DNA of 64,000 nt, from positions 84,758 to 148,757 of the forward strand of contig NW_021833076.1 of the NCBI RefSeq assembly GCF_006345805.1, in the 5' to 3' direction. Of this stretch, positions 1 to 64,000 are shown piece by piece (positions within the stretch are counted from its first letter, which is position 1; every line of letters starts with the position of its first letter). The DNA is from Octopus sinensis (Eukaryota). The translations under genes and the position numbers were made by a program. Below the pieces are notes generated by a model. The model did no database searches, had not been told where the DNA came from, and saw nothing but the letters and a program-made list of their open reading frames with translations.

Positions 1-288
1 GATACTGAATGAAAAAAGTTGACTTGGATTAATAATTAAAATGTACATCTCGTCAATCCAGTATTGCCTGTATGTATAAAAAATTGGAAATAAACAAATA
101 TCCTTATGAACAGAATGGTATCGATGCGGTGTGCAATGAACAGCTATATAATAAAAGATAGTCCCAAGACGTGACTAATAGTCGGTAGTCTATCTTACCA
201 GTTATTAATTTATAAATTGGCTGGAAGACACCTCCAAATAGTAATGAACAGAATAGCAATTTATTGTCCAAATAACAACCCTGTAAAA

Positions 289-3200
289 CTAAATAAAATG
301 CGTATAAAAATTCATCATGACATGATAAAACCAATCCAAGTCCGTCAGGTCACAGACAACCGCAAGCCGACCTGACGTAAACAAATAGAAATACTCATTC
401 CATCTGTGACCGTAAGCTGTCGGACGAGCAAATATGAGAGAATCTCAACAGGATCGTCAGTGCAAAGACCAAATCGCTCGTCATAAGATCTAACTCAAAT
501 CCCAAACAATACTTTTTCACAGATTCCAAACAAATAAGGGCCTCTCCATATTTACCATTAACCAACAGAACTCCAATATTCTGATCAACTGAACATGTGT
601 ACTCATCCGTTCCCAAATGAATCAACGCTCGGCAAGTTTTCTGGAAATTGTCAACCATTTGGGAGACATCTACGAACTAGAAATATAAGGACAGTCCAAC
701 TCCTTCGATGACAGAAGACGCAGATTTAGCGAGGTTTTGATAGCTCTCAATAAGAAGCATCACGCTGTACAACAGACTGAGAAATAACTCGATTGTCAGT
801 TCATTGGAAGAAGACAGGCATGTGAGCACGGACTCGTAGTTTTCCTTAGATTTGTGCATTTGGATAATTCGAAACTGAAGTGCATTTGGAATGTATTCCT
901 AGCCATTAGCAGAAATATATACTTCCGAGAAATAACAACAAATGTACGGCCACCGGAACGTCGACGTATCAAACAAAGTAAGTAGTTGTTCTATTGTATA
1001 ATTGGAGGGTATACTCAGACTGTCGTTCATAACCACAAACACATTCATGGTCGACACTGATGCACTACACTGCATCGACTTGAGGAGACTAGTGAAGTAC
1101 TCAATCAGCCCGATCAGACTCTTCTACAACCAAATACCAATTCACCAACCCTAATCAATCGCCGGTAGAAGAAAAAAACATTATTCGTCCGCAAGTTGGG
1201 ATCCTCAATGCGGGTAATGGAGGAACGGGGCGAATTGCCTCGACTGCCAATTTGCTGAGGAATGTCCTCATCACTGAACTCGTTTATATTCACGTAGGAA
1301 ATGTCGATTTCATCAGATTGTGAAGACGTCTTTGATTGGCACTAAAGATGAGGGAACTCTGGCAACATCAGTCTCATCCTCGTTATTCTCGCAGGAATAA
1401 AAAATTGTTTGTGCCTGTTCTTCGCTCTCGAATTTATTCTACAAACTAAAAGACCAGACAAACATCGTCACCGTAGAGAAAACGGAATGCCTTAGAAATG
1501 CAATAGTTGGAACTTTCCGAAGTCGAGGACATCATTGTCCCATCTGAAAATGACGAAAATCACCAACTCTGCGAAGATATGGGATCTTCCACAAAAATAT
1601 GTTCAGAGTTGACCGTCGACATTTTTGTGCGCGGAAATCTCGGAGTCAGCCCCAAGCGAGTCAACAGAGTGAACAAGCTGTAGTAAAAATACTCCTAAAC
1701 AAGTGAAAAGGAATAAGCACACTGAAGAGTAAATAAAATCTGAGACCGGATAAGTCACAGAAAGGTTTTTAGACGAGTCAGTCCCCGATAGACTAAACTC
1801 GAGAATGCGACCTACAAACAGTGTTGTGTATAATTTACCAGGAAGAGAACAACCAATCTGTTGATCCAACCCCACAATGCTGAATACTCTCCTATAGGCT
1901 CTCCTGTATAGAATGTCGGTGGATTCAATGTCCATTAATTTGTCTTCGGGGAAATTGGAGGACTTGTCCACTACCAACTTCATCAAATTCATTGCCGTCG
2001 CAGAATTGGGAGACTGAATAAACATTGAAAGGGAAACATTTAATGCCACGGTGGCAGTCACACACAGCTGTTTCACCGCCACCTCACTATTAAGCACTCC
2101 TTCGTCCAATTCGACCAGGGAGATGAGAGTTTGAAGGGCAGAAAAAGAATACCCACATGTTTCTACAATCTATGGAGACTACACAATCCCACGACTAACA
2201 CGACAGACGAGCTGAACGCAGTCGGCCGAGGGAATGTGAAAGCAATCCTTTACATATTTTACGACGCATTGAATCCAAATTTTTGCACTCTTTTCAAATG
2301 TACGGGAAGAATATCGGCCCAAAACAGTCACCAAATTGTCACATCTCTTCCTCGATTTGACAATCTTCAAATGAGCCAAAAGAACACCTCAATGATTGAT
2401 GCAGCAGCCGACTGAGCAAATTGGTCAGGATCGTGGTAGTGCGACGCCATGTAGGGAATCAAAATTAAGATGACGAGGGCCACCACATCTCTCGATGGCT
2501 TATAGAAGAAGACCTCGGAATAAAAAGGAAATAATTCAAAGATCAAGCACCAAGCCAATGACTTGTTCTCTTTTTTTGAATAGAGTCCCTGCAAACATCG
2601 ATACAAGAAAAGAAACATATAGAAAGTGGGGGAGAATGCCTTCAAAGTCATCAGACTGTAATCCCGCCAATTTATTTCTGAATACGTCCATTTGCAGTTT
2701 CCCGAATAGGGTCACGACCAACGAGCACAGTTGTAATCCAAAGAAATACAAAACATCATTCGACAACATGAACGCCGACCCACATGCGAAAACAGTCGAA
2801 TATAATTCTTCCGGACACTCCACTTGGTGTTTATAACAATCAAATAGTTTCACAGAGGTGACAAACGTGGACATTAACTGTGAAAAGAATTGTCGCTTTT
2901 ATACTTAATGAATCAAAATAAACCTGAGCATCCTCGATGTTCTCCAAATCGACTCCCTCGACATAGTAAACCAACCTTTTGACAAATTCCATGCTGACGG
3001 GAATTCCCAGCGCCTCATATATCTACAGTGAATAGATTATCAACACACCTGCAACGACCGAATGGCAAAGTGGGAATCAGGCGAGGAAAAAACCAAGTCC
3101 ATACACAAGTGGGCCCATTTGGAATTCAAATCGGGCAAAATAGTACAGACTTGGAGAATATCGCAAACTAATGAAGACACCAAATCAGTAGAACAGACAC

Positions 3201-6200
3201 TCTCCAAACAATTACACCACGTCCAGCGTGGAGTACTGAAAATGTAAAAATACACGCACTCGGAAAATAGCATTCGCCTCAGTCTGTCCAATATTTTACT
3301 TGGTGAGTCACTCTCCGACACGGTAAATTGAGATCCATTGCCAAAGTGAAATCGAAAATAACTGGGACTCAGATGTGTGACAATTTTATGCAAAATAATC
3401 TTGCATTTTGGCAGTATCAAATCACGTGTCGAGTCAAGACCTAAGAATGAGGGGTCTGAAAATACCAAGAACTGCAACATGAAGAACGAGTGGCGCAATT
3501 TAGAGAAACTCGGCGTCTGTCGTGTGCATTATAATTTCCTCTGATATAAAGAGAGCAGAAAAACAGCTGAAATTGAGTGAATATAGAAACATGGGAAAAT
3601 CGCGAAGGGAAATGGATTCCACTGGGAAGTAGTCTTTTAAGTTCATAAACAAGGACGGGTTCACAGAGAATAGCTCATCTTGATTACCAAAATCGTCTTC
3701 AGGAGGCAAACTGGTCGACCCGTCTTTGATATAAAGGGAATCCTCTTTAAGGAAGGAATAGTATGGAATTGTCAGCGTTCGAGTGAATCTGCAGTTTGTG
3801 GGAGTTGGACTAATCAAGTCAAGTTGGACCTTCTGTAAGACGACGTGGGCAATGGGGGACTGGACTATCCACCGCATAATACAATTACTCTAAGAGTCCC
3901 CAATTGGCACTAACCACCAACATGAATTTATTTGGCATGACCATGGCCATCATTTTGAGATATTCATAAATCACTTCAAAGTTGTTGTGTACTGAACTCA
4001 GAGTTGACCACAGACAACCAACTTGAACAGCATATGAATCCATGAACTTACAACATAGAGTAGCACAATACCTTAACTGTGATGAACATGAGGTTATTAA
4101 GAACAAGGTCAGTAATTTGCACACCACGACTGCTCTCGCTAGTCCGGACCAATTGAATATTTGCGAGCCACGGCTGCAGGACTTGGAAAATTGCCAAAAG
4201 CACAGAGTGAGATGCGATCAAGATTTTAGCCGACAAATCTAAAACAGGCAAATAATATTTTATAACATAAAAACGAAATCAACCACTGACCTGAAAAAAT
4301 GTTAATTGAAAGATGATCAAAAATATGCGAAAACTGAGTGGACGGGGACTGGAAGTGTACTCCCTCGGAGGGAGCGAGGACATTGAACAAGTAATCAGGA
4401 AGATCGAGAGTGGAGAGCATCTTGTTTGATGACATCTCTAACAGTAATTGATGGGAGAGAGTGACGGCGTCGTGGATAGGAAAACAGGAAACAACCAGTG
4501 AAAATACAAATAACTCTATAAATAGAGAACGAGGCAAATGACTAGGAATATAATGATAAAACCAACCAGGCCAATGCAAAGGGTGCAAAGGATATGTAGT
4601 AGCGGGAAAACTCGTGGACTGGGGAACTATAGCAGTGACATATGATATAATGAATGTGCTGCGTATCACTTCTCAACAATCCTCCAAACAAATGGGAACA
4701 CAACATAGCCTACAATGAGGAGACGAAATAACATTATTTTCAGCGGCTTCGTATAGGCCAAAAAAATATCGACCACAGAACTCTTCTGCGTCGAGGAATG
4801 CGCCACAAGAGACCAACCGAATTATGGCGTCATCACACATTTTGACCAGACCGATGTCGCCACTAGGGATTGGAATCCTCGGTCTAGAACGAATATGGAT
4901 TATAATCTACGAAATAGATCCAATACTGTTTTCCACGTCACCACGTGACTTCCACTCTGAAATGAATTCAAACATGTCGAGTCGGACATTTGGAGGAATT
5001 AAGCTAGTTCGAATAGAGTCTATAGGGATTATATCCAGCAATGGGGACCAGGCAGTTGGTCCACAAAGAGCGAAAAAAAGGCTAGAAACAAAAACTTCTG
5101 TTCATACAATCCCGAATTATTCGAGTCGAAACAACAGAAGGCCGAATGCCAGTTAACCAGGAATTCAACGACAACGGAAATAAAGTCAGTTCTTCCAATG
5201 TGAATTCTAAAATATACTCATCTCGGGCAACCTTATTTTCATATAACCATTCCGACACAACTGGGTGAGAGTTCGAATCACATTTGAACAAATCAGCATT
5301 TTCCGTTTCCTTCGGGAACTCTTCTCAACTTTTTTGTCGACACACTCTCTCATAATGGGGGATAAGTCTGAAATAACGTCGCTGGGGTCATAAATGAGAC
5401 CAACTAGATGTTGTGCGCTGACAAATGGCCGAGAGACACGATTGCACATTCTGACATTTCAGGACTCTCCCCTCGAAGTGCTGATATGAATAGTCGCAGC
5501 ATTTGGAGACAGGACATTGTGCCCATGTTTACACTCGCAGAGCTTTCGGAGACGTCGGATTTATCCTTTAAGAACCTAGAATTGTAGAATGATGACCACT
5601 CGTAAGAGTCGTTCAACAATGTGCAGTAGATCACCGAAAAGCCCTGCCAAACGGACACGAAGGTACTCCCATACTTCCTTGTGACTAAACTACGGAATAA
5701 TGACGTCGTTTCTGTCCTTCTAAATACAAATTAGCAAATCACTTGTAGATGTTGGAAGAATGATTCGAATTGTTGTATAAAGCTACGAGACGCAAATGGA
5801 TGAGGTGGACTGCAGTTGAAAAGACAGGGGACTCTCTCGACTTGTGCAGAAGAATCGAGTGGAGGAGTTGAGAATATATCTGAATCCATAGACCGTGACC
5901 GTCCGCTATGGACTCGGAATAGTCATGTTTTTTGAACATGGACAAATCAGTGAAGAACTGACAAACTCTCCAAACCCAATTCAACTCGCCAGCACAAGGA
6001 TAAATCTCGGCCACCTGGAAAATCACGGAAATAATTACATTCGATACTCCTAAAAACTCGGATAGAAAACCCGGAAGTATATTCACCAACTCTTTGTCGA
6101 TTGCCGATTTCAGAGACATCTCGGAATGCTTACGGAATAAGGAGGTGAACTCTTACACAGGTCAACTCATCTGCGACAACCAGCAATTGACAGCCGAGGT

Positions 6201-8503
6201 GTTTGGACGAAGTCTCAGGGAGAGTTAGAAAAAAAAGAGCGGTGCCTTCAATCGAACTAATGAAACAAGTGTCCACTCCTGTGGCCTTTTCGACAAAGAA
6301 AATAAGCCTCCTGGCTAATGAATTATACATGTTGTAGTGGAATATGTCGACAGGGACATTGAAAATAATGCTCACAGATTCTACAAATAAGGAACACGAG
6401 GATACTCTCAATAACCAGGGGAATTGATTCTGGATAGTTCAAAACGATCGCCTGAAGAGACTCGAACGAGGTCCTATTCGATTAGACAGGAAAACTCACG
6501 CTTGCACTTCTGGGTCGAAATGGAAGCATAGGTTGGCCAGGAAATGAATGTAATCCGGATCAGGACCGAAGAATCGGGGAATTGCGGCAATACACGTCGA
6601 GAATAAGTTCATCCTCAATCCTTTCTCGGTCACATTTTCTCCTTCTTTAAGGGCAGGGTCCACCCGGGAGACGTGGAATGGCTGGCCGACGTGTTGATCA
6701 AGTAATTTGAGGATTATGGCGAAGGATCGGGTGATGGATGGAAGGAAAGGGGACAAGGCGGAGGCACTGTCGTCACTAAGTTTGCGTGTCTTGGTCAGTT
6801 TATTGCTCATCACTGCATTCAATCCCTTTGAATTGAAGCACATTGTGCCATGATTGGATTGTCCTCCCTCTGCGATAGAGAGGAATGCACATATCCCCAC
6901 GAGCATTCGCTGCAATGAGAATATGAGTGTACCTCCGGATATATATAACGAATATTCCTGTTCACGTGAAGAAGGTCGTAAATGATCTCAGTCACCGCGA
7001 ATTCAAGTTTGTCCTTAAAATATCACAACACCCAAACTTTGGCAATAAATTGGATTATTTTTACAAAAATGGCGATCGGACATTCCTTGGGGACAATGTT
7101 CTTCCCCCCGCGCGGGAAAATGGCGGAGGTGATAGACAAAAGTCGAGAACGCGTCGTCACGTTGTTTTCATAGTTAACCCGTGTGGTGTACACCCTAGCA
7201 TTGAGCACAAGCACGCGACACCATGTCAGTCTATATATGGCCTCCAGGGCAATCCTCCGCTTCTTCTGGTCCTTGTTTTTCAAATTCGAAAAGCAAATCG
7301 ACAAAAAGACCGGAAAGTTGGCAAGAAAAAACTCTTTGCAGCTCACTGATAAAAGGCATGCTGTAAGGGGGAAGAAGGACTTGATTGAACAAACAAAACA
7401 ACGTTGTTAAAGCAACTTTTTTTGGAGGCCAGATAAAGGCTGGGCTCGTATAGCAGCGACACGAACTTTTTGATGGCCGGCACGTTGGCACTGTTGTTGA
7501 TTTTCTAGAAATACTCAAACGGACTGACAGGAGCCATTTGAGAGAGCAAGTCCACAAACAAGGAAGAAATGGCATGGCGGATATTCCGGTCTTTGACTTT
7601 GATGAAATACTCCCCGATTTCGGTCAAAAAGTTAATTCCGTGGATGAACTCGTCGAGACATGTCAGCTACACGTGAGAATGACAGTCCCACCTTTATTCT
7701 AAAATGTTTGATGGCGTGAAACAGCGAAATCAAATTCTGGGCCACCAGAGGAGTCGATTCTGACGATTTCAGCTTGGAAAACTTTTCAGAGAATTTGATT
7801 CTGATAGTGTAGAGTCTGGTGTGTGAGAACTATGGGAGAACCGTGACTCGGAGACGACCCCCACGACCTCTGCAAACATTTCGAGGATGATATTGGCATC
7901 CTGAGTATCGAAGGGCATGCATCTGCCATGTTGAGGGGGGACTGACTCGTCGGAGTACTCAAAATGCCTGAATGCCTCGTCGACAACTTCATCGACAATC
8001 CGAGTGCAGCCGGGGTGGAGGGATAGCTTTATTGAGGACAGGACGAGTACCTGGGTGAGTACCTCGGTCAGAACAATGCAGTATATATATTTGGTCAAGT
8101 GCTGCAGGCGGTTAATAGGGAATGTACGTTGTGCTTTTCCACATTCTCGTCGATACTTGATTTAGAATAAATATGCATCACCCTGGCGTGGTCTCGATGA
8201 TTTCGGCTCGATACCACGACTGCAGAGACTTGAGCACGGAAGGCAGACAGTTTTTCGACAGGAGGGAAACACTGGACACCAACTTGGACACTCAACTGTT
8301 CGCACTTACCTTCATAAAATAGGAGTCTCCGTGAATGTTCATTGCCTTATTCACTGGGCAGTTCTGCGGGTCACATTTAAGTAGAATACATAGGACGACT
8401 TGAGAGCAGTGTATATTTTGAACGAACTCAGGTTTAGTAATTCGGAAAAAACGTGTCGGACGAGGCTTTCCCCGGGGTTCGTGTTGCTCGTTTTGTTACT
8501 CAT
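289..8503 (-). CDS. FRY: Protein furry homolog (FRY/FRYL; MOR2/TAO3 family scaffold), multi-exon with many tiny introns, apparently complete
   Basis: Spliced N-terminus MSNKTSNTNPGESLVRHVFSELL...LSKNCLPSVLKSLQSWY; KEFFLANFPVFLSICFSNLKNKDQKKRRIALEAIYRL...SRLLSITSAIFPRGGKNIVPKECPIAIFVKIIQFIAK; NLFSTCIAAIPR; C-terminal LLIESYQNL and GKYGEALICL segments align with furry. Introns 8364-8389 (26 nt), 8027-8050 (24 nt). Stop at 289-291 inferred. Confidence 0.9.
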
Positions 8504-8605
8504 TTTTACACACCACTATCAATCAAATTATAATCTTCTTTTAACTCTAGTACAGTTCTCAGAATAATATATTAATTAATTTGTGATTAAATTGTCAATT
8601 GAGGC
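8504..8605. promoter_or_regulatory. Probable bidirectional promoter between FRY (-) and MGME1-like (+)
   Basis: 102-bp AT-rich gap between two divergent ATGs. Confidence 0.5.
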
Positions 8606-9493
8606 ATGTTCAAGTCATCCAAAAAATGTGGACCACTGATAGCGCGATCGATATCACAAGACAATAAAATGTACGAAATCCATCACATGAAATATTACCA
8701 AGACTTGCTAGAGAAGCACAACCATGCCTCACCAATCAGGAAAATCCTTCGACACCCTCTCTACAACACGGACGACAAACCGTTGATTGAACGGATTAAC
8801 CAATTGGATATTCGTGGAAACGACAATAACCAAGACATGCCGCAAATATCGACTATTCTCGACTGGACAAGATCAGTGGAGTCGCACATTGCCCTCGAGA
8901 GGTGGGCAGCGTCCATCATCTCGAATGGCAGAGTTGATGGAGAGTGTCGACCCATCGAACGTGCAAGAATATTTAAAAACAATTTTGAAAAATACTTGCA
9001 ATCGGGGAAAGAGCCCGAGGTAGAGCAGGACTCTGTTCAGGGCCCTTTATGGAGGAGTTTGAGCTCCATTTTGGGTTCAATTTCGCAAAGTGGTTGTGTT
9101 GGCTGTGGAGTATGGCACCCCTTTCTCAACTATAGTGGGAAAGTGGACTGTCTCATCCAATTGAGGTGGCATGTGTATGAGTATAACTAGCAATCTTCTG
9201 TGGTATGTCGCCTGCGTGAAAATAGTATCAAGAAACCAAGAACTGTATGACATTCCAGTCAAACTCTCTGCAATCGCTGGAGCTATCAATTTCAGTCAGC
9301 AGTTTCCTTTTCAAGTTGTCAATTTGTTGTATAAAAGTGTTGCCGACTGATGGTCATTTGTGTTAATGTTTCCGGAGAACCAGCCACACTGCACGTGTTG
9401 GAGGACGACCAATGCCGGGCTTACTGGAATAACTACTTGTATCGTCTGGCTGCATTCAGACTAATGAGTCGGGACATTGTAGTAAACCAATAA
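8606..9493 (+). CDS. MGME1: MGME1-like mitochondrial genome maintenance exonuclease homolog with degenerate PD-(D/E)xK active site
   Basis: PQISTILDWT...LERW, HPFLNYSGKVDC, LYDIPVKLSAIAGAIN, GEPATLH...CRAYWNNYLYRL match MGME1 architecture. Introns 9166-9190 (25 nt) and 9315-9337 (23 nt) restore the frame. Confidence 0.75.
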
Positions 9494-9527
9494 AATCTTT
9501 GATTAATTTAAACATACGTAGAATAAA

Positions 9528-10247
9528 TTATATGAGGGACAAAAAGATAGGTCCACTTTTATGGATAAACAGATGGCCTTTCTCACAATGAATCGTGCAT
9601 ATCCTGTCTAAAAGAATTTTAGATCTTTGTGTTTGTGTCGCTGCGATATAGGATAGTTTAGAAAATGAACATTCAAAATTGATAAATGAATGGTTAGAAC
9701 TATTTTCTCCGTTATAGGATAGTCTCAACAGTACTAAGAATGCTCGGGGTGTTGTTAAAGACGCCCCTTCATGCTAAGTCGTGGAATTGACCACGAGGAT
9801 GAAACAGTCATGACCCGCATAAGTTGAGGAAAACGGCGATAGGAAAATCCTCGAGAAAGCAGAAGGCAGGTTGTGGATTTCCCGGAAAATCACTTTTCAA
9901 GGTAGACAATCTAAATTTTACCATTTGATTTTTGTTAATAAAATTAGAGTAACTGCGTGGGAAGGTTTCTTTAATGTCTATAGGGACAGTCCTTAAACCC
10001 GTCTGCAATGAATAAGGGAGTGGTCGTGTCCTGCATTAATTGTGACTATTTTATAAGCATCCTTGAAAGTGCACAAGAATTGACTAGGAGGAGTGTCACT
10101 AATATGGTAGAATAGTGTGCTGTGGATTTTGACGATTTTGTGTGGGTAGAGTTGAAATGACAGAATATCGACAACGTTAAGCAGGAAGGAAATATTTATA
10201 GCAAAAATATTACGTTTTTCGGAAAGGTCAGTTGTGTGACAATTCAC
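9528..10247 (-). CDS. Possible small unidentified multi-exon gene
   Basis: Three adjacent minus-strand ORFs filling the gap between MGME1-like and SYVN1; no recognised motif and no certain ATG. Confidence 0.25.
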
Positions 10248-10311
10248 TTTTCTAGTTTAATTTGTGTTTAAATTTGTGTAAATATATTATATTTGCATAT
10301 TTGTGACGTGG

Positions 10312-11781
10312 ATGGTTATTTCGAATGGCTATGTTCTGCTGTTCTCTCTATTGCTGACTGGAATGGATGTCTTGTATAGTTTCCACATAAATCGAGAATA
10401 CTACCCCTCCATTAATTATTTATTCACGTCCAAGCTCTCCCTCATGGTGCTCATTAGAGGAACTAAAATTGCAGATTATGGGATTTCAAGGTCTTGTAAT
10501 TCTGTACGAGATTGGGCAGCTGACTGTGAGGTTATTAGTGGGGAGACTGCTTAGCGCGGAGATAGAAGTATTGGTAGATGTGATAGTTCAGACTATCAAG
10601 GATAAGTTCTTTGTTTTCTGCATGGAGGTGGGACTGATGGTCTCCTTCTCCTCCATCCACCAGACTGAGAAGAACTACTCCATTTATGTCTTCCTGCTGG
10701 TCACCATCCTCCAATGCTTCCATTGGATCCTCGCCATCAAAATTGACTCGGTTGACTGTCGGGAGTGTTTGTAGATGCACCGAATGGCCAGAATATCCCC
10801 CTTATTCATGTTCCGCACTCTACTTTTAATTCTCATTCTTCTCTTCTGTGACTTGGCGAGTGTCATTCGGAGGGGACAGTTCTCGATATACTCCATCCTC
10901 TCCTTCGAGGTGGCCCTCATGACCATCGACCTCTTCAACTCGTCCTTTCGATTCTTCCTCTACTTGTACGACCACTTCAATGGGGACTCGGACTCCTCGG
11001 GGTGTCTCCTCTACGCGGACTGCTTCTTTGGTATCCTTCCACATTTACTCAGTCTCCCTCAAATTCATATGCAATTTGTTGTACTGCATCGGACTCGTCT
11101 ATTCCTCCTTCCTCCCTCTCCACTTGCTCAGGAGGACGTACATATTCTTCCAGTACTCGTCGTGCTAACTGGCAGCACGGCCTCTGTTCATTGGACCAAC
11201 ATCGTCAACTCCCGACATGTCATGGCCGTCCTGCAGCAGCCGTATTGGCAGTTGATTATTCCAGACAATTCGATGCCCTCCAAAGTGACTTGGAGAGGGA
11301 CGACATGTGCATCATTTGCAGGGAGCCCATGGTCCCCCTCGAAGCCAGGAAAATAATGTGTGGCCACGTTTTCCACATGCACTGTCTTCAACGGTGGCTC
11401 CAACAACAGCAGACATGTCCAATGTGTAGGGCGGACATCAAAATCCCCACTCCTCCAAGTCCTGTCCTCACTGATTTGGCCGGCCTTCACCCTTTTAGCG
11501 TGGGTCAGATGCCCCTCATCCCCGAAATGTTGAATGGACTGAGTGATGCCGAATTGTCAATGATCGAGTCCATGGAGAGGAGTGCTATTCTCCACCGAAT
11601 TGAGTGTCTGAGGGATATCAACAATCTGCTCAATGCCGCCGCTCTTCGCATGAACCAATACAATCTGTTGTTTCCCCCTTTAATGTGCAGAGTCGTGAAT
11701 GCCCCCCCAGACCAGACGGGCGGATTGACACAGGAAGAGATCCGGCAGAGGAGAGTTGATGCCATCAGACGGGGACTATAA
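10312..11781 (+). CDS. SYVN1: ERAD E3 ubiquitin ligase HRD1/synoviolin
   Basis: N-terminal TM segments (REYYPSINYLFTSK, LQCFHWIL), RING-H2 CIICREPM...CGHVFHMHCLQRWLQQQQTCPMCR, HAF-H segment LSDAELSMIESMERSAILHRIECLRDINNLLNAAALRMNQY, C-terminal EIRQRRV. Confidence 0.9.
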
Positions 11782-11898
11782 CACTTTTAAATATATAAAC
11801 ATATTCGGAATATATAACACTCTTGTTCTATAGGGTCTTAATAATTTATTTTCATTTGTGTAAAATTTAATCGGGTTGTGGTGGAATCGTGTTGTGTA

Positions 11899-12513
11899 AT
11901 GGGAAACGAGAATTGGTTCGAACACAATGTATTTACTTATATCTACCAAAGTATCAATCACTCAATGATGTCGGCCAACTCGAAAGGGGGCTTGATGACT
12001 TGAAATCAACTTTGATGAAAATCCTATACGAAAACATGCAGAATCAGAAAATTTCATCCCAATTGTTGAGTCAGGTAAACAAGGAAAGGAATATTTCAGC
12101 AACAACGACATGTAAAAAATATATACGAGGCAAATAATCGAATCAGGCCAGTTGCTATGCGGAATCTCTCCTCGTTGCTCCCTGAGTTCGCCGACAACCT
12201 GCGAAGCTTTCAATCTGAGTTTGGAGAAAAATTGAATTTAGAATTTCTGAAAGTGAGAATGAGGGGTGTACGACCTCCAACACATCTGTCAGTGTGGATG
12301 ATAATTTGTAGTGCAAAACCAGTCTAGACAACAGATACGAGGATGTCTGGTCCTCTAATATTCCTGGTATGGCGGAGGCCTAACCACGCAGAAACATCTT
12401 CCGCCACATCGATGAGCAGTTTCTACAATCAGTCGGATCAGTTCAGCACGTCACGCAAGGATACACTCAGGAATCTCCCTCCTGGTCGACCGCCTCGTCC
12501 TAACATTGATTAA
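11899..12513 (+). CDS. Hypothetical protein, multi-exon
   Basis: ATG 11899; removing 23-nt gtatttacttatatctaccaaag and 25-nt gtaaacaagg...tttcag gives an open frame MGNENWFEHNYQSLNDVGQLERGLDDLKSTLMKILYEN...; 3' exon structure uncertain. Confidence 0.45.
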
Positions 12514-12699
12514 TGGCCTCACTTTTCACACTAATAATTACGTCTACTCAATATGTGCTAGGGAACGTGTGTTCTATCGTGGCCTCTCTTCCAACCTGAT
12601 CGGAATTTGTTAATTTATCCTTCATTATCGGACAGATCAAGTTCTATAAAATTTCAATCTTTAAATATTTGTTTTCAAATAGAATATTGAATAAAAAGC

Positions 12700-13627
12700 A
12701 ACATGTTGGATGTGTTGACACATGATTGTGTCAATCTTTATTTTGAAATGAAAAACGAGGTTTTACAAAGTAATCTATAATTCCAAGGGAAAAATATTCA
12801 TCTACTTTCAATCGATTTTGTTAATATTTATTTTGCTAATGTGCCTTTCTGCTCGTTCTTCGTGCTGTTCGAGTATACGAGTATTGGCATAATTATTAGG
12901 CCATGTCAATCATTTGAACTTTGCAATTTTCGATTTCCTTTGGTTTGCTTATTAATTATAGAACAGTGTCTGCGTCAACATGGTCACCACCCTCTTTGTC
13001 AACAAAAAACCGAATAGATATTATAATCTGGGGTAATTTCACCTAAACATTCAGATGTGACCATTTTGATGTGCTTGCAGTTTTCGTGTCGGGGAATGTT
13101 TGCATTTTCGGCACATTTCTGGTATTGAAGAATATGTAAGCAAAGAGTAGTGTTATTCGTAGAGGAGAATACTCTTGTCAGATACAGGACAATCGAATGA
13201 TGTGTTTCCAGACTATCTCCTACTTGTTACATGTATGTTTGGTGAAATATGTGCCGGGCGGGGCGTTAAACCAGGCGAATTCGAGTGTAGAACTGAATAT
13301 AATCCAATCGCACATTTCAGTGCTCAGGTCTCTCTACTCCCCGACATAATTAGAACCACCAATCCAATATTTCTAATGCGCACATTATCTCTGGGATTTA
13401 CTTTATGTTCGTACATTTCGCAGTCTGCCCATGCGGACGTGATAACAGCACTCATTCTCTCATTCCTCACGTTTGCCACGATAGGCCCATTTGTCATCCA
13501 TTCGGGGAGAATATTGGCACACGTATGGATGTCTGCCTATTATGTAGGTTATACCTCCAGAATGCAAAGAACGAGTCGAGAATCTGACCAAAGAGTGCTC
13601 TACCCTCGACGGTGTTTTGGAAATTAG
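12700..13627 (+). CDS. Putative multi-pass membrane protein, unidentified
   Basis: Several hydrophobic open stretches (e.g. HADVITALILSFLTFATIGPFVIH) separated by short GT-AG segments; boundaries and strand uncertain. Confidence 0.3.
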
Positions 13628-14093
13628 GAATGAATATTTCTGGAATACATCATTTAGACAATCTGTACCTCTGTGGGTGGCTACATCCTAGGCTGCCTCT
13701 TGTCATGTCAGAATAAAAAATAATGCCGATAGTCAGGTCGTAATGGCCAGTCTCGCTTCGAGATTTAGTCAGTTGTTTGAGAATACTACTATCCAAACAT
13801 TTGTGGGTGATTACTGTGTGGAGAATACTGTCCACCACGGATGTCACTGCAGTCATTAATAATTGTGTTTATTTTTTAATTAAACACGTCTTTTGCAACG
13901 CTACAATTATATAGCACCTTGATGTTGTTTTATAAAGGGGAATGGACGCGTGTCAGGACGTGGATAGTTTCCAGAAATACAATTCAAAATAGAAAAACTA
14001 CGATTTTAAAGAAAAGTTGGGAAATTAAAGGTCTGTACAATAAACTAAATTAATATACAGTTAGATTAGATAAGAAAAAATAAAGAATCTGAG

Positions 14094-14135
14094 TAAGGTT
14101 AGGATTAGGGTTGGGACTAGAATTAGAGTAGAATT
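14094..14135 (+). repeat. Degenerate telomere-like (TTAGGG-related) tract
   Basis: taaggttaggattagggttgggactagaattagagtag. Confidence 0.4.
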
Positions 14136-14169
14136 AAAATGGCGATTAAGAGTAGGGAAGAGCATGTTT

Positions 14170-15380
14170 TACTTAGATAAAGACTAATTATTTATCAATT
14201 GAACTAATTAATGCGTCCTCTTACTCCATTCTCCTCCTCTTTGAGCCAATCTCTTCGATGGGCACACTCATCCATCTCACAGGGTTGGCCTCTTCTGTGG
14301 TCGTTCTCAAGTTCTACTCAATGACCTCACTTGGCAGAGCCTCTTCCGTTGTTCCATTTGTAAAACGAGTCGTTTGGCATTCTTCTGGCGGGATCATTCC
14401 AAATTTGTGTTCTACACGCATACTCTCCAATGTTTTTCTGATAACCACCGACTGAATGTAAGCTCGTGTAAGTTCTTCCAAACCAATAGTATCGCAGTGA
14501 TGTTTATAGTATTTACTCACAACACCATCCCACGTTAGTACCAATGGTACTATGGTTACCTTGGCTTTGTGGATTAATCCCAGTTCACTGGCAAGCAGGT
14601 CGTACTTGTGGAGCTTTTCCACTTCGACTTGCTTCAATTTTTTTTGAGAGGTGATTCCAATCTCTATAAGCGTGATTGTGTTCCTCATTTTGTCAAGTAC
14701 AAAGATATCCGGCTTGTTATTCTCAACCTTCGTATCCGTATTAATTGTCGTGTCAACACGAATCTCCACAGAGTTATTCGCAACCACTGATTGAACAGAG
14801 TGGGTTTTCAATTTCTTAGATTTCTTGATTCCATACTCCCTGCATAGATGTAGATGTACACATTTCACTACTTCGTTGTGTCGTCGTAAGTAGTCACTAT
14901 TCAGCATTCGACCACACCTCGTTGCTAAGTGGTCAACAGTCTTTTTGGAAGAGTTACAGTGACTGCAAATTGCCCCAACATTGTCGAAAAATAGATTACG
15001 GTCCTGTATAAAGCACAGCAAAGCCTCAGATCTTGGTGAATTATTTCCATGTGATAACCAATGAGAGGATTCTGCAACATTGACATTGGAATCAAACAAT
15101 CAAAGAGAATTGCATGTAATGTTTTTTTTCATTATTTGCTCAATTAAGCTGTTCTTCTGCAATTCTCTCAGCATGTTCAAATCAAGGCTTCCAATATCTT
15201 GGATGTTGTATTTGCGCTTGAGGTATTCAGCAATTGTGGCCAAATGTGTTCTCTTTGAATTGATGACCATTTACGCATCAAAACAGGAAATGCCTGTTGC
15301 GTTTATTTGCCAAGATATTGCCAACGTGTTCTTTTTCCTCAAGTTAATAATAAAAATTGGGATTAAATCAAAAGGGGTGG
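14170..15380 (-). mobile_element. R4/Dong-like non-LTR retrotransposon, 3' portion (CCHC finger + restriction-like endonuclease)
   Basis: CSHCNSSKKTVDHLATRC...RRHNEVVKCVHLHLC, KPDIFVLDK...LIEIGIT; homologous to copies at 42.2, 50.7 and 61.9 kb. Confidence 0.85.
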
Positions 15381-15388
15381 TTTTAGAC

Positions 15389-16083
15389 CAGCGGTTCTCA
15401 AATGCGGCCCCCGGGGCCGCATGTGGCCCCCAGGATTTTTTTTGCGGCCCCTCTAGAGTAACTAACTTTTTAAATTTTTTAATAATGTTAAAATTTAATT
15501 ATTTATTCTTAAGGTTAAACATATCCATAATTGGTGATTTAATTAATCAATTTGAAGCACGTTTTGGGGTACATTTATATAAATTTAATTTTTAAAATTT
15601 TAAAGAATTCTTTCCTTTAATGAAAATATTTGCAACTCCATTCAGCGTGGAAGTTAGAAATGCGCCTGCAAAGTTTCAACTAGAACTCATTAATTTACAA
15701 CATGATATAGAACTGGCGGCATTGTTCAAAAATGCGTCCATTATTAATTTTTACGAATCAAACAATTCTACGTCAGCTTTTACGAACTTCTTCGACTTTA
15801 CTTATTCTGGATTTCAAAAACTTAATAAACAAATAATATTTTCTTTTTAGTTACAACGCCTTTTGTAGATTTTTTAGCTTTTATTTCTTTATAAAGGAAA
15901 TGGAAACTAAAAAAAAAAAAGAGTCCAAAAACTCATTACGCATCAGCAGTGGTTGCATTTCGGATTGCAAGCAAGTTACCGGCTTGGAAAATATAAAATT
16001 ATATAAAATATTTTTTGTGCGGCCCGCGAAGCTAATCTTAATTATCGATTTGGCCCTTGAGCTAAAAAGGTTGAGAACCCCTG
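15389..16083 (+). mobile_element. Non-autonomous hAT (Buster/SPIN-like), 695 bp
   Basis: TIRs CAGCGGTTCTCAA / TTGAGAACCCCTG, perfect 8-bp TSD TTTTAGAC (15381-15388, 16084-16091), internal transposase remnant FATPFSVEVRNAPAKFQLELINLQ. Confidence 0.92.
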
Positions 16084-16389
16084 TTTTAGACTATAACTAG
16101 ACAATGCAGTTATTTTGAACTGCCGGCGCATAAGATGGCCTGGCAGTTCCCTCGGACGATCGCCAACGAGAAAGATGACGAGTCTCTTTGGAAAAGATGA
16201 CGAGTCTCGTTGGGAATGTGCCATCAAAGTCTAAGCCCCGTTTCGTATAACGATGATATTACTAGAATAGCACGCCATTAAGCAACACTGAACACGCTCA
16301 ACTTGAACACAAAGCATCTTGGCAAATCAGAGGAACTTAATGAATATTGGGATAACTCTCTCAATGCGACGGGGACTTTACCCGAGATA

Positions 16390-19300
16390 GTTTAAGCAAT
16401 GAGCTTAGCAGTAACCTCGTATCAACACTTTGATAATAAAAATCATTTTAGTGATTTTCTGGATTCTCAAATTCCTGTAAAATCATTCAAAATCTGGCTG
16501 TCCACTATTCTTCATTTATGTAGCAAACATTCAAAGCATACTATTTATCCAATGATGAAGATCATATTGAAGATCATAAAATTTGTGCTTCAGACTATCA
16601 GTGTCATTTCTCGTGTCAAAAACGAGTATTGTATTTTTATATTCAATTGGAGATCGAGGTTTAAATTTGAGCTTTTGGTTGAAACCTGTTTTGATTTATT
16701 TTTAATTTAAATTACGGCAAGTGAAATATCTGAAAATGACATTCAAAAAACGCGCCCTGAGGCTTTTATAGAACTTTTGAACCAACAGGGTTGTGGAGAT
16801 TGTCTCTTCAGTTGTGCAGTCAACGTTTTGTGTCGACGTGCAACTCTTTCTACTATAATTACTAGAAAACTCTTTGAATGGTGTTTCCAGCACGAAAATG
16901 GTTTTACTAACTACGATTTTTGACAAATGTTTTTATTGACAGATTTCGGGTGTTTACCAATCATTGTTGAAAATTATTTCCAATCTTGACCATTTGGTTG
17001 AGGCTCACATTTATTTCATCTCGAATGTGCTGGAATTGTGCGATGACGTCAGTTTTTTACTAATGAGGTTATTCTACATCTGTCAAAAAATAAACCATTG
17101 GTCGTTCTCAGGGTTATTATTAGTGAAGTATTTTTAAATAAATGTATTTTTGTACCTAATAGGGTTAGTTTTGGTATATGACACTAACTACCTCATATTT
17201 ATATGAACCGCTCTCACTTGGCTATGTGTGGCATCTAGCAGGCGAAGCCTCTCGATTAATGTTGAAAAAATGTATTCTATTTTTTTCCAAGATGATTTGC
17301 TTCTTCTCTGGACATCACTAAAACACTAAGATTGCAGGGTTTAGCTGTTTTGTCATATTTATGTGTATTTCCCTGTCTTTTCCGTACTCTGTGAACATTT
17401 TGTGTGTAGTGAATACTCCATTCATGCCATGCAATTTATCCAACAGTATCTGTCACGAATATTTTGTATTGACAATAATGGCTCCTTAATTCAAGTCGTG
17501 CATACATTCGACAAAGTATATTACATGCTCAAGTTGCTACTTAATTTGGAACAAATTCTGTTTATTTTCAGCAGCAGCACGATTATATGGTTAGTTTGTC
17601 TTTGAGTGTGACTGCAGGACTTTATCACAAAATTCTCGAATTCTCCATTCACTAACCTGGCTCTCCCGACTCCATACTGGCGACGAGCTTTAATTCTTGA
17701 AATTATAAGAACAATAATTCTACGGATCGACAGGCTCGATTTCTATCCTATTCCTTAGGAGTGTATGACAACATTGTTTCGCTTGTTGGGTGACCAATAC
17801 CCGAATAACAGACACAATGTTCTTCGAATACTAAAGGCGTTCTCTTTAAAACAAGTATTGTCATTTGGACTTTGAAGGAAATCTCTGATGTGACTGAGAT
17901 GATGAAGTTTTTTATCTAATCAAACAATTAAGTATCAATGTGCTCTCTTCTCAACTTGATATTTTGTCTCTTGATTTTGAGGGGAAGTGCATCGAACACC
18001 GCTGTATTCATCACTCATTTTGATGGCCGACATCTTTGCCAAAATTTGGTCAACTTTGGTGAAATATAAATTCCTGCAATGAGAAGACAAAGGTTAAGTT
18101 AATAAGAACTATTCTCACTCTGTTCCACAGTCAGGAGAATAGCACTACCCTACGTAATGGCCTTCAAGGAAAACCAATTTGGTATAGTAAATGTTTAATC
18201 GGCAGAGTCCGCTGCTATTTCTTCATCATGGAGGTTTATCAAAGAATTAGTCAGAATATACTCTCAAATATTCAAGAGTGGTGTTTTTTCCAAGTTAGAC
18301 TCATAGCATGCATAGTTTAATTCATCTGAATGTAGATACGAAATATTCTTTGCCTTTATCTGTACGAAATGATTAAATGTCCTTACCGTGGCCTTTTCGA
18401 ATTTACATCAACCCAATTTTACTGGATTTGTGTTTGCCTGTGGAAGATGCACTTTGACAATAGAAATCAGGGACAATTTATTCCTTGTGACACAATGTCG
18501 TGGCTTCCAAATCTTGTTCGACTGTTTAAAGCTGATGAAGAACCGTAGATGCTTCCAATTGTCAGAAACTGTGGTTGAATCTGCTTCGTCGTTAATTCTT
18601 ATAGAATGTGATTTTGGCGAAGATAGAAGAAGTTAAACATCGAAAAATTAGGTCTTCAGAGTGTATTTCTTTATTTGTTTCTATTTTGGAAGACTATTTC
18701 CTTTGCCATGAGAATGTGCAATTAAATGTAAATTGTGATTTTTATCGAAATTTAGTCTGTTTTGTGCATTTTGGAAACATAATCTGATTTGGTGTCCGAT
18801 CGGGGAATGGGAGAGTTAATTGAAATACATTTGGAAACACGTTGCTGCATTTCTTTTGAAGGACTGTGTAGTTCTTGATGGACGGTGTCGTTGACTATTT
18901 ATTTGTATAGATTCGGAATTTGTCGTCACTTTTGTTTGGATCAGTTTTTTTTCGTTTGCTTGGTAATAAACGGGTGAATGAAAATATCGTTTTTTACGTT
19001 TATATCTCGTTTTCATGTCTTAGGATTACTCATTCCGTGTTTTTCGAACTTTATTGCATGTTTACGGATTTTGTCATTTCCAAAATCGAAGATCTGTCAA
19101 CACGTTTTGACGATTTCAATCGAAATTCGTGTTTGTTTGCCATGATTTTGTTATTGAGTCATCTCGAACCTTCTTCTGAACAGCCAGCAGACAGTGTTTC
19201 ATCAAGAATAAATCATTTGTCACTTCTCGCTCAAAAGTTGTTCTTGCTGATGTTTTTTAGATTGTCTTTTTGTCCTGTGTACCGAATACAAATATTTGCC

Positions 19301-20320
19301 GCCGAATTATGTGTAAATGTGCTCAATGAACAAAATATAATTGCCAATTTGACCTCTCTTCTAACTCAGTTGTTGTTGCTCATGGAAAGCTGCTACAAGT
19401 ATGAAGCTGATGTGTGTATTATTTAGTTACTACTTTTATTAAAAAAATAAAGACTGAAAATTAGCGACGAGTCTGTTTTTGAAATGAATAATATTTGTAA
19501 ACTTGTTGAGTATAAACTAAAGGAAACGTTGTTCCTGATTTGTTAAGCCATAGATTGTCTACTTCTGGGGAAAATATGTTCCGTTGGACTTGATTTCCGC
19601 GAGTGTTATTAATTCGATCCTTTTGTAATTGACTTTTTTGTTGATTCTATTCGCAACATTGATAAAGAAGTCATCAGTCACTTTCACAGGACTGTGTATT
19701 TATCTTTAACTTTGCGACGGACTATTAAGCTTGTCGTTAAATGCACTTTATTCGGAGTCTCTGTTGTCTTTGCTATGAAAGTGATGTCATTCTGTAAACT
19801 CGAACACATCGTTTTATTTCTCAATTACTCTTCTGTTAACTTGCCAAGCATAGTCTGCTTCCTAATATACGAAAATACAAAACAAGAAAAATTCGTGGAT
19901 CACATCAATCATCAGCTTGTCAGTAATTTTAGTGTAGTTTTCTGATTTAAGGCAATGCTTGATTTGAGTGCGGTTGGGCATAAACTTTCGGATCTTTCTG
20001 TGGATTTTATTCACGGGGTTTGTTGTGTTTTATTTTCTAGACTCTTAATTCGGTGGTCTTTATTTTGAAAAGCGCACCAAGGTTTGTTGTACGTAATGGA
20101 GTTTAATGACAGCCTGCGCGTCGCTCTTATAACACTTCTGCTTTTCTTGTTTCCTCGTCTTCTTGAGAATGATGTTCGATTTTAAATTGATAATTAAACT
20201 AGGAAATTCCATTTGACCTGAATGTGTTTTTGAGGACATATCTTTAGCAATGATCAAACGGGAATTCTACAAAACAAGGAAACCATCAGTGAAGCCGTTT
20301 ATAAATAAAAGTAGAAATTA
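16390..20320 (+). CDS. One or two unidentified long multi-exon host genes (helical/HEAT-like composition)
   Basis: Chain of Leu/Phe-rich plus-strand ORFs (16399, 17363, 18388, 18920, 19694) separated by short GT-AG segments; no motif recognised. Confidence 0.35.
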
Positions 20321-20356
20321 GGGTTTCTTAAAAACATAGAATAGTGTTTAGCTTCC

Positions 20357-20562
20357 GAGGACGGTAGGAGGCTGACAAATGGGAACTGGGCACATAAGAT
20401 ATTCCTTACCTCTCTTTAGATCCGGAAGGCTGTATTGAAGATTTGGAGACTAATGCTGATTGGCTCAGACAGTTCCTTCTTTCCTTCTTCTTTATTCGAT
20501 TAGTTAGCTGTGACTGTTTGTGCTGGGTTTGCTATGCAAGCTTGGGGGGTTAATAAAAATAA
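20357..20562 (+). mobile_element. 5'-truncated diverged copy of the SINE at 33.8 kb
   Basis: acggtaggaggctgacaaatgggaactgg...gattagttagctgtgactgtttgtgctggg...gcaagcttggggggttaataaaaataaaa aligns with 34035-34249. Confidence 0.8.
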
Positions 20563-20645
20563 AAAGCAGATTTGTGAGGCAATGGACTGTAGTTTAGGTA
20601 TTTGCTGGAATTGGCACATAAATATATTTTTCAACAACAATTATG

Positions 20646-21632
20646 TCAATAATCGCCAATACGGAGAGCCTCAGTCCTCATCCATTCAGTTTCAATAATC
20701 TGGTCGATTGTAGGGCGCATGAGTGGGTCGAATGATAGCATTTGGAGGACTGTGTCAATGCAACATTTTCCGTATATATCCTCAGTTTTAGGAGGAAACT
20801 CGTAGTTCATGAGCTTCATTTGTTTTATAATATTGTCCATTGCACTGACAGTTCCTACGGTTCCCACTGTAACAGCCATTTTTCCGCTGATCATAAAATA
20901 AAGAACAACACCGAGACTGAATATATCCGCACACTTTGGGTCATATTTATTTGCTGCGTTCATGATCTCTGGAGCACAGTACCCAGGGGTCCCACACACT
21001 GTACTACGCAGATGTTCGTCAGGGTCAGGACAATTCTCAGTCTTGCAGGAAAATCCAAAGTCTGTCAGTTTAATGCAGTTCTCACAAATAAGAATATTTT
21101 CCAACTTAATGTCTCGGTGGACAATATTATTTGTGTGCAAGTACTGGACAGTCCGAGCGAGCTGTGAGTTACAACGTCTCCCAAAACTTGATAGAAGTAG
21201 CGACTAGTTTGGGAAACGGAAAATCGCTGTCGTTTGCTGAAATAGTTATGCAAATCTCCCCCTTTGGCCAATTCCATAAAAATATACACTTTGTCATCCA
21301 AGTCAACAATATCTTTTATCTACAAGTTATTAAGACGTCGAACACATTTCAACGTCATATCAAACCTCGACTATTCCGGGATGAGAAACCGACTTGAGAA
21401 TTTCTAGTTCGTTGGAAATATAGTTGTTTATTTTGGACCCACTCATTGCCGTTTTGTCGTACACTTTACATGCATATTTTTCCTGGTTCTGCACTAACTC
21501 CGCCATCCGTACGATTCCCGTCGACCCTTTCGCGAGAAACCAGCACAATTTCCAACCACGCTCCATTAGTTTACCGTCGTCTTGGCCGTTCAATATTATC
21601 AAGTTCGGCCTCTTATGACGAGTAGTCATCAA
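20646..21632 (-). CDS. Testis-specific serine kinase-like (TSSK/CAMK group) protein kinase
   Basis: YACKVYDK, ELEILKSVSHPGIV, IFMELAKGGDL, HRDIKLENIL, TDFGFS, TVCGTPGYCAPE, ADIFSLGVVLY; 26-nt intron 21162-21187. Confidence 0.8.
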
Positions 21633-22172
21633 ATAGTAATACTTGGAATGTCTCCGTTTTGGTTTTTGGTTTTTTACGACTTGATCGCTTTTTGAACAGA
21701 CGCAAAAAAAACTTGCCCAAAATAGTCATTTTAACAGTCAATGTATTCTAATGAATAAAAATATTGACAAAATGCACAGGAAGCCCACTTTGTCCGCGTA
21801 TCACTGATATATACTTCGTCCATGACGCATTGTGGTCGCGAATATGCGTCACATTATCAAACTGAAATACTCGGAAATTACTCAAAAATTAGGTCTGTGG
21901 TCTCAAATTTTTATTGATTTTCAAAATAGGCAGGATAATTCAATGTGCCTGACTACCCTTGATTTTGTCTAACATTTAATGCAGTCACGTTGAATATTGT
22001 CCTCAAGACTACTTTAAAGAATCAGTCTTTTAGAAGTCATCCTGTCACCAGGAGGAACTGGACTGTGTCTTTTCTGAGGAATTCAGAGCACAGATGGAAT
22101 GCATGTGATGTGCAGTCAGTCCAAAAATGAAAAAAGCTAATAAATTATTTATTCAAAAGTATCCAAAAATAA

Positions 22173-22924
22173 TTACTTTTTTGCACAAACAACAGTAATA
22201 ACAATAATTATAACTGCGATGATGACTAATACGATGACGATTCTCAAATTCATTTGGATGCATTTGCTTCTATGTCTCTCTTTCCTTTCCATCACTGCAC
22301 CAAGATCCTTGAACGATTGAGCCTGTCATAAGTAGCAATTAATACCTTTTCTGTCAGATTCTGACAACGTTCGTCTAAGGAGTTCAGGTTTTCTCCCCGC
22401 TCGGAGAGTTTTTTTACCGAATCGAGGAGGACTTGTTGTACTTGCTGTACTTCTGACTTGATTTGGACAGTTTTGCAGGTCTGTGACTGAATTGTTGTCT
22501 CTTCACTCTGAAAGTTGACAAAAATCTCATAATACAATCAGTTGGCTGATGTAAGCTTCCAACTCTGATTCGACATTGGCTTCTTTGATTGTGAGGAGTA
22601 GTTCATAATATGTATGAGTCTGCGGTGAGTAAATATATTTTTATTGCATTTTTTAGGATTCTGAATATACCTTCCTGTGGTGATTCGCTTTTAGCCTGAC
22701 AGAATAAGCGCAGTTCAGATTTATTGTACACAGCGAAAATTTTCCTACCAAATTGAAGTTAGCGTTAAAATAAACTCTTTTGATTTGTAAATGGAACGAG
22801 CGTTGTTTTTGTCAACTTTGGTTAGAACTGTTAATATAGACTCGTCATCCACCAAATTCGATTTAAACTGGAACTTGTATATTATGGACTCATTTTGAGC
22901 TATGGCAATACACGCAATGTCCAT
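22173..22924 (-). CDS. Longin-type R-SNARE (VAMP7-like)
   Basis: SNARE motif IKSEVQQVQQVLLDSVKKLSERGENLNSLDERCQNLTEKAQSFKD, C-terminal TM IVIVLVIIAVIIIVITVVC, N-terminal MDIACIAIAQ longin-like strand; 23-nt intron 22323-22345. Confidence 0.75.
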
Positions 22925-23061
22925 TATTTGTTAGATATTGGAATTCGCTAATTTTTATTTAAACGTATTTCGCTTATCCTCTACCGCAACCACATTTTTA
23001 AATGAATTTCCTCTAATAATAAAACATTAATATTCGATACTTTTCGTTCATGTAGCCTTAA

Positions 23062-23135
23062 GATCGTCATGTGGTTCACCTTCTCGTGGAGACGATTGGA
23101 TGCTGATTTCACATCAGCAAACACAAACAGAACCA
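23062..23135 (+). ncRNA. HDV-like self-cleaving ribozyme fold at the element 5' end
   Basis: P1 GAUCGUC/GACGAUU (7 bp, G1-U wobble), core ACC-UUCUCGU-GG, P1.1 GG, P4 UGCUGAU/AUCAGCA, P2 UGGUUC/GAACCA; G1 is the first base after the TSD. J4/2 is atypically long and P3 has an A-A mismatch. Confidence 0.7.
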
Positions 23136-26100
23136 ATTTTTCCCCCTTGCCAACCAACCTGTCAACGGTTGGTTGGTTAGTAGTGGCTACGGGACGAGCG
23201 CCAAGCTTACGTTCCCTGACTCTATTGTTGATTCGGTGTGGAGATGTGGAACAAAACCCTGGACCTGAGCCTATTAGAACACTAACCATCCTTCAATTGA
23301 ACATCAACGGGATTTCCAAGAAATGCAATGACCTACGCTACTTTCTACACACGAACTCTATTGATATAGCTCTTATTCAAGAGACCAAACTTACTCCAAA
23401 ATCCCAAACCCCCCGTTTTAAGGGTTATTCCACCATTCGTCGTGACCGCCAGTCTGGAAAGCCTGGCGGTGGTGTCTCATCTCTCATTCACGAGGCCATT
23501 CCCTTTGCAGACTCAACTGCCAACATTGAATCTCTCTTAACTAATGATCGATTTACCGAAATTTCATCTATTCAAATTAACATTAACAAGATATGTTACT
23601 CTGTTGTTAACACATATATCCCCCCGATTTCGTCATGTGCTCCCAATTATACACCGAACTTACTGCCTCTTTTTTCAATTGAAAACTGTATTCTATGTGG
23701 CGACTTCAACGCCCACCATCCTCTCTGGTTATCCACAAACAAAACTGACAAACGTGGCCAGCAAATCACAACGGATGCGGAAGAATTGATCACTCTAAAC
23801 AACCCTCTTCTACACACCCGCTGTGCAATGCGACCTGGAGATTCAAACACTTCTCCTGACATTACCTTATGTTCCCCAAACATCGCCCTCGACGCCAAAT
23901 GGACAGTTCTGTACGACCTACCAACGGACCACAATCCTATTCTAATCAAATAAATAAACATCACCCTGTAAAGAAGAGAATTACGAAGACCTACATTAAC
24001 TACAAACGTGGGAAATGGGACTCGTTCAGGAGTGAAACTGAACGTATATTCAGTATTTTTTCTTGCTCCTCCATTCAATCATTTGACACTGCCGTTGCTT
24101 TCTTTACTAGTACACTTCTTTCTGCGGACAAAAAATTTATCCCCGCGGCTTCATCCGAAATCACGGCCTCCATTTCCCCCCACCTATCATTGAACTATTC
24201 AAAAAACGAAGGAGGATCAAATCGACGACTTCTATCAATGGAAATGGAGAATCTCTAGCAGAAATCAACAAACAAATTGACGAATTAATCAAGAAACATA
24301 AAACTGACGAATGGAATGATTTTATCACTTCAATAACCCCAAATACTGGATCCCGTGCTTTCTGGAGAACCCTCAAGAAAATTCACACGAGGCAAACATG
24401 TCCCCTCTCACATGCCACCGGTACCTCGACCAAAAAATCTGTCCTATCTTTCCAGGATCAAGCCAACATCTTAATTCGCCATTATGCAAAAATCAGTCAC
24501 CTTCCTACCCCAAAGGATCTCCGTTTCGTAAGAAAATCACATTATAAGTCAAATGACAATTCTACTGACTATATTAACATCCCAGAATCATTTACCAGGC
24601 AACTTGTTGTTAACTCGCGGAATTCTAACGCCAGAGGTCCTGATGGCCTTGCCATCCACACCTAAAAAATCTGGGTCCTAATGGCTTTCTGGCTCTGACC
24701 AATTTAATCGAATACTCGATCAACCATGGTCTGGTTCCTATGCTTTGGAAGAAATCTACCATCATCCCTATCCCAAAGCCAAATCGTGATACTGACCCTC
24801 CTCTTTTCGACCTATCTCTTTGATCTCAGTGGTTTCAAAAATAACAGAGCGAGTTGTATTGAGCATCATAAAACCTTTCCTCCCATTTGCTGAATCTCAA
24901 CATGGCTTTCGTTCTTTGCATTCCACTTCCACCCATCTTTCAAAACTGACACAATTCATTGCGGATGGGTTTAACAATCATAAGCCACCTCAAAGAACAA
25001 TTATTGCATCCATCGACATTGAAAAGGCATTTGACAGAACGTCAAGACACGTTCTGTGTAGGAAAATAACCGATACGGAATTCCCCCACCAAATAAAGTC
25101 ATGGCTACTCTCTTTTCTCTCTGGGCGTCTTGGTCGCACCACAATCATGTCTTCTTACTCACGCTACAAATACTTGCCTAACGGAGTTCCCCAAGGCTCG
25201 GTCCTTTCACCTGCCTTATTTAACTTACATCTGTCAAATATCCCGACGAACAATAATACTCTACTTCTCTCCTACGCTGATGACTTAATTTTTGCCTCCC
25301 GCCACCAAAACATAATCACCGCTTCTGGATTTCTGCAGGAACACATGAACACTCTTTCGTCCTGGCTGAAATGCAATCTTCTTCAACCTTCTCCTTCCAA
25401 ATCATCTGTTACGCTATTCACAACTGACCGCCGTCAGTTCAACTTAGAGCCTAAACTATTCCTAGACAACACTCCACTCCCAGTTGAAAAATCCCCCAAA
25501 ATCTTGGGTCTGATATTTGATTGCTGTTTGTCCTTCTCGAAACATGTTTCATATATCTGTGGAAAATCCCAGAAAAAACTCAATGTGCTCCGAGCTATTG
25601 CGGGGACTTCATTTGGGCAGGATAAGGAAAGTCTAACAACTGTATACAAGCAGTTTATTAGAACAACTATGAACTACGCCATCCCTGCTTGGGGTTCCTG
25701 CTTATCTAATACAAACCTTGAAAAACTTCAGAGAACTCAAAACTCAGCATTACGAATTATTACCGGCTGTCTAAAAACGACACCTACCGACCACCTACAT
25801 TGGGAATCGAAAATCCTTCCAATCAGTGACCATTTTGAAATGCTCGGGCTGCAATTTCTTGACAAATGCCGAACCCTAAATCACCCTGGCTACTTCCTCT
25901 GGCACTCCACTAACAACAGGAGAATAGTTCCGACCCTCGCGGACAAAGTCCGCAAGCTTATACGATCCCCTCCGGACATTAACCAGAAGGGGATTCACGA
26001 CCTGGTGGCTACGAGGACAATCAGATGTCTTGGAATAAACAAGCTTCTGGGACGCCTTCCGCCGCCAATTAATAAGATCGAATCCTCCCTCTCAAGAGAA

Positions 26101-26356
26101 GCCCGAGTGAACTTGGCTCGTCTCCGCTGTGGCCACCATACTGGCCTACACGATTATCGCATAAAAATCGGTCTTGGTGAAATAACCCCTTCCTATTCCC
26201 TCAACGACCTTTTCTCCTGTCCAGGCCCGCCTTCTACTTCCTCGGAACACCGGATCACGATCGGGGATCTTTGGGAGCGTCCGACATTGGCCCTAACGTT
26301 CTTGTTAGCCACCGGCTTCCTTCAATTGAAGGGGCCGGGGGTAAATAAATAAATAA
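23062..26356 (+). mobile_element. Full-length Vingi/Ingi-clade non-LTR retrotransposon (2A + APE + RT, single ORF about 23069-26352 with a few 1-bp indels)
   Basis: 12-bp TSD ATGTAGCCTTAA (23050-23061, 26357-26368), (TAAA)n tail, APE motifs QLNING / IQETKL / GDFNAH / PDIT / DHNPI, RT GVPQGSVLSP and YADD, C-terminal RLRCGH...LWERP..FL, no RNase H, 3.3 kb. Confidence 0.9.
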
Positions 26357-26665
26357 ATGTAGCCTTAAATTCAAAGCGCGATTTTGTCAGCATTTGTCAT
26401 TGCTGAGGAATGCAGGATTGTGAGATGATTGATTTGAATTAACTTTGTTTTAAAACAAGACAAAACCATCGATTATTAGCCAATCAGTTAACAGGTTCCA
26501 ATTAAATCAGTCCGTAGAAAGCTGAGAATAAGGCCTATAAATAAGACCGTGGTTGCTTAAATTACAAATACATTAAATCCGGATCTGAAAATAAAAGTGA
26601 AATTTAGGATTGACAAGTCACTTAAACAAAACATAATATTTTAGTGAAATTGGTTAATTACGAGT

Positions 26666-29407
26666 TTACGTAAAACTGTAGTTATCGTAAAAGTAGTAGT
26701 TCCCGGGAGGGTCCTCTACTTTGATTGCGTTTTGGCTGTTTGACCAATCGCTTTTTCCATTCTGTTTTAAAAGCGGGATTTTTTCTTGCTTGATTAGACT
26801 CAGCAAATTGTCAATGCTCCGGGAAAGACCTTTAATAGGACACTGACAAAATTAGTGAGAGATCTGCACCGTAATTCTGGGATCTGCTTCTTCTTTTACA
26901 GATTTGTTAATTCTGGTCTTTCGAATCCCCTGCTTCTTTTTCTTCTTTGGTTGTGTAGTGGAACCTAAACGTCAGTGCTTGGGTCACTTGGAAGTTGCCG
27001 ACATTCTTCTGCGTGAGTCACCCAGCCTTGTTTTTTGCAACGGGTGCTACAAAAATATACTTCTCTGCACCGGTTGCACGGAAAAAGCGGAACCAACATT
27101 CGCCCACACTCGTAGCAAACGTTACTCGGAAATCTACATTTTAGCATTCAAAGCCACTTTTTTGGAGTTGTTTCGTTAGTCTGTGTAAATGTCAAAGTCT
27201 GGTTAGTTCGTCCCGGACAACCGAGCACCTTCATCACCATGTCTCCATGCTTAGCCAAAGTCGGAATATAAATGCATCTCGCCTTGCTATTCCGGACTAG
27301 TTTGATTGGTGTCCTCAAAATACCAATTTCTCCGCCCTCAACTTCTTGGTCAAATCTCAAAGCTTCCACTTCTCTGATCTTCTTGCGTATCTGTGTGGCA
27401 AGGAAAGACACGAGTTCATTAAATTCGGACACTTTTGCTTTGTCTTCTGTACTGAGCGTGTAGAAGGGGACACTGAAAAGTCTTTTTGACTAGACAGTGA
27501 TACATAAAACTACGTTCTCATAGTAGTTGTACACGTGATCCAAACAGGTTCCTAGCGATTTCTTGTTTTCTACAGCGACCTGTGCCAAAATGTCCATTTC
27601 CGAGTTCAGACACTTTTTGACCTAAAGATCAAAATGAGAAATGCAACAAATGATATTTTCTCGTGTATGGGAATCTTGTTACTCGTCAAGAGGACACAGA
27701 GAGAGTTGGATCGAGGGAGACCCAAGTCGAGGGTGATCGAAGCCCCGTTTTCCATCAACAAGTCTGCAGTCTCGGGGTTGTTCTGAGACAATGCTAAAGA
27801 AAGGGCGGAGTTGCCGCTCCAAATGGCGTTCACTTCAGCCCCATATTTTATTAGGAGAGCAATGTTTTTGTGTCTAAGCTGGGACAATGCAGGTGTTTTG
27901 GGAACCTCAGCATTTACATTCGTGCTGCAAGCTATATGTAGAGGAGTCATTCCTGCCGTCGGAATGATAGAATATATGTAGAGGGAGTTCATAATCTGAA
28001 TACACAAAGCAGTCACTACCGATTCTTCGAGGAGTCCACTCTCGGATACCCTGGCGTTGACATCTGCTCCAGCATTGAGAAGATCCTCTGTGATCTCGGT
28101 CCCCTGTTCGACATGCATTGCGACAGCCAAATGAATGAGATTGCAGGATAACTGAATGCTCAAAGTGGCAGTACTTTGTTCTTCATGTTTGGATCGGCAT
28201 TTCTGAGTAACAAAATTCTGACCATCTCTGAGTCCCCACACAGGACTGCCTCGTACAAAGGAAAGGTTCGAGCAGATCCCTGATTTGGATTAGCCCCGTA
28301 GTCCAACAAGATCTCGATAATTTCACGTTGAAGGGCGTTTAGTTGCAGGGAATGAGACGTATTGAACGCAGATAAAAGTTCATTTGTGCTGGGAAACAGT
28401 CTATGCTGAAGAGGCGATTCTCTGTAGTAATTCTGGAAACTGAGCAACAAAGCCGATCTGTCGTCGTCTGACAGGCGCCCCACGTCCGCCCGAAATTTGA
28501 GGAGGCGACTGACGATTTGTTTATTGCAGAGAACTGCTGCATACATCAATGCTGTCCTTCCTTGCTTGTCGCACACGTCTAAACAGATTTGTTCATTCAG
28601 CAAAGCCGAGTTGACATTCCGAATGTTATTTTCGGCACAATCCATAATAAATTGTTTCGATAATTTCTCCAACCTTCCTTCCTTCAAAAACAACTTCCGG
28701 TCCCCTCCAATTTCTCTTATTCGGTAGTTTCCATAGTTAGCGTCACGGATATGACTAATAAATGAGTTCCATGAGAAATACCGAAGAACGTGACTCTGCA
28801 TATTCTGAAATATGGGGGAATTGTTCTCCAGTGTTACAAATTCCTTACTCAGTGAGTCCGTGTCATCAATAGAGTACTGAGATTGGAAATAGTCAGACTC
28901 GAATTCCTTAATATTGAGTGCAATGTTGGCTCGGGTTAGACAATTCTTGTAAACAGAGGAAGGGACTCCCTCTTGTCCAGCATCACTCAGTCGGGGCTTG
29001 TGGTTTTGCTTTACCAGGCACTGAACCGTGTTAGAGATTTTGTGTGATTTGTCATATTCTAATAAATCGACTCGCAAGGGAATAGTCCCATATAATTTCA
29101 TCAATTTTCCGCCAAAAAACAGACCAACATCCTGAGTGTCGTCCTCATAACTGACGACTCCAGGACCGAAGGGAAATCCACGGAGAAACATTCCCTTTCA
29201 ATATGATTTGAAGGATATACAGCATAAGATGAACCATCGACATATTTGCAGTATCCAAACCCCTCCTTTTCGTTAAAATAAAACGTTCCTTCGTAACAGT
29301 CCCCATTTTCACACGTCTCCACTCCGCGGCCGTGTTTCTTACCACAAAATAAGCGGACAGTACTCTAACATGTAATCAAACTTTCTTACCTTTTGATTTT
29401 CGATCAT
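26666..29407 (-). CDS. ANKMY1: Ankyrin repeat and MYND domain-containing protein 1 (MORN + ANK + MYND)
   Basis: MORN GRGVETCENGDCYEG and GFPFGPGVVSYED, ankyrins GRTALMYAA / GMTPLHIAC / GNSALSLAL, MYND CYECGR...CNRCREVYFCSTRCKKQGWVTHAEEC. Ends inferred. Confidence 0.85.
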
Positions 29408-29743
29408 TACTGTTCACTTGTGTTGGTTGCCATGATACAATTTTCGATTTTTAAGTCAGCAGATACGACTAGCCATTCATTATTTGAAAATTTGTACTTT
29501 ATATGGCAATCCTTAAAGTGCACGGATGACGCAAAATAAGAATTTTTGGCAAATGTCTATTTAACTAAAGAATGGTTAATTTTTAAGCTTATAAGGGGAT
29601 TGGGGATATAAGGTCATTTTCTGTCGTTATTTTTTTATATTTTTGTTATAAGATATACGAGATATATGACATTTAGTTATATAATAATTAAATATGTGAA
29701 TTATTTTTATTAAAAAAATAATAAAATTTAGATACAAAATCTT
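29408..29743. promoter_or_regulatory. Probable bidirectional promoter between ANKMY1 (-) and RBBP6 (+)
   Basis: AT-rich 336-bp gap between divergent starts. Confidence 0.45.
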
Positions 29744-31513
29744 ATGGTGCGTAGTATCTATATTTCTTTATTATTTAAATCCTTAATAATATCTCATTAT
29801 TTTTAGACCAGCACAATATATTACAGATTAAAGACAGCCTCAAATTACGAAACTGTCCAATTTGAGGGTGATAGAATCTCCTTACTTGGTCTAAAAAGCA
29901 TTCTTTCAAAAAGGAACAACCTCCTCCTAAAATCAGGACTTTTTGACTTGGTAGCACAAGACGAGAGAACATTAACCAGTAAACATAACTACAAGACTGT
30001 TAGAATATGAATGTGACAGTGACCTTATATCCTCCGACTCCCGTCTCTCCATTTCCCGGATACCGTCAACACGGAAGTTGCCGACCCTTTCGAGTGACCC
30101 TCCGAGAGTATCCGTGGTTTGTATTCTGAATGAATGTGTAGACAGCCGAGAATGTCCACAAGCCACCCATAGAGCCAGTAAAGTCGAATTTGGTGGAGAA
30201 TGTGAATAAAATATATTTAAATAACCAGCCACAGGCATTTCTGGACGAATGTGAGAAGATCAAGGCTCTGACGGAAGACCCCAAGTACGTGAATATGCAC
30301 GGGAAACCTCTCCCGACTGGGAAACTGCCTCCGAACTACATTTGTCACAGATGTGGGGAACCAGGCCATTGGATACAGAATTGTCCGAGTATAAAAATAG
30401 TATTAGTTTGGCTAACGGAAGGGCCCTGATGGACGTCCTCTCCGGTCAGAGAATCAATTACAGCCAGTAAAGCGCAGTTTTGGAATTCCCAACTCGTTTC
30501 TTCGGCCTGTGAATGACCCCAATCAGCCGGGGGCAGTCCTGACGAGAGATGGACAATATGCAGTTCCCCTTATCGACGCGTACTTGGTGGTGTGTCATGT
30601 GCAGTGAGGCATATTCACGTGGAAAAAGGGAGAGACCCCCCTTTGTGGAGAACGAGTGCAAAGTGGAGACCAAAAAGGAACATATTCCGCCAGAGTTGTT
30701 ATGTCCATTGTGTTCTAAGCTTATTGACGACGCGGTCGTGCTGCCATGCTGTCACGAACCAGTGTGTGATAAATGTGCTTGTTTGTTTGATAAGGATTAG
30801 GCATCACAGAGGCACTTCTTAGTACTGATGACCATCGTTGTCCTCTTTGTAGTCAGATGGACGTGTCACCCTGTCAATTACTCGCCAATTTGTTTCTTAG
30901 AAAGAAGGTGGATGAGTACAGAAGTATGTCTGTCACTAAACGTTATCTTGATTCGATATCGTCTAATTTGCCTGTTGATGTGTAATGTATGTGTATGAAG
31001 GGTAGAGACAGACCTCGGTCATCTCCTGTCGGCAAAGATAATGAAAGGGGCAGGGGAGTCACTAAAGAGGCCGTGGACAGTTTTATACGGCAGGATCCCT
31101 TGATGTCTCTCCCAGCAATGGCTAGTATGATGTACTACCATAGAATGATGATGCCGTACTTTCCTCCTTTTGGAATGCCTATTAGTATGGCCGTGTGTCA
31201 AATGTGTAGGTAACAAGCCTCGTCAGTTGACCAAGGAAGAGTTTTATGCACTTAAGGAGTCATATCGACAACAAAACTCGAGTCCCAGTTCCACTTATTC
31301 GAAGAAAAAGAGATCGCCCAGACGACATGAGTCGAGGTTGGTGGGACATGGCATTGTAGGAGGCGTGATAAAAGTAGAAACCAGTTGGATGATGTACGCA
31401 AGTCGGACTACAAGTCGCCCAATTCGGTCTCCACTAATGATTCTCGGGCGAGGAAGAGTAGACATCATTCTCGGTCACATCGTAGAAGAAGTCGACGTTC
31501 TGTTTCTGATTAA
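29744..31513 (+). CDS. RBBP6: RBBP6/Mpe1 E3 ligase (DWNN + zinc knuckle + RING + RS tail)
   Basis: Spliced MTSTIYYRLKTASNYETVQFEGDRISLLGLK...LISSDSRLSISRIP (DWNN), PNYICHRCGEPGHWIQNCP, PPELLCPLCSKLIDDAVVLPCC, LTKEEFY and RS-rich end. Confidence 0.9.
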
Positions 31514-31599
31514 TAAATACAATTTTGTTTTTATTTCTTAATTGAATAGTTTTATTTAATCAATTTTACCTATAAGGATTGTGCAAATGGTACATGTAG

Positions 31600-32620
31600 A
31601 ATTTTAAAATTGATTGGTCCATGGCGAAACCAGCGGTCTGGGCTCCGGCTGCAGGAGAGGGGGTGAAAGCCTTTCACGTCCACCGTACCTCCGCATCGAC
31701 AGGATCTTTAGGGGAGCGAAGACCGATCCCTCAGAACCTCACGGGAAGTTTTGCTTGCGACCAACCGATTTCCTATCTGCAGCCTCTTACTCGCCCCTCT
31801 GTGTCTTGCACGCTCAACTCATCAGAAGATGAAATCAAGTTCTCAATTCGAGCTTTTGGTAAATGCAGCTGCGGGGGACTTGATGGCCTCCACCTGGGCC
31901 ACATCAACGACCTCACTTCTCCCTTAACTGGCGAGGCAGGCAACTCTCTGATATCCGCTATAGCCGCTCTAGCCGGTAAGATACTGAACTGGGATATCCC
32001 TTACTATGCGAGGAACATGCTTTTCTCAGCACATCTACTTGCATTCCGGAAGAAGGATGGCGGAATCTATCCCATAGCAGTTGGAAATTACTCCCGCCGC
32101 CACGTATGTCCCCGCCTAAGTTTCGAATTTGCTCCTATCAACTCGGGGTGGGAGTCGCCAACGGTTGCGAGGCCGCGGTTCACGCAGTCAGAAGTCTTTT
32201 CCTTTTTAACAGCACACTCAAGTCCTCCTACGCAGCTGTGAAACTCGATCTTCGCAACGAATTCAACAGTGTGAAGAGAGACTATATCCTCGAGGCTTGC
32301 CTCAAAAGGGCTCCGGAAATCGCCCATTTGGTTTTCCTATCCTACGGCGAAGAGAGCACGTTCATCTTTGGTAATGAAATAGTCCACTCCCAGACAGGAG
32401 TTCAGCAGTGAGACCCGCTCGGGCCCCTCCTCTTTGCACTTGCAATGTGCACTCTGTTGAATCTTCGTTCAATCTATGGTACTTGGATCCTCGGTTTGTG
32501 GATCTATCGATGATATATCCAGCAACCTCTTACACCTAATTTCTGCCCACGAACACCTTAGGCTTAAAGTAAATAAAGAAAAATGTGAGCTCATAAATGT
32601 CAACTACCCGCTGGCAAATT
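31600..32620 (+). mobile_element. CRE-like non-LTR retrotransposon RT fragment
   Basis: SCGGLDGLHLGHI, RKKDGGIYPIAVG, QLGVGVANGCEAAVHAVR, KLDLRNEFNSV, GVQQ*DPLGPLLFAL. Confidence 0.8.
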
Positions 32621-32879
32621 TTTCGACTCAAAAAAGTCAAATGGTACATTTTTGTATAAAATATTGTTTTTATTTCTTAATTGACTTATCTAATTTAATC
32701 AATTTTTATTTGGTTGAAAGCATTCAACACGTCGTTTAATGCTATCGAAGTTGCTAATATAGTTTGTGGGTCATGTTTTCGCTGTCATAATTTTGGTTAC
32801 ATTGCATCTTTCTGCAAGGAGTCTCTGCGCTTTTTCCTATGTGGGGCATGCATAAATCAGATAATTGTCCTTCCGTGTG

Positions 32880-33730
32880 TCAATTGTCAATTGTGTCAAT
32901 TTTTTCTGTTTTTTGAGCCATTTCGAAGTTTATCTTCTGTAACCATTTATCGAAAATATCAATCGTCATCCAAGCATTTTTTGATGCAGTGTACAAAACC
33001 TAAAAATAATCTAATACAACATACTCCATAATCTTCAGTTTTTATATTTTTTAAGCATCTTGGAGATTTGAATTTCCCGATAACAAGGGGCTTTAATTTC
33101 TCACCCCCAAGGCTGCAGCATAAAAGAACCGAAACTCGTTCTTTACTTTTTGTTTTACCGAAACAGTTATCATTCGAAGACACAAATGATTTACATGAAT
33201 TCTTTTTGACAAAAAGGGATGTTTCGTCACAGTTGAAAATATCTTTTTTCTCGAATTTATCAAATAAATTGTCGTACTCATTAAAAAAATCTTCGATCTT
33301 ATCTTTGTCGCACAAGTTCTTTTCTCCGGAAATTACTTTAAACAGTCATTCGTGACGTTTTTTAAAACGATCCAACCATCCATTCGATGCTTTAAAATTA
33401 TCGAAGTTAAGGTTCGATGCAATTTTTTGCAACAGTTTTCAGGAGAAATCCTGAAACTGAAATCCCATCTTCTCTCAAATTTTTAAAAACTTCAAAGACT
33501 AATCGATCAATTCGAATAGAAAGATCTGATTCAAAGTTCTTAAACGAGTGTTCATCAGAGCACGTTTCTGCTTTTGAAAATCCTTTTCCAATTTCTTTTT
33601 TAATTCTTGAGACAGTTCCTTTCCCAATATTATATAATCGACAAATTTTTCTTTCAGAAATATCTCCTTTCATTAATGATTCGGAAATCGTTTGCTTCAA
33701 GTTCTGACTAAGCTTCGCTGGCATGCTTAA
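32880..33730 (-). mobile_element. pogo/Tigger transposase remnant (lineage A) with a 25-nt intron
   Basis: HTH-psq/CENP-B N-terminus, FKASNGWLDRFKKRH, IFNCDETSLF, KERVSVLLCC..GGEKLKPLVIGK, spliced YG|VLYTASKNAWMT. Confidence 0.88.
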
Positions 33731-33795
33731 AAATATTTAAAAATTAATAAAATAAAGAATAAAAATGAAATAATAAATTTTAATATTATCGATTA

Positions 33796-34249
33796 GCCCC
33801 AGTAGCTGAAGACTATGGATGTTGGAATTCAAACGTCGTGGGTTCGAATCCGATAGAACCAAGTTTTCAGCCGGGGTCAAATCTTGTCAACGTTCCCCAC
33901 CCGTGAGGCGATGAGTCCATCTGGCACGACACAGATGTCGAAAGGGGGACCTCCTACCTTCCCCTGATCACATTACCGATGAAGAATCTCCATTATGCAA
34001 AAACCCGTCCGGATTCAAATGAAGTGCGGTGAGCTACGGTAAGAGGCTGACAAATGGGAACTGGACATACCAGAAATTCCCCACCTCTCTTTGGAGACGG
34101 ATGGCTGTAATGAAGATTTGGAGGCTAATGTTGATCGGCACAAGCAATCCCTTCGTTCCTTGCTCCTTCATTTGATTAGTTAGTTGTGACTGTTTGTGCT
34201 GGGCTTGCCATGTTGTGCAAGCTTGGGGGTTATAAATAATAATAATAAA
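33796..34249 (+). mobile_element. tRNA-derived SINE (about 450 bp)
   Basis: tRNA-like head GCCCCAGTAGCTGAAG..., perfect B box GGTTCGAATCC (33841-33851), (TAA)n tail, second diverged copy at 20.36 kb; no clear TSD. Confidence 0.7.
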
Positions 34250-34479
34250 TACAGTGTTTGCAATGCAAACAAAAGCAGCTGAAGATGAAGGCTAACTACT
34301 TTAATTGAATAGCCAAAATTGACGCTAAAATTATAATTTGACAAATTCTGATGACGTAAAGCATCCCAGTGGATATCAACACATTGTTAATAATATCACT
34401 CAATTTAATAAGTGCCACATTTCAACAAAGATTTGAGATGTTAAAATGATTTTTGGTATAAAAAGAAACCCACTTTCAG

Positions 34480-34720
34480 AACTGTCGAATAAACATGTTT
34501 AGTAACTAATGACTTGGAGATCTCAACTCCCAGTTTGGATGCCTTATCCACTGTCGTAGGCGGCCTTGATCTCTGAAAGTTAAGTTTCCAAAACTTGCAA
34601 AGTAACACTGGAAGTTTTGTAACCATTTGCAACAGCATGGCTATGTGAATCTGGATTTTCATCTTTACTATATATAAAAAAGAAACTCTCTTGGTTTTGA
34701 AAAGAATTGCATTGGCTAGA
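34480..34720 (+). mobile_element. hAT transposase C-terminal remnant
   Basis: KFPKLAK...PFATAWLCESGFSSLLYIKK with stops. Confidence 0.65.
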
Positions 34721-34779
34721 ATTTGATCTTACTCAAGATGTACTTCACCAGAATTATTCATGAGAGAATGCAGGGGAAA

Positions 34780-35560
34780 GTACCACATGTGTACAAGCAT
34801 CCATTGTTTTTATTGGTCAATAAAATACGCTTCCTGAAGGGAGCATGGTGTGGTTGTCCTTGATGTGCTCAGTGCAACTGGGGAGGCCATGAGGGAGTTG
34901 TTGATGGAGCCTGGAGTGTAGAAAAAGGAGGACCTGCCTCCCGGACTGTAACACCGTGGATGTTGCCTACTCTCTCACTGCCGGCCGAGTCAACGAAGGA
35001 CAGCTGAGTGAGTGAATAAGGAAACATACTACATTGAATATTGCATAACTGGGAGAGGACGTGGGATTGAGGGCAGTCAAGCACACTCGCTGTTGTTTGT
35101 TGCCTGCCAGTGGAGAGGACTGAGAGAATGGAGACGTACTGCCTCAATTTCTCAAAAGTATAATTGGGCAGTAAAGAAAGGTGAATCCGAGTGGGAAAGT
35201 GGTGAAGGTGGGGATACTGGATAGGAAAAGTAAGTGAGAAGTAGAAAATATACTTCATCGACACGGGCGGGGGGAGCGCGGACGTCCTTCGCGAAAGTAA
35301 GGAGTGTGGTAAATGGCAGGGAATGGGGGAGTAGCGGCTGATTCCGAAGAGGACCCTGACGATATTCGAGATATGGACTGGGAATGTGGAATTATGGGAA
35401 AATGCGACTGTGGAGGTTGTGGGAGTGAGTGACTGGCAGTCTGACCAAGAATTACCTGCAATTGGGGAACAGGAAGGTAAACAAGGCCTTGTAGGCAAAC
35501 ATGGGCAAAGTAGGCCTGTTTGGTCACTCCGAGAGTAACTTTCTGACTGTCTACAAAACG
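34780..35560 (-). pseudogene. Degenerate kinesin motor-domain gene (kinesin-6-like), pseudogene or pseudo-motor
   Basis: LAGNKQQRVCLTALNPTSSPSYAIFN (switch I), LSFVDSAGSER (switch II), EAGSINNSLMA; P-loop region reads GQTASHSL; tiny introns retained; frameshifts. Confidence 0.65.
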
Positions 35561-35660
35561 TGTGTACAGCCAAATTAATATAAATATCTATTTTATTTAA
35601 TTAAAACAAATTAATATAAATCAATATTTGAATTAATCGTTCTTGTTCGTCATTGTGAAA

Positions 35661-36610
35661 ATGCGAATAATAAACAGCAGACAATGCCACGCACCGCAGT
35701 GTAAATTCCAAAGCAGACCCAATTCAAATTACTGCGGAGTTGCCTGTGGAATAGCACTGGCTCACAAGTAAAAGTAAATATAATACTAAGGCGCCTAAAA
35801 GATGCTTTCAAGGACAACGAATCATTAAGAACAGAGACTACCTATGCTGCAGAGTCACACGACCTCACAATTATTGCCCAAATAAAGAAGGATATCGCCA
35901 AAGTTCAGCTCTCCCTTCTCGAGACTGAATCCAGACGGAAGGACCTGCTGGAACTAATCGAAAGAGGAAAGAAAATCCCAATAGAAGACACATATCAGGT
36001 TGCCTAACCCAGTCCCACGTACAGGAGGAGAATGAGAGTGACAGACACGTCATGAATTGTTTTATATGTGGAAGTGAAGTATTGACGAGTGCATATTCCC
36101 GTCATGTCGATAAATGTTTCAGAAAAGTAAGCAAATTGAATGAATTCAGTGCGAATCCAAGACTTTCTGTTCATCTCACTTTCGTTCACGAATGGAGAGT
36201 GTGTTGTGTGATAAATACAGTGCTTCCTCCAAGTCGTACTGCAAGCGACTCAAACTGCTCTGTCCAGTCCATTCCAAGCCATTTCCTGTTGTGGGGATAA
36301 TTAATGTTTAGAGGAGGGCGGAGGAGGTTTGTGGCTTCCCTGATGAGGGGAGTATGGCGTGTGGAGTGAGTAGGGATGTGTACTCGTTTTGTGCCACATC
36401 TGCCAAGAAATGTGGCCTTCATGCTGACTGGGATCGGCTGGCTTTGGGGAGGATAGATTTGGAGAAAGTGCGGCTGGTATTTTAGTTTTGTCAGGTTAGA
36501 ATATCGCCAAGGAGGAGTTGTTTGAGAGGGAGAGGAGGCACAGGATGGAGATTGCATCCAGGGGGGGTATTCCGGCCATTTTCCTTAATCTGACTCAAAA
36601 ACTGAATTAA
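35661..36610 (+). CDS. CXXC1: CXXC1/CFP1 (Spp1) COMPASS subunit, C-terminal Set1-interacting half only
   Basis: RQCHAPQCKFQSRPNSNYCGVACGIALA, coiled coil, CFICGSEVLTSAYSRHVDKCFRK, LCDKYSASSKSYCKRLKLLCPVH, EVCGFP, FCATSAKKCGLHADWDRLALGRIDLEKVRL. Confidence 0.85.
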
Positions 36611-37128
36611 TGAATTGGGACTGTCCTGGGTGACCATGTTAAAATATTTATTATTTTTTTCGAATTCGAAATAAATTAGAAATTATAATAATTATGGATT
36701 TTTGAAAATGTTTTTTTTTCTTCTTATCTCTGATAATAAATTTGTCTTTTAGCTGATTTTCGAGGACGTAAATTCTTATTCTGGAGGTTAATAATTCGAT
36801 TTCTAACTCGTTTAGAATATCTGTTGATTTGTATTCTTTGCCCAATCTTGTGTTTCTGATTTGTAGGGTTTGTGACATGAATGAACCGAACTTCAATTTG
36901 AATTTTGTGACCCAATTTGATTTATTTAAAAATTATTTAATTTACTTAAATCAAGTAAAAAATAATCAGAGTTTTTAAAAGTGTTAAAAAAACAAAATTC
37001 TTTAAACTTACTAAATTAGCTGAGTATTGAAATGAGTAAAAAATGATGTTTTATAATAAATTTTTAATAGTAAATTCAGTTTCATATAAAGAAGAATTAA
37101 AAATGTTAAAACCAAGTGAAATAGAGTA

Positions 37129-38448
37129 ATGCTCAGCCAAGTTGAACAAACTTTCTTCTCTAAAAACTCTGAAGGATGGACAACATTTTACAAAGTATAG
37201 TCCAGTTGACCACCTCAGAGACAAATATGCGAGTTTTCCTGCAATCACTACGAAGAATGCTCTCATGCCCAACACTTTATTAAAAACCGGAAGAGAAACC
37301 GTTATTCGGACATTCTGCCTTGTTGTGTGCCATTTCACATTATAGCTGCCAAGAACAGAGTCATTTTGAAGAATGTTTCAGAAGACTACATCAACGCCAA
37401 TTATATAGTTATTGGACAAGTCAGTCGCAAATATATTCTCACTCAGGTTTGGTTTCAGTATTAGTTAGGCCCCTCTTGATTACACTGCCGGACATTTCTG
37501 GCTGATGGCACTCCAGAACAAGTCAGAGACCATCGTTATGCTTACCAAATCAAATGTGTCTTTATAAATATAATTTATAGACAGAGCGCTACTTTCCAAC
37601 CAGCACAGATATAGGGATGGTTTTCCCCACTGAGGATATATCCGTACAGTTGGTTGATGTACAAGCCTACCCCGCCTTTGTGTGGAGAAACATGCGAGTG
37701 GAACATAAGGTTGGGTTAATTGTATTTTTGAAGGAACAAGTCCTGTTTGTGAGGCACTACCAATTCGACTGCTGGCCTGATTTCGGAATTCCTGACGATT
37801 TAACTGATTTTATGCAGTTTCTGGCCTTTCTTCGGTCGAGGAAGGATCTTGAAAGTTCTAAAATGCCTATAATACACTGCAATGCTGGGGTCGGGAGATC
37901 AGGATGCTTTGTTCTGATAGACTCGACCATTTTGGAGGTAAAGAGTGGTCCGTATGTCTGATTGAGTTGTATTATCAAAATGAGAGTTCGATGCAAGTCG
38001 ACGTTGAGCAGAATCTTATTAATCTGAGAAGACAGCAATTTCACCTCGTCAAGTCCCCGTCTCAACTTGCTTTTTGTTACCAGGTCGTCTTGGTCACGGG
38101 AAAACTCATTTTGGAAGGTCACGATTGGATTTTCAACGTTTTTGTTAATATTGACTGTAGTACCTGGGAGACGGTCTCCAGTCTTGTTCTGTTTCGGAAA
38201 GACGTCGAAACAAATCTGATGATGAGTGGGACGAGGAAGAGTCCTCGGATGATGAAGGAGTTATTTACACGTTCTTTTATTTTAAATATCTTAGAATTGA
38301 TGAACAAGATTTTAGTATAGCTGATTTATCTGCTGAGTGTTCAGAGGGGTCTTATCCTCGTTGGGGCATTTATTTAAATTGGTACACTCTGGCTGGGATG
38401 TCGTTGATGTTAGCCATTTGTGTGTCTTTATATTATAAGATTTTTTGA
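37129..38448 (+). CDS. Non-receptor protein tyrosine phosphatase, PTP1B/TC-PTP-like, with C-terminal hydrophobic anchor
   Basis: KRNRYSDILP, DYINAN, YILTQGPL, TIVMLT, WPDFGIP, IHCNAGVGRSG; tail WYTLAGMSLMLAICVSLYYKIF. Start may be 37103. Confidence 0.88.
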
Positions 38449-38513
38449 TGTAATATAAAAAATTAATTGTCCTTTCCATGTGTTAAAAAGAGCTCCTAGA
38501 AATAAGTGGCCTA

Positions 38514-40430
38514 CAGTAAAGCCTCTGGTGCTCGCCACCTCTGTTACTCGCCACCTCTATTGCTCGCCACATATTTTTCAAAAAATTAAAAATTTCTAGT
38601 AAATTTTGATAAATATTCTATTGCTCGCCATTTTCTAAATCTCGCAATTAATTTTTTAAAATATTTTTTTGGTTAAACTATTTTTTATAAAATATTTCAT
38701 CCACGCTAAATTCAATATGCGTAAGTGCGCAAGATTGTCTTTTAATGAAAAATGTCGCATTATTGCGTACATGGAGGAGAACAAAAGTCTCACGATGGAC
38801 CCTTATAGCTTACATTTTTTCTTCTGTTTTGAAGAACAAAATATCTCGAAGGGCTGTGAACGATTTAAGACTTGGAAAAGAGAAAATAATGTCTACTGAT
38901 CCTATTTTCTCCAATAAGAAGAGATTATCTAATCTAACTTATTCTGTTATTGACACCGAACTATTAACTTGGATGGAATATATTGAGCTTAGAGGGGGGT
39001 TTCTGGACGATAATTCAATTTTGTTGAAAGAAAAGAACATTGCTAATATTTATGGAATTAAAGAGTTTAAAGCCAGCAATGGATGGCTAAGCAAGTTCAA
39101 GATACGGAACAACTTAAAATTGAGGACTTTACATGGAGAATCAGGATCTACTGCAGTTGATCAGAAACAAGAAATTGATGCATTTACTTCTTTGATCTCT
39201 GCAAAGATTCGACAATATAATGCTGAAAACATTTATAACGCTGATGAAACTGGGATTTTTTACAAATCTATCCCTTCAAAAAGTGTTTGTCAGAAGGTCC
39301 CATATGGACATAAAATCCTTAAAGAATGGTTTAATTTTTATTTATTTTTTTAGATTTTCTTTGTTGCTATGCTCAAATATGACTGGGACAGACAAAAAAT
39401 TCTACTTATGATTGGAAAGTTCCAGAAACCTCGCTGGTTTAAAAATTTTAAAGTCGAAAATTTTGTCGATTACTGTCATTCACCAAAAGCATGGATGACA
39501 AGTAAAATTTTTAAGGAATGGCTTTTAACATGGGATAGGCATCTAAAGAAACGAACAAATTCTTTTAGTTGTAGATCGATGCCCATCCCATAAACTTTAC
39601 GCTGATTTACAGTCAATTGAAGTTCTTTACCTACCTTCGAAGACTACAACAATTCTACAACCAATGGATCAAGGAATCATTAGATCCTTCAAAGGACATT
39701 TTAATAAACTTAAATTTGAGTTAATGTTAGAAAAAATTGAAAATGGAAAAAATCCACTGGAAGCACATAAAAAATTAACATTAAAAGACGGTCTTCTTTT
39801 TACATATTTTGTCTGGAAAAAAGTAACGACCAAAACAATTACAAATTGTTTCGAACATTCAAAATGGATCGAATGTGAAAATCAACTCGAAAGACCAACT
39901 GTTGAAATTGATAATTATGATCAAATGGTAAATATCTTGAAAATATTGGACCGTCTGGATAAAGATGTTTTTATTAATCATGAATTTACCGAAATAGATG
40001 AAATTGAAGATTACCTTAATATTGCTGGAGATTCTTTTTCACAAAAATATGACGATGAAGATACTCATAATGACGAATCTCATGTGAATTCAGAAGAGGC
40101 TTTGAAAATGTTGAAAAGAATAAAGTCATTCTTTTATCAAAATGAAAATTTTGATATAAATTCGTTGGAACTAATCGACACCGTTATTAGAAATATGGCT
40201 GAATTAAAAAAAACTATTAAATATTTTTTTAGTTAATTTTTTCCTTTTAATTTCTTTCAATTCTCTTTGTTTCTTCGCTCAAATATGACTTGAAAGGCTC
40301 ACTTATGATCGGAAAGTATCGAACACGGAGATGTTTTCAAAATTTCAATGTCAACAAATTTATTGATTATTTATATTGCTCGCCATTTTTTCTTCGGTCC
40401 CGAAAATGGCGAGCAATAGAGGCTTTACTG
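38514..40430 (+). mobile_element. Complete pogo/Tigger element (lineage B, 1.9 kb) with 25-nt intron
   Basis: TA TSD, TIRs CAGTAAAGCCTCT..TGCTCGCCA, FKASNGWL, YNADETG, PKAWMT, LQPMDQGII; subterminal CTCGCCA repeats. Confidence 0.93.
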
Positions 40431-40879
40431 TACCTTTATTTTGTGCATCAATTTATCTACGAATAAAACGCCTCATCTTTATCTTATTTTTTCCATGTGA
40501 ACAGAAACCTCTCTGACGACTAATCTACGGAGACAATTAAAAGAAAACACCAAAATACCGTAGATAATATGGTCCAGGATGTGCTTGGAGCACATGAAAT
40601 GGTCACTGGTGACTTCTTAGTTCATCTTCTATCGTTCCAGGGCTTAATTGACAAAGTTAACAGTGAAGACCGGAAACAATGGGCTTGTGATGTCGTCAGT
40701 TTAAAAGGATACCCAGGGGTGGATGGCCACTAATTACCCAGTCCTTCAATAAGAAGTTTGGGACATCGAAATCGGTAGCCAACCTCAAGGCCTTGCTTTC
40801 AACTAGAAATGCTGGAAACCCAGTATGTGGCCTGCTACCTGAACAGGCTGAAATCTCCATTTTTGGAAAATGTTTTGAA

Positions 40880-41969
40880 GAATTTTGTTCACAAATTGGG
40901 CGAATACGTACAACCGAAAGGAAGCTCCGTTTCCCAACAAGGAAAATTCCAAGAGAACTGTTGAAAAAGTGATGAAACCACTACTATATACGATAAAGAG
41001 AAAAGGAGAAGGCTCAGGACGCTTAAAAATCGTTTTTGCTTCAAAGTTCCTTAAAAAACGTATATAAAAGTTGGAAATCAAAAACTGCGTTTTTTTACCC
41101 TAGAAGAAAGTGAACTAAAGTTAAAAATTATTGAGGTATTCATTTTAAAACAATTGAAGATCGAGCATATGAATACTCATTTTGGTAGAGACAGAAATAT
41201 ATTCGGTAACAAGGGAAGAAATTTGTAGTGTGATAGAAAAATGTGTCTATTGCCAAGTAATGTTGTTAATCAATGTCGAAAATTTCATGGCAACAAAACC
41301 AACTATCACCTCCATAATTCCAAGAGGACCTAGAGATCGATATATTCCAGATTTAGTGGATCTAAGAGATATTCAAACTTTAACAGCAATTATGGATGCG
41401 TCTTTTTTGGCAGGTGGAGAGGTTTCTTATAGTAAATTTATTTGTAGGTTTAATCAATCAAGGAATTTTATCAAGAAATTGTATGCAAGTATAACACTAC
41501 ACAACATGAAACTACGAAATGAGCCCTTTTCAAAATTTTTATGGGGGATAAAAGAGATTCGGAAATAACAGAAGATCAAATAAATGCATTGTTAATGTTC
41601 GACGGAACAAATGCAGAACTAAGTGATGAGTCAAATTCGAATTATTTTGAGAATGACGATAAAAGTATTGAGAAACAAGTACATGAAAACCTTGTTAAAG
41701 CTGGAGAGAAAATGAAAAAACGTCGTAAGTGAAAATATGACGCAGAAGACATTGAAATTGGAGATGCAGTGCTGCTGAAACACGACAGGGATGATAACCC
41801 CGGTAACCGTAGATACCCATTATATGACGAACTGAATATAAATAAGTACACATTTTCAGAAAAATTTGAAACTACGTGTACTATTAATAAAGATAATGGA
41901 GAAACAGTATCAAACGTGCATCTAAGTAGATTAAAAAATTTGATTAAAATTTTGAATTTTTTTAAATGA
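40880..41969 (+). mobile_element. Ginger2/GIN-like integrase remnant
   Basis: HMNTHFGRD...VIEKCVYCQ (H2C2), RGPRDRYIPDLVDL, C-terminal IEIGDAVLLKHD...VHLSRLK; internally deleted. Confidence 0.65.
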
Positions 41970-42169
41970 ATTAATTCTTTATTTTTTGTTGGCTGCCATT
42001 AAATAAATCATATTTTATTTATTTTAAAAATGTATACCTGCAAATGAATGATGTGTGATTTATGTAGCACACAGAAATATAAAAACTAATTAAAAAAAAG
42101 AAGAAAATCAAGTTAATTATATTTTCAGATGATTTTTAGATTATATTTATATTTTTATGCAGGACAGTG

Positions 42170-43766
42170 CACATATGAAAGCCTCACCAACAAGACCAGA
42201 CCTAAGAATAACTGCGAAGAATTAATGAAGGGGAAAATCGCCAAATTTAAACTACAGCTTGAGCAAGTCCTAACTGCTAACGAAATGATGATGAAGAAGA
42301 AACTCGCTGACGAACAGCGTGACACCTTGTGGCTAACAAAAATCAAAAAAAGGAGATATCGATAGGATTGTTTCTTTAATCCGGGATAAGATTAAAATCA
42401 TGGAAAAGAAAATGAGGGTTTACGACTCAAGAAAGGAATTCAAAAAAGCGAATTGGTGTTATGAACTAAATAAAGACGGTTCTATAGATCAGTCAGTGGG
42501 AATAATAAGAAGGCGGTAATTAATTTTAATCAAGGACCACCATCTGGAGTAAACATGAACGGAGAGAAATCATTTTTCCGGTTACGAAAAGAGTCATTGG
42601 CTCTGAGAATACTTTTGCCGAGTTTCCAATGAAGGAATTATTGATATTATAAAAGCTTTCCCAAATTGAAAAGAAAGCGGATTTGATGGAGTTTAAAACT
42701 TTTTATAAAGAGCTTCACTGCTGTCCTGAGACCAATTACGTGTATACCCAACCTGTATAAACTGATGACAAAGTGTGTGAACAGCAAATTATCCGAATAT
42801 ATCAAAGCATATGGTCTTGTTAGCGACAATCACCTTGGAACACGAAGAATGTGTCAAGGAACGAAGGAACAGGCAATCTTAAATTATTGTATCAACCAGC
42901 AAAATGAGAATAAGCTATTTTGTATGTGGATTGATGTGAGGAAAGCATTTGACTCAGTCGACCACGAATTCTTAATCCAGACCCTGCAAAACTCTGGCCT
43001 CCCGTGTTGGATGGTAATGTTTATCAAGAAACTCACTACCAAATGGAAAATTAGTATAAATTTGGAAAACAGAACACTGGGAGAAGTTAAATCAATAGAG
43101 GTATACTGTAAGGAGATTCTCTCTCACCTCTGATCTTTGTGCTGTTGATGGACCCTCTAAGCCGAATGCTCAACAGAAAATTTCCGAAAGTAATGATGGG
43201 AAACTCAGCCCCATATGCTACTAACCATCTTCTTTTTATGGACAATATAAAGCTATTTTCGCGTGTCTATGGAGAAGCATCGAAGAGGATTAAAAACCTG
43301 ACCCAAACTAAATTAAATTCTGTGAACTTGCTCAAGGCTATAAAGTTTATAGTTATAGAGTCTATAACTATTATATTGGTTTGATTGATATTGAGCCTGG
43401 AGAGTTCGAGCAGATCGATAAAAATATTCGTCGAATTCTTATGGACAATAATATCCACTTGAAACCCCCAAACAAAGAAAGACTTTGGAGAGGCCTGAAG
43501 TCGGTTAGTAATAAGTCTGAGAAAATGCTTCTTCAATTTTATGGTGATTTGAAACATAAGGCAAACTACTGCCTAAGAAGAGCAGGAATTCTGCGGGTCA
43601 TCAATTCAAAGAAAACGCATATGGCCACTATCGTAGAATTCTTGTCTCGAAAATACAATGAAAATGTGAATGAACTGAAAATATCGGACCTGGTGAAACT
43701 TCAACGTGAATAACTGGAAAAATCGAAAAGAAGCCCTTGCACTCTACTTTGTTTGAATGTCTAAAG
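42170..43766 (+). mobile_element. R4-like non-LTR retrotransposon, deleted RT fragment
   Basis: CQGTKEQAILN, WIDVRKAFDSVDH, NHLLFMDNIKLF, HLKPPNKERL; ends abruptly at the hAT. Confidence 0.85.
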
Positions 43767-44267
43767 CAGAGGTTGTCAAACGGTGTGCCGCGAGACGATT
43801 TCTAGTGTGCCGCCTGACAAATACAAATTTGAACAATTTTTTTCTCCAAATTAATTCAAAAAGATAAACAAATTTCGCTATTTAATGATCGATCCTTAAG
43901 ATTAAAGATGACGGAGTTAGATATTGGAGAATTCTGGATATATATTTAAAACATATCCCAGTTTATCAAAACAAGCACTGACCATAATTTTACAGTTTTC
44001 AACGACCTATTTATGCGAAGCAGGTTTTTCTAAGCTGCATAATATGAAATATAACAAACGCGAAAGTTTGAGAAACATTGATGCTGAAATGCGGGTGGCT
44101 TTGTCAACCATTCGACCTGATATTGATGATATATGCAACAACAATAATAATTAAGTCTTAATTAGTTTTACATATCTTAAAAATTTATTTTTTTTATTTT
44201 TAATGTGCGCCGTGGATTATTTTTTTAAGATTAGTGTGCCGCGAGAATTATTTTTTGAAAAGCTCTG
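43767..44267 (+). mobile_element. Non-autonomous hAT (Buster-like), 501 bp
   Basis: TIRs CAGAGGTTGTCAAA / TTTGAAAAGCTCTG, subterminal GTGTGCCGCG, remnant FSTTYLCEAGFS; flanks GTCTAAAG and TTGTAAAG match 6/8. Confidence 0.85.
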
Positions 44268-44652
44268 TTGTAAAGGGTCTCTACCCCTCCTGCCTTTGGA
44301 GAGGGAGGAGTAGACTTTGCAGGAGATTCCCAAAAGACGACTGCTGAATTGAAAGCAAATTATTCATCGTGGAATGTCAGTAACTACCAATATCTTTGGA
44401 CCGGAGTTCTGTCTCTGTGACTGAAGGACTGTCGAAGGCAGGATAAAGTAACTTTTTCTGAGGAGAATGGTGAGGAATCGGTTACTCTATCCACTCAAAC
44501 TGACATATTCGGTCGACACCCGGTCTGGTGTGGGTATCGCGTTGGAGGAGTGCGAAGTGAACTTGTTTGCACGTGTCAGTGATATCAAAGTGAATGTGTA
44601 GGGTGGCCGTAGTGACAATTGCAGTTTCCTCGGGGAAGATGAAGATTCCACT

Positions 44653-44770
44653 AAACCAGACCTAACACTAGAGACCCCCATCCTGACTTGGATGACGCGA
44701 ATTGGTAGTCTAGTCAATTTGGTCATTTCTTCCAATGTATGACGCGATGGCTTTCTTTCACTTTCGTACA
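44653..44770 (-). pseudogene. Duplicated fragment of the LHX homeobox including its intron
   Basis: Near-identical to 56599-56715 (YESERKPSRHTLEEMTKLTRLPIRVIQ|VWF), same orientation. Confidence 0.9.
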
Positions 44771-45597
44771 TCATATGGTAAAGGAGCACTCACAACTTGA
44801 ATCCATCATATGATCGTCCCAGGACCAACTTTTGGGTGGAATAGGCGAGAGTGCCACAGGCGAAGGTGCGGAAACTGTTCGGGTTTATATTTTAGCTTGG
44901 AGAATACTCGAAAATATTTACCCCAAGTTATGTCACATGTGCCGTTAATTTATTATATAATTTTTGTGAGAAAATAAGAGACTCTTATCCTGAAATAGAT
45001 TTAATGATAGCTACTGTAGAAAATTAATTAATGACTAGAAAGTCCTTATTAAGCCAATTGCGATCTTCCATTGCGGAAGGTACAATTTATCTAGCTATAA
45101 AAAGTGTGCAAACATCAGAGTAACAAGAGAGAAATTAATAAACGTGTCTAATTTTAGTTAAATTAAATTTTTTTTTATCAAAAGATAACTTTATTTCTTG
45201 TCAATTTCTAGTTTTTAATACAAAAAATTCACCAAGTTTCCAGATTTTTGGGGGTAGCCAAAGACGCCGAGATTAGTCGTTTTGATGAGTTTTTGATTGT
45301 CACTTATGATTTCAGACTTGTCTATGTACTTAATTAAACAGTCAATAAAATACTTGTTGAGGAAGCAACTTATGTTATTACCACGGAGGAAATCAAATAA
45401 AATCTCTTGGAATTCATTAGCACAGGTGTTCTCAACCGGGGGCGAAAATGTTGTACAGGGGGGCGATAATATATTTAATAAAATATTCGAATTTTAATAT
45501 AATTCAAGTATTTATAATAATGTTTCAGATTTATTAATATTTTTTCTATAGTGTTTATCCTTAAATTTTATATTTAAAATTTACATTCTTGTTTGGT

Positions 45598-47386
45598 GAA
45601 CAAGACAAACTTCACTAACAAACTCGACTTAATAGCTGCAGGAATTGAACAGCTAAAGGACTCTTCAAAAATGTTTACGGCAACCGCCTACTCAACAGGA
45701 AAAAACAAACTAACAAACTCAAAATCCATGACAGCAATGGAAGATTCATCACAAATCCCAAAGAGCAGGCTGAATATATAGCCTCGTATTTCGAGAGTAT
45801 ATTAACCGCTCACGGAGAAATATCCGATTACACCAGCGGATACACCACTCATCTCAGCCTACCTATCACCACCGGTGAAGTATCAACTGCAATAGCCAAA
45901 CTTAAAAATGGCCGCTCCTCTGGACCGGATGGAATAAATTCAGAACTGTTTAAATACGGACCGCCTGCACTAACAGACAAACTGGCGGAGCTACTCAATG
46001 GTATGTTTATGAAAAAGGAATTCCTCGGTCTTGATTCCGGATTATTAATACCGATCCAAAAGCCTAACAAGCAGGCTGGGCCTGTCGAAAATCTACGCCC
46101 TATAATCTTGCTAAACACCTTACGGAAACTTTGGGATTAGTTACACTGAACCGAATAAGAGAACAAGTGGACAACTATCTATCCCCGAGTCATAGTGGAT
46201 TTAGGACAGGAAGATCCACCGCCGATGCTGTCTGGGCCACAAGTGGTACTGCGCTATCACCCAGAGATACAAAAGTGCAACAACAGTCCTGGGAATAGAC
46301 CTGTCTAGGGCCTTTGACACGGTACGCCGTGGTCTACTCCTCAAAATACTGGAACATTCCTGGACCCTGACTCTGTCAATATGATAAGAGTACTACTATC
46401 GAACACAAAGCTCAAGGTGCGGGTCGGCACGGCGTTTTCCCGTGAATTCACGTGCAACGTCGGTACCCCTCAGGGAGACGCCCTCTCGCCGTTGCTATTC
46501 GTGATCTATCTGGAGACGGCACTACGAGACCTTCGAAAATTCTATGCTGGCAATATCGTCGAAATTGTATATGCAGATGACGTCGACTTCGTGTCAGACG
46601 ACAAATCGGCCTTACTTCGACTCCTTGAAGTGGCACCTGCTGAGCTGAACAGATGGTTCCTTAAAATGAACGTTGGAAAAACCGACATCGTTGAAATCAT
46701 GAGGATGGAGAGCAGCTCAAGTGAAGCCTGGCGCAAAACGAACAAACTCGGTTCTCTACTTGGGGACGGCCATGATATTGTCAGAAGAAAGGCTCTCGCT
46801 TGGGCCACGATGAACAAGATAAAGAAAGAGTGGATCGGCAAACGACGACTCTGTACGTCACTTCGTCTGAGGATGTATGAAGCCTTTGTCAAACCAATCC
46901 TGACATATAATTCGGCGACCTGGGGAATGTCTAGTACTGAACAACGTGGACTCGATTCTTTTCACCGCAGGCAACTTAGATCCCTACTGGGATTGAACTG
47001 GCCTATAAGAATCAACCAGGAATCGCTATACAATAGATGCAGAACTGGCCCTCTGAGTGTGGAAATCGTTAATATGCGGTGGAGGTTATTTGGCCATATT
47101 CTACGAATGGACATGCTTCCCCAGCTAACATAGCAATGGAGGGCTACTTCCTGAAAGAGGGATCGAGCTTCCGTGGACGTCCACGTGTTACGCTGCCGAA
47201 AACACTTGACGGAGACCTGAAATGTGTGAAGAAAAGGCTAAGGAGTGGTGAGGATCTGGACGAGCTGAGGAAACTCGCTCACGACAGAGGAGGTTGGAGG
47301 AGGCTGGTTCAAAGGATTGTTTTTAATGCTGCACGAGTAAAATTATAACTAATATGATTCTACGTATGTTGCAAATAATAATAATA
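45598..47386 (+). mobile_element. RTE-like non-LTR retrotransposon, RT-only copy 1
   Basis: 13-bp TSD ATTCTTGTTTGGT (45585-45597, 47387-47399), (TAA)n tail, GIDLSRAFD, GTPQGDALSP, YADD, RWRLFGHILR, RGRPR. Confidence 0.92.
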
Positions 47387-47399
47387 ATTCTTGTTTGGT

Positions 47400-48226
47400 A
47401 TCTGAAATGACGAAACTAACCAATAAAGCAATTTCCTCAAGAACAGTTATAAGAAATCTTAATGAAAATGGTATATTTGGACGTATCGCAAAAAATAAGC
47501 CATTTTTGAATATAAGACACACTAAAAAAAGATTAGAAATAACGAAAAGATTCTTGCCATTTCTGATGAAAAATGGAAAACCACAATTTTCTCAGATGAA
47601 TGCATTTTTTACGCCAATCCAAACAAAACTCGAAAAATAGTATATAGGAAGAGCGGTGAACAACTTAATTCTAAAAATATTCAACAACAGTGAAATTTGG
47701 AACAGGTTGATTTGGCTTGAAAACAAAAAATAGGGAAAATCATGATATGGGGATGTTTTTCTTTTAACGGCGTCGGAGAATTAGTTTTTGTTGACGGAAC
47801 ATTGAATTCTGCAAAATATTTAAATCTTTTAGTCAACAGCTACCGAGATCAGTTGCAAAAATGGGACTTAATGACTTTGTTTTCAACAGGATAATGCACC
47901 GTGTCATACAGCGAAGTTAATCATGAATTATTTTGATAAAGAAAATATAAAAACACTAGACTGGCCATCCCAGTCACCTGATCTAAATCCAATTGAGCAT
48001 TTATGGGCTCATATAAAAGCGGAACTCAGTAAAATCGATTTGAAAAATGCTGAAGAATTAAAGCAGGAACTTCTTCATATTTGGGAAAAATTCCTAAATA
48101 TTATATTGAAAAACTTGTTTTATCTATGAAAAAACGTTGTTGGGATATTTTTATGGCAAAAGGAGGAAATACCAGATATTAATTACAAAGTTTTTAATTT
48201 GAATCATTTTTTTTGTCACTGACATA
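47400..48226 (+). mobile_element. 5'-truncated Tc1 transposase (Tc1a) with a 28-nt intron
   Basis: IFSDEC, spliced TVKFGTGKIMIWGCF, FQQDNAPCH, WPSQSPDLNPIEHLW. Confidence 0.88.
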
Positions 48227-48228
48227 TA

Positions 48229-49759
48229 CAGTCTGTACCAAAACATTATAATATTGGCAAATTTATCAATAAATCATTTGTATCTCTACTTATATCAATT
48301 TTTAAGTGTTAATTTTTAGCATGTAATTTCTAAATTGACTTATCTAACTATTCTTAAATAAATTAATTCTTAAAAATATATTACATGCTAAAAATATATT
48401 GTCATGTACCAAAACATTATAATAATTTTTGTCATGTAACAAAAGATTATAATATTTCTAGTATTTGATGTTTTTCCCTCGAGATTTTAGTACAGCATCT
48501 ACTCTTTTTGCATTGATTCATTAAAATTTTTATTTCTTCAATTTTAATTTCATTCCATATGATTTTCAGTTCATTTTTTAGATCCTCTATCGTTTTTATT
48601 CCAAGAGCCATAACTTTTTGTTTCATTATTCCCCAAAGATTTTCGAATGGATTAAGATCAGGCGAATTAGGAGGCCATTTCATAGATTAATTTTTTGGTT
48701 TTGAATCCACTCAATCGTATCTTTTGCAGTGTGTGCAGGAGCATTGTCCTGTTGAAAAATGTAATTACATCCATCATACAACTTTTGACCAGTTGAAATT
48801 AAATTTTTTTCTAATATTTCTCTGTATACTAATCCATTTACAGTTGAATCAATAATTGAAAGCGGGCTCAACCCATTAAAACTCATCGCTGCCCACACCA
48901 TAGCTCCTTTTCTGTAATGAAGCTTTTGATTTATGCATGAAGGATGAATTGTTTCATTTCTTTTACGCCAAACATACGCACCTTTTTCACCAATTGACAG
49001 CAGAAACTTAGATTCGTCAGAAAAAATAACTTTGGACCACTGTTCTATAGTCCAGTTTATTCTCCCTTTAGCCCAAGCTAATCTTTGCTTCTGTTGTTTT
49101 AATGTTAGGAAGGGCTTGCAAACAGGGGTTCTGGAAAAAAATCCCAATTGGTTTAGACGTCTGCTTATTGTCATTCGGCTCAAATTAATTCCATGTGGAA
49201 TAAGTTTTTCGGAAATTTCCTTAATAGAGATGAATCTATTTTCCATCAAAACTCTTTGAATAACTCTTTCTTCTCGTGAAGACGTTAATTTCGGCCTTCC
49301 CTTTCCGACACGATTTTTTTTCTCGTTATTCTGCTTTCGCAACACGTTGGAAACTGATCCTTGTGAGCAATTTGTGATTTCCGCGATTTTGTTTTGACTA
49401 AGTCCAAAGGTATGGAGATTTAAAATAATTTTTTTGGTATCAAATGACAAGTCGCTTTTTTGTCCCTTGTCAATTAAATAATAACGTGTTAAATTTAAAA
49501 TAAATTTGTTTTTGTATGAAAAATATAAAAATTATTATAATGTTATGGTACATGACAGAAATTATTATAATGTTATGGTACATGACAATTTGAATCACCC
49601 CAACCAGTGATCTTGTAAAATCAAATAATTTTTTAAATAGTTAAAGAAAGTAAATTTGAATTTGGATGTAAAAAATTAAGTCATAAAAATGGATATTTGT
49701 GAAAATAGAGTTATATTTTAACTAAATTTACGAGTATTATAATGTTTTGGTACAGACTG
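48229..49759 (-). mobile_element. Complete Tc1 element (DD34E) with IR/DR ends, one frameshift
   Basis: TA TSDs, terminal CAGTCTGTACCAAAACATTATAATA at both ends, three GTACCAAAACATTATAATA-like repeats per end, FSDESKF / QQDNAPAH / SPDLNPFE with 34 residues between D and E. Confidence 0.95.
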
Positions 49760-50655
49760 TACTAACATATTGTGTGTTGTGCTTTTATTTTCCAATTAAT
49801 GTAATTAGCAAATATTTTATTAAAATTAAATCATAATAATTACAACTAATCTACTAAGTTTTTTGAAATTAGAATATTTATAAGATTTTCAAAGAAAAAC
49901 TAAATATGAATTTTGAATCATTTTTTTTGGCGAGGAGTGTAAGATGTCTTCTCGCTCAAATAAGAAAAGTCGTCATTATCAAAACGAATATTTAAAATAT
50001 GGGTTTATTCAAAGTACTGAAGATACAAAACAGCCTTATTGTCTTATTTGTCAATGTTCTTTCTCAAATGAGGCGATGAAGCCATCACGATTACAGGATC
50101 ATCTAAAACGCAAGCACCCGGATAAAATATCAAAGCCGATTGAATATTTTCAAAATTTAAAATACAAGATTATATGTCCTGATTTACATCAATCTTTAAA
50201 TATTGTAATTAAAACAATTAACAGAATAAAAACACGAAGCAAATGTGATCGTCTTTTTAGAAAGTTTTGTAAGGATGCTGGTGAAGATTTTATTCGACTT
50301 TTATTACACACGGAAGTAAGATGGCTTTCAAAAGGAAATGCTTTAGAAAAATTTGTTAATCTTTACGATGCAATAGTCGCATTTTTGCAGACTGAAGAAG
50401 ACTTGGTTTTGGCAGAAGAGATAATTTCACGAAAAAATGATATATTCTATTTGAATTGGATTTTTACAAAATTTAATGAAATTACTATTCTTCTTCAAGG
50501 AAATTTTGTCAACATGATTGATTGCAAAAAAATAATGAAAACATTTGCAAGAAAATTATTGCTTTATCGACATAATTTTTCTATAAATCAGTTTGGAAAC
50601 ATTTCACAACTATCTGAGATAAGTAAATATTTTAGTCAAAACAATATTATGTGAC

Positions 50656-52658
50656 TGACTCAGTTGATCATGATTTTTTGTTTCACGTTTTGGATTGTTC
50701 TGGAATCCCGCTTTGGATCGTAAACTTTGTGAAGAGCGTAGTTAAGAAGTGGGCAGTAAAGCTGCATATGGAAGGTAGAAGAATTGGATCAGTGAAGTTA
50801 AACCGAGGAATTTTACAGGGAGACTCATTGTCTCCTTTACTATTTGTTATGGTATTAGATCCTCTAAGCAGGATCCTTAATTCCGTGTTTCCAAAACTTG
50901 AAATTAACCAGGAAGATCCCAATATGTTAACATATTCTACTAATCATTTGCTATTTATTGACGATCTAAAAATATTTGCTCTCAAACAAGACACTTTACT
51001 CAAAATGATGGAAGCTGTTAACGGATTTTTTAAAATTGTTGGTTTGGAGATGAATTCAGAAAAATCAGCGTCTAATTTGGAATCATTATCATGTTGTAAG
51101 ACTATTGACGGAATCAGTGGATATCGGTATTTGGGTGTACTTGAAGATGGTGGAAGCAATGTTCTTAAGAATAGAGTTATGGACTCTATCTTTGAGAATG
51201 TTAAGAAGAGGATAACTATGCTATCGAAAACAAAACTCAACTCTGTGAATCTGTTTCGTGCTATAAATGAATATGCATTGTCACTATATAAAAATTATAT
51301 TGGGCTAATCAATATTGAACCTTCTGAATTTGATGATATTGACAGACAAATACGGCAATTGCTTACGTCGCTCAGATTACATCTCAAACCTGCAAATAAA
51401 GAGAGACTGTATTTAAACCGGAAGGCTCTTGGAAGAGGGCTTTCATCAGTTACTTTCAAAAGTGAACTAATGCTCTTTCAGTTCCTTACGAGTCTGGAAA
51501 ATATGTCAACTATATGCTTACGGAGGGCGGGGATTCTGCGTGTAATTAAAATGAATAAATGGCATTTGGCTATGATCGCAGGATTTCTATCCTCCAAATA
51601 TGCAATTATTGATAAGAAGAGTATTACTATGGAGTCTCTAAAGTTCAGTCAGATACAATATTTACAAAAGAAAATTAGTTCTAAAGCACTACATTCTGTG
51701 CTTTTCAAATGTGTGGATGAACCTAATGTTGATTTACCTGCATCCTCAGAATGGCTATCTAATGGAAATAATGGGCCACGAAGCGAAGCATTGTATTCTC
51801 TTTTGCAAGATCGAAACTTGTTCTTTGCATCCGCTGACTCATTATGCAATCATTGTAAGAAAAGCAAGAAAACTGTTGACCACATGGCTATCAGTGTGGT
51901 AAAATGCTCAACAGTGATTATCTCCGGAGACACAACGAAGTTGTGAAGTGTATTCACCTTAACTTGTGCCGAATGTATGGACTCAAAAAACAAGACGATT
52001 GAAGGGACATTCTGTTCAGTCAACACTGTCGACGGGAAAAGTTGAAATCAGGGTTGATTCTACAATCCTCACCGAAACAAAAGTAGAATATAACAAGCCA
52101 GATATCTTTGTCCATGACAAAGTCAGAAACGAAATAAATCTAATTGAAGTGGGTATTACTTCACAGGATCGCCTCAAGCAAGTGGAGGTTGAAAAGTGTC
52201 ACAAGTATGACCTATTGGCAAGTGAGCTTTCGCTTCTGTATAGCTGTCAAGTAAAAATAATTCTGTGGTTATGACATGGGATGGAGTTGTCTCGAAATGC
52301 TTCAAAAATTATATGAAGAACTATCTATTGAAGCAGGAACGAGGACATACATCCAATCCGTTGTACTGAAAAGAACGCTCGAGAGTATGATGATCGAACA
52401 CAAGCACGGAATGAAGGTATCTGGTGAAGAATACGCTTCTGCTTCCAACCGGTATGTGGAGATGGCATGCAAAAATGAAGACGACCCATGAATGCTAAAG
52501 AAGATGCAATGGTTGAATCAGATGTGGTAGTGGGGAGTAAGAGGCAGCTGAAAGTAGACTCTTCTTCCAAGAGAAGGAGAGTGGATATCAGCGAGCTGGA
52601 GTGAGATCTGCTTAGTTTCTGATTAACTATTATTTATTATTGGTTTAAAACGTTATAT
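50656..52658 (+). mobile_element. 5'-truncated R4-like non-LTR retrotransposon inserted in the Ginger TIR
   Basis: GILQGDSLSPLLF, LLFIDDLK, CNHCKKSKKTVDH, KPDIFVHDK..LIEVGIT; flanked by duplicated TGTGAC (50650-50655, 52659-52664). Confidence 0.9.
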
Positions 52659-52799
52659 TGTGACATGGGCCAAATGATACGTATGGGATGCGCGTTACAC
52701 TGACCTTCAATTAATGTTAATCTGTCAATTTATCGATAAACTTCAAACACTCTTATTATTCAATTATCTATTACAAAAATAATTAATTTAATGACGCCA

Positions 52800-54260
52800 C
52801 ATATGTGACCACCATGCTCTGTCCTAGAGGACCTTCGCGTAATTATCCCTGCCCTCTCATCTATTGGTCTTGAGATAAACTCTGCCAAATCCGAAGCTAT
52901 AAATCTCAATATCCCACACGGAATTTTTGTCGAAACTATGGCCGTTCTGGAAGATATTTTAAAAGGCGTGCGGATCACCGATAAAAAAAACCTCCTCATC
53001 CTTGGCTCCCCAATTGGTCGCGAGGCTTTGTCTCAAACTCTTATTGACAAGGCAGCTGTTCTGTCATGCATTATTCAAAGACTCTCTCTCATCGACGCTC
53101 ATGTCGGGTTCTTCTTCTCCGTAATTACTTTTCAACTCCGAAGCTCCTATATACATTAAGAAGCTCTCCGTGTTTTCTCGAACAAAATCTCCTTTCCGTT
53201 ATTGAAAATATTCTGAAGTCCGGAGCAGAGTCGCTATGCAACGTACGTTTCGACCCTCTGGGTTGGATTCAATCCACCCTGCCTGTAAGCCGCGGTTGGA
53301 TTGGACTCCGTTCTCCCGTGTCTATCGCTCTTCCTGCTTTCATTTCGTCAACTGCATCATCCGTGTCCTCACTGACATTGTTCTCAGAAACCTACCCGAA
53401 CGAAAAATGTCAGTTGATCACGTGGCCGCTTTGGACCTGTGGGATTCATTGTACACAAAAGACCCAGTGACCCGTGTATCCAAGCTCAATGGGATGCCAT
53501 TTCTTGTGAAGCTCTTGACGTACATCTACGCCAAAATTTCGATCAGCACAGACTTGCATGTCTCCGCGCAGGCTGCTCCACAGGAGCGGGGCCTGGCTGG
53601 ATGCTCTCCCTGTCCCTTCCACCGGTAACCTATTAGACAAAGATTGCCTACGAATTGGTTTATCATTGCGTCTGGATTGGAAATCTGCGAAATACACAAA
53701 TGTCGTTGTGGTGCTGTCATTGACCGTTTTGGTCTACATCCCCTTTCCTGTCGTCGCAGTGCAGGGCGCGCACCACGCCATGCAGCACTTAACGACGTTA
53801 TTCAGAGGGGGCTCACGGCCGCCGGAATTCCATCAATCCTTGAACCCGTTGGGCTTGCGAGGGGAGACGGAAAAAGACCCGACGGCCTATCGACTTTCCC
53901 GTTTGAGTTCGGCAAGTCTCTGTTATGGGATGCGACGTGTTCAGACACTTTCTCGGAGCTCAACCTTCCTTCTTCAGCTGTCGAGGCTGGCTCAGTCTCT
54001 CGCAAAGCCGAGAAGATGAAGATTGGAAGTTACAAGGAGCTCTCTGAACGGTATCGTTCACTCCAACGCCGTCGAGACTTCCGGGGTCATCGGCGAAAAG
54101 TCTCTTTCCTTCTTTCTAAAAGCTTGGCCGCATGATCTCCCATAAACGGGGAGACCCACGCGAGTCCAATTGGCTTTTCGAAAGGATTTCCTTGGCCATA
54201 GTACGTGGAAACTGTGTTTCCATTTACGGGCCGGAAATTTAGTTAGTTAATAACTATTTG
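52800..54260 (+). mobile_element. CRE-like non-LTR retrotransposon, 3' portion
   Basis: LILGSPIG, STPKLLYTLRSSP, QSTLPVSRGWIGLR, SGAWLDALP, CRCG...HPLSC...RHAALND, GKRPDGL...LLWDATC (CCHC + RLE). Confidence 0.88.
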
Positions 54261-56259
54261 TTAATTACATATAACTATCAAAAAAAAAATTAATTTATTA
54301 AGTTTTTAATCCTGTCCATCCCGACAATAGAATTGTCCCATTTGAGTGTTTAATTTATTAAATAAATAAATCTGCGCGATTATTCGACAAAATATTTATT
54401 ATTTCAGCTGGTGGATAGTACTGTGATTCGAATTTATCCAGTCGCAGCGATGGATTAGTTCCAATTAATTCGAATCTATTTATTAATTTTTTATATCTTA
54501 CTTTATCACCGACATTATAATCATACAAACATTCATTTTCCTGTTCATAGCTTTGTAATAATTAGAAGTTTCACCAATGGCTTTCCTTATACATTTGAAT
54601 CCGGATAGGAACATTTTGACTCGGAATTATTTACGTACACTCAACCCTCTCAAATTGGCATCAATGACCGTTAAAATCCATTTAAGTCTATAAGATCTAT
54701 CTGAAAACATTCATTAGGATAAGAAGCAAAAACATGGTGATTTATCCAATCTACAACAAAAAATGCTTATACTTTTAAAGGACTTGAAAATTCACAGACT
54801 TGACAACTTCGAATTACTTTTCTGATTATGTCATTCTTTACAGTAAAGTAGCTTTGTCGGCACTGATATTCAATTTTATTCACTCCTCCGTGAGAACACT
54901 TGTGCAATGTTTTTGCAACAAGCTCCATTTCAGATTCAATATCCATAGTAATGACTAACTTGGATCAGAGGATTTAAGATACAATCTGAAACTTATTGCG
55001 CATTCAAAATACCTTTCATTTATGATAGTAAAATTCTCTATTTTATCAGCAGGCCTATTTTTTTATACCTCAAAAAATTTTCTGGAAATTTACCAGCCAA
55101 TGCATCCTTTAAAATCTCATATTCGATAATGTCTTTAACAAAACCCTTGTAAGAACTCATTACAACAAGATAAAACAAGAAAAAACACGCTAGAAATGTA
55201 GGTTTGCCAAGTTAAAAAATTATAATCTTAATAATTGTTACATTAATAAATTAAAGATAATTCAACATGTTTAAAATCGATTAATTTAATATATTTTTGT
55301 CACTATAAAAAATTAAATTTCGGCTAATCAAAGAATTCTAATTTGACAGTTTCAATGTCAAAAAATGTAACGCGCGGCCCATGCGTAACGCGCTGCCCAT
55401 GTCACATATTATGACATATTGTCAACATTTGACGGAACTAGAAGCGGATATATCTCTTAGATTCAAAGATTTGTTTGATTTGGAATTTGAAGCATGGATG
55501 ATTGATCCGTTTTCATGTGTGCCAGAAGATATGAACGAAACAATCCAAGAAGAGATAATTGAATTGAAATATAATGAAGAATATATTCACAGATTTCAAC
55601 AGGATGGTATCTCTAAATTTTGGCAATCAAAAGATCTACAAATGAAATTTCCAAATTTATGGAAGGAAATGAGTAATGCATTATTGACATTCCCTACCAT
55701 TTATTTAGTTGAAAGTGGATTTAGTTTTGTCAATCATAATACACAATGTGAAAGAAATAGACTGGAAGTGTGTTATAGAGGCGATATACGCCTAAAGTTG
55801 TGCAGAATTAAACCCGACATAGAATATTTAGCGAGTAAACATCAATATCAAGGGTCTCACTAATAATTTTTAATAAAAATTCAATTTTTTACATTTGATT
55901 TATTATTTTATATTTTGATTTTTGAGTTATATACAAAAAACAACCAACTAAAAGACAATGCCCAAAAATTTTTAAATTGTATGTGGACAAGGGGGCGATA
56001 AAATATCTAAGGGGGCGATGAACAAAAAAGGTTGAGAATGCCTGCATTAGCAGATCACGCCTTAATCTCTAAAAAAAACTCCTGGAAAGAAGATTATTTT
56101 TGATCTCCTGGAAGAAGCGTATTTCGAAATCACTGTTTGGAAGTTTAGGAAAGTAGGAGAGAAATGAGAACCATTTCGGTCGACAATTCTAATACTAAAC
56201 CTTAGACAAAGTGCAATCTGAACATTTTAAACAACTACATTTATTAGACTAGCAGAATG

Positions 56260-57322
56260 TTAAAAATTAAGATTTCTGTAGAAATTCATATTGGGATAGT
56301 ACTGGGATGTCTGATCAGGAGTTTGGAAATGCATTGAGGGAGGAACCAGCATTGGATTTATTGGCTTCCTCAACATACTTTCTGGGTAATATTCGTTTCG
56401 ATAATGCCCATAATGTTGATCATCTGTCACAAATGACGAAAAAAAATTATTTCCAGATCCGTTATTCTGGAGGATTTGTGGCCTTGATTAAACTGATGTT
56501 TGAAGCCCCAAATTCACAGATGTGTGTGAGGGTGGATTGGAAGGTAGGAGGCTAGAGTTGCTCGGGTTGTTTCTCCGTTCCTTGGACCTCCTGTTTTGAA
56601 ACCAGACCTAACACTAGAGACCCCACCCTGACTTGGATGACGCGAATTGGCAGTCCAGTCAATTTGGTCATTTCTTCCAATGTATGACGCGATGGCTTTT
56701 TTTCACTTTCGTACAATTCTGTAAGAAGCCCAATTTGGTGTGGTTTGATTGATGTCCTCCGTCCTCGTTGTTTGCATCTTTGGAGGTTATTGTTGGCTTC
56801 ATGCTTTGTTTGAACTTTTTCACTAATGGACTCAGGCTTTTCAGGACTCCCATTCGCTTCCGAACAATATTTAGGAGACTTTGATTTTCTTTTCGATTCC
56901 GCAGTGTTTTCAGTTTTTACTAAAAATAACTTAATTACCAAACATATATTTTTCATGCAGTAAAGTGTGGATTTATCAGCATAGGAAAAGAAGTCCCCAG
57001 TTTTGAGTTCTTTATTACAACACCGACACTTGAGGCATTCAACATGATACATATGTGACTTGATGGTATACACCAATGTATTTAGTTCAATTTGGACGTT
57101 ACACAACGGACAAAACTTAAAGTTCCTTTAAACTAAGATTTTAATAAAACATTGTATAGTCGTTAAAACAGTAAATCTCACGTAACAAAGATCTGTGAGT
57201 ACTTGAGAACAAACAGAACACTGAAGACAGTTAGTGTGATAAAATGAGTCCATAAGACGCAAATGTGGGTTTTTTGTATAAATTACTTCTTTACATTTGG
57301 TACATTTCAGTTGACCTTCCAT
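56260..57322 (-). CDS. LHX1: LIM-homeobox transcription factor, LHX1/5 (lin-11) class
   Basis: Two LIM domains (CTKCKE..HTNCLQCSVC; HVECLKCRCC) and homeodomain RGRRTSIKPHQ...PIRVIQ|VWFQNRRSKERR after removing the 25-nt intron 56608-56632; RRSKERR is the LHX1/5 signature. Confidence 0.88.
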
Positions 57323-57929
57323 GCGGGGACAGCAACTAAAAACAGTAATGATAACTACGCTAATTATATAATAGAATGTTAGAGCGGTGTCTACGCTGAA
57401 AGTCGCTCTTTGATACGTTTTTTAGCGACGCCGCAGGGGAGTGCAGTCAGATTAGCAAATACAATAAAATATATTTGAGATTAATAAAAACAAGTCATTT
57501 CCGAATCCTAGTGCAAACCATCCAACTTACTTTTAAGTACCACTCAATACCAAGCTAAAACCAAAGTATGATTATCTAACCACTGAAAATACAGTTTTTA
57601 ACAGGCGTCTTCCAATCGGGCTGTTTGAGAGTAAATAGTACCAACTGGGTTAATCACTTGAGTTCATTTTCAAAATCATGGCAATCATAACAAGTCATTT
57701 TTTTAATTATATAAGTAATTATATTGCATCTGCTCGAATTGGGTTAGTAGTTTAGTAAATTGATTTTTTGAGTTTTTGGCTAAAATCACTTTTTTTAAAG
57801 AATACATTGAAATTTAATAATTGACTAATAATATAATCAATAAGCATCTGCAATAATTCTTGTACAAAAATTATGGAATTGATTATAATCAAAAAAATAA
57901 TTGTAGTATTTCCAGACAATTATGTAAGT

Positions 57930-58690
57930 CAGTGGTTCCCAACCTTAAGGTGCTCGCGGAACCCTTTTGGGCTAATTTATTTTTTGCGGAACCCTTCCAA
58001 TTCAATTATTATAATTTCACTTAAAACATAATAGTAATAACCAAAAACAATTTTAATGTGAACATTGAGGTAATTTTTTATCATAGCATAGTTGTGTAAC
58101 GTTAGGAGTTATTGTTGACAACTGTATCCTCATATCAGCGGAAGCATTAAGTTTATTTCTATATTTTGTTTTGGTGGATGTATATATGAAAACCTTGGTA
58201 CAAATCCAGAAATTTTTCCGATCATACATTTAGCTCCATCGCTACAAACATCCACACATTTATTCCAATTTATGTTTTTTGCAAAAAAATAATTTTTAAT
58301 AGTGTTGAAAATATTTTCCCCAGTACAATTACGCTCCAACGATTCGCTCATTAACATGTCTTCTTCAATAATATCGTCAAAAGGGTATCGAACGAAAACC
58401 AATAAAACTGCCAATCCTTCAACATCAGTAGATTCATCAATTTGAATAGCGAAACCATTCGAATTATTCAAACGAATTAGTAACTGTGTTTCAATATTTT
58501 TAGAAAGTTCCTGAATTCGCCTTGAAATAGTATTATTTGACAAAGGAACAAGATCCAGTTTCTTAGACATTTGTTCGCCATAAATACACTCGATGATTTT
58601 TTTTGAACATGGCTTTATAAGATTTTCGGCAATTGTATGTGTCTCTCCACAACGTGCTACAAGATAACTCACCTGTTTGATTAAAAAATG
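57930..58690 (-). mobile_element. Truncated Buster-type hAT (one end + transposase fragment)
   Basis: Terminal CAGTGGTTCCCAACC with GCGGAACCC repeats; GETHTIAENLIKPC, PLSNNTISRRI, AIQIDESTDV, DVCSDGAKCM. Confidence 0.8.
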
Positions 58691-58841
58691 CCATCCCTCT
58701 CAGCAGTAGGGTACCATCCCTCGAACCCGTAGGTAAGCAATGGTTCGACGCACGTTTTATAAACATATAAAAACATTTCCGGACACGATATTTATATTTT
58801 ATTCAAAAAAATGATAGGTCTAATTAACCGAAAGGAAAGTA

Positions 58842-61200
58842 CAGTGACTCCTCTGAAATTGGCCATTTTTGGTTCCACGTGTTTTTGTGGTCAATTCGAG
58901 AAATGGCCAATTTGAGAAATAAAATCAATCTTTTGTGTAAATTAAATTTTGAATAAGAACAACTTTTATCCAGAAAATTTTAAGTAATTACTAATTAAGC
59001 ATTATTAATGTTCTTAAAGTAGAATTGGATGCCCATCTGCTTTTTTTGAGTTTTAATGACATTTTCCTTATAGCGCCTTATGGATGTAATCAATTGAACT
59101 TCATGTTCGTTCTCAATGTTTTTTAGGAGGTCGTTTTCAATTTTAGTTAACTTAACCACAATGTCTTCTTTGTCAATTGAATCATCGGATTCTACTTCAG
59201 CTTCTACTACTTCTTCATTTTTTATATTTTCAATATCCTCAACGTCTTGAAATGTATCATTTTCAGAATATTCAAAATTAAGAAATTCTTCGACTTCTAA
59301 GGGATCAAAAATGTCAGTTTTTTCTACTGCAATATCTTGAACTTCAACTACATGATTCTTTTTGAATGGGTTGCTTAAAATTCCGAAACAATTTGCAATC
59401 GTTTTTTCAGACACATCTTCCCAAGCCATTTTTACGAAAATTACAGTATCCTTTAGAGCAGGGCTGGCCAACCCAAGGCCCGCGGGCCGCATGCGGCCCG
59501 CGAGAGAAATTTTGTATGTAGTTAACCTATAAATACATTCAAGATAAATTTTTCTTAAGTTTAATAAATAAAGATAAATTTTATAAGTTTAATAAATTTT
59601 AAAGTTTATCTATTTTTGTAGCTGTTATCAATATGAAGAAAAGGAAAATTTTTGAAGAAAACAGGCAATTCAGCAATCATTGGGAAGAAGATTACTTTTT
59701 TATAATGCATAATTCCAAGCCAACATGTTTAATTTGCAAGGAGAAAGTATCGGTGGTGAAAGAGTACAATGTAAGAAGACATTATGAAACAAAGCATTCC
59801 GAATACGCGAAATTTAGTAAGGAATTGAAAACAAGGAAACTGGATTCGCTTAAATCTGAATTGAGAAATCAGCAAAGACTATTAAATTCATCGATACACT
59901 CTTCTTCTGATACTGTTAAAGCAAGCTACTCTGTTGCAATGATAATTTCAAAGAGAATGAAATCATTTTCGGATGGAGAATTCGTAAAAGAGTGTTTGGA
60001 TGCTGTCGTGAAAGACATTTTGCCAGATAAAACTAAAAAGTTTTCAAACATTAGCTTGTCACGTCAAACCATATGTCGCAGGGTTAATGACATTTCAAAT
60101 GAAATTGTGGTGACTTTGCGTGATCAAATAAAATATTTCAAAAGTTATTCTTTGGCCTTTGACGAATGCACGGATATATCAGACACGTCTCAACTTGTAG
60201 TATATATTCGTGGAGTTACCGAATCTTTCAAGTGAAACAAGAAATGCTTAACCTTGTCAGTTTGAAAGATACTACAAAGGGCGAAGATATTTTCCAAGCT
60301 GTTATGAAATGTTTATCCGACAATGGAGCGAATTTAGAGACCCTTGCTGGATTGACAACAGATGGGGCGCCGGCTATGATTGGAAGAAATAAAGGAGTTG
60401 TAAAGCTAATAATGGATGAGATGGAGTCAAGAAGCATAAAAAATGATTTATTTGTAATACACTGCTTGATACATCAACACAATTTGTGCGCGCAAGTGTT
60501 GTCTATGAACCATGTTATGAGTGTGGTTATAAGAACTATAAACTTCATTCGTTCTCATTACTAAATAAAATCTTATCTGTGTTGTTTTGATATCTATCCT
60601 TAGTATGTACATGTATATGCGGCCCGCGGAAAGGATTCATTTGGACAAAGTGGCCCGCGATGCGATTTGGGTTGGCCAGGCCTGCTTTAGAGTTAACTTT
60701 TTGTAGGAACTGTATACTGAAATATTTTGCTGTTCCAACAAATCAGTCAAATACATTAACTTGTGTCGAGTAAAATGTGTTTTAAATGTTTTTATTATAC
60801 CCAAATCCATAGGTTGAATAAGACCAGTACTATTTGGAGGAAAAAACAATATTTTTATGTTATCCAAATTTGATGGAACACAATGTGAAGGACAATTGTC
60901 CATGAGAAGTAAAATTTGCTTTTTTTCATTTTTGAGATGGTAATCAAAGTTTAATAGCCAGTAGTAAAAATTGTTCCTGTCATCCAAGCTCGTTTTGAGC
61001 TATAATAATCAATGAAACATTTATAGTCATAAGATTTAAAGCATCTTGGCATTTTAGGTTTCGAGATCATCACAGGTTTCAATTTATGATTTCCACTCAT
61101 ATTTGAACATAGCATAATAGAAACACGATCTTTGAAATTTTTATATCCTTGAAATCTGTTTCTACAAATACTCTTCGAAGGAATCAGCTTGTAATATGTC
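58842..61200 (-). mobile_element. pogo/Tigger element (lineage C, intronless), interrupted by hAT
   Basis: TA|CAGTGACTCCTCT end; KDRVSIMLCSNMSG, KRAWMT, MDNCPSH, IQPMDLGII; KLTLK|DTVIF rejoins across the hAT. Confidence 0.88.
59459..60684 (+). mobile_element. Internally deleted hAT (SPIN/GTF2IRD2-like), 1226 bp
   Basis: TIRs CAGGGCTGGCCAACCC / GGGTTGGCCAGGCCTG, perfect TSD CTTTAGAG, CLICKE..KEYNVRRHYETKH, AFDECTD, TTDGAPAM, HCLIHQ. Confidence 0.95.
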
Positions 61201-61482
61201 ACATGCACAACGCGCCCTACGCCCTGAGCGCACATTATTGATTCGCTAATAAATATACCGATTCAAAAGGCCAATTGAAATAAAGACAAACGTTCCGAAC
61301 TAATGATTGAACTTTAAATTTTTGAAAAAATGATGTTTTATATTTGAACCATGTTTGCTTTAAAATAGTAAAATTATTTACAACATTAGCAAATTATAAT
61401 GTGAATTATTTTTATTTTTGATATTATAAATTGCAACATTAGCAAATTATAATTACATCAATTTTTTGGCAAGTTTAACAAC

Positions 61483-61659
61483 TTTAACTCTAACCTTAAC
61501 TCTAACTATAAATGATTTCAACGTTATTTATAACATATTCATCATAAAAAAGGCACTAAGAAAACAGACCCTAACCCTAATCCCTGACCCTAAAACTGAC
61601 GCTAACATGACCCAACCCCTGATCCTGACCCAAACCCCGACCCTAACCCTGACCCTAAT
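61483..61659 (-). repeat. Degenerate interstitial telomere-like (CCCTAA-related) tract
   Basis: ccctaaccctaatccctgaccctaa...ccctaaccctgaccctaa and ttaactctaaccttaac. Confidence 0.6.
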
Positions 61660-61849
61660 CAACCGGGTGGGCTCGTATTCACCTGTCACATTTCTTATAT
61701 AATTCTTTTGTTTGGAAAACCAAACGTGAACAATTCATAATATATAGCGTGCGTAATATTTAATTAAAATTTGATGAAAAAAGATATTAACAAATTATAA
61801 ACCTTAAATGTTTAATAAAAATTAATTATGTAAATTCTATCTTAAATTA

Positions 61850-62053
61850 TTTAAGAATCCAGATCGTCAGTGATTTCTCTTCTTCGCTTGGAAGAATAGT
61901 TTGCAACAAAATTCTCATCATTTTCCATTTCTGCGTCAAAGTAATTGTTCAACTGAGTGTCCTCACGACATGCCAGCTCCGCAAGTTGATTGGCGGCAGA
62001 GGCGTACTCCTCGTTGTCTACCTTCATCCCATGTCTGTGTTCATAAGCATACT
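61850..62053 (-). mobile_element. 3' end fragment of an R4-like element
   Basis: LESML..HRHGMKVDNEEYASAANQLAELAC homologous to 52380-52470. Confidence 0.7.
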
Positions 62054-62061
62054 CTCTAGAG

Positions 62062-62175
62062 CAGAGGTTTCCAATGGGGAGGCGCGCTCCTAGGAGGCGT
62101 TGACTCGTGTCAAGGGAGGCGCGAAAAGTATTTCAGAAACATTTTTTAGAAAATTATATCTATTTAAAAAACGTG
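62062..62175 (+). mobile_element. Left end of a Buster-type hAT
   Basis: CAGAGGTTTCCAA with GGAGGCGCG repeats preceded by nnnTAnnn site CTCTAGAG; other end not in window. Confidence 0.65.
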
Positions 62176-62187
62176 ACTATTTCCGAT

Positions 62188-63980
62188 ATTATTATTATTA
62201 TTTGCAACATACGTAGAATCATATTAGTTATAATTTTACTCGTGCAGCATTAAAAACAATCCTTTGAACCAGCCTCCTCCAACCTCCTCTGTCGTGAGCG
62301 AGTTTCTCAGCTCGTCCAGATCCTCACCACTCCTTAGCCTTTTCTTCACACATTTCAGGTCTCCGTCAAGTGTTTCCGGCAGCGTAACACGTGGACGTCC
62401 ACGGAAGCTCGATCCCTCTTTCAGGAAGTAGCCCTCCATTGCTATGTTAGCTGGGGCAAGCATGTCCATTCGTAGAATATGGCCAAATAACCTCCACCGC
62501 ATATTGACGATTTCCACACTCAGAGGGCCAGTTCTGCATCTATTGTATAGCGATTCCTGGTTGATTCTTATAGGCCAGTTCAATCCCAGTAGGGATCTAA
62601 GTTGCCTGCGGTGAAAAGAATCGAGTCCACGTTGTTCAGTACTAGACATTCCCCAGGTCGCCGAATTATATGTCAGGATTGGTTTGACAAAGGCTTCATA
62701 CATCCTCAGACGAAGTGACGTACAGAGTCGTCGTTTGCCGATCCACTCTTTCTTTATCTTGTTCATCGTGGCCCAAGCGAGAGCCTTTCTTCTGACAATA
62801 TCATGGCCGTCCCCAAGTAGAGAACCGAGTTTGTTCGTTTTGCGCCAGGCTTCACTTGAGCTGCTCTCCATCCTCATGATTTCAACGATGTCGGTTTTTC
62901 CAACGTTCATTTTAAGGAACCATCTGTTCAGCTCAGCAGGTGCCACTTCAAGGAGTCGAAGTAAGGCCGATTTGTCGTCTGACACGAAGTCGACGTCATC
63001 TGCATATACAATTTCGACGATATTGCCAGCATAGAATTTTCGAAGGTCTCGTAGTGCCGTCTCCAGATAGATCACGAATAGCAACGGCGAGAGGGCGTCT
63101 CCCTGAGGGGTACCGACGTTGCACGTGAATTCACGGGAAAACGCCGTGCCGACCCGCACCTTGAGCTTTGTGTTCGATAGTAGTACTCTTATCATATTGA
63201 TAGAGTCAGGGTCCAGGAATTGTTCCAGTATTTTGAGGAGTAGACCACGGCGTACCGTGTCAAAGGCCCTTGACAGGTCTATTCCCAGGACTGTTGTTGC
63301 ACTTTTGTATCTCTGGGTGATAGCGCAGTACCACTTGTGGGCCCAGACAGCATCGGCGGTGGATCTTCCTGTCCTAAATCCACTATGACTCGGGGATAGA
63401 TAGTTGTCCACTTGTTCTCTTATTCGGTTCAGTGTAACTAATCCCAAAAGTTTCCGTAAGGTGTTTAGCAAGATTATAAGGCGTAGATTTTCGACAGGCC
63501 CAGCCTGCTTGTTAGGCTTTTGGATCGGTATTAATAATCCGGAATCAAGACCGAGGAATTCCTTTTTCATAAACATACCATTGAGTAGCTCCGCCAGTTT
63601 GTCTGTTAGTGCAGGCGGTCCGTATTTAGACAGTTCTGAATTTATTCCATCCGGTCCAGAGGAGCGGCCATTTTTAAGTTTGGCTATTGCAGTTGATACT
63701 TCACCGGTGGTGATAGGTAGGCTGAGATGAGTGGTGTATCCGCTGGTGTAATCGGATATTCTCCGTGAGCGGTTAATATACTCTCGAAATACGAGGCTAT
63801 ATATTCAGCCTGCTCTTTGGGATTGTGATGAATCTTCCATTGCTGTCATGGATTTTGAGTTTGTTAGTTTGTTTTTTCCTGTTGAGTAGGCGGATTGCCG
63901 TAAACATTTTTGAAGAGTCCTTTAGCTGTTCAATTCCTGCAGCTATTAAGTCGAGTTTGTTAGTGAAGTTTGTCTTGTTC
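62188..63980 (-). mobile_element. RTE-like non-LTR retrotransposon, RT-only copy 2
   Basis: Near-identical inverted copy of 45598-47386; 446-aa ORF 62236-63576; (TAA)n tail; imperfect TSD ACTATTTCCGAT / ACATTTCGAT. Confidence 0.92.
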
Positions 63981-64000
63981 AACATTTCGATTTTCGATAA

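What the first reader, a model, noticed from the sequence alone, without database searches (positions are those of the whole stretch)
8606..9493. MGME1 homologue appears to be a pseudo-nuclease
The fold-defining segments are kept, but motif I GxxFH reads ARIFK (His lost), motif III IDWKT reads VACVK (Asp and Lys lost), and motif IV QxxxY reads KLSAI. Only motif II (GKVDC) survives. In human MGME1 the equivalent His180, Asp251 and Lys253 are required for catalysis (numbering from memory). The ORF is otherwise intact, implying a retained non-catalytic role. If the host is a dicyemid, whose mtDNA is known to be split into minicircles, this is a candidate link between mtDNA processing and genome fragmentation (inference).
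Basis: partly seen in the sequence, partly recalled or inferred. Interest (0 to 1): 0.7.

Follow-up and report, generated by a model that had tools for sequence, protein, structure and literature searches.

The report
Catalytically dead MGME1 exonuclease homologue
A small three-exon animal gene encodes a relative of MGME1, the enzyme that trims mitochondrial DNA ends; it keeps the enzyme's shape but has lost five of the seven cutting residues, so it probably binds DNA without cutting it, and any link to unusual mitochondrial DNA is untested.

Summary
Window 8606-9493 (+) is a three-exon gene with introns of 25 and 23 nt, encoding a 279-aa MGME1 homologue. It matches human MGME1 in the PDB at E=8e-14 and a profile of 150 family representatives at 158 bits. 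The AlphaFold model (pLDDT 83) superposes on human MGME1.

Both tiny introns lie at the position and phase of introns in thrips and crinoid MGME1 genes. The second is also shared with a coral gene. The gene model therefore stands without cDNA.

Five of seven catalytic positions are replaced: His180>Lys124, Glu223>Gly166, Asp251>Cys195, Gln271>Lys211, Tyr275>Ile215. Each is kept in 144-149 of 150 family representatives. Asp238 is kept.

No alternative splice restores (D/E)xK. Neutral decay this deep would rarely leave an open frame (P about 1e-3 or less).

Best reading: a retained, non-catalytic MGME1 derivative that may still bind ssDNA.

Not shown: expression, localisation, absence of an active paralogue, host identity (dicyemid favoured over myxobolid myxozoan), and any link to minicircles. 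Thrips MGME1-like proteins show a similar partial loss.

The parts
8606..9165 (+). Exon 1 (Met1 to the first two bases of codon 187). Holds the N-terminal region, the helical part, motif Ia, motif I and motif II.
   Evidence: ATG at 8606, with an in-frame TGA at 8600 just upstream. ORF listed. Profile alignment covers residues 32-272.
9166..9190 (+). Intron 1: 25 nt, GT..AG, phase 2 (codon AG|C = Ser187), in the hairpin between motifs II and III.
   Evidence: Same position and phase as an intron of the Frankliniella fusca gene (TAC AG|gtaag...ttcag|A GGA, codon 297). The same position (phase not checked) also holds an intron in the Antedon mediterranea gene, at the boundary at residue 221. It contains the stop codon that ends the exon 1 ORF.
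9191..9314 (+). Exon 2 (last base of codon 187 to Gln228). Holds the degenerate motif III strand and motif IV helix.
9315..9337 (+). Intron 2: 23 nt, GT..AG, phase 0, after ..FPFQ228.
   Evidence: Same position and phase as introns after ..YPFQ248 in Pocillopora meandrina and ..FPYQ341 in F. fusca. Antedon has an intron at the same position, after ..TQHQ265 (phase not checked).
9338..9493 (+). Exon 3 (Cys229 to Gln279, plus TAA at 9491-9493). Holds the last strands and the C-terminal helix.
8975..8977 (+). Codon AAA = Lys124, at the position of His180 (motif Ia, metal ligand).
   Evidence: Family column is His in 144/150. Role of His180: PMC6237815.
9101..9103 (+). Codon GGC = Gly166, at the position of Glu223 (motif I).
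   Evidence: Family column is Glu in 146/150. E223Q lowers activity.
9146..9148 (+). Codon GAC = Asp181, at the position of Asp238 (motif II). This is the one acidic ligand kept.
   Evidence: Family column is Asp in 147/150.
9213..9221 (+). Codons TGC GTG AAA = Cys195-Val196-Lys197, at the positions of Asp251-Trp252-Lys253 (motif III). The register is uncertain by one residue.
   Evidence: Family columns: D/E in 149/150, W in 141/150, K in 149/150. Alignment posterior is about 0.5-0.6. Model strands 176-186 and 190-199 with a turn at 187-189.
9261..9275 (+). Codons for Lys211-Leu-Ser-Ala-Ile215, at the position of motif IV QhxxY (Gln271..Tyr275).
   Evidence: Family columns: Gln in 149/150, Tyr in 146/150. 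Both residues contact the phosphates flanking the scissile bond in human MGME1.
9489..9494 (+). AATAAA hexamer overlapping the stop codon; a likely polyadenylation signal.
   Evidence: function inferred.

Best explanation
Window 8606-9493 is a real, intact, spliced gene of an animal with ultra-short introns. It descends from the mitochondrial 5'-3'/3'-5' ssDNA exonuclease MGME1, a RecB-type PD-(D/E)XK nuclease.

Shown: the fold-forming segments are kept, but the metal-binding and catalytic constellation has been dismantled. The His, Glu and Asp/Glu ligands are now Lys124, Gly166 and Cys195. The Gln and Tyr that hold the phosphates flanking the scissile bond are now Lys211 and Ile215. Only Asp181, and probably Lys197, remain.

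Inferred: with a single carboxylate left, the protein cannot assemble the two-metal site that human MGME1 uses, so it is most likely not a Mg2+/Mn2+-dependent nuclease. The open frame, the splice sites, the conserved intron positions and the structural residues have all survived a divergence deep enough to replace five near-invariant residues. The gene has therefore most likely been kept by selection as a non-catalytic protein.

Proposed mechanism (inferred): it still threads or grips single-stranded DNA. Distal DNA-contact positions are kept: Ser82, Leu97, Trp100, Arg201 and Tyr206, corresponding to Thr134, Leu149 (printed as Ile149 in the paper; the family column is Leu in 141/150), Trp152, Lys257 and Phe266. 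Three lysines (124, 197, 211) now line the former metal pocket and could bind a backbone phosphate directly. It would then act as an ssDNA, 5'-end or flap binder, or as a partner of the replisome, rather than as an exonuclease.

If it is the only MGME1 gene of its genome and is mitochondrial (neither shown), its host lacks MGME1 nuclease activity.
For: Homology: with names.

Fold: AlphaFold2 model with pLDDT 83.4 and pTM 0.81. Top Foldseek hits are all human MGME1 chains (E about 3e-15; 5zyv_A target-normalised TM 0.83, rmsd 3.0 A), followed by RecE, Cas4 and AdnA.

Catalytic columns: family conservation is 144-149/150, against query K,G,D,C,K,K,I. Roles of these residues and mutant activities: PMC6237815.

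Gene model: both introns are at conserved positions, with phase matched in F. fusca (both) and Pocillopora (intron 2). A 25-nt intron at homeodomain position 46/47 of a LIM-homeobox gene elsewhere in the window shows that such introns are normal here.

No splice alternative restores (D/E)xK.

Selection argument: simulated neutral substitution leaves the frame open with P=0.008 at 27 % amino-acid change and 3e-4 at 53 %. The query keeps 18 of 25 non-catalytic columns conserved at 90 % or more, against 2 of 7 catalytic ones.

Canonical MGME1s reach Pfam PF12705 through motifs II-IV; this protein does not.

AATAAA sits at the stop codon.
Against: There is no expression, protein or activity data. 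No close relative exists in any collection searched (best 35 % identity), so dN/dS could not be computed.

The contrast between catalytic and other conserved columns is only suggestive (Fisher p=0.07). The protein is the second most divergent of 151 sequences overall.

PD-(D/E)XK enzymes are known for relocating catalytic residues (own knowledge), so residual or altered activity is not excluded.

The model was built from a family alignment, so it cannot independently prove that the fold is kept. No coordinates were available to inspect the pocket.

The N-terminus is short: 18 residues with +4 charge and no acidic residue. Mitochondrial targeting is unverified.

Only 64 kb of the genome was visible, so an active paralogue cannot be excluded (one search covers the window only).
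Confidence: 0.55

Rival explanations
1. Redundant paralogue. The genome also holds a canonical, active MGME1 elsewhere. This copy is a duplicate that lost catalysis, either neofunctionalised or drifting, so the organism is not MGME1-deficient and nothing follows for its mtDNA.
For: Only 64 kb of the genome was visible, and that stretch holds no second copy. Thrips carry similarly degenerate MGME1-like proteins, and whether thrips also hold a canonical copy could not be established.
Against: Most named relatives appear as one locus per species in the clusters read, although Oratosquilla oratoria shows two loci (LOC143019512 and LOC143019488) in one cluster. This was not counted systematically. 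The gene keeps both conserved intron positions, so it is not a retrocopy. Dicyema japonicum, the favoured host type, has a strongly reduced gene set of 5,012 genes (PMC6736024), which makes retained duplicates less likely. That last point is an inference.
Confidence: 0.2
2. Relic on its way out. The gene no longer has a function, because mtDNA maintenance in this lineage no longer needs MGME1, and it simply has not yet acquired a stop or frameshift.
For: It is the second most divergent member of the family at conserved columns. It has deletions in the GEEGF loop and in the Lys-rich loop after motif III. No relatives are available to demonstrate constraint.
Against: Neutral drift large enough to replace 5 of 7 near-invariant residues would leave the 279-codon frame open only about 0.03-0.8 % of the time, counting substitutions alone. 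In addition, both GT..AG introns, the start codon, the AATAAA signal and most structural residues are intact.
Confidence: 0.13
3. Still an enzyme. The active site has been rewired (for example Asp181 plus Lys197 with another acidic residue or a Cys-bound metal), and the protein keeps nuclease or another phosphoryl-transfer activity.
For: Asp181 and probably Lys197 remain. Cysteines sit at or beside former ligand positions (Cys164, Cys167, Cys182, Cys195), and Cys content is 3.6 % against a family mean of 1.6 %. Catalytic-residue migration is known in the PD-(D/E)XK superfamily (own knowledge).
Against: In human MGME1 the single changes H180Q, E223Q, D238N and D251N each strongly reduce activity, and mutation of Lys253 also lowers it (PMC6237815). 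Here three of the four metal-site residues (His180, Glu223, Asp251) are changed at once. Gln271 and Tyr275, which contact the phosphates flanking the scissile bond, are changed as well. Cys and Lys are not Mg2+ ligands (own knowledge).
Confidence: 0.08
4. Artefact. The apparent substitutions come from a wrong gene model, or from assembly or sequencing error.
For: No cDNA was available. The exact donor of intron 1 has near-equivalent alternatives (9169 or 9175) that change the hairpin length by 1-3 residues.
Against: The five substitutions lie in two different exons and need many independent base changes. All 844 enumerated splice models with a product of at least 240 aa were scored, and none restores the motifs without losing the motif IV helix (at least 39 bits lower). 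The chosen introns match conserved positions, with phase matched where it was checked.
Confidence: 0.04

Closest known systems
Human MGME1 (C20orf72/Ddk1), a mitochondrial RecB-type PD-(D/E)XK ssDNA exonuclease; structures 5zyt/5zyu/5zyv/5zyw/8xa9
   Same: Sequence homology extends across the whole nuclease domain (E=8e-14, query 77-268 against chain 39-238). The predicted fold is the same. Motif II Asp and the following Cys are kept, as is probably the motif III Lys. The structural motifs are kept as well (P-x-[VI]-[ST]..IL, LERW, HP.L.Y.G, YD.P, GA.N, G.PA..H, C..YW). Intron positions are shared with other animal MGME1 genes.
   Different: His180, Glu223, Asp251, Gln271 and Tyr275 are replaced by Lys, Gly, Cys, Lys and Ile. 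Trp252 and Thr254 are replaced by Val and Ile. Four residues are missing in the GEDGF loop and four in the Lys-rich loop after motif III, including Lys259. The N-terminal region is about half the family median length (78 against 158 residues before the PSVT motif). There is no Pfam PF12705 hit.
Inactivated nuclease-like domain of RecC in RecBCD (Rigden 2005, PMC1185551)
   Same: It is a RecB-type PD-(D/E)xK fold that has lost its catalytic residues yet is retained for a DNA-handling role. This is the best-known precedent for the kind of protein proposed here (for the paper; the channel function is from own knowledge).
   Different: RecC is a bacterial domain inside a large multi-subunit helicase-nuclease. 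It is not a stand-alone eukaryotic protein, and it has no specific sequence relationship to MGME1. A function for the window protein has not been shown.
Thrips MGME1-like proteins (Frankliniella fusca KAK3914885.1, F. occidentalis XP_026280212.1, Megalurothrips usitatus KAJ1522988.1)
   Same: They are the only other family representatives with 3 or more of the 7 catalytic columns changed: His to K/F/Q, Glu to R/Q, Tyr to K/T, and in two of them Asp238 to H/T. Like the window protein, P0136 has no Pfam PF12705 hit. The F. fusca gene shares both intron positions.
   Different: They keep motif III (D/E)xK and the motif IV Gln. They are 500-550 aa long with extended tails. They are not specially similar to the window protein (ranks 87, 136 and 140 of 150), so the loss is independent.
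Loss of the mtSSB gene in Psocodea with fragmented mitochondrial genomes (PMC12797587)
   Same: It is a published case in which a nuclear gene of the mtDNA replication machinery is lost in animal lineages whose mtDNA is split into minichromosomes.
   Different: It involves a different gene and outright loss rather than a retained dead enzyme. The association is supported by a multi-species survey, whereas no such survey exists for MGME1. That paper does not mention exonucleases.

Membership tests
MGME1 family (homology/descent) | Significant sequence similarity over the whole nuclease domain to known MGME1 proteins, with MGME1 as the best match | tested here: met
   The only PDB matches at E<=10 are the four human MGME1 sequences. 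There are 269 library hits, and named ones are MGME1. Family profile scores 158 bits, E=1e-50 against one sequence.
MGME1 family (homology/descent) | RecB-type PD-(D/E)XK fold as in the MGME1 crystal structures | tested here: met
   AF2 model pLDDT 83.4. Foldseek ranks 1-9 are all human MGME1, with target-normalised TM up to 0.83. Caveat: the model was built from the family alignment.
MGME1 family (homology/descent) | Gene structure shared with other animal MGME1 genes | tested here: met
   Intron 1 matches the F. fusca intron in position and phase and the Antedon intron in position. Intron 2 matches the F. fusca and Pocillopora introns in position and phase and the Antedon intron in position.
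MGME1-type active exonuclease | Motif Ia His (His180), ligand of the A-site metal | tested here: not met
   Lys124 in the profile alignment (Glu128 in the pairwise alignment to human MGME1). Family has His in 144/150.
MGME1-type active exonuclease | Motif I Glu (Glu223) | tested here: not met
   Gly166. Family has Glu in 146/150.
MGME1-type active exonuclease | Motif II Asp (Asp238) | tested here: met
   Asp181 within GKVDC.
MGME1-type active exonuclease | Motif III acidic residue of (D/E)xK (Asp251) | tested here: not met
   Cys195 (or Ala194 in the other register). No D or E lies between residues 182 and 203. No splice alternative supplies one.
MGME1-type active exonuclease | Motif III Lys (Lys253) | tested here: inconclusive
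   Lys197 aligns with it in the profile alignment (posterior about 0.5-0.6) and fits the hairpin of the model. With an ungapped hairpin the position is Val196.
MGME1-type active exonuclease | Motif IV QhxxY (Gln271, Tyr275) | tested here: not met
   Lys211 and Ile215. Family has Gln in 149/150 and Tyr in 146/150.
MGME1-type active exonuclease | Metal-dependent ssDNA exonuclease activity | not testable with these tools
   Needs purified protein.
MGME1-type active exonuclease | Mitochondrial localisation (N-terminal targeting sequence) | tested here: inconclusive
   Residues 1-18 carry +4 charge, have no acidic residue, are Ser-rich and have pLDDT<50. This is compatible with a short presequence, but no predictor or experiment was available.
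Pseudo-nuclease (retained inactive PD-(D/E)XK protein, as the RecC nuclease-like domain) | Nuclease fold kept and catalytic residues lost | tested here: met
Pseudo-nuclease (retained inactive PD-(D/E)XK protein, as the RecC nuclease-like domain) | Maintained by selection, or has a demonstrated non-catalytic function | tested here: inconclusive
   The open frame is improbable under neutral decay, and structural columns are mostly kept (p=0.07). There are no orthologues for dN/dS and no functional data.

The most novel reading that the evidence does not exclude
Loss of MGME1 nuclease activity may be a recurrent nuclear correlate, and possibly a permissive cause, of fragmented or heavily rearranged animal mitochondrial genomes. 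A dicyemid with gene-sized mtDNA minicircles keeps only a dead MGME1. Thrips, whose mtDNA is highly rearranged and in one species bipartite, independently carry MGME1-like proteins with degenerate active sites. This would parallel the published association of mtSSB loss with fragmentation in lice. Mechanistically, unprocessed 5' flaps and undegraded linear fragments, which are the phenotypes of MGME1-deficient humans and mice, would feed the formation and persistence of subgenomic circles.
Probability: 0.12. Interest if true: 0.85.

Novelty: new variant of a known kind. Interest (0 to 1): 0.55.

Why it matters
MGME1 is one of the few nucleases known to shape mtDNA ends. Its loss in patients and mice gives linear subgenomic fragments, rearrangements and deletions (PMC4222359, PMC5865154, PMC5928156). 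I found no paper that treats MGME1 together with dicyemids, myxozoans or thrips. The one paper that holds both MGME1 and Henneguya/Myxozoa terms, a 2025 review (PMC12730909), was not read.

If this protein is its host's only MGME1 and is mitochondrial, it would be a natural experiment. It would be an animal that has done without MGME1 nuclease activity over evolutionary time yet kept the protein. That points to a non-catalytic role of MGME1, such as end binding or a partnership with the replisome. It also yields a concrete, testable nuclear candidate for why some animal mitochondrial genomes break into small circles.

If an active paralogue exists, the finding shrinks to an ordinary case of a duplicated enzyme turned pseudoenzyme.

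Tried and rejected
- Pfam scan of the spliced protein: no family even at E<=10. Canonical MGME1s reach only a weak PF12705 hit.
- Word-indexed homologue search with the spliced protein: nothing.
- Exact-product look-ups of the exon 1 ORF and two long window ORFs, to identify the source: not on record.
- Search with a retrotransposon RT from the window, to find the source organism: no near-identical hits. The best was 53 % identity. The highest-identity named hits were Octopus sinensis at 53-58 %, followed by Elysia, Sycon and oomycetes. The contig of the top hit carried only an ENA accession.
- Source of the best MGME1 hit, P0001: a Logan transcript contig from SRR21676452 with 48 % GC. The species was not identifiable and nothing suggests it is the same organism.
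- Profile search with the four thrips-type proteins, to see whether thrips also hold a canonical MGME1: only 2 hits returned, so the question stays open.
- Metagenome scan for close relatives: none.
- Rfam and tRNA scans of the window: nothing.
- Second copy within the window: none.
- All GT/GC..AG introns of 15-150 nt in 9060-9420 were enumerated, singly and in pairs. The best-scoring models all give ..NLLWYVACVKIVSRNQELYDIPVKLSAIAGAIN... Models containing any [DE]xK after GKVDC lose at least 39 bits.
- Henneguya salminicola, which has no mtDNA, was considered as host and judged unlikely. Its genome is 29 % GC, against about 39 % for this window.
- Taxon names of 30 relatives were read to place the gene. 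They were arthropods, echinoderms and one coral, which is not informative for the host.
Full report
**1. What is at 8606-9493**

The + strand holds an ATG at 8606, with an in-frame TGA two codons upstream. A 194-codon ORF follows and ends in a stop inside 9166-9190. Removing 9166-9190 (25 nt, GT..AG) and 9315-9337 (23 nt, GT..AG) joins three frames into one 279-codon reading frame that ends at TAA 9491-9493. An AATAAA hexamer at 9489-9494 overlaps the stop codon.

**2. Is the gene model right?**

No cDNA was available, so I used three indirect tests.

(a) Splice enumeration. I listed every GT/GC..AG intron of 15-150 nt between 9060 and 9420, singly and in pairs. This gave 844 distinct products of at least 240 aa, which I scored against a profile built from 150 family members. 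The eight best models (157-162 bits) differ only by 0-4 residues at the junctions, and all read ..NLLWYVACVKIVSRNQELYDIPVKLSAIAGAIN...

(b) Intron conservation. I fetched the genomic loci of four relatives and mapped their exons.
- The Frankliniella fusca gene has a phase-2 intron in the codon aligned with Ser187 (TAC AG|gt..ag|A, against the window's TTG AG|gt..ag|C).
- It also has a phase-0 intron after ..PYQ341, aligned with ..PFQ228.
- The crinoid Antedon mediterranea has introns at both positions; their phase was not checked.
- The coral Pocillopora meandrina has the second one, phase 0 after ..PFQ248.
- The mite Brevipalpus obovatus gene has no introns.

Both tiny gaps are therefore old MGME1 introns shrunk to 23-25 nt, not frameshift scars. 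This also picks 9166-9190 over the near-equivalent donors at 9169 and 9175.

(c) Another short intron in the window. A LIM-homeobox gene at about 56.5 kb on the minus strand needs a 25-nt GT..AG intron at homeodomain position 46/47 to continue ..VIQ|VWFQNRRSKER. Such introns are therefore normal in this genome.

**3. Is it an MGME1 homologue?**

Yes.
- phmmer against all PDB sequences returns only human MGME1 (E=7.8e-14, query 77-268).
- An exhaustive phmmer search of 1.84 billion representatives gives 269 hits at E<1e-3. The best is 7e-25 at 35 % identity.
- The named members of the clusters I read are 'mitochondrial genome maintenance exonuclease 1' from corals, echinoderms, mites, crustaceans and insects.
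- A profile of the 150 listed hits aligns to query residues 32-272 at 158 bits.
- An AlphaFold2 model built on a 95-sequence alignment has pLDDT 83.4 and pTM 0.81.
- Foldseek ranks nine human MGME1 chains first (E about 3e-15; 5zyv_A target-normalised TM 0.83, rmsd 3.0 A over 199 columns). RecE, Cas4, AdnA, Dna2 and EXO5 follow.

No relative closer than 35 % identity exists in any collection I could search.

**4. The catalytic residues**

Yang et al. 2018 (PMC6237815) assign these roles:
- His180 (motif Ia), Asp238 (motif II), Asp251 and the Trp252 carbonyl (motif III) bind the A-site metal.
- Asp238 also binds the B-site metal.
- Glu223 (motif I) holds a B-site water.
- Lys253 orients the attacking water.
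- His180, Asp238, Lys253 and Gln271 contact one phosphate at the active site; Tyr275, Thr134 and the Leu236 backbone contact the adjacent one. The paper does not state which of the two is cleaved.
- H180Q, E223Q, D238N and D251N each reduce or abolish cleavage.

I aligned the 150 relatives, human MGME1 and the query to the family profile. My recalled human sequence has the right residues at all seven numbered positions and agrees with the PDB chain in the region aligned.

| Human position | Family conservation (of 150) | Window protein |
|---|---|---|
| His180 | His 144 | Lys124 |
| Glu223 | Glu 146 | Gly166 |
| Asp238 | Asp 147 | Asp181 |
| Asp251 | Asp/Glu 149 | Cys195 |
| Lys253 | Lys 149 | Lys197 |
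| Gln271 | Gln 149 | Lys211 |
| Tyr275 | Tyr 146 | Ile215 |

(Source.)

Five of seven positions are replaced, including three of the four residues that build the two-metal site. Neighbouring near-invariant residues are also changed: Trp252 to Val196, and Thr254 to Ile198. Lys259 falls in a four-residue deletion.

The register of motif III is the one soft spot, with an alignment posterior of only about 0.5-0.6.
- The profile inserts one residue in the hairpin, giving Cys195 = Asp251 and Lys197 = Lys253.
- In the model, strands 176-186 and 190-199 flank a three-residue turn at 187-189. This puts Cys195 opposite Asp181, so I favour the first register. This is an inference, because no coordinates were available.

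In either register there is no acidic residue between 182 and 203. Canonical MGME1s reach Pfam PF12705 weakly (23-28 bits) through motifs II-IV. The window protein does not reach it even at E<=10.

**5. Decay or retention?**

The protein is very divergent overall. It keeps 65 % of the non-catalytic columns that are at least 80 % conserved, against a family median of 95 %. Only one of the 150 relatives keeps fewer.

Catalytic columns are hit harder than other columns conserved at 90 % or more (2 of 7 kept against 18 of 25). With so few columns this is only suggestive (Fisher p=0.07).

The stronger argument comes from the open frame. I simulated neutral substitution on this CDS. It leaves no stop codon in 0.8 % of runs at 27 % amino-acid change and in 0.03 % at 53 %. 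Replacing 5 of 7 specified residues by drift needs divergence of that order. Indels, which I ignored, would lower the figure further.

Together with the intact start, both splice-site pairs and the poly(A) signal, this favours long-term maintenance of the frame after catalysis was lost. It does not prove function. Relaxed but non-zero constraint, or a recent final loss of function, remains possible.

**6. What it most likely does**

Shown: an MGME1-derived fold whose metal site is gone.

Inferred: it performs no canonical Mg2+/Mn2+-dependent cleavage.

Several DNA contacts away from the cleavage site are kept: Ser82, Leu97, Trp100, Arg201 and Tyr206, at the positions of Thr134, residue 149 (printed as Ile149 in the paper; Leu in the family column, 141/150), Trp152, Lys257 and Phe266. 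The former metal pocket now holds three lysines (124, 197, 211) and one aspartate.

I therefore propose a metal-independent ssDNA or 5'-end binder. The precedent in kind is the inactivated nuclease-like domain of RecC (PMC1185551).

The N-terminus is short. Its first 18 residues carry +4 charge, contain no acidic residue and are disordered in the model. This is compatible with a short mitochondrial presequence but is not tested. By eye, residues 8-11 (CGPL) match the family's LFGP motif (consensus), so little room is left for a long presequence.

**7. The host and the minicircle idea**

The window is eukaryotic and rich in LINE, Tc1-like and other transposon ORFs. It averages about 39 % GC.

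Introns under 30 nt are reported in animals only for Dicyema japonicum and for myxobolid myxozoans (PMC13644364). D. japonicum is 36.7 % GC and 49 % repeats, with many LINE copies (PMC6736024). Henneguya salminicola, the myxozoan without mtDNA, is 29 % GC and is therefore unlikely.

Two weak hints favour a bilaterian and dicyemid origin.
- Intron 1 is shared with an insect and a crinoid but is absent from the one cnidarian gene examined.
- The highest-identity named relatives of a window retrotransposon RT are from Octopus sinensis at 53-58 %; cephalopods are the hosts of dicyemids.

I put dicyemid at roughly 70 %; it is not established.

Dicyemid mtDNA is split into gene-sized circles (PMC6543705). 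MGME1 loss in humans and mice gives linear fragments, rearrangements and deletions.

**8. An unexpected parallel**

Among the 150 representatives, only four others deviate at 3 or more of the 7 catalytic columns. Three are from thrips (Megalurothrips usitatus, Frankliniella fusca, F. occidentalis), and the fourth has no known source.

In these four, the His is K/F/Q/N, the Glu is R/Q/Q/D, Asp238 is H/T/D/Q and the Tyr is K/K/T/C. The three thrips proteins keep motif III (D/E)xK and the motif IV Gln. They are not specially similar to the window protein, so the degeneration is independent.

Thrips mitochondrial genomes are highly rearranged, and one species has a two-chromosome genome (PMC4460840, PMC6971079; PMC12797587). 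I could not establish whether thrips also keep a canonical MGME1.

This raises the prior of the association hypothesis a little. The published association of mtSSB loss with fragmentation in lice (PMC12797587) shows that this kind of link can be tested.

**9. Verdict**

The gene model is well supported.

The 'pseudo-nuclease' reading is the best explanation (about 0.55). An additional 0.2 goes to the same protein being a redundant paralogue. The remainder goes to relic, rewired enzyme or artefact.

I found no paper that treats MGME1 together with dicyemids, myxozoans or thrips. One review holding MGME1 together with Henneguya/Myxozoa terms (PMC12730909) was listed but not read. I rate this a new variant of a known kind, of moderate interest. 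The interest would rise sharply if the gene proves to be the host's only MGME1, or if the association with fragmented mtDNA holds across lineages.

Noticed in passing
Related proteins P0087, P0136, P0140, P0144; locus L003 (Frankliniella fusca JAHWGI010000394.1, gene at 1501-3437): Thrips MGME1-like proteins (500-550 aa) have independently lost the motif Ia His, motif I Glu and motif IV Tyr, and in two cases the motif II Asp. They keep (D/E)xK and the Gln. Thrips mtDNA is highly rearranged and bipartite in one species. Whether thrips also keep a canonical MGME1 could not be settled.
   Followed up: partly
window 56552-57106 (-), intron about 56599-56623: A LIM-homeobox gene. Its homeodomain is interrupted at position 46/47 by a 25-nt GT..AG intron (GTCAGGGTGGGGTCTCTAGTGTTAG), after which the frame continues VWFQNRRSKERR. 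This is independent evidence that the whole window belongs to an ultra-short-intron animal.
   Followed up: partly
window 9095-9215 (residues 164-195 of the MGME1-like protein): Cysteines sit at or beside former active-site positions: Cys164 and Cys167 flank Gly166 (= Glu223), Cys182 follows Asp181, and Cys195 is at Asp251. Cys content is 3.6 % against a family mean of 1.6 %. Whether they form a disulfide or a new metal site is unknown, because no model coordinates were available.
   Followed up: partly
window 62236-63576 (-) and 46381-47133 (+): Two copies of a reverse-transcriptase ORF share an identical stretch of about 250 aa, pointing to a recently active retrotransposon. The highest-identity named relatives are Octopus sinensis proteins at 53-58 %, then Elysia, Sycon and oomycetes. 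This could reflect lophotrochozoan ancestry or host-parasite transfer.
   Followed up: partly
window 36000-62000: An AT-rich stretch (28-37 % GC over most of it) packed with transposon-like ORFs. From the translations, these look like a pogo/Tigger-like element (38745-40236), a Tc1/mariner-like transposase (48680-49450), hAT/ZBED-like ORFs (49944-50654, 55381-55863, 58130-58672, 59633-60235) and RT fragments (50651-51946). They were classified by eye only.
   Followed up: no
window 10775-11781 (+) and 27606-29191 (-): A RING-H2 finger gene and an ankyrin-repeat gene each consist of two overlapping ORFs in different frames. These can be joined by candidate 23-nt GT..AG introns (11153-11175 or 11242-11264, among other candidates; 28174-28152). 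The exact junctions are not resolved.
   Followed up: partly
window 14314-15099 (-) and 50651-51946 (+): Two ORFs share a C-terminal motif (..W/EWLS.GNN.PRSEAL...QDRNLFF....CxHCxxSKKTVDH..). They are probably the same retroelement family. There was no Pfam hit for the first; the second was not scanned.
   Followed up: no
window 8627-8638 (residues 8-11, CGPL): By eye, the N-terminus KKCGPLIARS resembles the conserved LFGP(L/I) motif that lies far upstream of the nuclease domain in other MGME1 proteins (human ..LLCGPV..). The window protein starts only 7 residues before it, so any presequence must be very short.
   Followed up: no

Follow-up and report, generated by a model that had tools for sequence, protein, structure and literature searches.

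A 2A-bearing non-LTR retrotransposon of Octopus sinensis that begins with a probable HDV-like ribozyme

A young retrotransposon copy with two complete ends

The stretch of DNA analysed here, referred to as the window, comprises 64,000 nucleotides of the Octopus sinensis genome (contig NW_021833076.1, positions 84,758 to 148,757 of the forward strand), and all positions are counted from its first letter. Positions 23062-26356 of the forward strand, on which all features described below are located, are occupied by a non-LTR retrotransposon of 3,295 bp. The element encodes an apurinic/apyrimidinic-type (APE) endonuclease domain at 23273-23950 (PF14529, 9e-15; PF03372, 7.6e-07) and a reverse transcriptase followed by a C-terminal region at 24796-26352 (PF00078, 8.8e-28), the latter being colinear with the ORF of the closest relative, locus L004. 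It is flanked by two exact copies of the target site duplication (TSD) ATGTAGCCTTAA, located at 23050-23061 and 26357-26368, and these two copies are the only matches to this sequence in the window when up to one mismatch is allowed. The bases adjoining the two copies differ, so that the length of the TSD is exactly 12 bp and the element therefore starts at G23062. At the other end, the element closes with the tail TAAATAAATAAATAA (26342-26356), a (TAAA)n repeat within which the stop codon of the element is found. The G+C content of the element is 0.44, compared to 0.33-0.35 in the flanks.

The whole element is colinear with the single ORF of L004, which codes for 1271 amino acids; however, the finger block located between the 2A peptide and the endonuclease of L004 is absent from the window element. 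Alignment to L004 further revealed four frameshifts in the element ORF (near 23950-65, 24141-50, 24653-59 and 24787-96), and none of the five aligned ORF segments contains an in-frame stop codon. A domain search of the element yielded APE and RVT_1 domains only and no RNase H domain, and no second copy of the element was found in the window. The copy is complete at both ends, carries a broken ORF and is young, since the two TSD copies are identical at 12 of 12 positions and the ORF segments are free of in-frame stops. An earlier note on this DNA had described the element as full-length, which is true for its two ends, as given by TSD and tail, but not for the ORF with its four frameshifts. Upstream of the endonuclease, the translation of 23207-23266 gives a 2A (StopGo) peptide, ...LLLIRCGDVEQNPGP, whose motif is conserved in relatives; skipping is predicted to occur between Gly (23261-63) and Pro (23264-66).

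A nested double pseudoknot at the 5' end of the element

The first 74 nucleotides of the element (23062-23135) can adopt the nested double pseudoknot of HDV-like ribozymes, and none of its segments is missing; along the strand, they follow the order of the HDV ribozyme, namely P1, P2, P3, L3, P3', P1', P1.1, P4, J4/2 and P2'. P1 is formed by GAUCGUC (23062-23068) and GACGAUU (23091-23097), which pair at seven of seven positions; the first pair is G23062.U23097 at the predicted cleavage site, and HDV-like ribozymes have a P1 of 6-7 bp that typically opens with G.U or G-C at this place. P1 is followed by the three nucleotides AUG of J1/2 (23069-23071) and by the 5' strand of P2, UGGUUC (23072-23077), all six bases of which form Watson-Crick pairs with GAACCA (23130-23135), giving a duplex of about -6.3 kcal/mol. 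The segment 23078-23090 contains P3, in which ACC (23078-80) faces GGA (23088-90), and the enclosed loop L3. Instead of the three base pairs expected for HDV-like ribozymes, P3 consists of two C-G pairs, C23079-G23089 and C23080-G23088, and an A23078.A23090 mismatch. In HDV, L3 has a U at position 1 and a G near position 6. The L3 of the window, UUCUCGU (23081-23087), agrees with this pattern and with the usual loop length of 7-8 nt, and it contributes two bases, U23082 and C23083, to P1.1, where they pair with GG at 23098-23099 (C23083-G23098, U23082.G23099). The G of L3 is known to be important in HDV-like ribozymes (PMC3774820). The P4 hairpin (UGCUGAU-UUCAC-AUCAGCA, 23101-23119) is a perfect 7-nt inverted repeat with seven of seven pairs between 23101-07 and 23113-19 and is also part of the minimum-free-energy fold. 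It is connected to the 3' strand of P2 by J4/2, AACACAAACA (23120-23129), which is 10 nt long and contains four cytosines.

All helices and junctions of the earlier note, including the A-A in P3 and the 10-nt J4/2, are found in the sequence as it had proposed them. It had also placed the cleavage site at the first base after the 12-bp TSD, and P1 indeed begins at G23062; cleavage is predicted to take place between A23061 and G23062, so that A23061 would be nucleotide -1 and provide the 2'-OH for the attack on the scissile phosphate. We consider it probable that 23062-23135 is an HDV-like self-cleaving ribozyme with which the retrotransposon, an APE-type non-LTR element with a single ORF, begins.

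Rarity of the fold

A descriptor that only contains the structural features of HDV ribozymes has about 43 matches per window when both strands are searched, which corresponds to roughly one match per 3 kb, and it is therefore useless as a test. This frequency would be in line with a chance resemblance, in which case the 5' end of the element would have been set by an internal promoter or by a reverse-transcription stop and the fold would have no catalytic role. The picture changes when the HDV-type L3 U-Y-C-N-N-G-N(N) is added to the descriptor: the 23062 site is then the single match in 128 kb (both strands), while 300 dinucleotide shuffles gave a mean of 0.063 matches and not a single match when P2 and P4 of at least 6 bp each were additionally required. 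A second descriptor, which was built from the relatives only (L3 U-N-Y-N-C-G-N, P1.1, P4 of at least 5 bp and C-R-A-R in J4/2), has the same site as its single match in the window; in shuffles, the mean was 0.005, with a non-zero count in one of 200. The matches of both descriptors begin on the first base of the element, which is set by the TSD independently of the fold.

Several searches gave no match to known ribozyme families, which could be taken in favour of a chance resemblance. No Rfam match was obtained for the whole window at the gathering score, and a search of 22950-23300 at E<=10 yielded no HDV-type match and two weak, snoRNA-like chance matches on the other strand. However, Rfam did not report any HDV-type match on six of the relatives' loci either, including those with well-formed ribozymes, and its negative result for the window thus carries little weight. 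A covariance model, R1, was built from nine relatives that were trimmed to equal length and aligned without gaps (alignment A6), leaving out the window sequence. R1 did not recover 23062-23135 at E<=10; it scores its own full-length source sequences with only 10-32 bits and misses one of them, L009. MAFFT alignments of full-length or lightly trimmed ribozymes were misaligned in the 3' half, and a flexible scoring of 450-nt leaders was non-discriminating, as GC-rich leaders yield many equally high scores. The z-score of the nested minimum-free-energy fold is only -1.2, which is uninformative since nested folding omits pseudoknots.

Relatives carry the same fold at the same place

The sample of relatives consists of 29 fetched loci. 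Protein searches with the window element gave matches with 31-44% identity in the endonuclease and up to 49% in the reverse transcriptase, and the top matches, with 35-49% identity, are 'reverse transcriptase domain' proteins that are either unnamed or from crustaceans. The named ones stem from the crustaceans Petrolisthes, Trinorchestia and Oratosquilla, and most of the others are marine metagenome contigs. Copies of the same family as the window element were found neither in the window nor in the searched collections, where no protein exceeded about 49% identity.

Elements with 35-45% protein identity to the window element carry the same fold at the same place, upstream of the conserved 2A peptide. 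The architecture is present on the coding strand of L024 (1308-1379), L025 (1630-1694), L026 (1314-1379), L011 (44-130), L015 (60-129), L014 (3-100) and L009 (342-428), and weaker versions without a good P1.1 are located upstream of 2A in L001 (6099-6171) and L005 (307-373). In L024, for example, the ribozyme reads CCCGUC-C-UGGGAGG-A-GCC-UCCACGU-GGU-GGCGGG-GG-P4-ACGAAAGG-CCUCCCA, and in L011 it reads GCUUCC-AAACA-GAUACA-GCC-UACACGC-GGU-GGAAGU-GU-P4-ACAAAU-UGUAUC. Compared to L011, L015 has compensatory paired changes in P1 (GGUCCA/UGGACU), P2 (GAUGCA/UGCAUC) and P4. No convincing fold was found in L002, L003, L006, L008, L010 and L027. Three further loci hold parts of the structure: the contig of L004 begins 14 nt before the core, L020 possesses core, P2, P4 and J4/2 and lacks the P1 partner (R1 score 16.4 bits), and L028 contains the core, with no P1 partner found.

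Across seven to nine lineages, the sequences of P1, P2 and P4 are unrelated and yet still paired. In the trimmed alignment, 97.9% of the cells pair, compared to 37-47% when the partners are slid by 1-3 columns, and double changes are seen at 21 of 21 pairs; these pairing percentages are inflated, since the structures were found by a complementarity search. Independent support comes from the excess of matches over shuffles, from the fact that position and strand do not vary, from the motifs in L3 and J4/2 and from the element boundaries. A scan with the shared L3 pattern gave 11 matches in 345 kb compared to 3.3 in shuffles, and eight of the 11, with the top scores, lie at the position upstream of 2A. 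The L3 of the relatives follows the pattern U-N-Y-N-C-G-N, which is conserved without having been imposed by the first search. As in the window, P1 opens with a G.U pair in three of the relative lineages. P3 is GCC/GGU, CCC/GGG or GGG/CCC in the relatives, with an outer pair that is G.U in five lineages and G-C or C-G in the others. Covariation, which had been proposed as a check across other copies, is borne out on distant relatives, in seven lineages whose stems have changed and still pair, rather than on copies of the same family.

The boundaries of the relatives point in the same direction. One assembly contains three insertions of a single family, L024, L025 and L026, with unrelated upstream flanks. 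When the three loci are aligned, near-identity begins exactly at C1 of P1 (CCCGTCC...), so that a shared 5' end at base 1 of P1, as anticipated by the earlier note, is seen among copies of one family. This common start speaks against a mere resemblance, and so does the finding that at least seven lineages, whose stems covary, have the fold at the corresponding position; the uniqueness of the site in the window and its start on the exact boundary base also speak against it. Taken together, a chance origin of the fold appears very improbable.

J4/2 also contains a shared motif, which was not imposed by the searches. The sequence C-R-A-A, or in one case C-A-A-G, is located 1-3 nt before P2' in all ten sequences including the window; it reads CGAA in L024, L025, L026 and L009, CAAA in L011, L014, L015, L001 and the window, and CAAG in L005. 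The catalytic cytosine of HDV-like ribozymes is located in J4/2 near P2' and precedes purines; in HDV, it lies in the context C75-G-A-A. By analogy, C23124, which is the C of the window CAAA and lies 6 nt before P2', is the most likely catalytic cytosine, because the C-R-A-A motif is common to all relatives. The ambiguity between four candidate cytosines, which had been noted before, is real in so far as J4/2 contains four of them, and the motif narrows the choice to C23124. The AACA preceding C23124 represents four extra nucleotides, and J4/2 of the window is longer by 4 nt than that of any relative.

Is the window copy still active?

The fold of the window has to compete with alternative structures. 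P1, P3 and P4 together contribute -13.7 kcal/mol and P2 about -6.3 kcal/mol, which adds up to roughly -20 kcal/mol for the pseudoknot. The best nested fold reaches -18.9 kcal/mol via the pairing UUCAC/GUGGA, which excludes P2 and P3. According to these calculated energies, the pseudoknot is competitive with the best nested fold, the two being about equally stable. Furthermore, the upstream flank contains an 8-nt complement of J1/2 and P2 at 22988-22995, which is at chance level; in a read-through transcript, it could pair with these bases in place of the 3' strand of P2.

It is therefore worth considering that the window sequence is a true descendant of an HDV-like ribozyme that is catalytically dead in this copy. 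P3 would have been intact and J4/2 shorter in the master element, and the mismatch and the surplus nucleotides would have entered upon insertion or by later decay, similar to the indels that break the ORF. In favour of a dead copy, the outer pair of P3 is A.A where all relatives pair, J4/2 has the four additional nucleotides, the ORF contains four frameshifts, the Kozak-like ATG of relatives reads AAC in the window and the competing nested fold is equally stable. Inactive ribozymes have also been described in dead R2 and SIDER copies (PMC3774820, PMC4035085). On the other hand, the identical TSD copies and the absence of in-frame stops from all five ORF segments mark the insertion as young, and the 7+6+7 pairs of P1, P2 and P4, the U...G of L3 and P1.1 are intact. 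In addition, the outer pair of P3 is merely a G.U wobble in most relatives, and activity has been reported for an R2 ribozyme that contains a mismatch in P3 (PMC3774820), so that the A.A of the window need not be fatal. We regard loss of activity in this copy, as well as its origin by insertion or later decay, as a serious possibility that falls somewhat short of being probable; judged by its sequence, the chances that this copy is still active as a ribozyme are about even.

The reading frame runs through the predicted ribozyme to the 2A peptide

In nearly all relatives that reach far enough upstream, the ORF opens with a 2A peptide of the form GD[VI]ExNPGP, which is usually followed by a C-x2-C/PHD finger and then by the endonuclease. 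The frame of the 2A peptide is stop-free from the ribozyme to 2A in nine of the ten ribozyme-bearing elements, compared to 0.05-0.27 per leader in shuffles. Of the 20 loci with a 2A peptide, 17 keep this frame open for 165 nt or more on the upstream side; stops mostly interrupt the remaining two frames within 3-60 nt, and around half of the loci have no in-frame ATG in the leader stretch. In the window, the sole in-frame AUG of the leader is J1/2 itself (23069). As the frame stays open, often without an in-frame ATG, the ribozyme region may well be translated, or is at least maintained as an open frame, and the 2A peptide would then remove the leader.

The leader of the window additionally contains a perfect 10-bp hairpin at 23150-23176, in which the inverted repeat CCAACCAACC/GGUUGGUUGG pairs 23150-59 with 23167-76. 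The region 23136-23236, which includes this hairpin, has a fold z-score of -2.56. The hairpin overlaps the sequence GCCAACC-AAC, at which some relatives have a Kozak-like GCCRRCC-AUG-G.

The open frame and the frequent lack of an in-frame ATG would also fit a structure that is mainly kept as a promoter, as an IRES-like element or as a binding site for the element's own protein, with cleavage being secondary or absent. Dual roles have been documented for L1Tc, where Pr77 acts as promoter and ribozyme, and have been proposed for R2 (PMC3383444, PMC6765202). However, such roles add to cleavage in the known cases and do not replace it. Moreover, a role other than cleavage leaves unexplained why the element and P1 begin with one and the same nucleotide and why the parts of the HDV catalytic core, namely the U...G of L3, P1.1 and C-R-A-A, are conserved. 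We therefore consider such a primary role unlikely and retain self-cleavage as the preferred reading.

Comparison with known 5' ribozymes

HDV-like ribozymes have been described at the 5' ends of the non-LTR elements R2, L1Tc/ingi, Baggins and RTE (PMC3774820, PMC3185411, PMC4035085, PMC6765202), and the reference of the earlier note to R2 and L1Tc/ingi as established cases is in agreement with these reports. According to the same papers, many intergenic HDV-like copies exist, which are conserved downstream and varied upstream of the ribozyme. Conserved downstream and unrelated upstream sequences are also seen in the window element and in L024-L026, as in the earlier ribozyme-bearing elements (Webb et al. 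2009; Ruminski et al. 2011, as summarised in PMC6765202), which, however, belong to other retrotransposon clades.

The closest parallel in organisation is L1Tc/ingi with L1TcRz or Pr77, an APE-type, single-ORF, dispersed non-LTR element like that of the window, whose ribozyme comprises about the first 75 nt. The L1Tc ribozyme cleaves 5' of nucleotide +1 (PMC3185411, PMC4035085), which is the position predicted for the window, and the TSD of L1Tc/ingi is usually 12 bp long (PMC6765202), as is that of the window element. In contrast to L1Tc/ingi, which are found in trypanosomatids, the host of the window element is an animal and its named relatives are from crustaceans. Furthermore, no RNase H domain was detected in the window element, and it ends with (TAAA)n instead of poly(A).

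The R2 ribozymes of Drosophila and other animals share the double-pseudoknot architecture of the window fold, and cleavage at or near the 5' junction frees the R2 element from its co-transcript, which is the role proposed here. The core of R2 ribozymes is tolerant, with a P1 of 6-7 bp, a variable P4 and a J1/4 of 0-2 nt (PMC3774820), and it was proposed that the R2 ribozyme aids cap-independent translation (PMC6765202). The two elements differ in other respects: R2 lacks a 2A peptide, inserts specifically into the 28S rDNA and cuts with a restriction-like endonuclease, whereas the window element is dispersed, encodes an APE endonuclease and has a short J1/2 of 3 nt.

N-terminal 2A peptides have been described in single-ORF non-LTR elements of the Rex1, Crack, L2, L2A, CR1 and Ingi groups (Odon et al. 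2013, PMC3708506), a paper in which the word ribozyme does not occur. These metazoan 2A-bearing elements share the motif GD(V/I)ExNPGP and a single long ORF with the window element. The order of 2A, PHD-type finger and APE is found in the CR1, Crack, L2, Rex1 and Ingi clades, while no 2A was found in Vingi (PMC3708506). The relatives of the window element carry such a finger, but the window copy itself has none between 2A and APE. The name 'Vingi-like', which had been used for the window element, is doubtful because of its N-terminal 2A, the PHD-type finger of its relatives and the lack of 2A in Vingi. The element does have a single APE and RT ORF without RNase H, with APE and RVT_1 domains colinear with L004, as Vingi elements do; however, this combination is shared by many clades and is not specific for Vingi.

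Proposed mechanism

Non-LTR elements that lack a promoter can use an HDV-like ribozyme at their 5' end to separate themselves from read-through transcripts (PMC6765202). Self-cleavage by ribozymes of this type depends on Mg2+ and leaves a 5'-OH and a 2',3'-cyclic phosphate. By analogy with R2 and L1Tc, we infer the following course of events, to which read-through transcription, cleavage, cap-independent translation and the identity of the catalytic cytosine belong. Transcription would begin upstream of the element and include it in a longer RNA, and the nascent RNA would fold into the nested double pseudoknot of P1, P1.1, P2, P3 and P4. The J4/2 cytosine, presumably C23124, together with a bound Mg2+ would then catalyse the reaction in which the 2'-OH of A23061 attacks the phosphate that follows it, thereby releasing an element RNA that starts with a 5'-OH at G23062. 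The freed RNA, whose reading frame is uninterrupted from its 5' end across the ribozyme, might be translated without a cap, and the leader would be split off from the endonuclease/reverse-transcriptase protein by the 2A peptide. Finally, target-primed reverse transcription of the full RNA would place the ribozyme directly beside the new TSD.

Significance for 2A-bearing retrotransposons

The predicted ribozyme of the window is a further example of an established 5' ribozyme device and not of a new kind, and the surprise for a specialist is accordingly moderate. Sequence comparison indicates that the device is common to a broad group of related 2A-bearing elements. It is tempting to speculate that a widespread clade of non-LTR retrotransposons of marine invertebrates, of the crustacean type, shares a fixed 5' module in which the ribozyme lies inside an ORF that usually runs without an AUG to the 2A peptide, and that the uncapped 5'-OH RNA is translated from a non-AUG or ribozyme-assisted start, with the 2A peptide discarding the leader. 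Both parts of this idea taken jointly are tentative, and we would rather doubt than expect them to hold. To our knowledge, a ribozyme and a 2A peptide have so far been documented together only in trypanosome L1Tc/ingi. If the idea is true, ribozyme and 2A would either have been linked since ancient times or have come together repeatedly by convergence. The elements described here join two devices, a predicted self-cleaving 5' end and 2A, both of which dispense with the normal promoter, cap and start codon.

The elements described here would add a metazoan, 2A-bearing group of non-LTR retrotransposons with ribozyme-made 5' ends, which may already figure in the data of Ruminski 2011 or Webb 2009. 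Rfam models are narrow and recognise none of the natural variants of the fold, of which at least seven divergent ones are described here; these could be used to widen the models. For the annotation of such elements, the ribozyme provides a mark of their true full-length 5' ends.

Coding capacity and structure of the leader

The APE/RT retrotransposon at 23062-26356 (+) encodes a 2A (StopGo) peptide (...LLLIRCGDVEQNPGP; 23207-23266) immediately upstream of the endonuclease domain, and the peptide is present in nearly all relatives whose sequence extends far enough upstream. In these distantly related elements, a C-x2-C/PHD finger mostly follows next after the 2A peptide, whereas the copy in the window lacks the finger. 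The 2A frame is free of stop codons across the entire leader, with the ribozyme counted as part of it (23006-23236 in the window; upstream of 2A in loci L001-L028). Among 20 loci with 2A, 17 keep this frame free of stops over 165 nt or more upstream; the two alternative frames mostly run into a stop within 3-60 nt. Since this frame remains open through the leader and an in-frame ATG is absent from the open upstream stretch in about half of the 2A loci, the sequences suggest that the leader may be translated by non-AUG or ribozyme-assisted initiation and would then be removed by the 2A peptide.

The leader (23136-23236) folds with a z-score of -2.56 and contains a perfect 10-bp hairpin (CCAACCAACC/GGTTGGTTGG; 23150-23176), which overlaps the motif GCCAACC-AAC; several relatives instead carry a Kozak-like GCCRRCC-ATG-G at this place. 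A run of 5-7 T recurs between ribozyme and 2A peptide in the distant relatives L001, L011, L014, L015, L016 and L020, often within a small hairpin (GACCG-TTTTTT-CGGTC); the window has ATTTTTCCCCC at this position (23136-23149).

Related ribozymes and the surrounding sequence

The well-formed HDV-like ribozymes of six relatives (L024, L011, L014, L015, L009 and L026) had no match in Rfam release 15, even at E<=10; therefore, the curated Rfam models miss this ribozyme group. Positions 1-110 of L028, another related locus, retain P2, P3, L3 (UUCACGA), P1.1 and P4 of the same ribozyme, with GCGAAAG as J4/2; a P1 partner was not found in this stretch, and the upstream part of the locus contains two partial duplications of GAGGTGGCAGCGAGC.

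Upstream of the ribozyme, an 8-nt perfect complement (AACCACAT; 22988-22995) to the J1/2 and P2 strand (23069-23076) could compete for P2 pairing in a read-through transcript; such complementarity occurs at about chance level.

Three more non-LTR-type reverse-transcriptase ORFs (46381-47133 (+), 50651-51946 (+) and 62236-63576 (-)) and one Tc1/mariner-like transposase ORF (48680-49450 (-)) are present in the window, and the HDV-like fold search patterns gave no matches at any of them. The strand opposite to the element carries ankyrin-repeat ORFs 1.2 kb downstream of it (27606-29191 (-)); upstream of the element there is an ORF for a RING-finger protein (11002-11781 (+)).

Follow-up and report, generated by a model that had tools for sequence, protein, structure and literature searches.

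Three cut-and-paste transposons in the 64-kb stretch of DNA analysed here (the window) carry inserts that are probably ordinary U2-type spliceosomal introns of transposase genes, of the same size as the introns of the host genome and gained separately in each lineage. We give this reading a probability of about 0.75. The first-pass annotation had proposed GT-AG inserts in five transposons (Table 1). According to deletion scans against family HMMs, three of these candidate micro-introns are well supported, in Tigger A, Tigger B and the plus-strand copy of Tc1, here Tc1 (+), and the two in Ginger-like elements are not. As had been claimed, their positions are unrelated: the three occupy three non-equivalent sites in three transposon lineages, all in the catalytic (DDE) region. 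However, the statement that three superfamilies are involved was too generous, since Tc1 and pogo/Tigger are usually both assigned to the IS630-Tc1-mariner superfamily, which leaves one or two.

Table 1. Features of the window discussed in the text (positions are those of the window)
Feature	Positions	Strand	Description
Tigger A	32898-33724	-	3'-truncated pogo/Tigger coding remnant; Pfam DDE_1, three-frame reading, tblastn
Tigger A micro-intron (putative)	33000-33024	-	25 nt, GT..AG, phase 0: gtatgttgtattagattatttttag
Host protein-tyrosine-phosphatase (PTP) gene segment	37325-37966	+	Pfam Y_phosphatase, three-frame reading
PTP GT-AG micro-intron	37325-37345	+	21 nt
PTP GT-AG micro-intron	37447-37468	+	22 nt
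PTP GT-AG micro-intron	37556-37580	+	25 nt
PTP GT-AG micro-intron	37710-37733	+	24 nt
PTP GT-AG micro-intron	37938-37966	+	29 nt
Tigger B	38514-40430	+	complete pogo/Tigger element; Pfam DDE_1 and HTH_Tnp_Tc5
Tigger B micro-intron (putative)	39329-39353	+	25 nt, GT..AG, 92% A+T, phase 2 in Arg codon: gtttaatttttatttatttttttag
"Tigger C" of the first-pass annotation	40232-40372	+	partial internal duplication in the 3' portion of Tigger B, with homology to 39329-39472
Integrase remnant G1 ("Ginger-like")	~41100-41950	+	
G1 candidate insert	41136-41159	+	24 nt, GT..AG, in frame, without stop
Tc1 (+), previously Tc1a	47395-48182	+	Pfam DDE_3 and HTH_Tnp_Tc3_2, three-frame reading, tblastn
Tc1 (+) micro-intron (putative)	47706-47733	+	28 nt, GT..AG, phase 1: gttgatttggcttgaaaacaaaaaatag
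Tc1 (-), previously Tc1b	48227-49761	-	full length; blastn, three-frame reading, tblastn
Integrase remnant G2 ("Ginger-like")	~54361-55150	-	
G2 candidate insert	54751-54772	-	22 nt, GT..AG, contains TAA
Further Tigger	59013-61313	-	beyond the range of the first-pass annotation; tblastn

The transposon positions given earlier are borne out by Pfam domain matches. Tigger A (DDE_1, 3.2e-06) shows one A-run frameshift and one in-frame TGA by three-frame reading, and is about 29% identical to Tigger B in amino-acid sequence (tblastn). Tigger B matches DDE_1 (1.3e-26) and HTH_Tnp_Tc5 (8.7e-06), and has TIRs of about 26 bp (CAGTAAAGCCTCT..GCTCGCCA) with a TA target-site duplication on either side (38512-38513 and 40431-40432). 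Homologues of the window Tiggers also bear the name Tigger. The further Tigger is interrupted by a hAT fragment. DDE_3 and HTH_Tnp_Tc3_2 were both detected by Pfam in the two Tc1 copies; these domains, with TIRs starting CAGT beside TA, are the marks of Tc1. Tc1 (+) is an old copy that has lost its 5' part and acquired several single-base frameshifts; it is hemmed in by a retroelement ending at 47388 on one side and by Tc1 (-) on the other, and its ends were lost to nested insertions. Tc1 (-) has TIRs of about 240 bp and A-run frameshifts. All transposon copies in the window are dead: they have suffered frameshifts, chiefly within A or T runs, and contain TGA at codons for which CGA is suggested by a relative or by the family pattern.

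Each strand of the window has about 27 GT..AG segments of 21-29 nt per kb. Since segments of intron size are so frequent, the presence of GT and AG, common to all five candidates, is weak evidence by itself. HMMs were built from the contiguous ORFs of 62 Tigger and 102 Tc1 homologues, and every deletion of 0-45 nt around each site (2806 per site) was scored against the family HMM, nearby single-base frameshifts having been patched by hand beforehand in Tigger B, in its second copy and in Tc1. The best lengths were exactly 25 nt for Tigger A, 25 nt for Tigger B and 28 nt for Tc1 (+), with gains of 8-15 bits over a 1-nt frame correction, and the GT-AG versions ranked from first to seventh among the 2806. 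The joint chance that GT-AG segments would coincide with the length and position demanded by the HMMs is roughly 4e-5. Left in place, each insert interrupts the catalytic region of its copy, by a stop codon or by shifting the frame.

In Tigger A, the insert separates IKTEDYG from VLYTASKNAWMT, and its removal restores the frame and the conserved motif. With 25 nt deleted the score is 207 bits, compared with 199 after a 1-nt correction and 157 when nothing is removed; the GT-AG version is seventh of the 2806, and the boundaries are not fixed by the HMM, about 20 placements of a 25-nt deletion lying within 1.5 bits. The site differs from that of Tigger B. In Tc1 (+), the insert splits the conserved motif TVKFG(G)G-..IM(I/V)WGCF (here and below, a dash marks the intron site), and its removal restores the frame and TVKFGTG-KIMIWGCF. 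Deletion of 28 nt scores 111 bits (1-nt correction, 97; none, 44) and the GT-AG version ties for the first rank. Tc1 (-) had been said to lack this insert, which three-frame reading and tblastn confirm: the coding sequence runs unbroken through the corresponding position (..HYRKGAMVWAAMSF..). Homologue searches recovered Tigger A and Tc1 (+) only as single decayed copies, and look-ups of ORFs of the window by exact protein sequence gave no match.

Tigger B offers more. Excising its insert restores the frame and the conserved motif KILKE(R)-FSLLLCSN, and the scan gives 293 bits for 25 nt, as opposed to 278 with a 1-nt correction and 97 with no deletion. Furthermore, a second full-length copy on L001 (9975-11928), 94% identical over 1959 bp, has the same ends as the window copy and different flanks. 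Its intron is also 25 nt long, differs by one substitution and retains GT..AG, and its scan gives a similar profile (25 nt, 308 bits; 1-nt correction, 294; none, 99). The window copy reads a stop, TG-A, at the junction codon, from which CGA was predicted and then found in the L001 copy as CG-A (Arg), a codon that is sensible only with the intron removed. The first-pass annotation had named copy-specific random insertion as an outcome that would refute its reading, and for Tigger B this second copy dismisses that outcome.

Tigger B also contains an older trace of the insert. The fragment taken for a separate element, Tigger C, is rejected as such by blastn and alignment and belongs to Tigger B: 39331-39472 aligns with 40233-40369 at 69%, and this internal duplication is seen in both full copies and in L003, an internally deleted derivative of Tigger B. 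The duplication opens with a decayed copy of the Tigger B intron (40232-40259) from which the 3' AG is gone, so the view that Tigger C lacks an intron is wrong for the Tigger B site. Since two full copies share the intron and the internal duplicate holds a decayed copy of it, the putative intron is a family feature that was present in the ancestor, before the family multiplied. With its TIRs, TA duplications, several copies and deletion derivative, Tigger B behaved as a true mobile element.

These data also bear on the simplest objection, namely that the inserts are small random insertions in dead copies and were never spliced. Every copy is indeed a pseudogene in which several indels and stop codons have accumulated, GT..AG segments of this length abound, and two of the three inserts are known from single copies. 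However, the other indels that we read are single-base and mostly in homopolymer runs, whereas all the inserts of 25-28 nt that we encountered combine GT..AG ends with a host-like length and an exact fit to the family models, an unlikely coincidence as estimated above. The sharing of the Tigger B insert with an independent copy and an older duplicate, and the Arg codon of the former, also argue against accidental insertion, which we regard as very unlikely.

The two remaining candidates lie in remnants of integrase type. G1 has no usable homologue, and homology speaks neither for nor against its insert (5.2 against 5.3 bits). For G2, excision of the 22 nt puts the sequence out of frame and reduces the match to its only homologue from 79.3 to 59.9 bits, and the best fit is obtained with in-frame deletions of 15-18 nt (about 89 bits); its reading as an intron is unsupported. 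Ginger DNA transposons, said to have been described by Bao, Kapitonov and Jurka in 2010, encode an integrase that combines an H2C2 zinc finger with a DDE (rve) core, lack reverse transcriptase, and have TIRs and a short target-site duplication. G1 and G2 may resemble them in being of integrase type, with an H2C2-like zinc finger and no adjoining reverse transcriptase. Unlike Ginger, neither window copy has an rve domain by Pfam, and no TIRs were found, the only inverted matches being weak and A+T-rich. The Pfam search of G1 gave no match at all, and the Integrase_H2C2 match of G2 (23 bits) is under the Pfam cut-off of 25.5. The core is largely deleted in both, and the sole homologue found (P0209, 458 aa) is essentially an integrase with an rve domain. 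Ginger-like identity is thus not established.

The inserts were described as host-sized, and this is correct: at 25-28 nt, the putative transposon introns fall within the range of 21-29 nt seen in the PTP gene of the window. Moreover, a GT..AG piece of 24 nt lies in frame within a PI4KB gene model on L001. Animal introns under 30 bp are described only in myxobolids and Dicyema japonicum (PMC13644364), the median intron of Dicyema sp. is 27 bp (PMC6543705), and splice signals in Dicyema are reduced to approximately GTa and AG (PMC13644364). D. japonicum, with 36.7% GC and 49% repeats, lives in Octopus sinensis (PMC6736024). The genome bearing these transposons is probably that of a dicyemid, as suggested by the presence of the same transposon on contigs of the O. 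sinensis assembly. As a side observation, this public assembly appears to hold large contigs of a micro-intron parasite that are annotated as octopus genes.

The three introns are absent from the closest available relatives, that is, Tc1 (-), the further Tigger, whose coding sequence is uninterrupted at both Tigger sites (tblastn), and the Tiggers in L002, L004 (two copies) and L005, although those on L002, L004 and L005 may be octopus rather than of the same genome. The contiguous-ORF homologues behind the HMMs also lack them. Since the nearest relatives are without these introns, a separate, lineage-specific gain of all three is likely, a preference for gain over loss that is parsimony on a thin sample. 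Alternatively, the introns could be ancestral to the families, imported horizontally and then shrunk to the local size, with no gain in this genome. The closest protein relatives do come from scattered taxa (microsporidia, rotifers, molluscs and metagenomes), which fits horizontal spread. Against this, the Tiggers on L002, L004 and L005 are contiguous at these sites and, elsewhere, the nearest homologues among the matches listed lie on short contigs with little room for an intron (e.g., 534 aa on 2231 bp). We consider import very unlikely.

The retroelements had been reported to have no micro-introns, and none interrupts their long ORFs (436 and 522 codons). In an alignment of about 1.8 kb between two copies (99.2% identity), the aligned lengths are nearly equal, so that an insert of intron size could not be accommodated. 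Cut-and-paste elements, moving as DNA, would carry an intron along, whereas retroelements, copied from RNA, would not, a difference that follows from the established modes of transposition. The length of 25-28 nt would simply reflect that all introns of this genome are of that size. The likeliest route is that about 20-30 nt with GT and AG ends may suffice for splicing, so that a small insertion with such ends by chance would spare the transposase and be spread to new sites by the active element. An unspliced transcript would yield a truncated product, owing to the stop or frameshift in the catalytic region. When the intron junctions were read by eye, neither tandem duplication nor filler DNA was clearly apparent.

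The introns could, in addition, be kept by selection on the transposon, because they favour export or expression, allow escape from the silencing of intronless transcripts, or control dosage by intron retention. Retention would truncate the protein past its DNA-binding part in each case, and each of the three lineages has exactly one intron, both of which are suggestive only. Retention-based control is known for the third intron of the P element, a parallel for transposase dosage. However, intron-less co-residents (Tc1 (-), the Tigger at 59-61 kb and hAT fragments) multiplied too. Intron-bearing transposases are found elsewhere without such an explanation (bioRxiv 10.1101/656579). Selection of this kind, which seems unlikely, is compatible with separate gain of ordinary introns and is not an alternative to it.

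Dicyemid genomes might, tentatively, still be making introns, with a spliceosome that needs little beyond GT...AG some 20-30 nt apart. If so, small insertions in coding sequence would be spliced out and become new introns, and young transposon families would log intron births dated by the divergence of their copies, so that such births could be counted directly in an animal, in one family after another. Should a genome-wide survey agree, transposon families would offer datable intron gains in an animal lineage for which only the shortening of ancient introns has been described so far and, if confirmed, a test of whether minimal splice signals lower the barrier to new introns. For annotation, intact transposases in such genomes would be called broken unless micro-introns are modelled.

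Spliceosomal introns in transposases and ultra-short introns in dicyemids are both already known; the combination is new. In the Tc1/pogo group, introns occur in Tc1 and Tc3 of C. elegans, Minos and Drosophila pogo. As in these cases, the elements described here are cut-and-paste transposons with a transposase gene apparently split by GT-AG introns, whose positions vary between families and whose exon-intron structure is common within a family. They differ in having putative introns of only 25-28 nt, in keeping with the ultra-short introns of the host. Some algae and fungi have introner-like elements, which are introns multiplied as repeated sequences and likewise represent recent intron gain. 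Unlike introners, the three introns are, by eye, dissimilar to one another and occur once each in the window, a small sample of 64 kb, with no sign of a mobile intron, although 25 nt is too little sequence for defining an intron family. The intron-bearing TLEWI Tc1-like elements of bivalves have 2-5 introns, no TIRs and low copy number, and are suspected to be domesticated (bioRxiv 10.1101/656579), unlike Tigger B, whose mobility is evident. Dicyemid host genes have micro-introns (Ogino et al. 2010, cited in PMC6543705; PMC6736024; PMC13644364) that resemble those of the window in length (published median 27 bp), minimal GT...AG signals and A+T richness. In these papers, they are described as shortened introns at conserved ancient positions of host genes, and transposons go unmentioned in PMC6543705. 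By contrast, the introns described here lie in mobile elements, at positions absent from relatives, and look newly gained. Hence, these transposons may be viewed as a modest new example of intron-bearing elements, with putative introns of 25-28 nt at positions that their relatives lack.

The 32.9-54.9 kb region consists of nested repeats arranged in a patchwork surrounding two host genes. Elements were placed by Pfam and three-frame reading (see table); several reverse-transcriptase elements and hAT fragments are also present in the window, and no tRNA gene was found by an ARAGORN scan. The DNA is eukaryotic and readable with the standard genetic code. Micro-introns are known from ciliates; for a ciliate-type alternative code, comparing ORF lengths between sets of stop codons gave no clear answer, and the standard code was retained since ORFs free of all three stops reach 522 codons in the 64-kb window and since host and transposon domains are readable with it (Pfam). 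Paramecium-type eliminated sequences were set aside, the host genes carrying GT-AG introns.

Transposable elements, integrase remnants and host genes, with the inserts studied (window positions)
Feature	Position	Strand	Insert	Remarks
Tigger A	32898-33724	-	33000-33024	pogo/Tigger; 3'-truncated
Tigger B	38514-40430	+	39329-39353	pogo/Tigger; ends fixed by comparison with locus L001
Tc1 (+)	47395-48182	+	47706-47733	5'-truncated, many 1-nt frameshifts
Tc1 (-)	48227-49761	-		~240-bp TIRs
Integrase remnant G1	~41100-41950	+	41136-41159 (candidate, 24 nt)	
Integrase remnant G2	~54361-55150	-	54751-54772 (candidate, 22 nt)	
CXXC1-like gene	32.9-54.9 kb region			host gene (Pfam)
Protein-tyrosine-phosphatase (PTP) gene	32.9-54.9 kb region			host gene (Pfam)

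Three-frame reading of the PTP gene gives five GT-AG interruptions (21, 22, 25, 24 and 29 nt), and the classical PTP motifs return once these segments are taken out. Therefore, the premise of the first-pass annotation that the transposon inserts are host-sized is correct, with 21-29 nt as yardstick. One of the five (37325-37345, 21 nt) is in frame and stop-free, so that a gene finder would read through it.

At about 27 per kb, GT..AG segments of 21-29 nt are so frequent in the window that one such segment proves nothing. We built family HMMs from homologues that searches had found (62 for Tigger, 102 for Tc1), a joint protein query having retrieved homologues for Tigger A and Tc1. At each site, all deletions of 0-45 nt that begin no more than 30 nt away were scored, which makes 2806 variants. 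Neighbouring single-base frameshifts were patched beforehand in Tigger B and Tc1, as was an extra T in a T-run of the second Tigger B copy, found at locus L001. The best deletion was 25 nt long in Tigger A (207 bits, against 199 for a 1-nt correction and 157 without deletion), in the window copy of Tigger B (293, 278 and 97 bits) and in its L001 copy (308, 294 and 99 bits), and 28 nt long in Tc1 (+) (111, 97 and 44 bits). The GT-AG version ranked 7, 6, 2 and tied 1, respectively, the boundaries of the Tigger A insert not being fixed by the HMM. Given about 21, 9 and 11 equally good placements, the chance of finding a GT..AG version at all three sites is about 4e-5. The test is weakest in the patching of frameshifts in Tigger B and Tc1 and in the loose boundaries of Tigger A. 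Three of the five micro-introns initially proposed (Tigger A, Tigger B and Tc1 (+)) are confirmed, and those of G1 and G2 (see below) are not.

Other candidates were rejected. A 22-nt GT..AG segment in the N-terminus of Tigger B (~38785-38806) would mend a frame change, but its removal costs conserved HTH residues, and comparison with the L001 copy reveals the frame change to be a 1-nt indel; it illustrates well how a GT..AG can arise by chance. Tc1 (-) has no intron, its frame change at 48683-48686 being a 1-nt shift in an A-run. Frameshifts in the transposon copies lie mostly within A or T runs; either genuine mutation or homopolymer errors of a long-read assembly may account for them. The hAT fragments at 58-60.6 kb, checked as a possible further superfamily, have no micro-intron, only a 1-nt frameshift and truncations.

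Tigger B provides evidence at the family level. Its window and L001 copies have 26-bp TIRs beginning CAGTAAAGCC with TA on both sides, and an internally deleted derivative occurs at a third locus (L003); it was therefore once a real, multiplying transposon. The L001 intron has kept both GT and AG as well as its length of 25 nt, differing by one substitution, and the spliced reading ...KILKERFSLLLCSN... corresponds to the family consensus. After splicing, the codon at the junction reads TG|A (stop) in the window and CG|A (Arg) in L001, in agreement with the decay from CGA predicted from the window junction. The two copies have different frameshifts, and the defects examined in one are intact in the other, except one A-run broken in both. 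In-frame TGA codons at 39327-39329 together with 39354, and at ~33350 (-), where CGA is expected from L001 or from the family pattern, fit CpG-to-TpG decay in these transposon copies.

The fragment 40232-40372, previously taken as an intron-less "Tigger C", is not an element of its own: it lies within Tigger B, upstream of the 3' TIR, and is found in all three copies (window, L001 and L003). As it aligns with 39329-39472, it opens with a degraded version of the intron; the intron is therefore older than both the duplication and the spread of the family. The duplication starts within 1-2 bases of the 5' splice site and adjoins a ...TATTTTTTTAG motif identical to the 3' end of the intron, which could be a coincidence or the result of microhomology-mediated repair.

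The two Ginger-like micro-introns are not upheld. G1 has no Pfam match at all, its 24-nt candidate is in frame without stops, and the sole model that could be built does not tell its presence from its absence (5.2 against 5.3 bits). G2 has an Integrase_H2C2 match below threshold. A joint G1 and G2 protein query returned a single match (P0209, 458 aa, with an rve domain, annotated as Gag-Pol in a microsporidian), relative to which G2 is longer by about six residues at the candidate site. Removing the 22-nt GT..AG shifts the frame and lowers the score from 79.3 to 59.9 bits, the best fit being given by in-frame deletions of 15-18 nt (~89 bits); to reach 84 bits, the 22-nt reading has to assume that the adjoining A-run has lost one more base. 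Since the H2C2 match is sub-threshold and nothing convincing as TIRs was found around G1 and G2, the Ginger label itself is unproven.

In agreement with the first-pass annotation, the long reverse-transcriptase frames of the retroelements carry no micro-intron: they are unbroken (436 and 522 codons), and two copies of near-equal lengths, 99.2% identical over ~1.8 kb, leave no space for a 25-28 nt insert. This is expected because such elements copy via RNA. These are copies of a non-LTR-type element (45594-47388 and 62188-63984), one of which keeps its 522 codons open, pointing to very recent retrotransposition.

Several other repeats were noted. One hAT-like transposase is split into an N-terminal zf-BED part and a C-terminal dimerisation part (49944-50654 and 55342-55860), ~4.7 kb apart, with nested reverse-transcriptase elements and the G2 remnant between them; its catalytic middle part appears to be lost. 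Part of a LIM-homeobox homeodomain (…KPSRHTLEEMTKLT.LPIRVIQV…) is encoded by a 118-bp segment that occurs twice (44653-44770 and 56599-56715, 96% identity) and is probably a duplicated gene fragment, because one copy lies inside the repeat-rich region. Short repeats near Tigger A (33814-33962, 34036-34249), at 20361-20563 and in locus L005 (11329-11477) share 77-81% identity; the stretch adjoining Tigger A holds a GGTTCGAACCC-type motif reminiscent of a tRNA T-arm and thus suggestive of a tRNA-derived SINE.

Introns at unrelated positions had also been claimed, and those of Tigger A and Tigger B, which share ~29% amino-acid identity, do occupy different sites of the catalytic region. Tc1 (-) indeed lacks an insert, its coding sequence being contiguous at the equivalent site. 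This is also the case across the equivalent sites of a further Tigger (59013-61313) and of the Tigger copies of the comparison loci L002, L004 (two copies) and L005; the closest homologues among the matches listed are on short contigs that could hardly accommodate an intron. Separate gains would be the simplest reading of this thin sample, in which L002, L004 and L005 are putative members of the parasite genome; a short repeat shared with L005 (77% identity) gives a hint of this. The closest named relatives of the window Tigger and integrase include proteins of Dictyocoela and Cucumispora, amphipod-infecting microsporidia (P0003, P0158, P0209), which hints that these transposon families may have spread horizontally among parasites and invertebrates.

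Animal introns of less than 30 bp are described only from myxobolid myxozoans and Dicyema (PMC13644364), the median intron of Dicyema sp. being 27 bp (PMC6543705). The kidneys of O. sinensis are the habitat of D. japonicum, whose genome figures (36.7% GC, 49% repeats; PMC6736024) the window resembles. We infer a dicyemid origin of the window and the presence of parasite contigs in the octopus assembly. In the Tigger B protein homology search, the top-identity matches are gene models labelled Octopus sinensis. One of these models lies at L001 (VCDQ01002408.1, 184192-202879), on a 1.03-Mb contig of GCA_006345805.1; this locus carries a full Tigger B copy 94% identical to that of the window. L003 is on VCDQ01001777.1, and the copies on L001 and L003 are 91-97% identical to the window element in aligned segments. 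Such contigs, which reach 1 Mb, resemble DNA of a dicyemid parasite that was given octopus gene annotation. The PI4KB gene model of L001 has its first 573 codons uninterrupted and includes an in-frame 24-nt GT..AG piece, presumably located where homologues are shorter; the read-through problem of in-frame micro-introns is also visible there. Gene models P0025 and P0083 of the octopus assembly each fuse a host gene with a transposon. Models on L001-L005 were uninformative as a source of host introns, using long, probably artificial introns.

The three inserts are most probably ordinary spliceosomal introns of transposase genes. They travel with the transposons, since cut-and-paste elements move as DNA, and owe their small size to a genome in which every intron is small. 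D. japonicum reportedly retains only 'GTa' and 'AG' as splice signals (PMC13644364), which may lower the barrier to intron birth: a small GT/AG-bounded insertion would be spliced out, the transposase would work and active elements would spread the insertion. No trace of an insertion mechanism was seen at the three inserts. Each puts a stop or a frameshift into the catalytic region, and translation of a transcript left unspliced would thus yield a truncated protein; retention for regulation is speculation.

The initial interpretation, repeated gain in transposons of three superfamilies, is thus partly borne out: three introns at their own sites, with relatives lacking them, stand; the Ginger cases and the three superfamilies do not, Tc1 and pogo/Tigger being usually classed as one. 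Introns are textbook knowledge for Tc1, Tc3, Minos and pogo, and dicyemid micro-introns in host genes are already well described. Added interest lies in the extreme intron size and the hint of recent, repeated gain. Transposons are unmentioned in one dicyemid genome paper (PMC6543705). In a preprint, bivalve Tc1-like elements with 2-5 introns were called unusual for DNA transposons (bioRxiv 10.1101/656579); the introns of the elements described here are of 25-28 nt.
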